A DNA stretch of 64,000 nucleotides from Antedon mediterranea (lineage: Eukaryota; Animalia; Echinodermata), in contig NC_092670.1 of the NCBI RefSeq assembly GCF_964355755.1, positions 3,276,201 through 3,340,200 on the forward strand. The letters are read 5' to 3'. Positions 1-64,000 of the stretch are shown one piece after another. Each line of letters begins with the position of its first letter. Within the stretch, counting starts at the first letter, position 1. A program made the translations under genes and the position numbers. The notes under the pieces were generated by a model. That model was not told where the DNA came from and searched no databases. It saw only the letters and a list, made by a program, of their open reading frames with translations.

Positions 1-5
1 CTTAC

Positions 6-168
6 CCTTTCCTTAGCAAAGCATTGATAGTAGAAGTTTTTCCTACTCCCTCAAGACCTACAAAAATAACTCTGCCTTGCTTAACTTCAGCTTTCCCTTC
101 TTCCAGGGCTTCATTATATGCTTTAATTGCTTCTGGTCCTCGAGCCTGTATCTCCACAGGAGTTAAGT
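6..168 (-). CDS. Exon encoding the start of a ROC (Roco-family) GTPase domain; gene continues beyond the window
   Basis: Translation LTPVEIQARGPEAIKAYNEALEEGKAEVKQGRVIFVGLEGVGKTSTINALLRKG has the pre-ROC helix seen in invertebrate Roco proteins, then a beta strand and P-loop GxxxxGKTS. Acceptor ttttcaag at 169-170 (phase 1); donor GG/gtaag at 5-4. Confidence 0.85.
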
Positions 169-1047
169 CTTGAAAATAAAACTTATTAAAATTAGTACAC
201 AATCAATGTAATTTACCAAATAGGGCATTCCACAGTATTTGGTCCGTGGGTTGAACAATTGTATTTACTGATTTTGATATAACTCTATCCATTTCTCAAA
301 GTAGAAGTTTATTAAATAACATTTTTTTTTATTTTTCTGATATATAGTTTCTAAGTTATTGAATATTATGAAAAACCATATTTCAATCAATCAATTCAAT
401 CAATCAATCAATTTCACGGACAGGACATTTTAAAATTCTATTTATTTCATAAACTATGCATCTTATTACTGTTTTATCAACAGATATAGTTACTTTATGT
501 CTCAATAATACATAATTCAAGTATTTAATTAAAATGTTGTTGTTTATTAATTCCATACATGTATTTCAAATTCATAAATGTCCACGACGTTTTAAGCAGT
601 TTTTTTACATTTATTTTAATGATGCCAAAAATCTTGATATTTCATTTTCTCCTGAGGACTATCATTAGATTATTAACACATTTGTTAAAAATGTTATATT
701 TTGATGAAAGTATCAGATTAAAAAAATATATTGTTACAGACGGGACATTTTTGTTATGGACGAGACATACAGTATCATTTAAATCCTAATTATTTCACAA
801 ACCATGAATCTTTTAAACATTTTTTTGCCAGATAGGCCTATAGTTACTCAATGTCCCTATTGTACATGGTAAAGGATTTTATAAGACATATTGTGTTTAT
901 TAAATTTCATATATGCATTTAAAAATTCATAATTGTCCCGTCCTTGCATAGTTTTGTGGTGTTTTTTACATTTCAGTTAAAAGTATTAATACCACAATTT
1001 ATATTTTTGTTTTCTCCTTTTAAGAACTATATGTAATACATTATAAA

Positions 1048-1225
1048 TCCAAAGGCAAATTACTGAGAAAAATGACAATGCTGTGGGTATCAGTGGCTGG
1101 ATCTCAATGGAGATAAAAAAAAAAAAAAAAAAAAAAAAAGCGAAAAGCTAAATCAAAACGATAAAGTAAACAGCCAGAAAAGTTAGCAGAGCTTTCGGGC
1201 AACACTAGCCCTTCATCAGTGCATT
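1048..1225 (-). mobile_element. 178-bp Penelope pLTR/retrozyme-like insertion
   Basis: Flanked by a 16-bp direct repeat tgtaatacattataaa (1032-1047 and 1226-1241). Contains a long A tract and a minimal hammerhead motif. Confidence 0.7.
1186..1222 (-). ncRNA. Minimal type I hammerhead ribozyme
   Basis: Minus strand reads GCA-CUGAUGA-A-GGGC-uaguguu-GCCC-GAAA-GC-UC-UGC: conserved core, 4-bp stem II, palindromic AGCU stem III, 3-bp stem I. Predicted cleavage after CUC (between 1189 and 1188). Confidence 0.75.
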
Positions 1226-2593
1226 TGTAATACATTATAAACAAATATTTTGAAACTATCATATTTAAAAAAAATATATTGATGACATTTTTCGTAGGAA
1301 CTTAACGGGACAGACATTTTTGTTACGGATGGGACATATTATTTAAAAATATTTTATTTTATGCATCTTGTTAACATTTTTTCCCATACATATACTATAC
1401 TATTACTTTTTATTTTACAGTAAGCTCCAATTGTTCATAATCAAGTATTTTATTAAAATTGTTTATTAATTTCATACTTGCATTTAAAAATGCATAATTG
1501 TTAATTCTGAGACATTTTGATTAGGTTTTTCCTCACTTTTCCTCAATTATTGAAGTAATGGCTAGAATCTAAGACCACAGCGTTGATAGTCATTTTGTGT
1601 TACTTTTTGGTAACTTTATAGAACAAAACTGTAATACAAGTTGCAAAATGGCATTGGAATCATTCACTAGAGCGTTAAAATTATAGATTAGGTTAAAAAA
1701 TATCAAATTGCGTGTGATGCATGCAGGTATGCATGGCAGGCCTTTTAAATTATTAGAATCGACTTATTTATTTATACCATTTAAAGACGAAAACATTATA
1801 GGCCCTAGTATTTATTTTTACATATAATGCAGTTTGTGACCTTATTAGATCGTTAAAATGCATACGAATGCTATTAAATAAGTACAATACTCAAAAGCCC
1901 CTTTCTCACAGAGCTGTGTGCCAGGAATATACCATTACCATGCCGGTATGGTTTTCTGTGAGAACGGGTCGTCTTGGCATCATGCCGGCATCGACATGAC
2001 CTGCTTTAGACCTAGTAATATTACTAGGGATATTCCCCACAATGCCAGACGGGCATTCTGTGAGAACGTAACGCCGTTACATTCCGGGGTTATATTTAAT
2101 TCCCGTCGAGGCTTTGACACCTTGCGCGGTCAAGTGTATCACTTTGGCGCCGATTCATTCAATTAACAATAATAATGTCGAACTGGAGGAATAAGAGAGC
2201 TGCTTAAAATAAGGGGACAAGAAGAAATTTGTAGCATTAGGCCATAGCTCTTTGTTGGTGCCTGACCCTTCGTCGCCTTGTAAATTTTACAGCCTTCTAA
2301 GGTGTTTTACAGATTGCCGATGAGATGACGGCTATTTAATTGCTGTACCTGTATAATATATGCACAATATACTGTACATAGCATGTATTGCATAGATATG
2401 CTATAAAGGAAGATAATAATCTGTAACTTAAAATTCGCCGCCATATATTGCTAGACAAAAATAATAACAATAAAGCACGCTCTCAATAATTATTTGAATA
2501 TGCCCGACTCTTTTCTCACAGAAAGCCGGTATATACCGGTTACATTTCCGGTGTAAGATTGAATTGTGTCCAGCATTCAAAAGTGTCCGGGTG

Positions 2594-4533
2594 GCGATTT
2601 TTTTTTCGTACATAAGTTGGGGACCCCCCTCATGAAACGTCACAAAATAAACATGAATAATTCATCAGTTAAATTTTCTTGTTCCGTGTGCACCCAAGCG
2701 TATAGCAACAAGAAGTGATTACACAAGTGCGGTACGATTCTAGGCCTATCTCCGCTGTTGTTGCGGCGTGCGATTTCATTGAAGAATAGCGGCGTTTTGT
2801 GTGGATTGTGGAACTAATCAGCCTTTAGTTTATGGTGTTTTTAATATAATTTATTACTAAAGAATTACGTGTTAAAATTATAGTTTCTATTAATACTATA
2901 GGCCTAATTAGTAGTCTCTAAACCCATGTCTATTCTAGTAGTAGCTGTGTGGGTGTGTGTGACGTGTGTGTGTTAGGTATGACACAATCCGAGTAATAAG
3001 TCAGCAAAATTAAACATTAAACATTACACAAAAATACATTTTTTATTCTCGTGGGTCTAATCTTCCCATCTCATGTGTTCATATACGCGCATTTTTAAAG
3101 TTCTTTTGAATTCATGCATATTGTTTGATAATAAAATAGCAGAATTAAAAAAATACTGTACACAAATTATACACATTCTTTATTCTTGTGGGTCTAAGCT
3201 TTTTTTGGGCTATGTCCAATGAATTACTACTTAGTTTAATGTCTTGCCTAGCTGTCGATTAGCCTCGACTCGACACATTTTGTGTGAAGAATAGTGCGCG
3301 AAGGCAATCATGTGAATTGACTTCAGTTAACAAGGACTCTGTCCATGATAGAATCACTACTTAAAGAAAATTGCGAACCAGATGTTTTAAAAACTTACAT
3401 TATCAAGGCAGAGGAACAGTTCAGAAAAGTTGAGTTAAAACACTCTGAACTGATTGATGTAATTGAAGACCAGGGAGAATTTGAAACGGAAGAGAAATGG
3501 ATGTTAGAATGTGAGATGGATTTCCTTCAAAAGTTGGTATGTGCAAAACGGGAGATTACCCTGCGCCACTCACAATCTACAGTCGATGTACCATTTTCAA
3601 CTCCAACAACTCCTCTTCAAACATCAGCCTCAACGCAGCCTGCTGGTACGGTTGCCTCGCCGCCTGCATTCAGTTCACCTACACCTCGACCTGCTATGGC
3701 AAGGTCAACGCCTACCATGGCAAAGATGAAGTATCCTACATTTAATGGCAACATCCGGGATTACAAAAGATTTATAGAATTATTTACACATTGTGCAACT
3801 AATCTAACTGAGATTGAATGTTTCTACCAGCTAACTGAATCTATGATTAACAGCAAAGAAAGAAACATGGTTAAAGAAGGATGTATCGATGTGGCTAGAG
3901 CTTGGGAAGTGTTAGATGAACGCTACGGAGACAAAGACAGAGTGGTTGATAGTCTGTTGAAGGATCTAGAGAATTTAAAGTCCTATGAAAGTAAGGACAA
4001 GATCAACATTCCAGCCATGAGTCGTTTTGTCCAAACCCTTCAAACGTTTGAAACCAGAGCGGAAACCATTGGTTTATCTGGAGAATTGAACAGCAAAATC
4101 ATGCTGAGCCAAATAAAACAGAAGTTACCAGAAGAACACAGAATAGCTTACTATAAAAGCGTTAGGGACAACGACACAGGTCATTCTCTCACTGGCTTGG
4201 TTAAATGGCTGTACAGCCAATTATTGTTACTTGAGAAAGCTATGCCCATGACTGAAACTGAATCATCTTCATCGTCAAAAAAGGCTTCAAATGCTGCTGT
4301 AGTGTCATCTGCAGAAGGATACAAGTCAGACTACAATAAAAATCCCTAGATTAGAATCCTAGGCCTACTGTAGAAAGAATCGTATCGCAGTTGTTCGTGT
4401 AATCACTTCTTGTTGCTATTGGCCTACGCTTGGGTGCACACGGAACAACAAATTTAACTGATAATTATTCATGTTTATTTTGTGACGTTTCATGAGGGGG
4501 ACCCCAACTTATGTACGAAAAAAAAAAATCGCG
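2594..4533. mobile_element. Non-autonomous TIR element (family X, copy 1) carrying a BEL gag fragment
   Basis: TIRs of about 150 bp (gcgattttt..cgtacataagttggggacccc...). Imperfect 8-9 bp TSD tccgggtg(g)/ttcgggtg(g). Other copies at 34482-37469 and 37470-39495; a TIR tip at about 46793-46865. Confidence 0.75.
3322..4349 (+). pseudogene. BEL/Pao gag (capsid-region) fragment, open frame, truncated at both ends
   Basis: ORF 3345-4349 has YPTFNGNIRDYKRF, AWEVLDERYG and IKQKLP motifs typical of BEL/Pao gag. The stop is created by the junction with family-X sequence. No LTRs, zinc knuckles or pol. Confidence 0.75.
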
Positions 4534-4784
4534 TTCGGGTGGACACTTTTCAGCATTGGATAGTGTCCAGTTGCATGTTTCAACGGGTTCGTGGGCGTTT
4601 TTCAACAATTTAATGCTGTCCGGCCCGTTTAATAATGTCTGACCCATGGATTGAAATGCGTCCACTATTAAATACTGTATCATACGTTTTATGATAGGTG
4701 GTTGTTTTTATCACGCCTGCACTTGTCTTGTCTTCTTTTAATAACAAATAATACTTAATGATGCCAAACTAATTTTTTTTTCTA

Positions 4785-6255
4785 ATTAAAGATCGCTTTG
4801 CCTAAACACCTCCAATTAGGGACCATTATATTATTTGGTATGTGAAAAGACAAGAAGAATAAATAATTGTTAAGTATGTGACAAAAACAAGTAAATGAAG
4901 TGGTCCTCTTCCAATTAAAAATCACTTTACCTAAAACACCTCCAATTAGCGACCATTATATTATTTAGTATTAATAAAGCAAGAAGAATATATAGTTATT
5001 AATTATGTGACAAAAAACAAGTAATTGTACTGGTCCTCTTTCAATAAAGGACCACTTTACTTAAAACACCTCCAATTAGCGACCATTTTATTAATTGGTA
5101 TGAGTAAAGACAATAATAATTAATAGTTTTAATTATGTGACAAAATTAAGTAACTGTACTGACTGGTCCGCTTCCAATTAAAGATCACTTTACTTTAAGA
5201 CACCTCTAATTAGTGACCATTTTTATTAATTGGTATGAGTAAAGGCAAGAATAATTAATAGTTTAATTATGTGACAAAATTAAGTAAATGTACTGGTCCG
5301 CTTCCAATTAAAGGTCACTTTACTTTAAGACACCTCTAATTAGCGACCATTTTATTAATTGGTAGGAGTAAATACAAGAAGAATACATAGTTTTAATTAT
5401 GATAGTGACAAAATTAAGTAACTGTACTAGTCCTCTTCCAGTTATAGATCACTTTACTTAAAGAAACCTCCAATTAGCGACCATTATATTATTTAGTATG
5501 AATAAAGACAAAAAGAATACATAGTTTTAATTTTGTGATAAAAACAAGTAATATTGTACTGGTCCTCTTCCATTAAAAACCACTTTACTTATAGACACCT
5601 CCAATTAGTGACCATTTTATTAATTGGTATGAGTAAAGACAATAATAATTAATAGTTTTAATTATGTGACAAAATTAAGTAACTGTACTGGTCCGCTTCC
5701 AATTAAAGATCACTTTACTTTAAGACACCTCTAATTAGTGACCATTTTTATTAATTGGTATGAGTAAAGGCAAGAATAATTAATAGTTTAATTATGTGAC
5801 AAAATTAAGTAAATGTACTGGTCCTCTTCCAATTAAAGATCACTTCAGTTTAAGACACTTCCAATTAGCGACCGTTATATTATTTTGTATGAATAAAGAC
5901 AAGAAGAGGAAATAGTTTATAATCATGTGATAAAAAACAAGTAATTGTACTGGTCCTCTTCCAATTAAAGATCACTTCAATTTAAACACTTCCATTTAGC
6001 GACCGTTTTATTATTTTGTATGAGTACAGACAAGATGAATAAATAGTTTATAATCATCTGTGATAAAAAACAAGTAATTGTACTGGTCCTCTTCCAATTA
6101 AAGATCACTTTACTTTAAGACACTTCCAATTAGCGACCGTTTTATTATTTTGTATGAGCACAGACAAGAGGAATAAATAGTTTATAATCATGTTATAAAA
6201 AACAAGTAATTGTACTGGTCCTCTTCCAATTAAAGATCACTTTACTGTAAGACAG
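4785..6255. repeat. Tandem array, unit about 120-130 bp, about 12 copies
   Basis: Recurring tggtcctcttccaattaaagatcactttact..acacctccaattagcgaccatt units. Confidence 0.9.
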
Positions 6256-6271
6256 ACACGACTAAAAGGTG

Positions 6272-6345
6272 AAATAATAATAACAAATAATAATAACAGG
6301 ATTTTTATAGCGCACATACCACTCAAGAGTGCTCAAGGCGCATTT
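6272..6345 (-). mobile_element. 3' tail fragment of an L2/CR1-group LINE
   Basis: (aat)n tract next to tttatagcgc...gctcaaggcgc stem-loop. The same motif recurs at 59730. Confidence 0.45.
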
Positions 6346-8367
6346 AAAAAAAAAATTTATAAAAACAAATCATACAACTCTCCCGGTCCCGAGAGCCGCT
6401 GTTTTGAGGTTGACCTGACAATTGTGGCAATTACCAATTGGGACATTACCCTTGCTGGACATCTGGTAAAAATAAATACTGATTATGCTGCCACTTTAGT
6501 ACACAAAACGATAAATAAAAAAAAATAATACAACTTGTAGCATTCCCTTTAAACTAATACAGTAGGCCCTGTTCAAAACTGCTAGTGTAGAAAAGTCAAA
6601 TCCACCAATATAATAAAACCTAGAACTAGCTAATGATGTAGAAACACCAACAGCTTATTTATTAAATAAAAATTAACATTATACTAATGTACAACTCAAC
6701 AGGTAATGTAGTAACGAAAATTGCCTCACAGCTAATGTAGTTAATATCGCCAGCTAATAAAATATTATATATTTTACAAACCTAAAATGTCTAAATCGTG
6801 TGCAAATGTATTTCTCTACTTGCCTTCAGTCTATCCACCTCTCGTAAGTGATCGGCTTTCAAAACTTAGCACTCTGATCGTAAGCAACCACCCTTGTTAG
6901 CGACCACCTTTAATATTTAAAAGGGACTACCTCTGTTAAAGGACCGCTTCTCACAATGGACAACCTCCTGAAAGGGTAACCACCTCTCATAACGGACTGC
7001 TTTTCATAAACTACCACCGCTCGTAGACGACCACTTCTTTTACCGACTACACCTCCCGTAAGTGACCACCTCAATAGAGGTGGTAATTTGCGAAAGGTGG
7101 TCGTTACGGAATTATGAGAAGTGGTCCCTTAGGAGAGGTGGACGGTTTTTTTTTTTAGATTATTCGAAAAAAACAAAAAACCGAAATACCCTTGAGTGAA
7201 CGAATAATTATGATGCGCAATTAAGGTGTTTATTTTGCCATATAAAATATAAAAAAATAAATATTTTTTGGTAATATGCATCAACAATATTTTTCAAATG
7301 TATTTTAGATAAATAAATAAATAATGTAAAATCTCTAGAAACAAAAAAAATATTGTGACTAACCAATTCAATGTTTTATTAAATAAAACCAAAAATCAGG
7401 CATCTGTGAAAAAAAATATAATGAAAAAGAACTCACGTTAACAATAGCGAACTTACTTGTTTAAAGCACTTTTGTTATCAGTTAATATTATTAAATTAGT
7501 AACAGTATTATGAATATTACAAAATAATATTTTGAGAACTGAAAAATATTTTGAGGGAACAAATATATTTAGGGAGAACAAAATAAGATTTCAAGAACTG
7601 AACAATATAAAAAACGAATTACTACTTCGAGACAAGGAATGATCGAGAGAACGAAATAATTTCGAGGGAAATTATTTCGTTCTCTCGCGAATTAGTAATT
7701 CGAATTCCAATGAAATAATATTTCGAGAGAACGAAAATAGGTAGGCCCTATGCCTATATGATTTAGTGATATTCATTCCCTAGAAATAATAATACAGTAC
7801 CGGTAGGCTATATATTTTTTCAAGTTGTCGATTTACTTCAAATTGACAACAGGTTGTTACTCAATCAAAAACAAACAATTTAATTTGATTAGACTATATG
7901 TCTCCAGATATAATAATAGTAATATTTATTTCAATCGACTTGATATTTTGCGATTAAAGTTGGTATTCTAAGGAATTATAATTACCCTAACGGGAGTTGG
8001 TGAACGTCCAGTGCCCTAGTTTTTACGGGGTTAATATGATGTCGATGTCGATGGTCCTACTTTTTTATCGATGAAAGCTGCCCGGGTGGTTGCAGCCATT
8101 TTCAACAGCTGGTATTACACTATTCAATGCTGAAAATTATCCAGTGGACACTTTCAAACACCGGACACATTTAAATCTTACACTGGCACGATAGTCCGAT
8201 GAGAATGGGTATATGCCGGTAACGATACCGGTACGACGCCAGCATAATATACCGGTATATTGCAGGCACATCTGTGAGAAAGGGGCTAAAGTGAATTTGA
8301 AACACAATGTTGACTTACATATTGCAATAACAGAAAATTCACTTGAAAAAAAAATTAAAAAACATAC

Positions 8368-8409
8368 TTTCTGTATTGCTTGATGGTCCAGCTTCACTTC
8401 TTGATTGTT
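8368..8409 (-). CDS. 42-nt linker micro-exon (EQSRSEAGPSSNTE)
   Basis: aaattag acceptor and gtatgt donor, phase 1-1, open frame continuing from the tDED exon across a 168-nt intron. Confidence 0.7.
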
Positions 8410-8577
8410 CTAATTTTAGTACAGTATTACAACATCCGTTTTGATGAATATAAAATTATAAAGCCTTTTATCAATAATATAATTTGTTTCCCTAAAACCA
8501 TTCTACTACAGACCTATATCAAGTTATTTTTTGGATTTTTGCTGTATTTATGAATGAGCTTATACTGCTTTTTTTAC

Positions 8578-9132
8578 CTTTTAATGTTGTCAATGCCTCC
8601 ACTTCTTTCATCATCTTTCTATCTGTAAGCAGTTTAATGAATTTGTCCATCTTCTCTCCTTTTGCAAGTGTGCCTTTCATTTCCAGTTTCAAGATTAACC
8701 AAAACGGATCTGTGTCTTTGTTGACCTCCTTAATGCCTTTAAGGCGGCCAATAGTTACCATGTTCTCTGTATTCAATTGCTGACCAAACGCTATCAATTT
8801 TCTTCGATGCTCTGAAAAATGTCTGAATGGAACGGATTTGAAGTTTGGTAATTTCACAATTTTCGTAATCACGTCTTGAACTCCCTGAAGTCCGCATATA
8901 TTAGTAGCTTCAATGAGGATACCGATGTCTGCCGGTTTGAGAAGTCCAGGACCCTCAAGTAGACCAAGCAGATGATATGGTGTACTTTCACTCTCTATTT
9001 TTTTCAAAGTAATGTTTGTATCATGATTCGTGAACTCGTTAAGTAACACTCTCAGCATGTGAATGTTTCCACGTTTCTTCCACCAAGTAGATACATCAGT
9101 GAGCAGTTCATTGTAATCGTCATCATTCAATT
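8578..9132 (-). CDS. Exon encoding a second tandem DED-like (death-fold) module, 185 codons
   Basis: ttgttag acceptor and G/gtaaaa donor, phase 1-1. Pattern YNELLTDVS..LLGLLEGPGLLKPADIGILIE then FSEHRRKLIAFGQQL..LILKLEMKGTL parallels exon 42562-43071. Confidence 0.75.
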
Positions 9133-9879
9133 CTAACAATAGTAATAATACAAGTTATTAATAATAATATCATTACGTGTTAAAGAGTCAAAACTGTATA
9201 ATATGTGGATTTATTGATTTTGTATTCTAATATTCTTTTTTGTTATGTATATAGTATGTCCTTTTTTTTTGGCTAAGGATTGATATTTGACATTTATTTA
9301 TTTGTTCTTTCTTTAAACTGAAATATACTTTCAATTCAAATTTACTGATTTACAAAGTGGTTCAGTGAATACACCATATAGTAACAAATATAAAAATTAA
9401 AAAGAAAAAGGCGGATGAATGTAAGAAAAAGTTAGGTATATATAATATATATTTCCCTAAGTGAAGATTTGGAAGTAGTAAAGGACTTATTATGAAGTTC
9501 AAATTGTAATCGTTATCATTCGAATCTAATAATTAAAGAATACGATTTATTAATAATAATATCATTACGTGTTAAAGAGTCAAAACTGTACCATATAATA
9601 ATAATTTATTGATTTTATATTTATTCTGACATTCTATTAAGGAATTTGACCTTATTGATTAAAAAGTATTTTAACAAAATAGGGAAAAGTGACAACCAAC
9701 TAAACTACTACCAAAAGTTAAGACTGAAAGAGCAAAGATATTCACCACCAACTTCTGAGTTTTCAACCAATGGTAGGAAATCTTTATTTATTTTTTCGGT
9801 GCTCACTTTTCCATTTTAATTGTTTTACATATTTGGATGTTTTTTTTATGTAATAAAATATTCTGACTGCCGAGGATTG

Positions 9880-10520
9880 CAATTTCGGCGTGAATCAGTG
9901 GAGCGGGATGTGGAAGCTGAAGGAGAGCAAAATGTGGATGACCGAAAAACATGCGCATCATCCACAGTTCGTAACTCTTCTAAGAGAGAGAGAGTTTAAA
10001 GCCTTAGAATTCTTCAGTTTCATTGACGCTGGTGTTCGAGTGCGGAGCTCAGTGCCATACCTTTGCTTAACCAACTTAGGAAGGCCTTTGTGGATGAGAG
10101 AGAGCCAGGTAAGAACTACCAAATTTTCCAACGAGGGCGAGTTCTTCGTCCTCCTGTGTTTGGGCATCATGGTGGGAAATGCCCCCGTCTTGACGTAGTA
10201 AGTTATCATGGACGAAAGCAACTAAGCGCTGATAGAGATCTTCCGGTCGTTCATTATCTTGTAAATGTATATCAGCAAAATCAATAAAATGGGCGCCGGT
10301 TGACTGGAATCCATAATGAAGTTGGATAGTTTGCCAAATTTGTGAAAAAGTGAGGAGGAGCTTTTAACAATGGTATTCCGGGAAATTATAGGGCAAAAAT
10401 TAGCGATCTGACCGAGCATGAGTTCAAGGATAGTGAGTTTTTGTTGGGCGGTATGACGACGTGCAACAGGTACCTCATCATTGTCGTGAGTTAAGCCGCG
10501 AAGGGGAGATGCCCTGGTTT
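9880..10520 (-). pseudogene. Degenerate LTR-retrotransposon gag-like remnant
   Basis: Frameshifted pieces MLGQIANFCPIISRNTIVKSS, GFQSTGAHFIDF and [34 protein letters not shown] resemble an invertebrate Gypsy-type gag. Multiple stops and frameshifts. Confidence 0.55.
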
Positions 10521-12514
10521 TGGGACGCCAAATTGAACCATCTAGGAGAAATGGGGTTGGTAAGTATACACTTTTAGATGCAAGTTAGGCCGAATACTCA
10601 ATAAAACTCAATGGACACACTGATCGAGACTGATTCCGTCTCGATATCTATTTATCCCTTTCTCTCTAGAGGGCAGTATCACATTGCTGCGATATTACAT
10701 CCCTCTCCACCTTGTTTAGTCTCTATAAATTATTTGATTTAAAAGGTATTTGTTTTGCAAGTACTAAAATGCTGAGATAAAAGGATTACTCAAGTACATA
10801 AAACGTAATCCTGTTGTGGTGTAGCCAATTTGCCTAAATTAGAAAACGATTAAAAATTGACAACTAAAACATTTGTTTCCTTTATCTATAGTAGTAGCTA
10901 CATTAGATCAACTTTCGTATGCACTTAGAGGTCCAGAGAATTTGACTTCAGAAATTGGTTTAGAATGGTCAAACAATCATTTTTGGCTTGGTTACACATT
11001 TTGAAAATGTGGCAAAAGGTCAGGGTGAAAGGTTTAATACCAAACACCAATAGGTCCTTAAACCTCGACAACCACTGGTCACAGCAAGGTAATTTTGGTC
11101 TCAAATTGATCAGAAGGTATACAATTATATTTAGTCTAATGGGACATTTTAGTGAAAAATTACCGAAAATGCCATTTCTGACCTTTGACCCATTTCCCAT
11201 GTATGTATCTCCGTAACTAAACTGTTTGTAGACACTTAAATTGCAATATACATATTATTTGTTGCACATTTTGAAAAATGTTACAAACGGTCAAAGGGTC
11301 AGGTCAAGGGTTATATGAACAAACACAAATAAGGTACTTGTATCTCGGCAACCACTGGTCGCAGCAAGTCAATTTTAGTCTCAAAATGTTGAGAAGGCAT
11401 GCATTCATATTCAGTCTAATGGGACATTATAGTAAAAAATGATCAGAAATGCCATTTCTGATCTTTGACCCACATACCAGGGCATGCAAGTACTGGTCGT
11501 AGGAACTTAAATTTGGTATCAATATGTTGGAAATATACATATTTACATTCATTCTAACAGAAAATTTGGTGAAAAGATGATCAGAAATACTATTAATTAC
11601 TAATGTTTCAAACAAAAAACATCCCTCTACACAACTTATTCTTATATAAATGTTATGCAATAACTGATGCTTTTTAAAGCATTTAAAAATGGTTTCATCT
11701 ATATATAAATTTACGTAAGGGCAAAATTCGGTAAATCGCGCCTTACTTCTAGAATTTTTACTCGATGGTATATAAAGTTGGTTCGTACTTTCGGTACTGA
11801 TTTTAACCACCTGATGTAACCCTGTTTACTAAGTAAATTGAGTTAGATAATTAGTTATTGACGATTAAAACGAATTTAGGTTCAACGATTTGCCCCAAAT
11901 AGGGGTGTTTTCCGATCGTGGTATACACTGTCTAATGGATGTCCATCTTGAAAAATACCCGCCACAAAAATGCGAGGAGGCTTCGCATTTTCCTATCTCC
12001 TCCTACGATAATTGTTTTTAATAGCTGAAAACCGGTTGAACAGCTAGAGTACACCATCATAATGTTGAAGACAGGCCGATTTTCTTAAAAAAATACTATT
12101 TTGATAGATTTAATATATGATTATACAAATGTATTGATTTGCGATGAATGGAACATCCCAATCTCTCAGTCTGCCAGAGTTTGGTTTAACACAAGTAGGT
12201 AAATTTATGAGCCCTTGGTTTAACACATACGGTAGGTAAATATATGGGCCCTTTGAGAATAAACTTGCAATACTTTGACAATACTGTAAATACCTATTAA
12301 CTATTTTTAGTCCTCATTTGAATCGAACATTTCTTACTGTGAATGTTCGTACTGTTAGATGTAATATAAAAATATATACAGATAAACTTTATTACTGAGA
12401 TTGTGGTTAGGATCTACTGTTAGATATATAAACACATTATTATATACAAATACACTTTATACTGACAGTTCCTTCTCAACGTTTGTATTAATTAATAATT
12501 ACCAATAAAATAAA

Positions 12515-13005
12515 CGTCGTAGTGGTGTATCGTGACATGTACTTTAATATTTCAATCGATTATGACAGTGACAGTTTTAACAAAATATTAAATCGCAAAT
12601 GTTTTACTGTATTTAGAGGTATATTATTTATAGGCCTATAAAACACGAAAAAAATATTTCGTTACTGAGTGGATAAAGAATATATTTAAAAATTGTTCCT
12701 CTTTGTACCTATCCGCTTTCCCATCCCTCAACCCTAATGTTACATACAAAACACAAATTGGTTTCTTTAAATGAGTCCAAATCAAAAATTTGGACTCATT
12801 TTGATAAGGTTCTCCTTCGGAAGTAATTCCCAGGGTGCTAATTTTAGTTGACTAAATAAATCATCGTGTCTATTTATTCGTTTCTGTAAACGACAATGTA
12901 TTATAGTCCTGCGGTACGTACATTTGAAATCGCCAGTTTTGCTACGCTGAAATTACTGTGTATTCGAGAACCATCTGTGGGCACGACCTAGATGGTAAGC
13001 GAGCG
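12515..13005 (+). mobile_element. Older partial copy of the Helitron/Helentron-like element
   Basis: Aligns by eye with 13610-14100, ending in gacctagatggtaagcgagcga. Confidence 0.6.
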
Positions 13006-13244
13006 AGTACAGCATCATAATGTTGAATGAAGACAGGCCGATTTTCTTTAAAAAATACTATTTTGATAGATTTAATATACATTTATAAAAATGTATTGAT
13101 TTGCGATGAATGGAACATTCCAATCTCTGTTCCACAAGTGTCTATTCCCTCAGGCGTCGTAAAGGCAAGTACAGGTACTGTATACTCATAACAGAAATTC
13201 GATCCATTTTTTTTCCCAATCTGTGCTGCAGAGGTTGGATATAA

Positions 13245-14113
13245 TTTTTTTTTAAACGGATAATGAGCTAGCATTTTCACTCGCCGTATATTATGTACAC
13301 ATCTTTATTATTGCAGTTAAACCACCCACATCATCACCCTTCCCTCACTGGCATGAGTAGCGTTGTAAAACCAGTAGAGGATAGGCCTACGGTACATCAC
13401 ATGCCCTAAACGCAGAACAACTTTGGTGGGTAGGGTAGGAACCAACTTAAGTATGAATTGGCTCTAAGAAACAATTGAAAACCATTAGGCCTATACTAAT
13501 TAAGTTGAGTTAGATAATTTAATATTTATTGACGATTAAATCGAATTTATGATTTTCCCCGAATAGAGGTGGTTTTCACAAATCGTTCTACATTATATAA
13601 ACATATACACGTCGTAGTGATGTATCGTTACATGTACTGTACTATTTCAATCGACTAGGACGGTGATAGTTCCAACAAAGTATTACATCGCAATGGTTTA
13701 CTGTGTTTAGTGGTATATTATTTGTAAAACATGAAAAAATTAATATTTCGTTACTAAATGGATAAAGAATATATTTAAAAATGTTTCCTCTTTGCACCCA
13801 TCCTCTTCCCCATTCCTCAACCCTAATGTTACATACAAAACACAAATTAAGTTTGTTTAAATTTGACTTAAACATATTGGTCTCATTTTGTGACAAGTTT
13901 CTCTTTCGGAAGTAATTCCCAGGGTGCTAATTTTAGTTCAGTACATACATCACAGTGTCTATTTATTCGTTCCTGTAAACGACATGTATTATTGTCCTGC
14001 GGTACGTACATTTGAAATCGCCAGTTTTTTAACGCTGAAATTATTATGTATTCGAGAACCATCTGTGGGCACGACCTAGATGGTACGCGAGCGAAGCGAG
14101 CGTACCATCTAGT
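13245..14113 (+). mobile_element. Non-autonomous Helitron/Helentron-like element
   Basis: Ends in the hairpin ctagatggtacgcgagcgaagcgagcgtaccatctag-t with no TSD. Near-identical inverted copy at 17647-18520. Confidence 0.65.
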
Positions 14114-14811
14114 TATAGGAATTACAACAAATCCTTTACTGTTTGTAATTGTACTTTTGCTTATAATAATGCTAGAAAATATTGTTGACCCTTGAGGACG
14201 ATCAAACATTAATAGGGAAGTCGAACTCAACAGTTTTTTTAAGAATGCTAGAAGTAACTTACCGTATTTATCCAAATAAATACCCCAGGCATTTATTGTT
14301 CAGAGGGGTGTTTAGGGGGAGGGGTGTTTATTCAGTGGAGGTGTAATATGGTAACATGTATAATCAAATAAATACACCCTAGATATAAAAAAATACAACA
14401 CAATTAATATCGTAATAAGAATAACTGGATTAAACCTCCTTCATCTGGGTGCAAGTACAATCATGATATTAAAAAGGTCGGAGACAACTATAATAGACCA
14501 ATTCATTGTCATCATTGTGTATGACACTGTTGTATAATATTTTTGAATGTCACCGAAAAATTATACATATACATGGCTGTTCCCAGTGTACATAACACCT
14601 ATATATGTATAAGCAACTGATTTACCATATGTTAACTATAACCATGCTTACAATATTTATTGTAGATTTGATCGATCAGAGGTATAATAATCAGGAGTTG
14701 TTATCACGAGTTGATGCTGTGTCATACTGTACGTTTGGTGTTGTATAACTTGAGGTACTGTTATATTGTGATTGTTTGATGTTGGATTGGTGTTGTGAAT
14801 TATTTATTGTA

Positions 14812-15600
14812 AGGGCCCGTTTCTGCTGCCAAAAATATACCATATATATACGGTATATTTTATATACGGTATATTTTTTGGCAGCAGAAACGGGTCTCAT
14901 AAAAAATATTCCGTATTATATGCGGTATATAGACCGCATAAATATCCCTATCGTTTGTGGATATTATACGATATATTCCAAAATATACCGTATATTTCGT
15001 ACCCCGTTTCTGCTGCACTCAAAATATATATGACCCGGCCCATGGCACGAGGTCAAAAACTAACAGAACGTGACGCGTTTGTTTGGTTTTTCTGCTGCAT
15101 TGACACACATGTGTATAAGCAAGCAACAGATCAAAATGTCACTCTGTGGACTGGAGAAATAACTATTTTTGCAATTCAATTGTGGGGAGCAGCGAAGGTT
15201 GGGTGAGACTGCATGACAACAGAAGAGGTCGTCTTCTAGCCCTAGCGACTTTTCTTCTAGCCCTCCTGTCATCATCATCATCATCATCGTCGATGAAGTT
15301 GGATGTTCCGAGAAGAACAGCAGCCAAAGTTATCAGCAAACGCTGTCGTCTTCTTTGCATAAATCTAGTCAATGCCCATTCTACATTTCTAGATTGTGCT
15401 TGTATGTGCGGTGTAAATTCGTTGCCACTTCTGCTCATTAGATTTAAAATAGAAAGCAATGCTAGGATGTTTTGAGAAACCATCATTGTTTTGTTTTTGT
15501 CAGGTATAAACTTCACTACACGAGACTCTAGGTCAATTTTCCCATGCATGTATTTATTATTGCTGTTTCAAAAAATATTTCCAACAATGCATCCATAAAC
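14812..15600. mobile_element. Probable Harbinger-like DNA transposon remnant
   Basis: Starts with hairpin gggcccgtttctgctgcc...ggcagcagaaacgggtc and short subterminal repeats. Minus-strand LLITLAAVLL..DDDDDDDD is reminiscent of a Harbinger nuclease N-terminus. Confidence 0.35.
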
Positions 15601-16640
15601 AATATAATAATTATCAGTATCAGAAACCAGTTATTAGTTAATAATTTTTTTTTTGTCCTACCTCTTTATTGTCGCATAATTTATTTTTAACACAGTTAAA
15701 TGACGTAATAAATGAATTAATATTATTAATTAATTGTTTCTTAATATTGTTAAATGATTTTTTTTATTGTTATATTTCTTCTGTTTGTTGTTTAGTTTAA
15801 TGTACTGTTTAGGCATTCTGAATTATTGTAAACTCTTCATTTCATTCAACCTTTGGTTGTTTTTGAGTATTTTATACCAACCAGTCATATAAAAAAAACA
15901 TTAAAATAAAATAATAATATCAGTCTCCCTGATCTTACTCTATGTTGTAAAATAGTTAATAGTAAGATAGTTAATAGTTTTTTGTATTGAATTGTACAGT
16001 ATAGACGGCATTATAGAGGGTGACAAACACAATTTGTAATCCATCGGAAGGTAGTGTCGAACAGAAAATAAATTTATCCCAAATCTGAAAGAAATAAAGA
16101 TGTTCACGGCCGACCATATCCTGTTGACTTTTGGTGTAAAAAAAATTAAGAAAATCTTCTAAAACCGTATAAAGTATGAAAGTGTCATTATTATTTCTTG
16201 CCATTTAAATTCTGCTCCCATAACGGAAATATTTCATACCTGCCGACTGCAGCATAATGATAGTGTGCAGTGTTTAAATGCCATGATAAGAGGCAACATG
16301 GACAAAATTGTTCTAATTATTTTGTAAATGTTGTTTTGTGTTTTAGTCTGTAATGTAAGAATTTATATTGTAAGTTATAAAGTTTGTGGTTTTTGTAGAT
16401 TATTATTGACTCTTTTTATGTAAGTCAGTGAGCAAGCGTTGTAAATGCAGATTAAAAAAATTAGGCTTCTGCTATCTCCGAGAGTAACATAATGTAGGCT
16501 TACTTATGTAAAATAGTAACCAATGCTTTTACATTTTTAAGCTTCCTATTACAGTATCATTGTTCATGTGGTCAAGTTAAACATATCAAAAAGGACTTTA
16601 TTTCAATATATTGAAAGTTTTAATAACTGAAGCAACTAAC

Positions 16641-16703
16641 CAATTTCTGATTTAGCCGTTTTTCGTCTTCCTTGTTCTTCATTGCTACTGGTTGCCACTT
16701 GCC
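16641..16703 (-). CDS. 63-nt linker micro-exon (GQVATSSNEEQGRRKTAKSEI)
   Basis: ttaaacag acceptor and G/gttagt donor, phase 1-1, open frame, purine-rich, in unique non-TE sequence. Composition resembles the 42-nt exon. Confidence 0.65.
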
Positions 16704-17646
16704 CTGTTTAATAAATCACAGGACAAAATCTAAATTTACAATGATATTCTATACCTCTTTAAAAATATTACTGGGAGCATTAATTCTACATGAATACAGG
16801 AAAAGGCACTCTCATGTAGCATGCTACCAATAAGAAAAACGATCATACTTTTTCCCTCCAATAAACACAAGAACGATAACATTTTTTTCGCCGATTTCAA
16901 TCACTCAGTATTTTGTTTTGATTGCATTGCATTCAAGTTTGTACTGTACAATCATTGGTCTAGTCTAGTGGGTAGATAAAGAAACATAGAGATATGGTTC
17001 GGCAAAAAAAAATGGTAAAAAATTTGTTATGATATTCTTTTTAATCAGATCAAATGTATAGTGCTGCATAGGGAATAATTAATATCCCAAAAAAAGTTAG
17101 TTGAAAGTGTAATACAGAATCTCCTTAAATACAGCTGAATATACTCTGACAAAAATTTGAAGCTCAGTTGTTAAATTGGTCGAAAATAACAAAATAAATT
17201 GGATTAGCTTGTCAAAAGTTCAAATGCAATGACATTATAAATAGACAATATAGTAGACAATTATCTGACAAAATTAAAGAGGAACACATTTCACAACCTT
17301 TCCTTCAAAAGGGGCCCTAAGCCTAGTTATTCACGCTTCGCTCGCATAGAAGCCCCCCTCAACCCCCGGTTTGGGAATTTAGCCCCTCTGATGCGATGAC
17401 TGTGTGCAAATCCATTCTTTCAATTTTAAAAATGAAGTTGCCTTTAAAGTTTAATATGCCTATATTTATCGGGTAAATTGTAGCATAGAAAATATACGCG
17501 TAAAACGAGGTACAGTATATCATAATTGCAGAGGAATAGGCTGGTTACTAACTGGGGGTGCGAAACTAACACCCTTGGTCTGATCTGTAAGAAAATCTTG
17601 AAAAATAAAGCTGCTAGGTCCTCATAAATTAGTATAAATTGCAATT

Positions 17647-18520
17647 ACTAGATGGTACGCTCGCTTCGCTCGCGTACCATCTAGGTCGTGCCCAGAGATG
17701 GTTCTCGAATACATAATAATTTCAGCGTTAAAAAACTGGCGATTTCAAATGTACGTACCGCAGGACAATAATACATGTCGTTTACAGGAACGAATAAATA
17801 GACACTGTGATTTATGTACTGAACTAAAATTAGCACCCTGTGAATTACTTCCGAAAGAGAAACTTGTCAAAAAATGAGACCAATTGTTTAAGTCAAATTT
17901 AAACAAACTTAATTTGTGTTTTGTATGTAACATTAGGGTTGAGGGATGGGAAAGAGGATGGGTGCAAAGAGGAACAATTTTTAAATATATTCTTTATCCA
18001 TGTAGTAACGAAATATTAATTGTTTTCATGTTTTACAAATAATATACCACTAAACACAGTAAAACATTGCGATGTAATACTTTGTTGAAACTATCACCGT
18101 CCTAGTCGATTGAAATAGTATAGTACATGTAACGATACATCACTACGACGTGTATAATATGTTTATATAATGTAAAACAATTTGTGAAAACCACCCCTAT
18201 TCGTGGCAAATCATTAATTCGATTTAATCGTCAATAAATATTAAATTATCTAACTCAACTTAATTAGTAGGCCTAATGGTTTTCAATTGTTTCTTAGAGC
18301 CAATTCATACTTAAGTTGGTTCCTAACCCTACCCACCAAAGTTGTTCTGCGTTTAGGGCATGTGATGCACCGTAGGCCTATCCTCTACTGACTTTACAAC
18401 GCTACTCATGCCAGTGAGGGAAGGGTGATGATGTCACGTGGGTGGTTTAACTGCAATAATAAAGATTTGTACATAATATACGGCGACTGAAAACGCTAGC
18501 TCATTATCCGTTAAAAAAAA
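17647..18520 (-). mobile_element. Non-autonomous Helitron/Helentron-like element, inverted copy
   Basis: Reverse complement of 13245-14113 including the terminal hairpin. Confidence 0.65.
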
Positions 18521-19368
18521 TCTATATATGCTGCAAAGAAAAAAATTGCGACAGAATTCTGGAGCGCGTGTGAAAAAAGACTTACGTCCGACAATTGTAA
18601 TACTAGGCCTAAAATTAAACTTTAGCTAATATGCTTAGCCCTAACCTAGATAAGAGGCCTATGTAGAAAATAATTTAATCAATTTTGATAAAATAATAAT
18701 TGATGTAATATTTAATAATGATACACTATTCCTGTTTTAGTAAGCTAGGTATATTACGAACGATTTTTATTTATTGTTGTCCATCCATGTACGTACTAAT
18801 AAACCTGGCGCTAGTTTCCTTCGCTTGTATTTTTACTCCAAATTTGTGTGAATACCACACCTTAGAAGTATACCTCATGAGTACTTTAATGAAAGAATCA
18901 CATAAAAAGTAACAAATAAATCCTTAAATTAATGATTTTACAGGCTTGTTTCTCGCACACTGTTCGCGAATTTCACTTATTCAATGTTCAATATTTTTGT
19001 TTCTATGGAGCGCCAAAAGAGCAACGATAATAGAGGACTAAAACTCAGTGGAATGCGTCAATTTCTCATGCATTTATTGGTGAAAAACACGTTTTATTTC
19101 AATATATTTGTTAATTTGTCAATAAAAATGTTGTAATATGTTACTGCTGATACTGTTCTGTTTTCAAAGAATAATAATCGATCCTAAATCAACATCACTA
19201 CCTAGTCTAGACCTAGGACATCCTACTAAGGATATTATGATGATTTTTTCTATTTTATTCTTTAAAAGGTTAACGAAACCGTGTACATTATCAACAGTAA
19301 CATTTTTCCTTACTGACAGTGACAAAATCTATTGAAATTGTACTAGATTTTCACCAAATAATGCGTAT

Positions 19369-20192
19369 GGGATATGACCGGTTGGGCCGCCGACAAGTTG
19401 AGCCGCCGGTAATTTCTATGAAACGCCCAGTGCGTCTTTTACGACATTTCGCGTAGTGATAGAGGGGTGTCCTAGTACATAAGTTCATGGTCTTTAGGTT
19501 TATTGTGTCATGAAAATAAATAATAATTACATACTACAATTTTGTTGGTTTGAACAGCCATAACAACACAGCAAAGGAAAGTAGTCATATTTAATAATTT
19601 AATTGTTTTTAATCTTTCAAATCTTTCAAATTCTTTCAAGTGCAGTGCACTCCATAATATTTTTCTCGCGTAAAATCATGTTGTCTCTCAGGACTAAGAG
19701 TATTGATACTCTTCGAATGAGGTTAAATAATAATTATTTTTTATCTACTATCTTTTAATATCATATTTTATTGAATTTTACAATGTTAATACACAAAATA
19801 TTTTACTAAAAAACGGTAATTTTATGCAATTATTTTACCGAAAAATGGAGTAGGCCTAGTTCATACAACTGCCGCCTAAGGGGGCAACATGTTTACGTCA
19901 TTTTTGGCTAAAAACGATCATTTTCGGTCATGTTTTAGGCCTTATATTTTGGAATCATCTACAAGTCAGATATTCATAATTATTTCTCTTTAATTATAAT
20001 ATTTAATAATATATACTAAAAACCGTGATATATAAACTTTGGAATATACATCGTTATATCTAATAATTAATATAAATAGAACTTCTATTAAATAGAAACG
20101 AGCACCGGCGAAAGTAAGCATTTGGCGTTTCATAGAAAATAACGTTTTCTGGCGGCGGCTCAACTTGTCGGCGGCTCAACTTGGCCTAATCC
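19369..20192. mobile_element. MITE with GG..CC termini and 8-bp TSD (Merlin-like), copy 1
   Basis: TIR gggatatgaccggttgggccgccgacaagttgagccgcc. TSD atgcgtat at 19361-19368 and 20193-20200. Second copy at 40569-41365. Confidence 0.8.
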
Positions 20193-20638
20193 ATGCGTAT
20201 AGCGTTCCCATTGAACTGAGGTAGTGAGGGCGCTAGGCTGGTTGTCTTGGAGAAGTATCATGGCGGCCTTCATGTATGCAGCGTGGTTGTGCCTTGCCCT
20301 TTAGTCAAGTTTGTTAAAGATATTATTTAGAAATTGTAGATTCGTAAAGGTTTTCTATTGAGCCACAAAACTTCGGTGAGCTTTGGAGTTATAATTATAT
20401 TATCTTGTTATTGAATGTTAATGTTATTAGTTGAATTTTGTAAGCCTAGCTAAAGTAATACTAATAGCCCTAAATTACAGCCTACGACGGCGTGTTACTG
20501 TTGTGTACAGTACTGTGTTTTGCTAGTGCAGAGATTAGGGCCTAGTTGTGACGGGTCCATTTGATTATTGTATGTTTGTTTGAATAATAATACTGTATAA
20601 GGAAATTGCTATACTTAATGTATATTGTATTGATAAGG

Positions 20639-23600
20639 GATCAACTGCCGTTTTGGAGTTTTCTTTAGGGTTATTCCATTATTAAAGTGGGGGTGTGTGG
20701 TTATGAATATTGTGTGCAGGTACGTCAATAGAAATGACATTGAGAGCCCTCTTCTGTCAGTTGACTGGTTCCCGGTCTACCGCCTTGTAATTGACTTAAT
20801 CATGATCGAATTCCAACAACTTAAGAATAATACAAAATGTTTACATAATTATATAACAATGTAGATCTATCTAATAATGTTTTTATTTTTTTGCAGATAA
20901 AGGAGGATCATCAATAAAATAAAATGATAAAAATTCCAGGCATTTAATATACGGTTTACTGATAAAATATAATGTACCAATGAAATAAACCTGGTGTTCT
21001 GAAACATATTTTAATAACTTTTGTCGGCCTAGCGCCTATGTGTATCTAAATCTATCTAAATAATTAAGTTAGTACAGTATTAACAAATAAAGGGTTAGGG
21101 TTATGTATAATAAAACGATAGAAATGAGGCATTATCTAATAATGTTTTTATTGATTTTTTTTTCAAATTTTTATAGTTTTAAAATTCAAGTACCGTTTTT
21201 ATAGCGTTATGTATCCTGTAAATGCTAACCTAAAAACGTTATCTGAATGTTTCTTTTTACGTTATAGAAATGTAATAAAATAACGGTTATTAGTGAACCT
21301 AAACATTAACCAAACACTAACATTAGAAAACCACTATGTGATTGCTGGACTGCCACAATGGAACAATAGACCTAGGTATGTTAAACAAAGAAATCACTTC
21401 AAAGCAGGGTGGAGACGGAATTTTAAGACAAAGGCGTTCTATACAAATGCAAATCTGGTGGTGGAATACAACATGATCAATGCTGACAGAAATTCACGTA
21501 AACTCTGCAGTAAAAAAAATGTAGAAACATTATTTGCGTATTAAATCACTATATAAAATGTTCAGCTTGTTTAATTAATATACTGTACAATAATAACCGT
21601 ACTATGATTTTCTTTTTTAACCTGTTTTGAACGTCTCTTTTATCTACTACAAGGAATAATTTCGCCAGTGTGGCATAGCAAAAAGCTATACAAAACAACC
21701 TTATTGCTACACATTTCGAAAATTGTGTAGCAAAAAATACAATACAAAACTATGTTTCTCGACTAAATCAGTTTGATTAGCAATTTTGCTAAAATTTTGA
21801 AATGAAATTTTTCACTGTATCACAGACTCCCACTTGTAATTTTAATGCTAGTCGATATATGATTTCTATACTGTACTTACTGTTTATTACAGCTCATACA
21901 TAGTTGCTATTCTCTTGAGGCTCAAGACGACCAAATAGACAGTTTGATATCCAATAACTAGAATTTAATTCGTCACTTTGACGAATTATAGGTGATCATT
22001 TTTATCATTTTATTGACATTCATATTTTTTAAACATGCACCTACGTTAACATACAATCGGAAAATGTTGATGTATGCCATCCTATTATACGCTTATAGTG
22101 CTGAGTTGTGCCTATTATATGCCATATACAATATGTACAGTATATACTGTACTGTGTATATCTATATACAGTGTAGCATAGGTGAAATTACGGGACCCAC
22201 ATCATGTTCTAATTTTTTGGTATGATGACGTTGTCAAAATAAACTTGAAGATAACAATATCGAAAGATAATGAATTGAGTAATAAAATATAACAATTGGA
22301 AGAAAATTTGGCACGTAGAAGGGCGGTGCGCGCTATTTAAAAATTGTATAACTTTTACGAAAGCGATGAAAAAAATACTTTTTAACTTCAACTGGCCATA
22401 CGGTAACGTCACAACATCCAATAGGCTTAATTTTTATATGAATTAATATAAGCTTCGCTTGACGACGTTACACAAATGTCAAAATGTTAACATAGTTCAC
22501 AAAATGTTATGTTTGCAAGTTTCAGAGAAAAGCGTTGCACAAAAATCATACAGAAAGAAAGAAGAGAAATAAAAAGTTGATGTTGATTATGATTTCGTAC
22601 AATCACAAGAGGTTATCAGCAACTTCGTTGCGGATAACCAATAAAGATTTGATACAATAACAATAGGTGTATCATTTTATTCTAAATGATCACCTAATTA
22701 TGAATATTAAATTCCTGCTTCCAGACGACGTCACACTTGGGTTTAATCAGACCTTAAAAAACCTAGTATTTGATTTTCTCTACCAAAATGATTATATATT
22801 GTACCGTTACTACTGTATTATTCCAACACGTAATTGCTATTCTCTCTCTCTCTCTCTTTTATTTCTAGGCGTTTTTTAAAGATAAATCAGTCCTTAAAAA
22901 CCTACCTATTTTGGTTTGAAATAATCATAACCTATTGTACCGTTATGTTGATTTGTTAAACAGTACAGTACATACAATTTCATTAAATTCAATCTTCAAT
23001 TTGAATGAAAAAGCTAAACGGTAGTGTTTCAAATTTTGAGTTTAAAAAAAAATGGTTGGGAAGAATAAATATTAATAAAATATATGTAATCAGGTTAAGA
23101 AACAAAAACCGCTGTAGCATAGTTTTACTTTTTTTTTATCGCTGCACAAAGGTGTCTCATTGAAGCTTACAATATTACATAATAAAGCATAACAATATCA
23201 CTCATGCCGACATGGAGCTATGTATACAAACTAAAATATGGCACATGTTATAAACCAAGATCAGTTGTCTTCAAATCACTCATTTTTCGAAAAACTTTCA
23301 ACTATATTATAGGCCTACAACTCCGATATTTTACTGCGTTCTCGATTTGATTTTACTGCGATTTAAACCAAGGACCAGTGGTGGCGCCAGCGGGGGGGCT
23401 ACGGGGGCTCTAGCCCCCTCGTCGGGGAGCCTAGCCCCCCCGTCGGGGAACACGGGTACTTTTTGTCGGGGAATATAATATACAGTAAAAAACGTTCGCG
23501 TTCACTTCATATAGCTTCAGCGCCTAGAAAACCACGACGTTCCATTGACCGTGAGAGTACGTCAGAGGGCTATTATGCACTTTTATGCATTCATTATTGC

Positions 23601-26600
23601 CAGAGATCTAACTACTAAACAATAGCTAGTACGCACTTGTTTGGCGGTATCCCTTTGTACGAATCGTTCACCGTTGGGTCGAGACGCGTGATATCATGTT
23701 CCATCCAGGGACCAAAATGTGTAATGTAGTTATTTTCCAGGCGAAGTTTACCAACGGTTACCGAAGGGAACACGGGTACTTTTTGTCGGGGAATATAATA
23801 TACAGTAAAAACGTTCGCGTTCACTTGGTAGCTTCAGCGCCTAGAAAACCGCGACGTCTCATTGACCGTGAGAGTACGTCAGAGTGCTATTATGCAATTT
23901 ATATGCATTCATTATTGCCAGCGATCTAACTTACTACTAAACATTAGCTAGGTACGCACTTGTCTGGCGGTATCCCTTTGTACGAATCGTTCAACTTTGG
24001 GTCGAGACGGGTGATATCAAGTTCCATCCAGGGACCAAAATGTGTAATGTAGTTATTTTCCAGGCGAAGTTTACCGACGGTTCGGGTACTTTTTGTCGGG
24101 GAATATAATTCGTTCGCGTTCACTTCGTAGCTTCAGCGCCTAGAAAACCTCGACGTTTCATTGACCGTGAGAGTACGTCAGAGTGATATTATGCACTTTA
24201 TATGCATTCATTATCGCCAGCGATCTAACTTACTACTAAACAATAGCTATAGGTACGCACTTGTCTGGCGGTATCCCTTTGTACGAATCGTTCAACGTTG
24301 GGTCGTGATATCATGTTCCATCCAGGGACCAAAATGTGTACTGTAGTTATTTTCCAGGCGAAGTTTACCGACGGTTACGTCGTGTACTGTGTCGACGTAC
24401 GCTACACTACAGCAAAAACGAATTATGTTAATTGTTCGTATGTTCACCAATTTTTTAATTTACAAGTAACCTTCTGTACCGTGGGGCACCTAAAATAAAT
24501 ATTTCATCCATTACTAAACAAAAAAACATGCCATTTTCGCTTAGCCAACATCTTATTATAGCTAAGTTATTAAATTTTCAATGTCCTGTATGTCATGAAT
24601 TTCTCGCCACTCGGAAGTCCAGATGGTAAGTACGCAGGCATACACTTGGGAGGAATAAACTTATTTCCCCTCTGAAAAGGTCTACGCTTGCGTTTTTTAA
24701 GCCTCTGGGCCTGATGTTTCCAAAGTATAAAATGCAGCTTTAGTTTTAAACATTTTCTTAGCTCAGCCCCAACAATAAAGCTGGTCATATTTCGAAGTAC
24801 AAGAAGTGCATTTTCCGGGACCTAACATCATCTCTATTTTTCAAACATTTATTAGCTCAGTCACAACCATGATAGGGACTTATATATTTTGTTTCATGTT
24901 TTGAAGTATAATAAGTCCAATTTCCAGGACCTCCAACTCTATTTTTCTAAATTTTCGTTGAACTTTTATTTTTTAAATTGAAAAATATGGATTGAAACAG
25001 TCATCGCGCACCGTTTTTTTGCACGCAGTATTTTATTTATGCATTATAAAAAATGGAAAAATATGGCTACCCTAAATCTGATTAAAATGACCTCAAATGA
25101 CGCTAGAACACGTTGCTTCCGGGGGCTTCGCCCCCTGGACCCCCACCGGGGCCCTTGGCGGCCCCCTGGCCCACAGCCTTGTGATGCTCGCTTCGCTCGC
25201 ATAGCCCCCTCGTCGGGGAATGTAGCCCCCGCGTCGGGAAGATCCTGGCGCCACCCCTGCCAAGGACCATGCTGCCGAAGATAGGACCACATTTGTTTAA
25301 TGGATTTGATGACTACCTGGACTTTTTCCAACGAAGGGGTTTTTATCCAACTGCCAAGGATTGCTCGTACTGTAATGTACCAATGTACATGTCTACTCGT
25401 AACCGTAAGTGTTCTCATCATTAATTATTATAATTACATTTAAAAAACGTAATTTAAATATTTATAACCTGTACCATTATATGTATACTTATGTCTTTAT
25501 TATAACCTGCATTTTATGTGCAATTATTTAGTAATTTTATGTACCATTTATTAAGTTACTGTAATGTAAGTTAAGTAATTAATTAATTGTAAGTAAATAA
25601 TGATGTAATTTAATAAAAAATATTTATATTATTCAAATGAATTTCTAAATAAAAATACATTGTCAATTTAATTTTGTTGTTGTTATGTTTGGTTTATTTT
25701 TGGCTATCCTATGTATTATGATAATTTTGCTATTCTATGTATTAGAATATTTATATATAACAGCATATCAAAATCTTTTAATAAAGAAACTAAACAAAAT
25801 TTGTAAAAAGTATACATGAATGATTTGCATTTGTATAGAACGCCTTTGTCTTAAAATTCCGTCTCCACCCTGCTTTGACGCGATTTCTTTGTTTAACATA
25901 CCTAGGTCTATTGTTCCATTGTGGCAGTCCAGCAAACACATAGTGGTTTTCTAATGTTAGTGTTTGGTTAATGTTTAGGTTCACTATAACCGTTATTTTA
26001 TTACATTTCTATAACGTAAAAAAAAACCATTCAGATAACGTTTTTAGGTTAGCATTTACAGGATACATAACGCTATAAAAACGGTACTTGAATTTTAAAA
26101 CTATAAAAATCAGAAAAAAAAATCAATAAAAACATTATTAGATAATGCCTCATTTCTATCGTTTTATTATACATAACCCTAACCCTTTATTTGTTAATAC
26201 TGTACTAACTTAATTATTTAGATAGATTTAGATACACAAAGGCGCTAGGCCGGCAAAAGTTATTAAAATATGTTTCAGAACACCAGGTTTATTTCATTGG
26301 TACATTATATTTTATCAGTAAACCGTATATTAAATGCCTGGAATTTTTATCATTTTATTTTATTGATGATTCTCCTTTATCTGCAAAAAAATAAAAACAT
26401 TATTAGATAGATCTACATTGTTATATAATTATGTAAACATTTTGTATTATTCTTAAGTTGTTGGAATTCGATCATGATTAAGTCAATTACAAGGCGGTAG
26501 ACCGGGAACCAGTCAACTGACAGAAGAGGGCTCTCAATGTCATTTCTATTGACGTACCTGCACACAATATTCATAACCACACACCCCCACTTTAATAATG

Positions 26601-26653
26601 GAATAACCCTAAAAAAAACTCCGGAGCCAAAACGGCAGTTGATCCAATATCCC
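20639..26653. mobile_element. 6-kb non-autonomous foldback-type DNA transposon with TIRs of about 815 bp, inside the BEL 5' LTR
   Basis: 20639-21455 is the near-exact reverse complement of 25822-26653, giving mirrored ORFs 21293+ and 25790-. 8-bp TSD tgataagg, single-copy in the 3' LTR. The left tip lacks about 9 nt. Confidence 0.88.
23376..25259. mobile_element. Non-autonomous hAT-like element with an internal tandem triplication of about 320 bp
   Basis: TIR cagtggtggcgccag / ctggcgccacccctg, 8-bp TSD ccaaggac. Repeat units start near 23446, 23766 and 24084. Confidence 0.85.
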
Positions 26654-26964
26654 TGATAAGGACTTAGAATTATTAATTTGTTGATGTTGCTAAAGCACCG
26701 GTGCTGCCCAAATTTTCATTGATTGATGTTTAATTATTGTTTTCTCGTATTTAGTGAATCCCTCCCTCGAGATACGAAGTGACAGCGATATTGTATGCAT
26801 GTTAAGAGCAAGATAATCAGGATTAAAGTTATATTTTGTTTCTCTCAACCAAGTTTGTCCTGTTTGTTTGTATCATACTTGCGATTGATTCCGTTGGTGG
26901 CGCTCTATAGTTTTAAGAAATTACGAACTCTACATCATTCACGAAGTTTTCCTGACACTTTAAG

Positions 26965-27630
26965 ATGGATGCTGCATCTATGATAAGTGGGGCATCTTCG
27001 TCGTCTTCTTCGTCTGCCAGAGTTAGGGCATCAGCCAAGAAGGCAGCTATTAAAGTAAGATTAGCTAGGCTGCAGGAGATGGAGAAGACTGAAGCTGAAG
27101 AGTTAAGAGTTAAACAAAAGAAGAATAGAATTGAGCAGGAGACATTACTAGCTAAAGCAGAAGCAGAAGCAGAAGCTGAAGTTTATGAGGCCTTTGATAC
27201 AGGTAATGATTTAAATGGAGTAGGTGATTTACCTGCATCTGATGTATGGTGGCATCAAACAAGCATCCTCGATAAGCCGATTAATGATGATGCCACAGAA
27301 GCATTACTTCCTGATATAAGTCAAAGTACTCCACAAGATTCAAGAGCACCAATTACAGAATTGTTTACTTCCTTTTCCCAATTGGAAGGTATAAGTACAG
27401 AGAAATCACAAGAGCCAACACCAGTATGGCCTCAAAAGAAGAATGATGGTAAGGTTTCTGATAAACGTACAGAGCCACTTCATCAGAAACCAAAAGAGAA
27501 AATAAAACATTATATACCAATAGTTGAACACCAGAGTGACGTAATTAAGCAAGAGGCACCAGTGACGATTGCAAATGAATGTGACCTTGTGCATCGAAAA
27601 CAGCATTGGGCTGGATCCCATGGAGCATAG
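26965..27630 (+). pseudogene. N-terminal part of BEL gag, cut by the internal deletion
   Basis: SSSSSARVRASAKKAAIKVRLARLQEMEK..EAEAEAEVY coiled segment. No capsid motif or zinc knuckles follow. Confidence 0.65.
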
Positions 27631-30600
27631 TAAGACAGGGGTGACAGCTAATATAAAACCTGTAAGCAGAGTTCAGTTGCAAGCCATTCAAGAATATGAA
27701 CAGTTTAACAACATGGTAAAAGATTCTGTTAATATTGATTTCCCAGATAGAGCAACAGAGTTCGTAGGATTGTCCGTGGAAGACAGATCGTTTATGGAAA
27801 TGATGGATGGTGCGAGCAGTTTTGTGGACGGACATTATGTGTTACCTCTACCATGGCGAAGCCAGGGTACAGTCTTGCCGGATAATAGATGTTTGGCTAT
27901 GAAACGTTTTAATTCATTGGAAAGGAGATTTGAACGTGATCTTGAATTAAGAAAGATGTATAACAAAGCTGTAAATCAAATGGTAGAGAAAGGATACATG
28001 GAAGAAGTTATTAAGTCAAACACACCCGAAAGGAAAATGATATGGTACATACACCATCATCCTATATCCAACGAACGAAAGCCAGGAAAGATCAGAGTGG
28101 TCTTCGACTGTGCAGCAAAATGTAACGGTGTATCTCTGAACGATGTCCTTCTACAGGGGCCGGACCTAACCAATAGTCTAATTGGTGTGTTAATGAGGTT
28201 CCGGGAAGACCATGTAGCAGTAATGGCAGACATTGAAGGCATGTTTTTACAGGTAGTGGTTCCAGAGGAGGATCGAGATTCTTTAAGATTTTACTGGCGA
28301 CCCAGCGAAGAAGAGGATGTTAAAACTTACCGCATGACAAGACATTTGTTTGGAGCAACATCTTCACCAGCTTGTGCAAATAAAGCATTACTTAACACTG
28401 CAGCAGACAAGGGATCAAAGTATTGCCCAGAAGCAGCGGAGACCATGAAAAACAATTTTTATGTTGATGATTGTTTAGTGTCGGTGAAAGATCATAAGAA
28501 GGCCCTGACATTAGTCAAAGACCTAACATTAGTCAAAGACCTAACATTACTTTGTGAAGAAGGTGGATTCCGCTTAACTAAGTGGATGAGCAATGACAAG
28601 AGAGTCTTGAATGTAATTCCCAAGGAAGATCACGCACCGGAGGTTAAAAATCTAGACCTACGGAAAGATAAACTGCCATCGGGAAGAGCACTTGGTATAC
28701 AATGGTCTCCAGAACTTGACACTCTTAGATTTACTATATTACCAGCAGATAAAAGTCATACCAGACGAGGGGTGCTGTCAATTGTTAGCTCTGTATTTGA
28801 CCCACTTGGGTTAGTGGCTCCTTTTGTTTTACCGGCAAAGATTCTACTACAAGATATCTGTCAGAAGGGTCTTGAATGGGACGAGCCCATTGACGATGTG
28901 TCATTGCAACGATGGAAACGGTGGTTGCAAGACCTGGCGAGACTGGATGAGTGGAGTGTACCGAGGTGCTACAAATCTGAATTACCAACAGATGTCATTA
29001 GTCGCCAATTGCATGTGTTTGCTGATGCAAGCAACTATGGGTATGGTATGGCAGCTTATATCAGACAGGAGTCAAGTGATGGTCATGTACAAATGTCCCT
29101 GGTCATGGGTAGAAGCAGAGTTGCACCCTTGAAATACACTTCAATTCCAAGATTAGAATTAACAGCAGCAGTTATGGCTTCACGGTTAGCCAACACAATT
29201 ATTTCAGAGTTAAGTGGTATAGATAACGTTTTCTATTGGACAGATAGCCAAACCGTTTTGAAATATATACATAACACCTCTCGAAGATTCAAAGCCTTTG
29301 TAGCAAATCGAGTTTCTATCATTTTGAACATATCTAAGGCATCAGAATGGAGGTATGTTAGAACTTGTAATAACCCGGCTGATGAAGCATCGAGAGATCA
29401 ACGGATTGAGGAATTTCTAAGTAACACTAGATGGCGTAACGGACCAGAATTCCTCAGAGATAAATGTGAGCAGTGGATAGACTTACAAGCCAAGTCCTTA
29501 CCTCTTATCGCCGAGGATGACCCAGAAATCAAAGGGGTATCAAATGTATTAGTTCCAGCTTGTACTTCATGTTGTTTCTTAGATGATCTAATTACTAAGC
29601 ATTCATCTTATGGAAAAATTAAAAGAATTGTGGCATGGTTACTGGTTGCTGTTGAGAAACTATGCAAAAGGGTCACCAGTAAGCAACTAGGCAATGTTAG
29701 GTTGCAACACCTGAGATCAGCGGAATGTACAATTCTTGCACACGAACAGAGAGTTCATTTTAAACAGGAGTTAGAGGTACTTAAGAATCGTAATGACGAA
29801 TCTATTGGACGGGTGATGAGAAATAGCCCTCTTAAGAAACTTGATCCGTTGTTGTTAAATGGAATGATTACAGTGGGAGGAAGACTGAACAAAGCGTCTC
29901 TTCCCGACAAGATAAAGCATCCAGTAGTAGTACACAAGAATTCTCTTATTGCAAGATTAATCATAGTGGAAATACACAAAGAGGTTGGACACCTTGGTAG
30001 AAGTGCTATTTTATCACAACTTTGGCAAAGGTATTGGATCATTGGAGCAAGTTCCTTGATCAGAAGTGTTATAAGCAGATGTGTAGTTTGTCAGAAGCAC
30101 CGAGCTAGAGCTAGTGAACAGAAGATGGCATCACTGCCACCAGATAGAATTGTGAGCGATCATCCACCGTTCCACAATACGGGTATTGATCTATTTGGTC
30201 CATTTGAAATCAAATTAGGTCGTAGTCTTGTGAAGAGATATGGTGTTATTTTCACATGTTTATCTACCCGTGCCATTCACCTAGAAATGGCATATTCATT
30301 AACTACAAGCTCGTTCATCAATACTTTGAGAAGATTTATTGCCCGAAGAGGCCAAATCAAGAAACTTAGATCGGATAATGGTACAAATTTTGTGGGAGCC
30401 GACAAAGAGTTAAAGAAGGAGATTTCAGAATGGAACACTCAAGTCATACATATGTACTTGCAGCAAAGAGATATTGAATGGGAATTCAACCCTCCTGGAG
30501 CGTCTCATTTTGGTGGCGTCTGGGAACGCATGATACGAACTGTGCGCCAGGTTATGAAAGGAGTACTTAAAGAACAGAACCTGAAAATGGATGATGAGGG

Positions 30601-31087
30601 TCTCCAGACATTATTTTGCGAAGTGGAAATGATTGTAAACAATAGGCCAATAACTACCTTGTCAACCGATCCAAATGATTTTCGACCATTGACATCAGCC
30701 ATGTTGTTGACACAACGTGAACAATTGCCATTACCACCTGGTGTATTTGACAAACGTGATATTTATGCTCGTCGTTATTGGCGTCAAGTCCAATATTTGA
30801 GTAATCTTTTTTGGCAGAGATGGAGGAAGGAATATCTGCCTACTATGCAAGAGCGTCAGAAGTGGTTTAATCCTAAACGCAACTTGGAAATTGGAGATAT
30901 TGTGCTGGTAGTGGATAACAGTTTACCTAGGAACAGTTGGTTGCTTGGGCGGATAGTGGAGTCTAAAAGGGATAACAATGGACTTGTTAGATCATGCACA
31001 GTAAAAACTCAATTTTCCACCTTGAATCGTCCTATTGCAAAATTGTGTCTACTCGTAAAGGCAACTGAAGAATCAGGGGCAGAATAA
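27569..31087 (+). CDS. pol: BEL/Pao pol: RT, RNase H, integrase (protease missing)
   Basis: KIRVVFDCAAK, ADIEGMFLQV, FYVDD (RT); LHVFADAS, SIPRLEL, WTDS (RNase H); H..H..CVVC, GIDLFGP, SDNGTNF, GGVWERMI (integrase). Short in-frame duplication KDLTLV-KDLTLL. Confidence 0.93.
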   Translation: MQMNVTLCIENSIGLDPMEHSKTGVTANIKPVSRVQLQAIQEYEQFNNMVKDSVNIDFPDRATEFVGLSVEDRSFMEMMDGASSFVDGHYVLPLPWRSQGTVLPDNRCLAMKRFNSLERRFERDLELRKMYNKAVNQMVEKGYMEEVIKSNTPERKMIWYIHHHPISNERKPGKIRVVFDCAAKCNGVSLNDVLLQGPDLTNSLIGVLMRFREDHVAVMADIEGMFLQVVVPEEDRDSLRFYWRPSEEEDVKTYRMTRHLFGATSSPACANKALLNTAADKGSKYCPEAAETMKNNFYVDDCLVSVKDHKKALTLVKDLTLVKDLTLLCEEGGFRLTKWMSNDKRVLNVIPKEDHAPEVKNLDLRKDKLPSGRALGIQWSPELDTLRFTILPADKSHTRRGVLSIVSSVFDPLGLVAPFVLPAKILLQDICQKGLEWDEPIDDVSLQRWKRWLQDLARLDEWSVPRCYKSELPTDVISRQLHVFADASNYGYGMAAYIRQESSDGHVQMSLVMGRSRVAPLKYTSIPRLELTAAVMASRLANTIISELSGIDNVFYWTDSQTVLKYIHNTSRRFKAFVANRVSIILNISKASEWRYVRTCNNPADEASRDQRIEEFLSNTRWRNGPEFLRDKCEQWIDLQAKSLPLIAEDDPEIKGVSNVLVPACTSCCFLDDLITKHSSYGKIKRIVAWLLVAVEKLCKRVTSKQLGNVRLQHLRSAECTILAHEQRVHFKQELEVLKNRNDESIGRVMRNSPLKKLDPLLLNGMITVGGRLNKASLPDKIKHPVVVHKNSLIARLIIVEIHKEVGHLGRSAILSQLWQRYWIIGASSLIRSVISRCVVCQKHRARASEQKMASLPPDRIVSDHPPFHNTGIDLFGPFEIKLGRSLVKRYGVIFTCLSTRAIHLEMAYSLTTSSFINTLRRFIARRGQIKKLRSDNGTNFVGADKELKKEISEWNTQVIHMYLQQRDIEWEFNPPGASHFGGVWERMIRTVRQVMKGVLKEQNLKMDDEGLQTLFCEVEMIVNNRPITTLSTDPNDFRPLTSAMLLTQREQLPLPPGVFDKRDIYARRYWRQVQYLSNLFWQRWRKEYLPTMQERQKWFNPKRNLEIGDIVLVVDNSLPRNSWLLGRIVESKRDNNGLVRSCTVKTQFSTLNRPIAKLCLLVKATEESGAE

Positions 31088-31293
31088 ACCCATATGGCTA
31101 TGACCGGAGGGGCAGTCTACCCCCAAGGATGGTCAAATTGAATAATAAGCAACTATTATGCAGATCAAAGAGGACTTTATAATCGAAATTTAACAATGTT
31201 ATTATAGACAAGGTTTAAACTGTTTATATCTGTATAATCATGGTTTTAATCATTAGAGCTAAGTAATTGTAATGTATTAAATTAAGGGGCCGG

Positions 31294-32000
31294 TATAGCG
31301 TTCCCATTGAACTGAGCTAGTGAGGGCGCTAGGCTGGTTGTCTTGGAGAAGTATCATGGCGGCCTTCATGTATGCAGCGTGGTTGTGCCTTGCCCTTTAG
31401 TCAAGTTTGTTAAAGATATTATTTAGAAATTGTAGATTCGTAAAGGTTTTCTATTGAGCCACAAAACTTCGGTGAGCTTTGGAGTTATAATTATATTATC
31501 TTGTTATTGAATGTTAATGTTATTAGTTGAATTTTGTAAGCCTAGCTAAAGTAATAGCCCTAAATTACAGCCTACGACGGCGTGTTACTGTTGTTTACAG
31601 TACTGTGTTTTGCTAGTGCAGAGATTAGGGCCTAGTTGTGACGGGTCCATTTGATTATTGTATGTTGTTTGAATAATAATACTGTATAAGGAAATTGCTA
31701 TACTTAATGTATATTGTATTGATAAGGACTTAGAATTATTAATTTGTTGATGTTGCTAAAGCACGGGTGCTGCCCAAATTTTCATTGATTGATGTTTAAT
31801 TATTGTTTTCTCGTATTTAGTGAATCCCTTCCTCGAGATACGAAGTGACAGCGATATTGTATGCATGTTAAGAGCAAGATAATCAGGATTAAAGTTATAT
31901 TTTGTTTCTCTCAACCAAGTTTGTCCTGTTTGTTTGTATCATACTTGCGATTGATTCCGTTGGTGGCGCTCTATAGTTTTAAGAAATTACGAACTCTACA
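31294..32000 (+). repeat. 3' LTR of the BEL element (707 bp)
   Basis: tatagcgttccc...gaactctaca, preceded by the PPT and followed by TSD atgcg. Confidence 0.92.
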
Positions 32001-32649
32001 ATGCGTTAAATATAAATGGATTCCACAGAGTTTTTAGCCCTCTAATTAATTTTGCTCTTTTGGCGTTCCATAGAAACCAAAATATTGAACATTGAGTGTG
32101 CGAAATGCGAGAAAAACAACGTCTGTAAAATCACCAATTTAATGGATTTATTGTTACTTTTATGTGATTTTTCTTCATTAAAGTAGGCCTACTAATTCTA
32201 AGCTGTGGTATTCAGGATAAAGCCTTGGTTAAATTACAAGGCAGGTGCAAAAGGAAACTAGCATAGCGGGCCTAGGCCTAGGCTACTTCAATTTCGGTGA
32301 TTTCCTGCCTTGCAATTTTGAGAAATGATAAAATGATGCCTCGCATTTTTTGATAATGGTAAAACGATGCCTCGCATAAATTTCTGACTTGCCTCGCATG
32401 CCTTCCCTGCCTCGCGTGCCTCGCACTTTGTTACTACCCATTTTTTTCGAGCTATTCTTGAGATAATCTAGGACTAACTTTCTTAAACCTACCCCTTGGG
32501 TGGACTATCTTTTGCCGGTTTTAGTCCAGGTTTAGTCCAGGACTAAAGTTAGTCCCCTTTCATGAATGCCATTTCAAAATAGTCCAGGACTAAATCCAGA
32601 GATAATCCAGGACTAAAGTTAGTCCCCTTTCATGAATACGGGCCAATGA

Positions 32650-34480
32650 GTTTGTGCAGTGCTGGTATCACACCCGGTTTGGCAAGGCAGCACGTAGGTC
32701 GCCATGCAGTTTCCCAACTTCGGAAAACTCCAAAGCCGGCGAATAACTGCGACGAATTCGTTCGGCACCGTTTCTGATAGTCGCTTATTTCACATTTATG
32801 ATAGAGATACTGGACTAACATTTTTAGTAGATACGGGAGCCGAGATTAGCGTCCTTGCGAAAAAGTGACTGTTTTGCAAGCAGTTTTAAAACAACTTTCA
32901 AATCAACACGTATGGTGAACGATCTTTAACACTTGATTTTGGTTTTAGACGGACATGCAGATGGGTGTTTACTATAGCCGATGTTCCTTCAGCAATTATA
33001 GACGCAGACTTTCTGCAACATTTTGGTTTGTTGGTCGATGTTAAACACCGCAAGTTAATTGATTCTACTACTAATTTAAGTGTGCAGGGTACTGCATCTA
33101 AGCTCTGCTCGCTTAGTCCTGGTTTGCCTCGACATGTGATTGATTCACGTTATGAATCAATACTAGGCAAATACTTCCCCAAAATCACACGTCCGAGTTT
33201 CAAAGAGGCCAAACTAAAGCATGTCACTCATTTTTTTTTTTTATCTTATGTGGGTTCATCCCACTTTTATTTCCATGTCACTCATTGTATAACTACCAAA
33301 GGTCCATCGATCGCTGCCCGACCTCGGAGATTGGCTCCACAGAAACTTAAAATCGCACGAGCTGAGTTTGACCATATGCTTCAGCTGGGCATTATTCAAC
33401 CGTCAAAAAGTTGCTGGTCATCGCCGCTTCACATGGTTGCAAAGCAAATAGAAGGTGATTGGAGACCACGTGGAGACTACAGAGCCCTCAATAATGCTAC
33501 AGTTCCGGATAGATATCCAATCCCTCATATTCACTATTTCACAGCTACGCTTCAGGGAAAGAAAGTTTTCTCTAATATTGACCTGGTACGAGCCTACCAC
33601 CAGACACCAGTTGCACTAGAAGATGTGCCGAAAACCGCAATAACGACATCATTTGGGATGTTCGAATTTTGAAGAATGCCGTTTGGACTTAGAAACGCAG
33701 CACAGACATTCCAGCGGTTCATCGATAAAGTTTTACGTGGTTTGGATTTTGTATACGCATACATCGACGATCTTCTCATAGCCAGCAGTGACGAACAAGA
33801 ACACGAAATTCACCTCAAGTTGTTATTCGACCGTCTTGAAGAATTTGGTATTTTAGTTAATCCTGTCAAATGTGAATGGGGAGTTTCGTCTTTGACATTT
33901 CTGGGACATCATATCGACGACATGGGTATCCGACCACTACGTTCCAAGATAGAAGCTATCGAAACATTTCCTGTACCCGACACAGTCCGTAAACTGCATG
34001 AATTCTTAGGATTAATCAACTTCTACAGGCGTTTTATTCCTCGATGTTCAGATATAGTTCATCCGTTGACTGATTTACTGGCAGGTAAACCTCGAAAATC
34101 AATTACATTACCACCGACGGCGATAACGGCCTTTGAGGCTGTTAAGGTAGCACTTGCAGAGGCAACTTATTTGGAGCATCCCGATTCATCCGCCACATTA
34201 TGTTTAATGGTTGATGCATCTAACTTTGCGGTTGGTGGTGTGCTACAACAGATGGTAAAAGACGTCTGGCATCCTATCGCATTCTTCTCGCGCAGAATGA
34301 ATCCAGCTGAAAGAAGGTACAGCACATTCGGACGAGAACTGTTAGCCGCTTACCTTGCTATCCGACATTTTCGTCATTTGCTTGAAGCAAGAGAATTTTT
34401 CATCCTTACAGATCACAAACCGCTCACAATTGCACTGAAAGCAAGCTCCGACCGCTACTCACCTCGAGAGATTCGTCACC
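32650..34480 (+). pseudogene. Ty3/Gypsy gag end, protease, RT and RNase H, decayed
   Basis: CWYHTRFG (gag end), FLVDTGAEISV (protease, about 32820), DYRALN, MPFGLRNA, YIDD (RT), VDAS, RELLA, TDHKPL (RNase H). In-frame TGA at 33670-33672 and upstream frameshifts. Confidence 0.9.
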
Positions 34481-34621
34481 GTAATAATCACTTGTTGTTG
34501 CTATACGCTTGGGTACGATACGATTCTTTCCTAGGCCTAGGATTCACGTGATTGCCTTGGCGCACTCTTCACACACACACACTACCACTATGCAAAATGT
34601 GTCGACAGCTAGGCAAGACAC

Positions 34622-35561
34622 TAGACTTGCCCCAAGTCTGTATTATCTTATTTGTTTTTATTTCGACCGCGATTTTTGTCTGAAAATACAGACTTGTGAA
34701 ACACGTATAGAAATCGATTTGCAGACCGCAAACATACGATAAGAATGACGTAGGTTATCATACCGTATTTGGCTATATGGGGCGGGCGGTATGTAAATAT
34801 GGATTTCGAATCAACCAATGATCATTTTGTTTCAAAATGAAAGAGATCGAGTACGTAGTAGGCCTACCAGTGCTTAATGTACGATCGAGACTGTTGAAAT
34901 ATAAAATAGTAATGCCAAGTTGTTTTGTTTATTAATTGTTTAGTCCTTGGCCTAGGCCTCTTTCGTAAGTCCTACTCAACTCGCACGTATGACCTGCCAA
35001 ATAAAACGCCAATGAAGTAGGCCTACATACCACCGGCACACAACAGGGCTACACCACTACACAGAACAGGACAGGGTCTGGGTGGGAATTAAATCAAAAT
35101 TATCTCCGCGTAATAAATGATCCATTCAATGTTTGATTTGCGGAGAAGCTAGCCTATCATATATCAAGACGAGATGTTTCAAAGATCCCATCAAATGTTA
35201 ACCAGACTACTAGGCATATAAAATAATTTCTAGCCTTCAGAACTTTCATAAATGTACCCAAGTACACATTGTCTAAACGTAACATAGCGCATGCGCATCA
35301 TCTTAGTTGTTGAGTCTTTGAAATTCTGAAATATGAATATTTAAACCGTGTACGAGAGAGTAGCCAATCGCATGCAGCTGAAACTAGTCAACCGGATAAT
35401 CGTATGCACCAAGAATTCTTGGTGTCAAACCACGTGACTTGTGCGTGTTTCCCCAGACGGAGTATCCAAAATCAAGTAGTATACGTATGAAACGCCATAT
35501 GTGCCAAAATATTTATCTTTTAACTAATATTAAGACAAAACTCCGTCTGGAACCCAGACTA
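34622..35561. mobile_element. Non-autonomous element with TAG..CTA termini and 9-10 bp TSD (AcademH-like)
   Basis: Ends tagacttg... and ...cccagacta; direct repeat ggcaagacac at 34612-34621 and 35562-35571. Confidence 0.55.
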
Positions 35562-36105
35562 GGCAAGACACATTCAACTAAGTATTAGTAGTATTGGTCA
35601 TAGCCCAAAAAAAGTTTAGACACACGAGAATAAAGCTAATGTGTATAATTTTGTGTACTGTAATTTTTCAATTCTGTTATTTTATTATCAAACAATATGC
35701 ATGTACTCAAAGGAACTTTAAAAATACGCGTATATGAACACGAGAATAAATTTTGTGTAATGTAATTGTTTAATTTTGCTGACTTATTACTCGGAGTACA
35801 TAACACACACACACACACACAGACAGACTACTAGAATAGACACGAGCTTTAGAGACTAATAATTAGGCCTAATAGTATTAATAGAAACTATAATTTTAAC
35901 ACGTAATTCTTTAGTAATAAATTCTTTTAAAAAAAAAAAAAACTAAAGACAGATTATTTCGACAATCCAAACAAAACGCCGCTATTCTTTTATGAAATCG
36001 CACGCCGCAAACACAGTGGAGAATCGCCTAGGCCTAGAATCGTATCGCAGTTGTTCTTGTTGCTATACGCTTGGGTGCACACGGAGCAAGAAAATTTAAC
36101 TGATG

Positions 36106-37415
36106 AGCCTGGGTGCAGAACAATTATTATACACATTTGCGGGAAAAAAGTATAGGAAAATTTTTTTTTGGTTTTTCTAATAGAGTATACTATATGGAAT
36201 GTCAGAAAAAAAATCCCCATCCCAGGGTCTTGGGGAAAATTTTTTATGGGACTTTTAAATTTTGGCCTATATAACACACACAAATTCCTATTAACATACA
36301 CAAATACCTATATATAGGGGATAGGGAAAATCAATTAACAGTTTTTGTTACTTGCAGTTGTGTTTTAATGATTAAAATTAGTAGAGGCTTACTTTAATAA
36401 CTACTTCTCATAGTAGTTGATGAATCAAGTCGATACGATGACATCATCATGCCAGAATCCAATATGGCGTCCAATTTGGCGGGGAAAACAGGGTATTGCT
36501 AAACCCCCGCAAACCCATGGAAACCTAAAAAAAAACATAGAAAACCCCACCGAACCGACATAAAAGTGATTGAATCATGGAGTGTACGCCCCACTGGGTA
36601 TGTCCATGTAAAAAAAAATTAAAATTTCTACTGTTAACTACTTATTTTTGGGATAAAACGTCATTTTTTGGTTAAAAATTAGCAATCATTTTTTTTACCA
36701 AAAAATGATGTTTTACCCCAAAAATAAGTACCGTAGTTAACAGTAGAAATTTTATTTTTTTAAAACATGGATATACCCAGTGGGTCGTACACTACATGAT
36801 TCAATCACTTTTATTATGTTGGTTCGGTGGGGTTTGCTATGTTTTTTTGGAGGTTTGCAGGGTTTAGCAATCATTTTTGACCAAAAAATGAAGTTTTACC
36901 CCAAAAATAAGTAGTTAACAGTAGAAATTAAATTTTTTTTTTTTTACATGGATATACCCAGTGGGTCATACACTCCATGATTCAATCACTTTTATGTTGG
37001 TTCGGTGGGGGGTTGCTATGTTATTTTGGAGGTTTCCAGGGCCGGGTTTGCGGGGGTTTAGCAATACCCTGTTTTTTCCGCCAAATTGGACGCCATATTG
37101 GATTCTGGCATGATGATGTCATTGTTATCGACTCGATTTATCAACTACTAGGCCTATGAGAAGTAGTTATTAAAGTAAGCCTCAGCTAATTTTAATCATC
37201 ATAACACAACTCCAAGTTAAAAAAAACGTGAATTGGTTTTCCCTATCCCCTATATATAGGTATTTGTGTGTGTTATATAGGCCAAAATTTAAAAGTTCCG
37301 TAAAAAATTTTCTCCAAGACCCTGGGATGGGGATTTTTTTTCTGACATTCTATATGGTATACTCTATCAGAAAAAAAAGAAAAAAATTTTCCTAAATTTG
37401 TACTGCACCCAGGCT
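36106..37415. mobile_element. 1.3-kb palindromic (foldback) MITE
   Basis: agcctgggtgcag...ctgcacccaggct; arms are complementary nearly to the centre, with an internal duplication of about 190 bp. No TSD; about 15 bp of the target is missing. Confidence 0.8.
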
Positions 37416-37469
37416 TTTGTGACGTTTCATGAGGGGGTCCCCAACTTATGTACGAAAAAAAAATTCGCG

Positions 37470-39495
37470 TTATAGCAACAAGAAGTGATTACACAACAAG
37501 TGCGGTACGATTTCTAGGCCTACTACCTCCGCTGTGGTTGCCGCGTGCGATTTCATGAATAGAATAGCGGCGTTTTGTGTGGATTGTCGAAATAATCAGC
37601 CTTTAGTTTATGGTGTTTTTAATATAATGTATTACTAAAGAATTGCGTGTTAAAATTATAGTTTCTATTGATACTATTAGGCCTAATTACTAGTCTCTAA
37701 GCCCCTGTATATTCTAGTAGTAGTAGTAGCTGTGTGGGTGTGTGTGACGTAGGTATACAAAAATACATTTTTTATTCTCGTGGGTCTAATCTTCCCATCT
37801 CATGTGCATATACGCGCATTTTTAAAGTTCCTTTGAGTACATGCATATTGTTTGATAATTAAAAAATTACAGTACACAAATTATACACATTCTTTATTCT
37901 TATGTGGGTCTAAGCTTTCTATGGGCTATATCTAATTACTACTTAGTTGAATGTCTTGCCTAGCTGTTGATTAGCCTCGACACATTTTGCATAGTGGACG
38001 TGTGTGTGAAGAAGAGTGCGCGAATATGGAAGGCAATCGCCGCCAAAAATACAAAAGTAAAACAAACAACGTACTTTCACAAACGAACAACGTACTTTCA
38101 CAAACGAACGATCTAAACTAAAACAAAGAACGTGCTTTTACAAACGAACAACCTACTTTCACAAACAAACAACCTACTTTCACAAACGAACGATCTACTT
38201 TCACAAACGAATGAACTAATGTAAAATAAACAACGTACTTTAAAAAACGAACAACGTACTTTAAAAAACGAACAACGTACTTTTACGCGAACAAAGTACT
38301 TTTACGCGAACAACGTATTTTTTACAAACGAACAACGTACATTGATAAACGAACAACCTGCTTTACCAAACGATGTAGATTGCAGAATGAACTATGGACT
38401 CGTCCATTTTTTAAGTCGGGTATAAAAATACCACATGACCTGAGGAAAATAAAATGTTGTTAATAGTGAGCTCTCTATTTTGTGTCTAAGAATATAGAGT
38501 ATACACTATATAACTACATACAGTGTAGCATAGGTAAAATTATGGGACCCGCCTTTATTTTAATTTTTATCATGATGACGTCATCAAAATGAACACGAAG
38601 ATAGCAATTTTGGAAGGAATTTATCTGAGCAACAACATATTAACGTGTAGAAGAATTTGGATGCGTAGAATATAGATGCGCGCTATATATTTTAAATGAA
38701 CTATGACGCAAAAGATAAAAATACGACTTTTATAATTCAACTGGCCATAAAATGATGTCACAACATCCGATACGCAACATTTTTACATGAATTCGTATCT
38801 AGAATTCAACATCTAGAATTCAACATCTTCCAGAAAACATTTCATGAGGGTCACTTTTCCTCCATTTGTCAGGATGAGTTTTGCTTACGCGCGCAAGATA
38901 CAGGCTGCTCGCTTTGAGATCCCTCTAAGGCATATCCTCTTATCGGAACTTTTGCAATTACCCGACTTAAAAAATGGACGAGTCCTTAGTTCATTCGGCA
39001 ATCTACATCGTTTGGTAAAGCAGGTTGTTCGTTTATCAATGTACGTTGTCCGTTTGTAAAAAATACGTTGTTCGCGTAAAAGTAGGTTGTTCGTTTTTTA
39101 AAGTACGTTGTTTGTTTTAAATTTGTTCGTTCGTTTGTGAAAGTAGGTTGTTCGTTTGTAAAAGTACGTTCTTTGTTTTAATTTAGATCGTTCGTTTGTG
39201 AAAGTAGGTTGTTCGTTTGTGAAAGTAGGTTGTTCGTTTGTGAAAGTACGTTGTTTTTTTTACTTTTGTATTTTTGGCGGCGATTGCCTTCCATACGCGA
39301 AGGCAATCACGTGAATTGACCTAGAATCCTAGGCCTATTATTGTAGAAGAATCGTATCGCAGTTGTGTAATCACTTCGTGTTGCTATAACGCTTGGGTGC
39401 ACACGGAACAACAAATTTAACTGATGAATTATTCATGTTTATTTTGTGACGTTTCATGAGGGGTCCCCAACTTATGTACGAAAAAAAAAATCGCG
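37470..39495 (+). mobile_element. Family X TIR element, copy 3 (left tip missing)
   Basis: Aligns with 2700-3320 and 4350-4533. Reads gtgaattgacctagaatcc where copy 1 carries the gag fragment. Confidence 0.75.
38025..39295. mobile_element. Non-autonomous IS3EU-like element with 340-400 bp TIRs built from subrepeats of about 21 bp
   Basis: Termini tatggaaggcaatcgcc / ggcgattgccttccata (TAY..RTA), 6-bp TSD cgcgaa at 38019-38024 and 39296-39301. Confidence 0.7.
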
Positions 39496-39738
39496 TGCGA
39501 AGTGTTGTGTTCAGTGTCAAAAATACATCGCCACACTATTTACACCAAAGATCGTATAGCGCCACGTGGCGCTATAGTATCTTTGATTTACACCGTTGGG
39601 AACTTTTGCCAGGCCAGACGCGCGTTTCGATCATGTCCACATCGACCTTGTTGATCCGCTTTCACCGTCTGATGGCAACAGCTACCTATTGACATGTATT
39701 GACCGTTTTAAGAGATGGGCAGAAGCCATACCTTTTCC
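39496..39738 (+). pseudogene. Gypsy integrase fragment 1
   Basis: CVQCQK then RFDHVHIDLVDPLSPSDGNSYLLTCIDRFKRWAEAIP. Confidence 0.85.
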
Positions 39739-39819
39739 GGGTGTGTAGAAAGCGACGACCTCGAATTGGACGACCCCAACGACCCGGGCGACCTCGAATT
39801 GAACGACCCATAACACGAA

Positions 39820-40206
39820 GGATTACGGTCGAAGCGGCCGCCAACCAAAGCGGCCGCTAGTTCAATATGATATATGATATCAATATGATGCAAACGTAAA
39901 TTATTAATGATTCGATAATATATAATGTAAATATATTTTTAGTTAGTTATTAATATTAAAATACAAATAAAATTTACATTGATTTATCCGCAGGCAAACT
40001 TAATTATTATAGAAATATAAAGATTTGATAGTACATGATTTGGCTTATATTTATTGGTTTGACCATACACACAGCTGTAACTCAACTCGCCATAGGCCAT
40101 GGCGTTGACAACGACAATCAAAGATTAAAGCGCACATGGCGTTCCATACAAATGACGATATTAAACTGGCGGCCGCTTTGGTTGGCGGCCGCTTCGACCA
40201 TACTCC
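39820..40206. mobile_element. Small MITE with GG..CC termini and 8-bp TSD (Merlin-like)
   Basis: TIR ggattacggtcgaagcggccgccaaccaaagcggccgc; TSD aacacgaa at 39812-39819 and 40207-40214. Confidence 0.78.
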
Positions 40207-40568
40207 AACACGAAACCGACGACCCCTATAGCCTAGCCTAGCCTAGGCCTAAGTGTGGCATAACATCCCGAAGCCGAACATAGCCAAAGATCTTTAAACT
40301 ATACCTTATTATATAATACTCGCAAGCAAGCAATTGATTGAAAAAATACAGAAATATCGCCATTTGATACTGATTGTGTCGACACGAACAAACGAAAAGA
40401 TATGGAACGCCAAGAGTGCATCATTAAAACTGCATTCGACATATTAAAAATAAATTAAAAAGAAATAAATATTATACAATACATGGTTAAACCATGGACG
40501 TATAATTACATCTCGTCTTCTTATAACGAACACTATAGGCCTACCAAGCAGCGTAACATGTGCATGGG

Positions 40569-41365
40569 GGAATATGACCGGTTGGGCCGCCGACAAGTTG
40601 AGCCGCCGGTAATTTCTATGAAACGGCCAGTGCGTCTTTTACGACATTTCGCGTAGTGATAGAGCGGTGTCCTAGTAGGCCCTACATAAGTTCATGGTCT
40701 TTAGGTTTATTGTGTCATGAAAATAAATAATAATTACATACTACAATTTTGTTGGTTTGAAACAGCAAAGGAAAGTAGTCATATTTAATAATTTAATTGT
40801 TTTTAATCTTTCAAGGTAAAAATGCAGTGCACTCCATAATATTTTTCTCGCGTGTATGCCTTCTACCACGTAAAATCACGTTGTCTCTCAGGACTAATAG
40901 AGTATTGATATTCTTCGAATGAGGTTAAATAATTATTATTTTTTATTTACTATCTTTTAATATCATATTTTATTGAATTTTACAATGTTAATACACAAAA
41001 TATTTTACTAAAAAACGGTGATTTTATGCAATTATTTTACTTCAACTGCCGCCTGAGGGGGCAACATGTTTACGTCATTTTTGGCTTAAAACGATCATTT
41101 TCAGTCATGTTTTAGGCCTTATATTTTGGAATCTACAAGTCAGATATTCATAATTATTTCTCTTTAATTATAATATTTAATAATATATACTAAAAACCGT
41201 GATATATAAACTTTGGAATATACATCGTTATATCTAATAAGTAATATAAATAGAACTTCTATTAAATAGAAACGAGCACCGGCGAAAGTAAGCATTTGGC
41301 GTTTCATAGAAAATAACGTTTCTGGCGGCGCCTCAACTTGTCGGCGGCTCAACTTGGCCTAATCC
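40569..41365. mobile_element. Merlin-like MITE, copy 2
   Basis: Near-identical to 19369-20192; TSD tgcatggg at 40561-40568 and 41366-41373. Confidence 0.8.
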
Positions 41366-41915
41366 TGCATGGGGAGGGCCATAAGAAAGCTTTACATTTC
41401 ACACATGCATTGTATACGGTCAAACCATGGAGGTATAAAAATATGTTTATACCTCCATGGTCAAACCATGGAGCTGGTCAAACCATGGATATACCTCCAT
41501 GGTCAAACCTTACCTGCCGCTGAAAAAGGGGCCTGGTTTGCCATGTTTATGATATTTCGTGTGCTAATCGAGTCGAATACAGTTTTAATGATGCACTCTT
41601 GGCGTTCCATATCTGTTCGTTTGTTCGTGTCGACACATTCAGTATCAAATGGCGATATTTCTGTATTTTTTCAATCAATTGCTTGCTTGCGAGCTTGCGA
41701 GTATTATATAAGGTATGGTTTAAAGATCTTTGGTTATGTTCGGCTTCGGGATGTTATACCATACTTAGGCCTAGGCTAGGCTAGGCTATTATATAGGGGT
41801 CGTCGGTTTCGTGTTATGGGGGTCGTCCAATTCTAGGTCGTCCAATTCGAGGTCGCCCGGGTTGTTGGGGTCGTCCAATTCGAGGTCGTCGCTTTCTACA
41901 CACCCTACCTTTTCC

Positions 41916-42103
41916 CGATATTTCGGCAGCAACCGTCGCTAAAGCTTTCGTTTGTAAATGGATGTCCATGTTTGAGGCACCATCGACCATTACTACCGAT
42001 CGTGGCAGCCAGTTTGAATCATCGCTGTTTAATGCGCTAGTGAATTTACTGGATACGAAACGCATACACACTACATCATACCACCCAATAGCCAATGGAT
42101 TAG
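41916..42103 (+). pseudogene. Gypsy integrase fragment 2 (catalytic core, truncated)
   Basis: DISAATVAKAFVCKWMSMFEAPSTITTDRGSQFES..TTSYHPIANGL continues directly from fragment 1. Confidence 0.85.
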
Positions 42104-42561
42104 CCTAGGATACTTCCAGCTCTCGACATCGTTTGACTGCTACAATACTCCATTACCGTATTCTAAATAGGGTAAGTAAAGACCGAATTACTTATTCCCT
42201 AAAAAACACAGGTTCTCGTTAGATTACCAGAAGTAAAGCAATTGGTTGGGATGGGCCTGGTTGCGTTTGGAAATACCGTCTGGAAATATGGCGCCGGATG
42301 CTGTTATAGACCAGTGGTGGAATGATGGGAATCGATAGCTAGGATAGGTATGAGTTTGACCATATCTGTACCATGCTGATTGTTGTGTCATTAGGCAAGA
42401 TACTTTACTCTCAATGCCTTGTTCTAATCTAATTCTCAGTTACGCTTGGGATGATAATAACTAGGCATACTACCTTTAATGTGGATGTTTTACACATATA
42501 TGCTATTATTATAATCTTCTAATTAATTATTTGTTTGCTATAATTCGTTCCTGTTACATAC

Positions 42562-43071
42562 CTTGTGTCAGGCATCTTATCGTTGATGCCAGTCCAATTT
42601 TGTTAAGAATGTTAATAAACTCTTCTTGTCTTTCTTCACAAAGTATTTGTCTTTGTTCCAAGTCTATAATCATACTCCAAGAGTCTTCATAATTCTTTAA
42701 AGGATTGTTGTAGAGTGCATCAATTTTCTTAACAGCAGCCTTTCGTAGTTGGTTTCCAAAATCTGCAATCCAGTGTCGATATGGGGTGAAATTTATAATT
42801 TGTATTTCTTGAACTTCAAAGAAAGATTGTTGGAAAACTTTGATAGCTCCAAACGTTTGGGTTAATTTTATCGTTTCATAAAGTAACTCCAGATTGCCTG
42901 GGGATAAACGTCCTGTTTTCCTCAATGCATTCAGTAGATCTATCGTTGTGTTGGCTTTGTCTCTGTCTGCTACTGAAATTAAATCGTGGTATAAAACCTT
43001 CAGCTGTCTGACGAGGTTGTTTTTATCATACCATTTAGAAAAGTTCATCAAGTCCACATTAAAATCTATTT
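42562..43071 (-). CDS. Exon encoding the first tandem DED-like module, 170 codons
   Basis: tatttttag acceptor and G/gtatgt donor, phase 1-1. LKVLYHDLI..DLLNALRKTGRLSPGNLELLYE then FTPYRHWIADFGNQL..MIIDLEQRQIL matches the DED1/DED2 pattern of caspase-8-type prodomains by eye. Confidence 0.78.
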
Positions 43072-43167
43072 CTAAAAATATAAAAAGTGGGAAAGAGAGA
43101 AGATTTGAGAAAACATTTTAAAAATTGTCAACGATGCAATACGAAAACACCATTTATTGTTTGTTAC

Positions 43168-43370
43168 CTGCCATGATATCAATTCAGTTTTCTATCTTCA
43201 TTTCTTAAAAGCAAAACTGTTGTTTTACAATAAATGCTGTCAAACCATGCCAGTGTGCTTTTCAGACTACCTCTCCTTTTAAGTTACGTATTATGTTCCT
43301 CTACTTCTGCCTTAAAAAGTTCCCTCTGCTAATCAACAGTTAAAATATTCATTTTCTTCTCAATGGTTAG
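43168..43370 (-). CDS. 5' UTR exon ending in the start codon (ATG GCA G; coding 43168-43174)
   Basis: ccttaacag acceptor; ATC ATG G Kozak context; in-frame TGA a few codons upstream; CAG/gtaac donor, phase 1, in frame with the next exon (MAEIDFNVDLM). Confidence 0.7.
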
Positions 43371-44199
43371 CTGTTAAGGACAAAATAAATAATTAAGTTC
43401 TCAACAACTAAGTGAACAACAAGGTGAATTAAAAGTATATCTGATAACATAGGCGTTTGCGCTGATCAGAGCATGTAACAATGGTATAATGGACAAAGGT
43501 TAAGTTTATGGTGTATGGCATGATGTATAATCACTAGATAAATACACTTTTAACTTGTATGTGTTTACTTCCATGCTATAGTCACATAGTCAGAGCTATG
43601 GAATTCTCTACCAAATAACATAAAATCAGAACTCCATAATATTTCTTTGGCAACTTTTAAATCTTCACTATAGAAAACATATATGTATTAACCTTTTTGC
43701 CTTCACAATTGTAAATAGTTTCTTTTTGTTTTTTTTTAATTTTAATATCTTATTTTTGTTATAAATATGTTTACTGAACCACTTTGGAATTCAGTACAAT
43801 TGTATTGAAAGTGTATTTCAGTTTAAAGAAAGAACAAAAAAATAAATAAATAATTTAAGAGCAGTTGTCTATAAATATCGACGGTGGCCAAGTAAAAAAA
43901 AATAGATTTTCTTTAAAATTTGCGCAATGAAAGAGGTTTGGTTGAAACATGCACGCACAGATAAAATTATTTTTGATATCTGTATCTTGTTGCCATAGTA
44001 AGGGCCATTTTAAAAATTACAGCATTTTCTTGTAATTTTTCCTATTATTTCACTGTCAAATATGGTAAACGTTGATTTCAATAACTCTTACACGGATTGT
44101 TGAAATTTAATTTAATTTTCAATAAAAGATGATGAAAGGCAAAAATTGTTGGTTGGGCATGGGAATGGACCGTAGCATTTATTTTCAATAGGGGTGTTT

Positions 44200-45450
44200 T
44201 TACTTGTGGTAAAAAACAACGTCTATGGTCACACTTGAATTGCGTTGTTCTTGATTATATATATTCTATGGACCTTGTGTGAGTGGATAAAAGGCAAACA
44301 AACTTTCGGGAATACATTTTTGTTATACTGATGTTTATAATTGTACTTTTGCTTAATGCTAAAAAATATTGTTGACCCCCGAGGACGATCAAACATTGAT
44401 AGAAACGTCGAACTCAACAGTTCTTTTCAGAATGCTAGAAGTTACTTCTACCGTATTTATCCAAATAAACGCACCGGGCATTTATTGTTCAGAGGGTTTT
44501 TAGGTGAAGGGGTGTTTATTCTGTGGAGGTGTTAATTGTTGGTGTGTGTAATATGGTAACATGTATAATCAAATAAATACACTCTAGGTATAAAAAAAAT
44601 ACAACACAATTAATATCATAATGAGAATAACTGGATTAAGCCTCATTCTATCCGGGTGCAAGTACAATCATGATATTGAAAAGGTACAGTATCAGAGACA
44701 ACTACACCAATTCATTGTCATCATTCCGTATGACACTGTTGCATAATATTTTTGAATGTCTGTTCCCAGTGTACATAATAAAACAATATATCGTAACAAA
44801 TTTTTTTTCTACAATATAAAAATTCCCCTGTCCGTGTAGTGCTTGTGGAACATCAGCGTACTGTAGCTGTACCACTTTGTGCAGGATGTCAACAAGTTCG
44901 GGTAGTTTTTTTGGTTGCCAATTAATTGCCAATTTCAATGTGATTAATACTTTCACAATTATTGTTTGTCCATTTTTTTTGGAATTACCGTTTCTTTGCG
45001 GCGGGGAGAGAACACTTTTTCTTTTATAGTGGGTAGAAGTGTATTTCTAAAATGGTTTAAGAAACCAGGTGCTAATTGGTTTAAGTAGATTTCTATATCA
45101 AGGGCTTTCCTCTGTCACTTTCGGTATTGATAATTATCCGCAAATCATATTCACTATCCTGTTTCGTTGTTCTTTGCTAACCCCTTCTTTGTCCCTCAGG
45201 AATTGTATGATGTTTTCTTTTATATGCCGTGTGCATGATACATGATGGGACGAAGGAAAACAAAATTTTATTGCCTTTACCAGTGCTTTCCCTTGGTCAG
45301 AACCAATAATTTGTCATCGGCCAGATGCACTTCAGACTCTAAATCCCTTGCATTTAAATTCCCTTTTAGATGCACAAAGAAATCTAGAAAGGTCTCATAT
45401 AACCCATCCCAGTGCAAGAACATAGGCCCAATAAATATCGGGTGTTGCTT
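44200..45450 (-). pseudogene. Decayed MULE-like transposase fragment and adjacent element sequence
   Basis: Broken frames IGPMFLHWDGLYETFLDFFVHLK, WTNNNCESINH and KLPELVDILHKVVQLQYADVPQALHGQGNF in 44790-45445. 44330-44780 is homologous to 14150-14600. Confidence 0.55.
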
Positions 45451-46076
45451 TGTATATTATTATTAATAAGGTACTATTATATTATAATAATAAAATAATA
45501 AGAAATAATTTAAGCAACTATGATTTATTTAAAAATAATCCAAACTTAAACTCCATAACTCTATACCTTTACATTTGTTTTGTATTAAATTTTATCACAT
45601 CTATGAATTAAACTCAATCGAGGCAACCTAAATATGTTATCATTTTCATTCGGGAACACATAATAACTTAAAAGATTTGGTTACCCCAATATTATTTTAG
45701 GCAATAAAACTTTTATAAATATCGCTAAATTAATTTTGAAAATGAGAGACGCCCAGTTTCACTCCATTTTGTTTACTGTTAGACTATTAAAAGCGAGGAG
45801 GTGCGTGATTAAATGGGAAATCTCATTAGCCGCCGTAAATGGCAACTTATAGTAGTTACGTATAAAACGAACTGACAAGGGTCTATATAAAGCAGCTTTC
45901 CGCTAACTTCGCAGCCCAAAACTTTTGACTGACCTCTCTTTTCTTTATTCCACCCGTAGTATATATATTATAATTAAGTATCATATTTTGTAATTAGATG
46001 TTTTGCCCTACTCTGACGTAATTTGTACTTTATACTAAGTAGATTTAAGAATACTTGCGAAAAAATTTGCAAGTAG

Positions 46077-46147
46077 TTCTCGGGTGGGACTCAAACCCAC
46101 GACCTCCAGATCACTAGCCTGGCATTCAGACCTCTAGACCACCGAGC
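46077..46147 (-). tRNA. tRNA-Thr(AGT)-like sequence, probably a repeat-associated pseudo-tRNA
   Basis: GCTCGGTGGTCTAGAGG..CCAGG-CT-AGT-GA-TCTGG-AGGTC-GTGGG-TTTGAGT-CCCAC-CCGAGA folds as a cloverleaf, but the T-loop is TTTGAGT and the acceptor stem is imperfect. Flank and 3' end are repeated at 46248-46310. Confidence 0.5.
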
Positions 46148-48994
46148 TTGCGCTGATGGCTAGTGGTTAGATTTGAGCCCAAGTAAGCAGCGGGTACTGC
46201 ACCAACAGGATTGTAATTGTAGTTTTTGCGTCAGGGAGTTGAGTATTTAGATGTTTTGCCCTACTCTGACGTAAGTGTAGTAAGTAAGTAGTTCTCGGGT
46301 GGGACTCGAATACCTCAAATAGTACAGATCGTATTATCGGCTTCACGTACTAGGCTAGACCTAGCCTAAATCATTTTTTTTCATGGGTGAGAGCCATTCT
46401 GACTAGTGATTCAATGCCACGATGGCTACGTTAAAACAATGGGGCCCATCATGGGCCTAGCTAGCCTACTACTAAACGATTGGCCCATAAATAACAAAGA
46501 TTCCAAACCCATCTTATCAACCAAACTCCTAAACAATCTAAACCTAAAACGTTCTACAAAATCGGCTGTAAGTATTGAGGCAAAACAAGGTCCGATCGCT
46601 GTCCGCACGTATGGTGTCCCGATCGTCTAAGTAGGCCTAAAATAGGGTTCTAGGACACCTACCCCCTAGACAGTTACCCCCTAGACAGTTATCCCCCGGA
46701 TGTTTACCACCCGGACAACTACCCCCCGGACAACAACTCCCCGGACAACTACCCCCTTAGGACAACTACCCCCTTAGGATAACAACCCCCGGACGCGATA
46801 TTTCTTTTCGTACATAAGTTGAGGACCCCTCGTGAAACGTCACAAAATAAACATGAATATTCATTAGTTATATCCATAAGGTGTGACGTAAGAATCGAGC
46901 TAACTACAATTCGCTAATGTAAACGATTTCTGTCGAGCCGTCTGTGTAGTCGAGTGAATAACACTATGGACTTTACGTGTCGATGTATGGGGTTCGACTC
47001 CCATGAGAAGTAAAAACCTGACTGTTTAAATTATTTCAACCAATCATTGTCAACATTTTCATAGTTATCACATGTGATTATGATTAAATGCTTTAATTCA
47101 TAGTTGTTAAATATTTGTTTTTGTTTCATTTTCAGAGAGACTAGGGATAACGCGATGCAAATAAAGTAAATAACTATGAAAATGTGACTTTTTAAAAAGG
47201 CTAAACATTGCCGAAAATGATCATTTTTTTGCCAGTGAACAATGTCACCAAAATTACACCCTCTGTTGGTGAATGCATGAATTACGAATATTTTCAAAAT
47301 AATAATTGCATATAATTATGTGTATAATAATAATAATAATCATCATGTATGATTAAAATATAAAACAAACCTGTTGGAATTTACCTACTCCCTCATCATG
47401 GACATCTTTAAACACTGTGTGCCATGGTTTGTAATAACAACCACTAATAGCTCATTTAATTAAGTATTTAAATATACGCCGTGGTTAGGATTCCGGCACC
47501 GGAACCCAACTGCCCAGCGTTAGGGAATCCGACACGCTATTGCGCATGCCCAGAGCGAGGTAATCGGCGACTATATACTATACCAATTCTTTGACTATAC
47601 AGCGATGGATCATTTCATAGCTGCGCCACACGGCGAACTAGCCTAGATGCCTACTAATGCGGGATCCACTAATCTAGGCTAGGGCTACCAGTTAGACGTG
47701 ACCAGTGGGCCTATTTATTTTGTAATTAAAAAGTGGTTGCTTCATTCATATATAAACTTCATATCATTATGAATTATATAATTACATGACTAGTTTTATG
47801 ATTTTTCATAACGCATTTAATATACTGTACATAACATGCAATCACAAGTTGATTTGTTGACGGCAGCCACCGCGTGGATGTGAAAAAACTGTTCGGGAAT
47901 TCGGGGTCGCAACGTTAAAAACAGCATTACGATTCTTAAGCCCCTTTCTCACAGAGTTGTGTGCCAGGAATATTGCGGGAATATACCATTACCATGCCGG
48001 TATGGTTTTCTGTGAGAACGGGTCGTCTTGGCATCATGCCGGCACCATGCCGGCATCGACATGACCTGCTTTAGACCTAGTAATATTCTAGGGATATTCC
48101 CCGCAATGCCAGACGGGCATTCTGTGAGAACGTATCGCCGTTATATTCCGGGGTTCCCCGTCGAGGCTTTGACACATTGCGCGGTCAAGGGTATCACTTT
48201 GGCGCCTATTCAATTCAATTAACAATAATAATGTCGAACTGGAGGGATAATGAGATAAGAGAGCTGCTTAAAATAAGGGGACAAGAAGAAATTTGTAGCA
48301 TAATCTATAGGCCGCTAGGCTATGATTTAGCTCTTTGTTTGTTGGTGCCTGACCTTTCGTCGCCTTGTAAATTGTAGGCCTACAGCCTTCTAAGGTGTTT
48401 TACAGATTGCCGATGACGACAAATTAATTGCTATACCTGTATAATATATGCACAATATACTGTACATAGCATGTATTGCATAAATATGCTATAAAGGAAG
48501 ATAATAATCTGTAACTTGACACATTCGCCGCCATATCATCGCAAAAATAATAACATTAACATTAAAGGACGCCCTCAATAATTATTTTGTCAGAGACTTT
48601 TTATTGGCCGAATATGCCCGACTCCTTTCTCACAGAAAGCCGGTATATACCGTTGGGAAGTTGGGAAATCAACGTTGCATGTGTCCTCTATAATGTCTAC
48701 TAAGAAACTCAACTATTTTATGTTATTAACTACATTAAAATGATCTGAATGTTGGATGTATCAAAAACTGCAAGTGCAAGTGTTAATATAAGGTACTTTT
48801 GTAATTTTTTCAAGTAAATTTAAATCGATTTTTGTAGCCTCAAAGGCTAGGCCAGTGGTTAAAATAGAAGCCAACTTGGAAGGAGAGTACTGAGGTTAAA
48901 AGCCAAGCCAAACAACCCTATTGTCCTTACCAGCGTCAAGCTACAATTGATTACATAATACTTCCTGTACTGAAGCCAAGCTTGACAATATACT

Positions 48995-50194
48995 ATGGCG
49001 AGTTCACCAACTCGATCCCCAGCTTCACAGAACACAACAATCACAAATAAACCTGTAACCTGTACCAAAAATTGTACTATAAAAACTTACAAAGGAAAAC
49101 CAATTGAGTGCTCGTTATGCCAGGGTGCTTATCATCCACAATGTGTTGGATTAACTGGAGCTGGCAAGCGAACTTGGTTCTGCAATGACTGTAAATGTAT
49201 GGCAATAGACTATAGTTCGATAAAACAAACAGTTCAAGCCTTAAGAACTGATATTGACAACTTTAATCTAGTAAAAGAAGAAGTAGTTTCTTTAAAGTCA
49301 ACAATGAACGAAATGTCTGATACAATTAGTGATATGCGAAATCAACTTTCATCAATGAATGAGGAAAACAAACATCTGAAAAACGAACTTTCAATGCTTC
49401 GCAAATCAGATCTAAACAAACGAGAGAAACCAACAGGTACTTCAAATATTAGTGACCATGGCGCAAACGAAAGCCAAGACACAAAACGCACACTTCTCAT
49501 AGGAGACTCGATCATCAAACATATAAATGAACGTGGACTTGCTAATACGACAGTTAAATGTATGCCAGGCGCAAAAATAAAAGATATTAATACATCGATA
49601 ATGGAAGCCGGCCCTGAACATTTTGAGGCAATCATTGTACATGGCGGAACTAATGATTGTTCATCTGATGATGCTCATCTACTACAGGCTATAGACGAGT
49701 TCCATAAGTTAATAGAAGACGTCAAAGTAAAGGCTCCTGAAACAAAGCTAATACTATCTACTGTATGCCCACGTGCTGATGAAGAAATATTCCAGCAGAG
49801 AGTTGATCGATTGAATGTTAACATAAAAGAAATGGCAAAGGAAATGGATTGTGTGGTGTCTGACAATGACTTATCTTTTAAACTGTCAAATAATAAATGC
49901 GAAACATCTACTTTAAACAGAAGTAAACTACATCTAAGTACTCAGGGAACCAAGCGTCTTATCAATAACATCAATGACGTTCACCAAATAATTAAAATCA
50001 GGAAAACTCATCAAAGTAAGAAGGAATTTCATCCCCGTTTACACCAATCACAAACAAAGAAAACAACAAGATGTTACTATTGCGGAGAAACGAATCACGT
50101 AATGAAGGACTGTAAGCATGGACAGCCAATCAGATGCAGATGCTGCAAGCAACAAGGCCACAAGGAGAATCATAACGTATGTAGACAATATTAG
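48995..50194 (+). CDS. LINE ORF1: PHD finger, coiled coil, SGNH esterase, two CCHC knuckles
   Basis: CSLC..YHPQC..WFCNDC (PHD); LIGDS, HGGTND, LHLS (SGNH); CYYCGETNHVMKDC and CRCCKQQGH..C. Confidence 0.88.
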   Translation: MASSPTRSPASQNTTITNKPVTCTKNCTIKTYKGKPIECSLCQGAYHPQCVGLTGAGKRTWFCNDCKCMAIDYSSIKQTVQALRTDIDNFNLVKEEVVSLKSTMNEMSDTISDMRNQLSSMNEENKHLKNELSMLRKSDLNKREKPTGTSNISDHGANESQDTKRTLLIGDSIIKHINERGLANTTVKCMPGAKIKDINTSIMEAGPEHFEAIIVHGGTNDCSSDDAHLLQAIDEFHKLIEDVKVKAPETKLILSTVCPRADEEIFQQRVDRLNVNIKEMAKEMDCVVSDNDLSFKLSNNKCETSTLNRSKLHLSTQGTKRLINNINDVHQIIKIRKTHQSKKEFHPRLHQSQTKKTTRCYYCGETNHVMKDCKHGQPIRCRCCKQQGHKENHNVCRQY

Positions 50195-50227
50195 GAATTT
50201 GGCAAAGAAGATGATGCCGTACCCACC

Positions 50228-53200
50228 ATGGGAAGCCATCTGAGCGGTAAAGATACTAATACTAACTTAAGTGTAAATGATGATAATATGTACACATATA
50301 AACTAACTAATTCTTATGTTATTAACCACTCTTTTAATTTTGACTTATTGTTTGATGAATGTACTGATTGTTTCTCTTGTACTGACAATGCAAATATGGT
50401 GCAACCCAATAATCATGTTACCTCTGTAAATAATGAGAAACAATATTATGATGATAGATATGTAAATAATGAACACACTAGTTCACCCATAAAACGAAAA
50501 AGAGTTAGAAGAGGGAAAAATAAATCTTCAAAATTGAATTCAAACATCAAAATTGCCTTCCATAATATTAGAGGATATAAAAGTAAGAATAAGGAAATAA
50601 GTTATATAATCCAACAACAAAAATTTGATATCTTTGGAATGGTTGAAACTTTTCTAAATAATGATGAAGTCATAGATATTACAAATTACAATTGGATTGG
50701 AAAAAACAGACAAAAAGGTGCCAAAAAATCACAAGGGGGAATTGGATTGCTTATAAATAAAAATATTAAAATTTTGGAAAATGATCTTTTAAATTCACAA
50801 TCAGATGACTTAGAAAGGTGTTGGACAAAAGTACAATTTGGAAGTAACTCAGACTTTATATACCATGTTGCAGTGTGTTACTTCCCATGTGAAGGGTCTG
50901 ATAAATGCCTAACCGATGAATTGTATACAGCTCTGCTTTCGGAAATTTTTATAATTAAAGGTAATAATGAAGATGCCAAAATCATTATCCTTGGGGATTT
51001 TAATGGTAAAGTAGGTAACACGATTAAAGGGGGAGATCCTATTACTAATTATAATGGTCAAGGGTTGATTGACCTTTGTAATAATGGTGAATTAACTATG
51101 CTTAATGCCTCTGACAAATGTGCTGGTACTTTAACTTGGGTACAAAAGAACCAAGCCAGCATACTAGATTACGCCATTGTTTCACAAGAAACCTATGAAG
51201 TAACAAAAGAATTGTTTATTGATGAATTTGGACTGTATAATTATGGAAGTGATCATAACATGCTTGTAATCACACTAATAGAGAATAATATTTGTAAAAC
51301 CAGTAAGGTGACAAAAACTAACACAAAACATTGGAATATCCCTAAAGATTGGAGTAATTTTAGTAGTTCAATTAACTACGACTTTAAAGATTGGGACCCT
51401 AGTCGTTTAGATGCGAACGATGCTTGGGTAGAGTGGAAAAACAAAGTTACGCTAGTTGCAGAGAATACAATAGGCTATAAGAAAACGAGATCAAACAAAA
51501 AGATATGGTTTGATAAAGAAACAAAATATGCTATAAATCAACGTAGACAATCGTGTCGAGCACATAGATTATATTCAAAAAATAAACATAAAATTGATTT
51601 TGATATCAATTATTGTAATTCTCTATGGGAAACATACCAAGAGAAGCGGAAATTCTGTAAATCACTTTTTAAACGCAAAATTATGCAAAAGAAAATATCA
51701 AATTGCTCAAAAATTATGGATAAAGGAGGGCCTCAATCTAAGGAATTTTGGAATGAACTCAAAGGCAAACGACAGAAACAAAATGTTGATTCTATCCTAA
51801 TACCAGGAACTTCAAGATATTCTTCAGACCACGACGATATGAAAAATTCGCTAAAATTACACTTTGGCAATATTGCAAAATTTAATACAACTAACAGTAA
51901 CGATATTCTCCACTCTTCCCACGATAATAATAGTAACAGTAATGATATTCATTGTGATCATATTTTAGATAATATAAATATTTCATTTGATGATGTCGCT
52001 TATGCTATATCAAAGGCAAAAAATAACAAAAGTCCAGGTATTGACTCTATAACAAACGAAATGTTAAAAAACGGAGGTAATCTAATCACATTATCACTCC
52101 AAAAATTGTTTACCAGAATTATACAAACTGAAACTATACCGAATGAATGGAATGAAGGGATAATTATCCCAATATTTAAAAAAGGAGATCGACGTGATCT
52201 CAATAATTATCGAGGTATCACACTTAATTCATGTGTTTCAAAAATCTTTAATCGAATTATTGCATATAATATTTCTCAATTTTTAGAAGAAAATGGCATC
52301 CTTGGTGAAGTCCAAGGGGGCTTTCGGACAGACAGAAGATGTGAAGACCACATTTTTGTCTTGAAAAGCATTATCGCCACAAGGCGTGCTGAGGGTAAAA
52401 AAACATTTCTGGCCTTTTTGGACTTTAAAAAAGCCTTTGATTCAGTCTGGCGACAAGGGTTAATTACGGCTGCCAAAAGAATTGGTATCCGTGGTAAACT
52501 CCTTAACTTACTAAGAAATATATACGATGATGTTAAATGCAAAGTTTTGTTCAATGACATAGAATCTGATAAGTTTAGCATTAATGAAGGAGTGAAACAA
52601 GGCTGTTCATTGTCACCAGTTCTTTTTTCTATTTACATTAACGAACTAAATAATCTAATCAAAAGTCATAAACTAGGTGTTCAAATCTATGGCACACAAA
52701 TAGGTGCACTATTTTTTGCTGATGACGTGGTTTTAATCGGTGACAATGAGTCTGAACTTGTGAAACTACTTAAAGTAGCAAGTGATTATTCACAAGCATG
52801 GAAATTAGAGTTTAATTTTGACAAATCAAATGTGCTGGTCACAGGGCAAAGAGTAAATCCACATAGAACATGGAGCCTTGGTAATCATTATATCACAGAA
52901 ATAGAAAGGTATAAATATCTTGGTGTAATAATATCACGTTCATATACAGATTCTGACAATATCAATGAAGTAATCAAAAAGGGAAATAGGATAATAGCCT
53001 ATATTACCTCTATTATAAACAATCAGAATGATTTCAATAGGGTATACTATGGTGATCTTTTATGGAGAACGATAGGATTACCAACAATTAATTACGCCTC
53101 TGCAATATGGTTATGTAACTCTAAAGGTTCACTAAATAAGTTAGAAAATTTACAATACCAAATGGCTAGAATTATTTTGAAGGCACCAAGAAACGTCGCG

Positions 53201-53788
53201 AAAGCGGCATTGATTGGTGACCTAGGATGGGAGACACTCTACACCATCCAAAATAAATTTAGGATGTCCTATTTTAACAGAATTAAAAATATGGATGACC
53301 AAAGGTGGCAAAAACTACTATGTAGATCTATAATGGATGTAGAAGATAAGGTGAAATGGAAGTGGATTAACCATATCAAAGATTTATTATGTAAATTTGA
53401 TTTAGGAAATAAGTTTAATTTAAATCCGGAAAGTCAATGGTTCAAGAGTTTTACACATGCCAACTCTCTAGAAAATATCAAGGAATGGTTAGAAGGTGCA
53501 AAAACAAAGTCAACCCTCTCCGAATATTTGAAATATAAACATGAACCTAAAGCAGAGACATACATGTTTGATATGGTGAATTTTGATTCCATTAGTTTAA
53601 AGTTTAAAGCGAGGTCTAACTCTCTTGATTTAGAAGGTAGAAAAAATACATGGTCAGAAAATGAGACTGGTTTTTGCAAGCTATGCAACAATCAGTTAAT
53701 TGAAACTACAGACCATTTTCTACTTGAATGTTCAAACCTTAAAAATGTAAGAGAAACACATTTTAACTTACTAAAAATGGATTTATGA
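50228..53788 (+). CDS. LINE ORF2: APE endonuclease, reverse transcriptase, C-terminal zinc motif
   Basis: HNIRG, ETFL, LGDFN, LDY, SDH (APE); KSPGIDSI, NYRGITL, LDFKKAFDSV, GVKQGCSLSP, FADD, YKYLG (RT); CKLC..HFLLEC. Probable frameshift near the end, with the tail continuing in another frame to 53960. Confidence 0.92.
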   Translation: MGSHLSGKDTNTNLSVNDDNMYTYKLTNSYVINHSFNFDLLFDECTDCFSCTDNANMVQPNNHVTSVNNEKQYYDDRYVNNEHTSSPIKRKRVRRGKNKSSKLNSNIKIAFHNIRGYKSKNKEISYIIQQQKFDIFGMVETFLNNDEVIDITNYNWIGKNRQKGAKKSQGGIGLLINKNIKILENDLLNSQSDDLERCWTKVQFGSNSDFIYHVAVCYFPCEGSDKCLTDELYTALLSEIFIIKGNNEDAKIIILGDFNGKVGNTIKGGDPITNYNGQGLIDLCNNGELTMLNASDKCAGTLTWVQKNQASILDYAIVSQETYEVTKELFIDEFGLYNYGSDHNMLVITLIENNICKTSKVTKTNTKHWNIPKDWSNFSSSINYDFKDWDPSRLDANDAWVEWKNKVTLVAENTIGYKKTRSNKKIWFDKETKYAINQRRQSCRAHRLYSKNKHKIDFDINYCNSLWETYQEKRKFCKSLFKRKIMQKKISNCSKIMDKGGPQSKEFWNELKGKRQKQNVDSILIPGTSRYSSDHDDMKNSLKLHFGNIAKFNTTNSNDILHSSHDNNSNSNDIHCDHILDNINISFDDVAYAISKAKNNKSPGIDSITNEMLKNGGNLITLSLQKLFTRIIQTETIPNEWNEGIIIPIFKKGDRRDLNNYRGITLNSCVSKIFNRIIAYNISQFLEENGILGEVQGGFRTDRRCEDHIFVLKSIIATRRAEGKKTFLAFLDFKKAFDSVWRQGLITAAKRIGIRGKLLNLLRNIYDDVKCKVLFNDIESDKFSINEGVKQGCSLSPVLFSIYINELNNLIKSHKLGVQIYGTQIGALFFADDVVLIGDNESELVKLLKVASDYSQAWKLEFNFDKSNVLVTGQRVNPHRTWSLGNHYITEIERYKYLGVIISRSYTDSDNINEVIKKGNRIIAYITSIINNQNDFNRVYYGDLLWRTIGLPTINYASAIWLCNSKGSLNKLENLQYQMARIILKAPRNVAKAALIGDLGWETLYTIQNKFRMSYFNRIKNMDDQRWQKLLCRSIMDVEDKVKWKWINHIKDLLCKFDLGNKFNLNPESQWFKSFTHANSLENIKEWLEGAKTKSTLSEYLKYKHEPKAETYMFDMVNFDSISLKFKARSNSLDLEGRKNTWSENETGFCKLCNNQLIETTDHFLLECSNLKNVRETHFNLLKMDL

Positions 53789-54034
53789 TACATTCTGGGA
53801 GAATTTTAGAAGTGGTACAATCGAATACCAACATCATATTTTACTTGATGACCTTTATTTAGAATTTCCATTTGAGAGAATCGGTGAAATTGTAGACTAT
53901 CACTGTAAACAATACTTAACTGCTGCATGGAGACATAGAAAGACTACACTTAATATATAATATATAAATATTTACCGCCCACCATATTATCTACCATTTA
54001 TCTAATTCAATAATATATTATATTTTTATATATA

Positions 54035-54075
<41 letters not shown>

Positions 54076-56996
54076 CTTCAAAATTATATAATGTAACCTA
54101 AATCTAAATAAAATAAATAAATAATACAGTACTAAAAATAAGACTAAATAATATAATAAAAATTGTATCACATTTAATTAAATTACAAATAACTATTAAT
54201 ATTAAATATAATAAGAACAAATAATCATATAAAAGTTGCATTTATTTTAATAATAACAGTATAATAAATCAATTAGCAATTATATATATATATATATATA
54301 TATATATTTTTAGTAGTAATAATGATAATATATTCGCTTAAAACTTGAAAATATTAATAATACTGATAATAAATAGATAATAACATTAACTCCATCATAT
54401 AGGTTAAGTATTGTTCGATATGTAAGATTACCTTGTTTTTACTAATTTCATTTTACTTGTATAATTCGCTTCTTAGTTAAGACTTAAATGTTATTTTTTG
54501 ATACTTTTCTTTTTGTTTTTACATTGCCTTGTAAATGAACGCACCGTCTTATAAACGTGTGCCGCTGATACAAAAGCGTTCGTTCAATAAATTTATCTTA
54601 TCTTATCTACCGGTTATATTTCCGGCACGATAGTCCGATGAGAATGGTTATATGCCGGTAACGATACCGGCACGACGCCAGCACTGTACCGGTATATTGC
54701 AGGCACATCTGTGAGAAAGGGGCTTTAGATAGATACTGATTCTTATTAATATCATTATAATTATTTTAACGCGTGACGTAGTCGTATTTTAATTATTAAT
54801 TCATGTATGGCATAGGCCAAGTTTCATCCATCTCTCGCTCGCGCAACGACTCGACTATCTAGGCTACAGTAAATCCCTATAACACTCCGACTCTCGGTGG
54901 TGTGGTGTGTGGCACTATTAGTGCAAGCTATAATTCACTTCCCATAGCTCTGGGCATGCGCAATATCGTGTCGGATTCCCTAACGGTGGGCAGTTGAGTT
55001 CCGGTGCCGGAATCCTAACCACGGCGTTAAATATATTGTTGCATGCTATTCTTATGATAGTGATTTGAATAAAAACGAAATTGGACTTCCTTTTGTAGGC
55101 CTACTTTTTATCAAATAGTGGAACTATTTACATCACGTCATCAAAAACAGTGTAACATAAAATAATTCAGTCATTTTAACATTTTAGTAACTAACCTTTG
55201 TGGTATTACGGAGAAAATTAGTACCTGTTTCCTCCTAATGGAAGGGTCAGTCGTATACATTAAGGCGATATAAGCTGTGGCTGCAGACAATGCATTTTGA
55301 TTTTATTCAATTTTATAATGCCTAAAATCACTCAACCATGACCTTAGTTATAATTACAATGCAACTGCTGTTTATACAATTTCTATTGGATCCTGCAAAT
55401 ATGAAACGCCAGAGAAGTATTGATTTATAAGAAATTTACTGCTGAACAAATAAATTCCAATTTTATCAAAAGACAGCAGTTTGTTTTTACATTTTTCCTT
55501 AGTTTATACTATATTATCAACCTATCATGTCTAAATTGGAAAGAACAAGTTATGGTATCCCTGAATGACGTTCTTTCCAATGCAAACTTTGTACAACAAT
55601 GATCAAACAACTGAGTTGATGGTTACAAGCATTTGATATTAATTGTATTGTTAATAATAGAACCATCCAAGCAATGTTATATCATGGACCTGTGTTGTTA
55701 ATGAACAAATAACAAGTATGAAACGCCAAAGAATTAAAAAGAATTGATTACATGAACACATGAACACTGTTTAAACATGGACCTATACATTATAGGTCCA
55801 TGTTTAACTGTGTACTAAAAATCAAAGTATATTTTTTATGAGGAGTAAATGTAATATTCCCAAAAAGTTTGCTATCAGTATGTTTTATGCTATCATTCTA
55901 AATTAAGAGTTACAGATGGTATCAAGGTACTACCAATGCTTATATGAATGATGCGTTCTATCTATTGATATTAATTGTATTGTTAATAATAGAACGATTC
56001 TAGCAATGTTATATGAACAAATAACAAGTATGAAATTAAAAAGAATTTATTTAACTGTGTACTAAAAATCAAGCATGTTTTTTATGAGGAGTAAAAATAA
56101 AATGTTTCCCAAAAGCTTGCTCATTTGTTCATTTATTGTTAGTTCTTGATAAACCTTGGTATGATAGTAGTTTATTAATAGTATGCTTTATTAATCAGGC
56201 TGCTCTCGTTTAACAAAGTTATATCAATTTTTCTACCAATCCATATAATCCAAAATTTTCCCAAACTAGCTGAATTGTTAAAAGCTGAATGATAATTTTA
56301 ATTATAGGCTATTTATAGGCTATACAGTTTGAAATCCAACCCAGAATTGTTGTTTTGAAAATAGCACTAATTGTTTTTTTATTTATTCTTCCTCACATCT
56401 CAAATCAATGTGCAATAAAAATGTACTGATTTTGTTAAGTGATACTTAATTAGGTTTGACTAATCAATCAGAGATTTTTTTAAAAACAATGGCCATTTTT
56501 TCAATTTGTGCATTTTTTGGTATTGAGGTGTTTTTTTTACAAATTTTCTTTCGTTTTTTAAAACTCCATACGGCTTATTTGTGTAAAATGTAAAACAGGT
56601 GCCTTTGTTTGTGAAATGTACGTCAATGACTAGTTTTCCTAATTATTTCCTTTTGTTGTACCATATATTTGTGTAATACTGTTTAGAATTGGTATTGTGG
56701 TACAGGAGACATGCATAGTTGGTGATATTGTTTTCTTTCAACTATTAACAAAAGTGTGTAAAATTGTACTATGCCAAAGAACTGTACTGTAGAACTATCC
56801 TAAAAATAATGTTTCTATGTGGAATTAAAACTCAGTTTTATATCAATCAGAGAGATCTGTTTTAATAAAGTTAAATTTGTATAATTATTTTGAATAGAAA
56901 CCTTTTTATTTTCAGTAATTTTATTCTCTATTTTATCATTGATAAAAAAAAAACAATTGAGTTTTGGTACTGTAGAATTGAAAGTAGAATGTAATA

Positions 56997-58315
56997 GATA
57001 ACCCATTTGTATGTGAGATGCAATAGTGAGATTATAGATTGACATGATAACCCATTTGTATGTGAGATGCAATAGTGAGATTAGAGATTGACATGATAAC
57101 CCATTTGTATGTGAGATGCAGAGTGACATTATAGATTGACATGATAACCCATTTGTATGTGAGATGCAATAGTGACATTATAGATTGACATGATAACCCA
57201 TTTGTATGTGAGATGCAATAGTGACATTATAGATTGACATGATAACCCATTTGTATGTGAGATGCAATAGTGACATTATAGATTGACATGATAACCCATT
57301 TGTATGTGAGATGCAATAGTGACATTATAGATTGACATGATAACCCATTTGTATGTGAGATGCAATAGTGACATTATAGATTGACATGATAACCCATTTA
57401 TATGTGAGATGCAATAGTGACATTATAGATTGACATGATAACCCATTTGTATGTGAGATGCAATAGTGACATTATAGATTGACATGATAACCCATTTGTA
57501 TGTGAGATGCAATAGTGACATTATAGATTGACATGATAACCCATTTGTATGTGAGATGCAATAGTGACATTATAGATTGACATGATAACCCATTTGTATG
57601 TGAGATGCAATAGTGACATTATAGATTGACATGATAACCCATTTGTATGTGAGATGCAATAGTGACATTATAGATTGACATGATAACCCATTTGTATGTG
57701 AGATGCAATAGTGACATTATAGATTGACATGGTAACCCATTTGTATGTGAGATGCAATAGTGACATTATAGATTGACATGATAACCCATTTGTATGTGAG
57801 ATGCAATAGTGACATTATAGATTGACATGATAACCCATTTGTATGTGAGATGCAATAGTGACATTATAGATTGACATGATAACCCATTTGTATGTGAGAT
57901 GCAATAGTGACATTATAGATTGACATGATAACCCATTTGTATGTGAGATGCAATAGTGACATTATAGATTGACATGATAACCCATTTGTATGTGAGATGC
58001 AATAGTGACATTATAGATTGACATGATAACCCATTTGTATGTGAGATGCAATAGTGAGATTAGAGATTGACATGATAACCCATTTGTATGTGAGATGCAA
58101 TAGTGACATTATAGATTGACATGATAACCCATTTGTATGTGAGATGCAATAGTGACATTATAGATTGACATGATAACCCATTTGTATGTGAGATGCAATA
58201 GTGACATTATAGATTGACATGATAACCCATTTGTATGTGAGATGCAATAGTGACATTATAGATTGACATGATAACCCATTTGTATGTGAGATGCAATAGT
58301 GACATTAGAGATTTA
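56997..58315. repeat. 49-bp minisatellite, about 27 near-identical copies
   Basis: Unit gataacccatttgtatgtgagatgcaatagtgacattatagattgacat, head to tail with no spacers. Confidence 0.97.
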
Positions 58316-59729
58316 TATGGTATCCTACAATTCAAGGAGTTTAATATATACAATAGGCCTAATTTAATTTCTTAATTTAATTACTTAGTTATTAACTATT
58401 TTTAATGATATAATGTTTATTGTTCAAATCATTGTTCAAATCATTGTTTAAATCAATTTTAGTGGTTTTTATGTTTACTTTATGGTTTGTAATATTATGT
58501 TTCTTTATAAGAGATGTATGCGACGTTATTCTACAGAGAGGAAATAAAGGAAGGAAGTAATTGAGCATAATAAACCATACCTAGCTGATTAAGGAAATAC
58601 CCAGCTTCCTCTACCTATTTTTTTTAAGAGTGAAAAAAGAAAAGAATGAAAAAGAAAGATTTTGGGGGTGGTGTTTGATAGAGGGCGAGTCGGGGTTCTC
58701 GAGCCCACTAATAGAAAAAAAAAACTTTAGTAATACACAAGGGTAAAGTATAGTGGGAGGAATTGAGGTCAGCCTTACAAAATTAAAAATGATTATTGTA
58801 ATGAAAATTCTTTTCGGCATATCAATCTGTGTTCAGTCAGCCGGCTCCAACCATGATTGGGACTGAGGTGGATGGAGATGTAGGTTTTAAAAAAAACATT
58901 GTACACAAAACGTTCTAGTGTTAGAGTACCATTTCCAGGCATCTAGATATTCCTTTAAATTTACACACTTTTTAGCACTGATAGACCAGGGTGTGAAAGT
59001 GCTGCCTTTTTTTTTGGATGTTAATTAGGTCAATGTGTCTGTATAACATCCAAATTGTCAGTATGCGTACAGCGAAGCTTCTGTGTGCACAATTATCATA
59101 GTACGTGCAATGGTAAAGAGTGTACAGGTGACAGTTTGTCTTTAGTGTCAGGGGAAAAATGTATCAATGATTATTAGATTTATTGCAACAAATGCTATAC
59201 AGTAGAATACACCTTCAAATCTTTTTATTATACACCTATACTGCCATCAAGTCTTTTATAACGTTATTTTCAACAGCGCCACCAATGATTTGAAATGTAT
59301 AGTAACTTTGATAATATGATGTATGTTCTAGTTGTGTTCTCTTTCAATGTTTGTTTATCTGTTATGTATTTTACACCCATTTTACATCTTTCTATGCATT
59401 GATAAATAAATGTCATTAAATCGTTATAGAACGATCGTTTGTATCACGCATGCATAGAAATGATGAAATATGTGTATAATTAGAAACACTGTTAAGTTAG
59501 TTGTTGCAGCAAGTTACACGGAGGCAAAAGGGGGTCACTATAAGGGTGATAGACAGCCATTTAACGAATAGCAAGTTTAGCTATAAAATGCAGTAAATAT
59601 ATATGAATAAGGGAAGCTAAATATCCTGCCAAAGAAGTGAGTTTAATTATAGTTATTAGAGATTTAAGTGTGATTTTATTCTGAGTATACTGTGATCAAC
59701 GCTCTGTTAGTGCGTTGGCGTGTAGACAT

Positions 59730-59870
59730 AATAATAATAATAAATGAAAACTTATATAGCGCCGGTATCCTCCACCCATGTGGCGCTCATGGCGCTTTGT
59801 GCATTAACAACGTGCGAGAACATCAGCGAATAGCGACGTCTTTAGGTTGGTCTTGAAACTGTTTATGCGG
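59730..59870 (-). mobile_element. 3' end of an L2/CR1-group LINE
   Basis: Minus strand encodes FKTNLKTSLF, then a gcgc..gcgctatataa stem-loop and a (tta)n tail. Confidence 0.6.
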
Positions 59871-61969
59871 TATTGCGTCGTGTATGTATATGTAGGTCAA
59901 TTGTTTGATCGACGCTGAGGGCGTTAATAGTTTGTTCGCACGATTATTCGCCAGTATTGAGGTCGTATGTTAAGTTTGTTATTATTGTTGTCATCACAGA
60001 TCTTAGAAAATTATTTGTTGTTATGAATACATTTGGATGCGTTATTTCTGTTTATTTACAGATTGAATAAATACACAAGCTTATGAAAGCTTTTTTATAC
60101 AATTAGCAGGAGTTGTTGTTTTCTTCTGTACTGAGTTTCCCCGACGCACCAGTCATAAATCGCATAATAGACCTAAAAGTTGATAGCAAACCAAGAATTC
60201 AAGCACATCTGTTAAATTATGATGAAATATATTAGATATAAAAGAAGAATTAATGACAATTAAAAAAATAAACACTGTAAATATACGTGATTTTGTGTAA
60301 CTTTTCATATGATAGCAAGTGGTCTCAATATTTAAATAATATATCTTGTAAATAAATTATACAATCGATATAATATATATATAATCGTTTTCTCATCTCA
60401 TCTTCAAAGAAATGTTTTTAAAACCGCTTCGAAATAAAGCACAATAAGTATCAAAATTGTATTTTGGTTGTTGCAAAATTCAATACAAATTTTTTTTTGG
60501 GTGGCCGCTTAGTGGAGGTAATTTAAAATACCTTACAAAAAATCTAATTTTTAGTAAAAATAAGTGGCCGTGGCCGTGGCAGTTTTTATTTTGTTCAAGT
60601 TCAACTGTATTTAATTAATATTTAATAATTAATTTTTTATAAGTGTAAAACTATCAATTAATTTCTTGCATACAATTTACTGTATTTTTTAGTTATATAA
60701 ACCGTGATAAAACATACGCAAAATGTATTCATTTTTTCACTTTTATTTACAAAAATATAACTTTGTTATCCTTATTTATTTATAGCCAATCAAATTTACA
60801 AATATACAAAAAAAAAACATTAAATTAACAAAAAGTAAATACAAAAATAAGACTTGAGATAGGAAAGTAACCTGGGTTACATAATAAACAAAATCAAATA
60901 TGTAAAATACAAATATATATATATTTTAACATGTAGAGCAGTTGAGTGTACTTTGGTTCCATAAACTATGACCCAAGATAAACATATACTGACAAGATGG
61001 TAAATCTTGATGCATAAATCTACAATATAAATAGGAAGGCAACCAATATATATTTGTTTTTATATTATGAATAAAACATTTAAACACACCTACTGTTCTA
61101 AAGTAAACTTTTATTCAATTTATTCGTCACTTCCACCTTGAATCAAATGTCAAAATAAGGCTCCAGTTTAAGAATGTGGTGCTCGGATTTTTACAGCTAA
61201 GCACAACAAATGGCGCACTCTACTGGTTGGTTTTCAATTACAAAAAATGCTGAATGTGCATTAGTAGTCATGTGACGTCATTTATATAATAGTATTTACT
61301 ATTTAAACAATAATCTAAAATTTATTTAATCATGTGAAACTTTCAACCAATCAGTAGAGTGTAAATGTTTGATTCATAATGTAATCTCTAATACGCAATT
61401 TGCCTTATAACTTTATACCAATGGTTCAGCAATGTTCTCTAACAAATTACTCCTATACAAATGGTTGAACCAATTCTCCAAAATACCACCCCCCACCCCC
61501 CCTCCAATGGTGGGGAATTATATTTCAACTGGCTATCGTTATAAAAAAAAAACAGAGCCAACTTCCCTTATAAACAACTTTATACAAATAAGTGGACAGA
61601 TCCCGCCATAAGATAATTCAATACTGAAGTTGACAGCATATTCACAAAACCACCAAAATTATTCTATTCAAATGGTTGAGCAGATTTAGCTTCTATTATG
61701 GAATGGTTTATCAAAATCCTATAAAATCCTCCGAGTGTTATGCCTACTATTATTATTATTGTATATCAAGAAGGTCTAACATAAATTACTTATGTCTTGC
61801 AGAAGGATTAGAACATAACGTAAGATCTAACTTGGGTCACTGAGGTGGGACCCCTACATTTAACACATTCAGACTGGTGGTGGTACTATAGCATCCTACG
61901 GACCCTAACACACATGCCTAACAAAGTAAAGTCCTATTTCTATCCTAGTGTAACACTAGGATAACGTAT

Positions 61970-62885
61970 CTCAACGTATCGGTTTCTATTCTTGTCAGTC
62001 TTTTTCTAGCCTAGAATAATGGCTTGAAACGTATCTCTTATTTTCTATTTTAGGGAACACCCTAAAATATCGATTTTCAATGAATCCTTGATAGCAAAGC
62101 CTGTACTAATTCATGTATTTCACTAGCGTGATAACAGAGTACGACACTTAGCTTCGTTATCTTTGTTTTTTAGTAGTTCCATTGATGAATTCTAGGAACG
62201 TATCGGTTTCTATCCTAGTCAGTCTTTTTCTAGCCTAGAATAACGGCTTGAAACGTATCTCTTAATTTCTATTTTAGGGAACACCATAAAATATCGATTT
62301 TCAACGAATCCTTGATAGCAAAGCCTGTACTAATTCATGTATTTCACTAGCGTGATAACAGAGTACGACACTTAATAGCTTTATTATCTTTGTTTCTTAG
62401 TAGTTCAACTGGGGAATTCTAAGAACGTATCGGTTTCTATTCTAGTTAGTCTTTTTCTAGCCTAGAATAACGGCTTGAAACGTATCTCTTAATTTCTATT
62501 TTAGGGAACACCCTAGAATAGCGGCTTGAAACGTATCACTTAATTTCTATTTTAGAGAACACCCTAAAATATCGATTTTCAACGAATCCTTGATGGCAAA
62601 GCCTGTACTAATTCATGTATTTCACTAGCCTGATAACAGAGTACGACACTTAGCTTCGTTATCTTTGTTTTTTAGTAGTTCCATTGATGAATTCTAGGAA
62701 CGTATCGGTTTCTATCCTAGTCAGTCTTTTTCTAGCCTAGAATAACGGCTTGAAACGTATCTCTTAATTTCTATTTTAGGGAACACCATAAAATATCGAT
62801 TTTCAACGAATCACTGATAGCAAAGCCTGTACTAATTCATGTATTTCACTAGCGTGATAACAGAGTACGACACTTAGCTTCATTA
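61970..62885. repeat. Tandem repeat, unit about 225 bp, about 4 copies
   Basis: aacgtatcggtttctat recurs near 61973, 62197, 62424 and 62699; the third unit has an internal duplication of about 50 bp. Confidence 0.9.
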
Positions 62886-64000
62886 TCTTATCTTATTAAT
62901 TAGTTTGAGGTTTAGTGATTTTCTAATATAAATTTTAAGTCATTGTTATTGTAGTGCCATGCGTGATACATATTAGGAAAAGAGTACAATGGAAGTGCAG
63001 AATAGCTCAAAATAAGCAAATTTAAGGTCATAGCCACTGGATAAAAATATCAAGCAAATGAATAAGAAAGATATAGTAGTCCGGGTTAAAAGAACAATTC
63101 AGGTTACATATAATAGAATAAATACAGCATGAGATTATATTATAATATAAGCTGCAACCAGAATGTTTAGAAAGTGGGGGAAAGATAGCTAGGACTATTA
63201 AATTAAGACTATTAATGCTCAAAGCTCAAATTAAGTTAAATACAATTCATGAGAATGTACTTAACTCTGCCAAGCCATACTTAAATGTAACTTTAAGAAA
63301 GTTTGTGATAGATTTTAGTAAGGCTCAGTTGGTAACAAATGGTTGCTCAATATTTCAGGGATTTTAGCACCGTGACTGCAGTGATATATTAGTGGTTGCT
63401 CTACGGTTTTATTTAGCCTAAACATTATTTATAGGTCTTTTTTTTTTTTTTTTTTTTATTTGGTATAACACTCAAAATGCAACAAAAGTTGAAAATCTTA
63501 TGAGTTTACAAAAGGTGCAACAAAAAAAAGATATAAAACTAATAGGCCTATACTAAAATTGACATAAAAACAAAACCAATTAAAACATCATACAAAAATA
63601 TAATATGCACAAATTTTAAATTAATGATTATTAAGATAATATTTTTTCCACTCAGGAATTCTTCAGTTCGTTTCTTGTTGATGTACACACACAACAGTGT
63701 TAAAAGAAATGATGACAATCTGAGGTAGGTGTGTCTCATTAGAGTGCAATGTTGAATGAACTATACCCTAATAGGGGTTGATATGGTTATTTATGTTAGA
63801 ATTCTTGTAATATTTTCCACTCTTCGGGGATTGAGGGGCTATCCAGGTAAGCAGTGGCATAATGCAGAGGGCTGAGGCCCCTGGTTTAGGAAACCTAAGT
63901 GGTCCTCGGCCAACTTCCAATGCTGGAGGCCTTGGACGTTTTAAGCCTTTTTGGCATATTTTAATGCCCATTTTTCCTCTGGGCCCCATAAGCTCCAGTG

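What the first reader, a model, noticed from the sequence alone, without database searches (positions are those of the whole stretch)
6..43370. Modular tDED-tDED-ROC gene: candidate death-fold-coupled Roco GTPase immune or cell-death switch
Seen: six minus-strand exons splice in frame to give M-A-[tandem DED-like]-linker-[tandem DED-like]-linker-ROC P-loop. Established: tandem DEDs of caspase-8/10 and cFLIP nucleate filaments with FADD; ROC-COR is a GTP-regulated dimerisation module; the characterised animal Roco proteins (LRRK1/2, DAPK1, MFHAS1) lack N-terminal DEDs. Inference: four N-terminal DED-like folds on a ROC GTPase parallel NLR architecture (death fold plus NTPase) and could form a GTP-gated platform recruiting FADD or caspase-8. 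This is my best candidate for an uncharacterised system here. The C-terminal part lies outside the window.
Basis: partly seen in the sequence, partly recalled or inferred. Interest (0 to 1): 0.85.

Follow-up and report, generated by a model that had tools for sequence, protein, structure and literature searches.

The report
Feather-star Roco GTPase with borrowed DEDs
Six in-frame exons in a likely feather-star genome place two tandem death-effector modules, one near-identical to the front end of NLR immune receptors, ahead of the start of a Roco GTPase, likely making a GTP-gated relay in a lineage that has plugged the same module into many immune proteins, though splicing into one transcript is not shown.

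Summary
The six exons exist, are in frame and have GT-AG ends. Both large exons fold as caspase-8/cFLIP-type tandem DEDs, and exon 6 is 89-94% identical to the ROC start of feather-star Roco proteins. The locus is a mosaic. Exons 1-3 match the front of tDED-NACHT-LRR NLRs (93%). Exons 4-5 match the tDED and linker at the tail of a ROC-COR protein (88%, 100%). It is not a singleton: 6 of 37 Roco-type relatives carry N-terminal tDEDs, drawn from several tDED clades, and the same module sits on NLRs, RIG-I, Rel, TIR, kinase and caspase proteins of two crinoids. All joins are phase 1, so frame fit does not prove one transcript; only a paralog's exon 1-2 join was seen in reads. The DED2 FL motif used for caspase-8 chains is absent, so vertebrate-style chain elongation is doubtful. 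Close complete relatives keep a C-terminal tDED and swap the N-terminus, so the front DEDs are more likely input than output. Death-fold Rocos are in print (Trichoplax); I found no paper on DED-Rocos. The scan noted Roc-COR-DED genes elsewhere in this genome.

The parts
43168..43370 (-). Exon 1: 5' UTR plus start (Met-Ala, phase-1 donor); has its own acceptor, so further non-coding exons may lie upstream
   Evidence: a paralogous start exon is spliced to an exon-2-like sequence in run X1; relatives begin MAT/MAA/MAE
42562..43071 (-). Exon 2: tandem DED, NLR type (alternative acceptor 6 nt downstream, exon start 43065)
   Evidence: 93% and 92% identical to the N-termini of NLRs P0001 and P0002; fold; tree
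16641..16703 (-). Exon 3: 63-nt linker, phase 1-1
   Evidence: 85% identical over 20 residues to the linker that precedes NACHT in NLR P0006
8578..9132 (-). Exon 4: tandem DED, Roco type
   Evidence: 88% to the C-terminal and 85% to the N-terminal tDED of ROC-COR protein P0011, 87% to P0012; fold
8368..8409 (-). Exon 5: 42-nt linker, phase 1-1; may be skipped
   Evidence: 13 of 13 residues identical to the linker after the C-terminal tDED of P0011; P0011 and P0012 join their N-terminal tDED straight to ROC
6..168 (-). Exon 6: pre-ROC helix and P-loop (G1) of a Roc domain; the gene continues beyond the window
   Evidence: 94% to P0081 and P0012, 89% to P0011; P0011 has Roc and COR-A above Pfam cut-offs and matches solved bacterial/archaeal Roco chains 3dpu and 4wnr

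Best explanation
The locus holds an NLR-type start, tandem-DED and linker block, a Roco-type tandem-DED and linker block and the first ROC exon in one frame, likely joined by phase-1 exon shuffling into a young (tDED)2-ROC-COR gene whose front DEDs likely act as the input of a GTP-gated relay. Shown: exon anatomy, folds, the two different origins of the blocks, and relatives with 1-4 tDEDs before ROC. Inferred: the gene continues into ROC-COR and a C-terminal tDED as its closest complete relatives do; the N-terminal tDEDs dock by DED-DED contact onto assemblies of other crinoid tDED proteins (first of all the NLRs whose tDED exon 2 copies); docking shifts the nucleotide-dependent monomer-dimer cycle of ROC-COR (established for a bacterial Roco, PMC5714945); and the C-terminal death fold passes the signal to tDED-bearing effectors such as the two-tDED caspase P0079, TIR or kinase proteins. 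The contacts would not use the vertebrate DED2 FL motif.
For: Exon 2 groups with NLRs P0001/P0002 (support 100) and exon 4 with Roco tDEDs (97) in a 155-module FastTree. Of 37 held proteins with a ROC or COR match, 6 have N-terminal tDEDs (P0011, P0012, P0026, P0057, P0060, P0081) and 16 C-terminal ones (the set was gathered by tDED or ROC-COR similarity, so it is not a census). P0026 and P0057 (Anneissia) have two tDEDs before ROC; P0060 has an exon-2-clade tDED with a start Met directly on ROC-COR-tDED. N-terminal Roco tDEDs need at least 5 label changes forced by well-supported branches, so the fusion recurs. The five closest ROC starts have different fronts (four tDEDs, one tDED twice, an NLR fragment, TAZ+KIX), while the three of them that are complete all end in a tDED. 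Bacterial ROC-COR conflict proteins have the same polarity, sensor in front and variable effector behind (PMC8195603, passages). No NACHT, LRR, COR or other family exon was found elsewhere in the window with 143 query proteins (4 noise-level hits), so exons 1-3 have no NLR body here and exon 4 no upstream ROC-COR. Exons 2 and 4 are free of stops and frameshifts. In run X1 a contig covers 42562-43067 and continues into a start exon without intron 1, and another stops matching at the exon 4 acceptor with 112 further letters.
Against: No read links exon 2 to 3, 3 to 4, or 4/5 to 6. The X1 transcript is a paralog (26 differences in 506 letters) whose residues match the NLR type at 6 of the 10 positions where the window copy differs from both P0001 and P0002, so it does not show that this copy is expressed. 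Those 10 private changes (against 1 and 4 in P0001 and P0002) could be decay; pN/pS against the X1 differences is about 0.43, p 0.07, from 25 listed sites. Exon 4 plus 5 best matches the tail of a Roco gene, so it may be a leftover gene end. All relatives are predicted NCBI models, which can fuse neighbours in tandem clusters; P0081 includes a linker that matches a repeat-like stretch of this window and P0115 starts with an NLR fragment. No relative has this exact NLR-type plus Roco-type pair before ROC. Input versus output rests on architecture alone.
Confidence: 0.42

Rival explanations
1. One reading: one transcript, but the four N-terminal DEDs are the output. ROC-COR dimerisation clusters them and seeds a DED assembly that recruits a caspase, as an NLR does.
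For: Exon 2 is the N-terminal signalling-position domain of NLRs P0001/P0002. A crinoid caspase carries two modules of the same tDED family (P0079). DED-NACHT receptors were proposed to engage caspases directly in amphioxus (PMC2575513, passages).
Against: No sensor domain is left at the N-terminus. Close complete relatives already have a C-terminal tDED. The DED2 FL motif is missing, although the crinoid caspase lacks it too, so a family-specific surface could replace it.
Confidence: 0.18
2. Not one working gene: exons 1-3 are an orphaned NLR front end and exons 4-6 are the tail of one Roco gene and the head of the next, left side by side in a rearranging gene cluster.
For: The blocks have different origins. 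Phase-1 symmetry makes frame fit automatic. Exon 4 plus 5 equals the tail of P0011. Intron 2 is 25.9 kb and holds a recent BEL/Pao element (LTRs 99% alike). Exon 2 has 10 private amino-acid changes. The nearest relatives of both blocks are listed with the same longest-contig length, 38,962,182, as expected for mixed clusters on one chromosome.
Against: All six exons are intact, ordered and on one strand with GT-AG ends. No other start exon for exon 4 and no second linker or terminal exon after exon 5 was found. Multi-tDED-ROC models occur in two genera.
Confidence: 0.25
3. Exons 1-4(5) encode a four-DED-only adaptor or decoy, like a doubled cFLIP-S, ending by read-through after exon 4 or 5; the ROC exon belongs to a separate gene.
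For: DED-only proteins with an exon-2-side module followed by an exon-4-side module exist in both genera (P0014, P0017, P0020, P0021). Read-through after exon 4 or 5 gives short tails ending in stops.
Against: Exon 4's closest relatives P0011 and P0012 both join a near-identical tDED to this ROC exon. Exon 6 has no other upstream coding exon between 169 and 8367.
Confidence: 0.15

Closest known systems
Trichoplax Roco proteins with CARD and death domains (Civiero et al. 2014, PMC4104024; passages seen, figure not seen)
   Same: ROC-COR surrounded by death-fold domains in an expanded invertebrate family of unknown function.
   Different: Here the death fold is a tandem DED, repeated, and shared with NLRs of the same lineage; no DED is named in that paper's text (0 occurrences).
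DAPK1 (kinase-ankyrin-ROC-COR-death domain; PMC6337361, passages; ankyrin part recalled)
   Same: Animal Roco with a death fold after COR, as in the closest complete relatives here.
   Different: No kinase in the window or in P0011; tDED rather than DD; tDEDs also in front of ROC.
Bacterial LRR-AP-GTPase-COR conflict proteins (Kaur et al. 2021, PMC8195603; passages)
   Same: ROC-COR as an NTP switch equivalent to NACHT, with a front sensor slot and a rear effector slot.
   Different: Front slot holds tDEDs, not LRRs; animal, intron-based shuffling.
Brown-algal ROCO candidate immune receptors (Teng et al. 2024, PMC11378527; passages and one supplement searched)
   Same: Exon shuffling diversifies the region in front of ROC-COR; the paper notes N-terminal death, TIR, kinase and helicase domains in other organisms.
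   Different: Whole interaction modules are shuffled here, not single LRRs. Its Figure 2 (about forty animal architectures) was not visible to me and could include a DED form.
Caspase-8 and cFLIP tandem DEDs (Hughes et al. 2016, PMC4819448; passages)
   Same: Same two-DED fold (TM up to 0.83; Z 17).
   Different: 12-21% identity in the structure matches, DED2 FL motif absent, one exon per tandem pair, attached to a GTPase.
DED-NACHT receptors of amphioxus, sea urchin and Nematostella (PMC2575513) and DED-RLRs of lophotrochozoans (PMC8998645); passages
   Same: Death folds grafted onto immune NTPases by domain shuffling.
   Different: Single crinoid tDED module family spread over NLR, RLR, Rel, TIR, kinase, caspase and Roco proteins; the Roco fusion is not described there in the passages seen.

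Membership tests
Roco (ROC-COR) GTPases | Roc domain P-loop (G1) with the family's pre-ROC helix | tested here: met
   Exon 6 holds GxxxxGKT and is 89-94% identical to P0011, P0012, P0081; alone it gives only weak P-loop Pfam hits, Roc E 0.097.
Roco (ROC-COR) GTPases | Remaining G motifs (G3, G4) and a COR domain directly after Roc | tested here: inconclusive
   Outside the window, no genome held. Present in P0011: WDFGGQ, THLN, Roc 45.8 and COR-A 48.6 bits above cut-offs. P0012, 94% identical in exon 6, is a truncated model without COR.
Roco (ROC-COR) GTPases | GTP binding, hydrolysis and nucleotide-dependent dimer cycle | not testable with these tools
   Shown for a bacterial Roco only (PMC5714945, abstract).
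Tandem DED (caspase-8/cFLIP type) | Two DED folds packed as in caspase-8/cFLIP | tested here: met
   Exon 2: Foldseek E 8e-5, TM 0.80-0.83. Exon 4: best Foldseek E 5e-3, TM 0.69; VIA Z 17.0, rmsd 2.8, 168 aligned, against 6.2 for the best non-DED row.
Tandem DED (caspase-8/cFLIP type) | Exposed DED2 FL motif (caspase-8 F122/L123, cFLIP F114/L115) for chain assembly | tested here: not met
   Position mapped through the cFLIP sequence alignment: A-L in exon 2, R-L in exon 4; F in 5 of 155 modules. DED1 keeps a hydrophobic V-L (V in 119, L in 130 of 155).
Tandem DED (caspase-8/cFLIP type) | RxDL charge-triad motif (recalled, not from a call) | tested here: not met
   Pattern present in 4 of 155 modules; absent from the exon 2 and exon 4 translations.
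Tandem DED (caspase-8/cFLIP type) | Binds FADD or a caspase prodomain; forms filaments | not testable with these tools
   Needs binding or filament assays.
NLR (death fold-NACHT-repeat) | NACHT domain after the death fold | tested here: not met
   No NACHT or LRR match in the window with NLR queries; only the tDED and the pre-NACHT linker match.

The most novel reading that the evidence does not exclude
Feather stars have rewired innate immunity around one portable tandem-DED exon, used as a common plug on NLRs, RIG-I, Rel, TIR, kinase, ubiquitin-system and caspase proteins, with an interaction surface unlike the vertebrate FL motif. This gene is a freshly built GTP-gated DED-to-DED switch that captured an NLR's own tDED and so reads NLR activation (or baits DED-targeting pathogen proteins) and relays it through ROC-COR: a helper class of Roco not yet described in animals.
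Probability: 0.25. Interest if true: 0.8.

Novelty: new variant of a known kind. Interest (0 to 1): 0.55.

Why it matters
If expressed as one protein, it is a recent, traceable swap of a signalling module between NLR and Roco genes in one animal lineage, which makes the proposal that ROC-COR works as an NLR-like immune switch directly testable. The wider family shows a tandem DED that has lost the caspase-8 chain motif yet is reused on at least a dozen protein types, raising the question of how DED specificity is coded. If it is a cluster remnant, it is an ordinary by-product of birth and death in immune gene clusters.

Tried and rejected
No whole genome is held, so the gene could not be extended to COR. 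The run search listed no holder on record as RNA; X2, X4 and X5 cover introns like DNA, and X1 behaves as spliced RNA at exon 2 but also has depth in all 30 bins of 1-12000. The 112 letters upstream of exon 4 in one X1 contig were not displayed and both lay calls are spent, so that junction is unread. De novo splice-site scans missed exon 3; it was found by homology. The complex prediction of exon 2 with exon 4 gave no answer (median 0.36, one control 0.46). The Atlas search gave DED clusters at 0.90-0.93 but recognition 2261, under the tool's 2300 mark, so it is not counted. Sequence searches of the PDB gave only weak cFLIP hits (E 0.012-0.036). Considered and rejected: a FADD-like DED+DD reading of the large exons (whole-length match to tandem DEDs); a non-ROC GTPase; a hidden NACHT between exons 3 and 4. 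Searches for a paper on DED-Roco proteins or crinoid tDED expansion found none; the library is open-access only, figures are not held, and older Roco surveys in subscription journals were not searchable. Look-ups of earlier findings by sequence and near this place were empty. The tree is FastTree only, with a long-branch warning that does not involve the window's rows; no AU test was run.
Full report
Observation. The window is AT-rich, intron-rich animal DNA. All have AG/GT ends and all five joins are phase 1, giving 446 codons. The gene runs off the left end and no genome is held.

Death folds. Exon 2 hits Pfam DED at E 1.3e-8, just under the curated cut-off; exon 4 hits nothing. The two are 24% identical. 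Models from 39-sequence alignments have pLDDT 94. Exon 2 matches caspase-8 tandem DEDs at TM 0.80-0.83, E 8e-5. Exon 4 gives no Foldseek match under E 0.001 (best 5e-3, cFLIP) but Z 17.0, rmsd 2.8 over 168 residues to caspase-8 tDED, with the top nine rows all tandem DEDs and the best non-DED row at 6.2. Both are tandem DEDs. The exposed DED2 FL motif needed for caspase-8 chain growth (PMC4819448, passages), mapped through the cFLIP alignment, reads A-L in exon 2 and R-L in exon 4; F occurs in 5 of 155 family modules and is absent from the crinoid caspase P0079 too.

GTPase. Exon 6 is 94% identical to P0081 and P0012 and 89% to P0011. P0011 has Roc and COR-A above Pfam cut-offs and matches the solved Roco chains 3dpu and 4wnr. 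So exon 6 begins a Roc domain; COR is inferred from relatives.

Origin of the blocks. All close relatives are from the feather stars Antedon mediterranea and Anneissia japonica (30 of 30 proteins looked up, chosen by architecture; 73 of the 103 representatives remain unnamed). Exon 2 is 93% and 92% identical to the N-termini of tDED-NACHT-LRR proteins P0001 and P0002 and about 65% to tDED-membrane-fibrinogen proteins. Exon 3 matches the linker before NACHT in NLR P0006. Exon 4 is 88% identical to the C-terminal tDED of P0011 (tDED-ROC-COR-tDED) and exon 5 is identical over 13 residues to the linker behind it; P0011 and P0012 join their N-terminal tDED straight to ROC, without exon 5. A tree of 155 modules puts exon 2 with the NLRs (100) and exon 4 with Roco tDEDs (97). 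With 143 query proteins nothing else of these families was found in the window. The locus is therefore a mosaic of an NLR front, a Roco tail unit and a Roco head.

The family. A full HMMER scan with exon 4 gave 103 representatives. Pfam scans of 81 of them and my own profile give 111 proteins with a full tDED: 22 NLR-type, 17 Roco-type, 5 TIR, 3 fibrinogen, 2 NHL, one each of caspase, RIG-I, Rel, kinase, USP, ubiquitin, HEPN, ENTH, TPR, B-box and LRR, and 51 unassigned; 34 have two or more modules. Of 37 proteins with a ROC or COR match, 6 have N-terminal and 16 C-terminal tDEDs. P0026 and P0057 have two tDEDs before ROC, P0081 four, P0060 one of the exon 2 clade. N-terminal Roco tDEDs are scattered over the tree (6 changes, 5 forced by well-supported branches). 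These are predicted models and some may be fusions of neighbours (P0081 linker; P0115 NLR fragment).

Expression. No run is on record as RNA. In X1 a 533-letter contig covers 42562-43067 and continues with 27 letters that read as a start exon, with no depth over intron 1: a spliced exon 1-2 join, but of a paralog with 26 differences and NLR-type residues at 6 of the 10 positions private to the window. Another X1 contig matches exon 4 from 8720 to the acceptor and has 112 more letters that were not displayed. No later join was seen. Because all modules are phase 1-1, frame fit is no evidence of one transcript. Differences to X1 give pN/pS of about 0.43, p 0.07, from 25 sites inside exon 2 taken from the 40 of 58 rows shown: inconclusive.

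How it most likely works. The five closest ROC starts have variable fronts (tDEDs, TAZ+KIX in P0125, an NLR fragment) while the three complete ones end in a tDED; more distant crinoid, scallop and Nematostella relatives mostly carry death domains, at the C-terminus where positions were read. Bacterial ROC-COR conflict proteins have sensors in front and effectors behind (PMC8195603, passages). I therefore read the front tDEDs as input: they would dock on DED assemblies, most simply those of the NLRs from which exon 2 was copied, shift the nucleotide-dependent monomer-dimer cycle known from a bacterial Roco (PMC5714945, abstract), and let a C-terminal tDED recruit a tDED-bearing caspase, TIR or kinase protein. 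Every step after the anatomy is inference. An earlier unreviewed note on a CBP-domain Roco in this genome prompted the front-slot reading; I confirmed that architecture only in P0125. Confidence 0.42; rivals are a non-functional cluster remnant (0.25), front DEDs as output (0.18) and a DED-only adaptor (0.15).

Known and new. Roco proteins with CARD and death domains are described in Trichoplax (PMC4104024, passages); N-terminal death domains and about forty animal architectures are mentioned in PMC11378527 (passages; figure not seen; its one held supplement has no DED entry); DAPK1 has a C-terminal death domain (PMC6337361, passages); DED-NACHT and DED-RLR grafts are known (PMC2575513; PMC8998645). 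Seven searches found no paper on tandem-DED Roco proteins or on the crinoid tDED expansion. The scan has earlier notes on ankyrin- and CBP-fronted Roc-COR-DED genes elsewhere in this genome. Verdict: a real, new variant of a known kind; interest 0.55.

Noticed in passing
proteins P0070, P0092, P0079, P0025, P0027, P0105, P0112, P0003-P0005 (relatives, not in the window): The same crinoid tDED sits on a RIG-I helicase in place of CARDs, on a Rel/NF-kB-domain protein, a caspase (two modules), a kinase, TIR proteins, a ubiquitin protease, ENTH, and a predicted membrane protein with an outer fibrinogen domain. The last looks like a one-chain lectin-type receptor with a cytosolic tDED; the membrane segment is read from the sequence, not predicted by a tool.
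   Followed up: partly
window 26654-32000 +: BEL/Pao LTR retrotransposon in intron 2, antisense to the gene, with a 1173-aa pol frame and LTRs 99% identical over 281 nt, so recent.
   Followed up: partly
window 48986-53788 +: LINE with long open frames upstream of the gene: ORF1 with PHD, GDSL esterase and zinc knuckle, ORF2 with endonuclease and reverse transcriptase.
   Followed up: no
window 3321-4349 + and 32890-34551 +: BEL-type gag frame (DUF1759) in intron 5 and a broken gypsy-like pol remnant in intron 2.
   Followed up: no
window 9496-9590 -: An 87.5% copy of the exon 4 acceptor region and first codons, about 390 nt upstream of exon 4; could serve as a decoy acceptor.
   Followed up: no
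window 43065-43071 -: Two in-frame acceptors 6 nt apart for exon 2; P0001 fits the upstream one, P0002 and the X1 contig the downstream one.
   Followed up: partly
window 4780-6254, 23446-24379, 56997-58313: Tandem arrays with periods 130, 299 and 49.
   Followed up: no
window 46653-46706 +: A short repeat-like stretch matches the linker between the tDEDs of P0081, suggesting an exonised repeat or a modelling artefact in that protein.
   Followed up: partly
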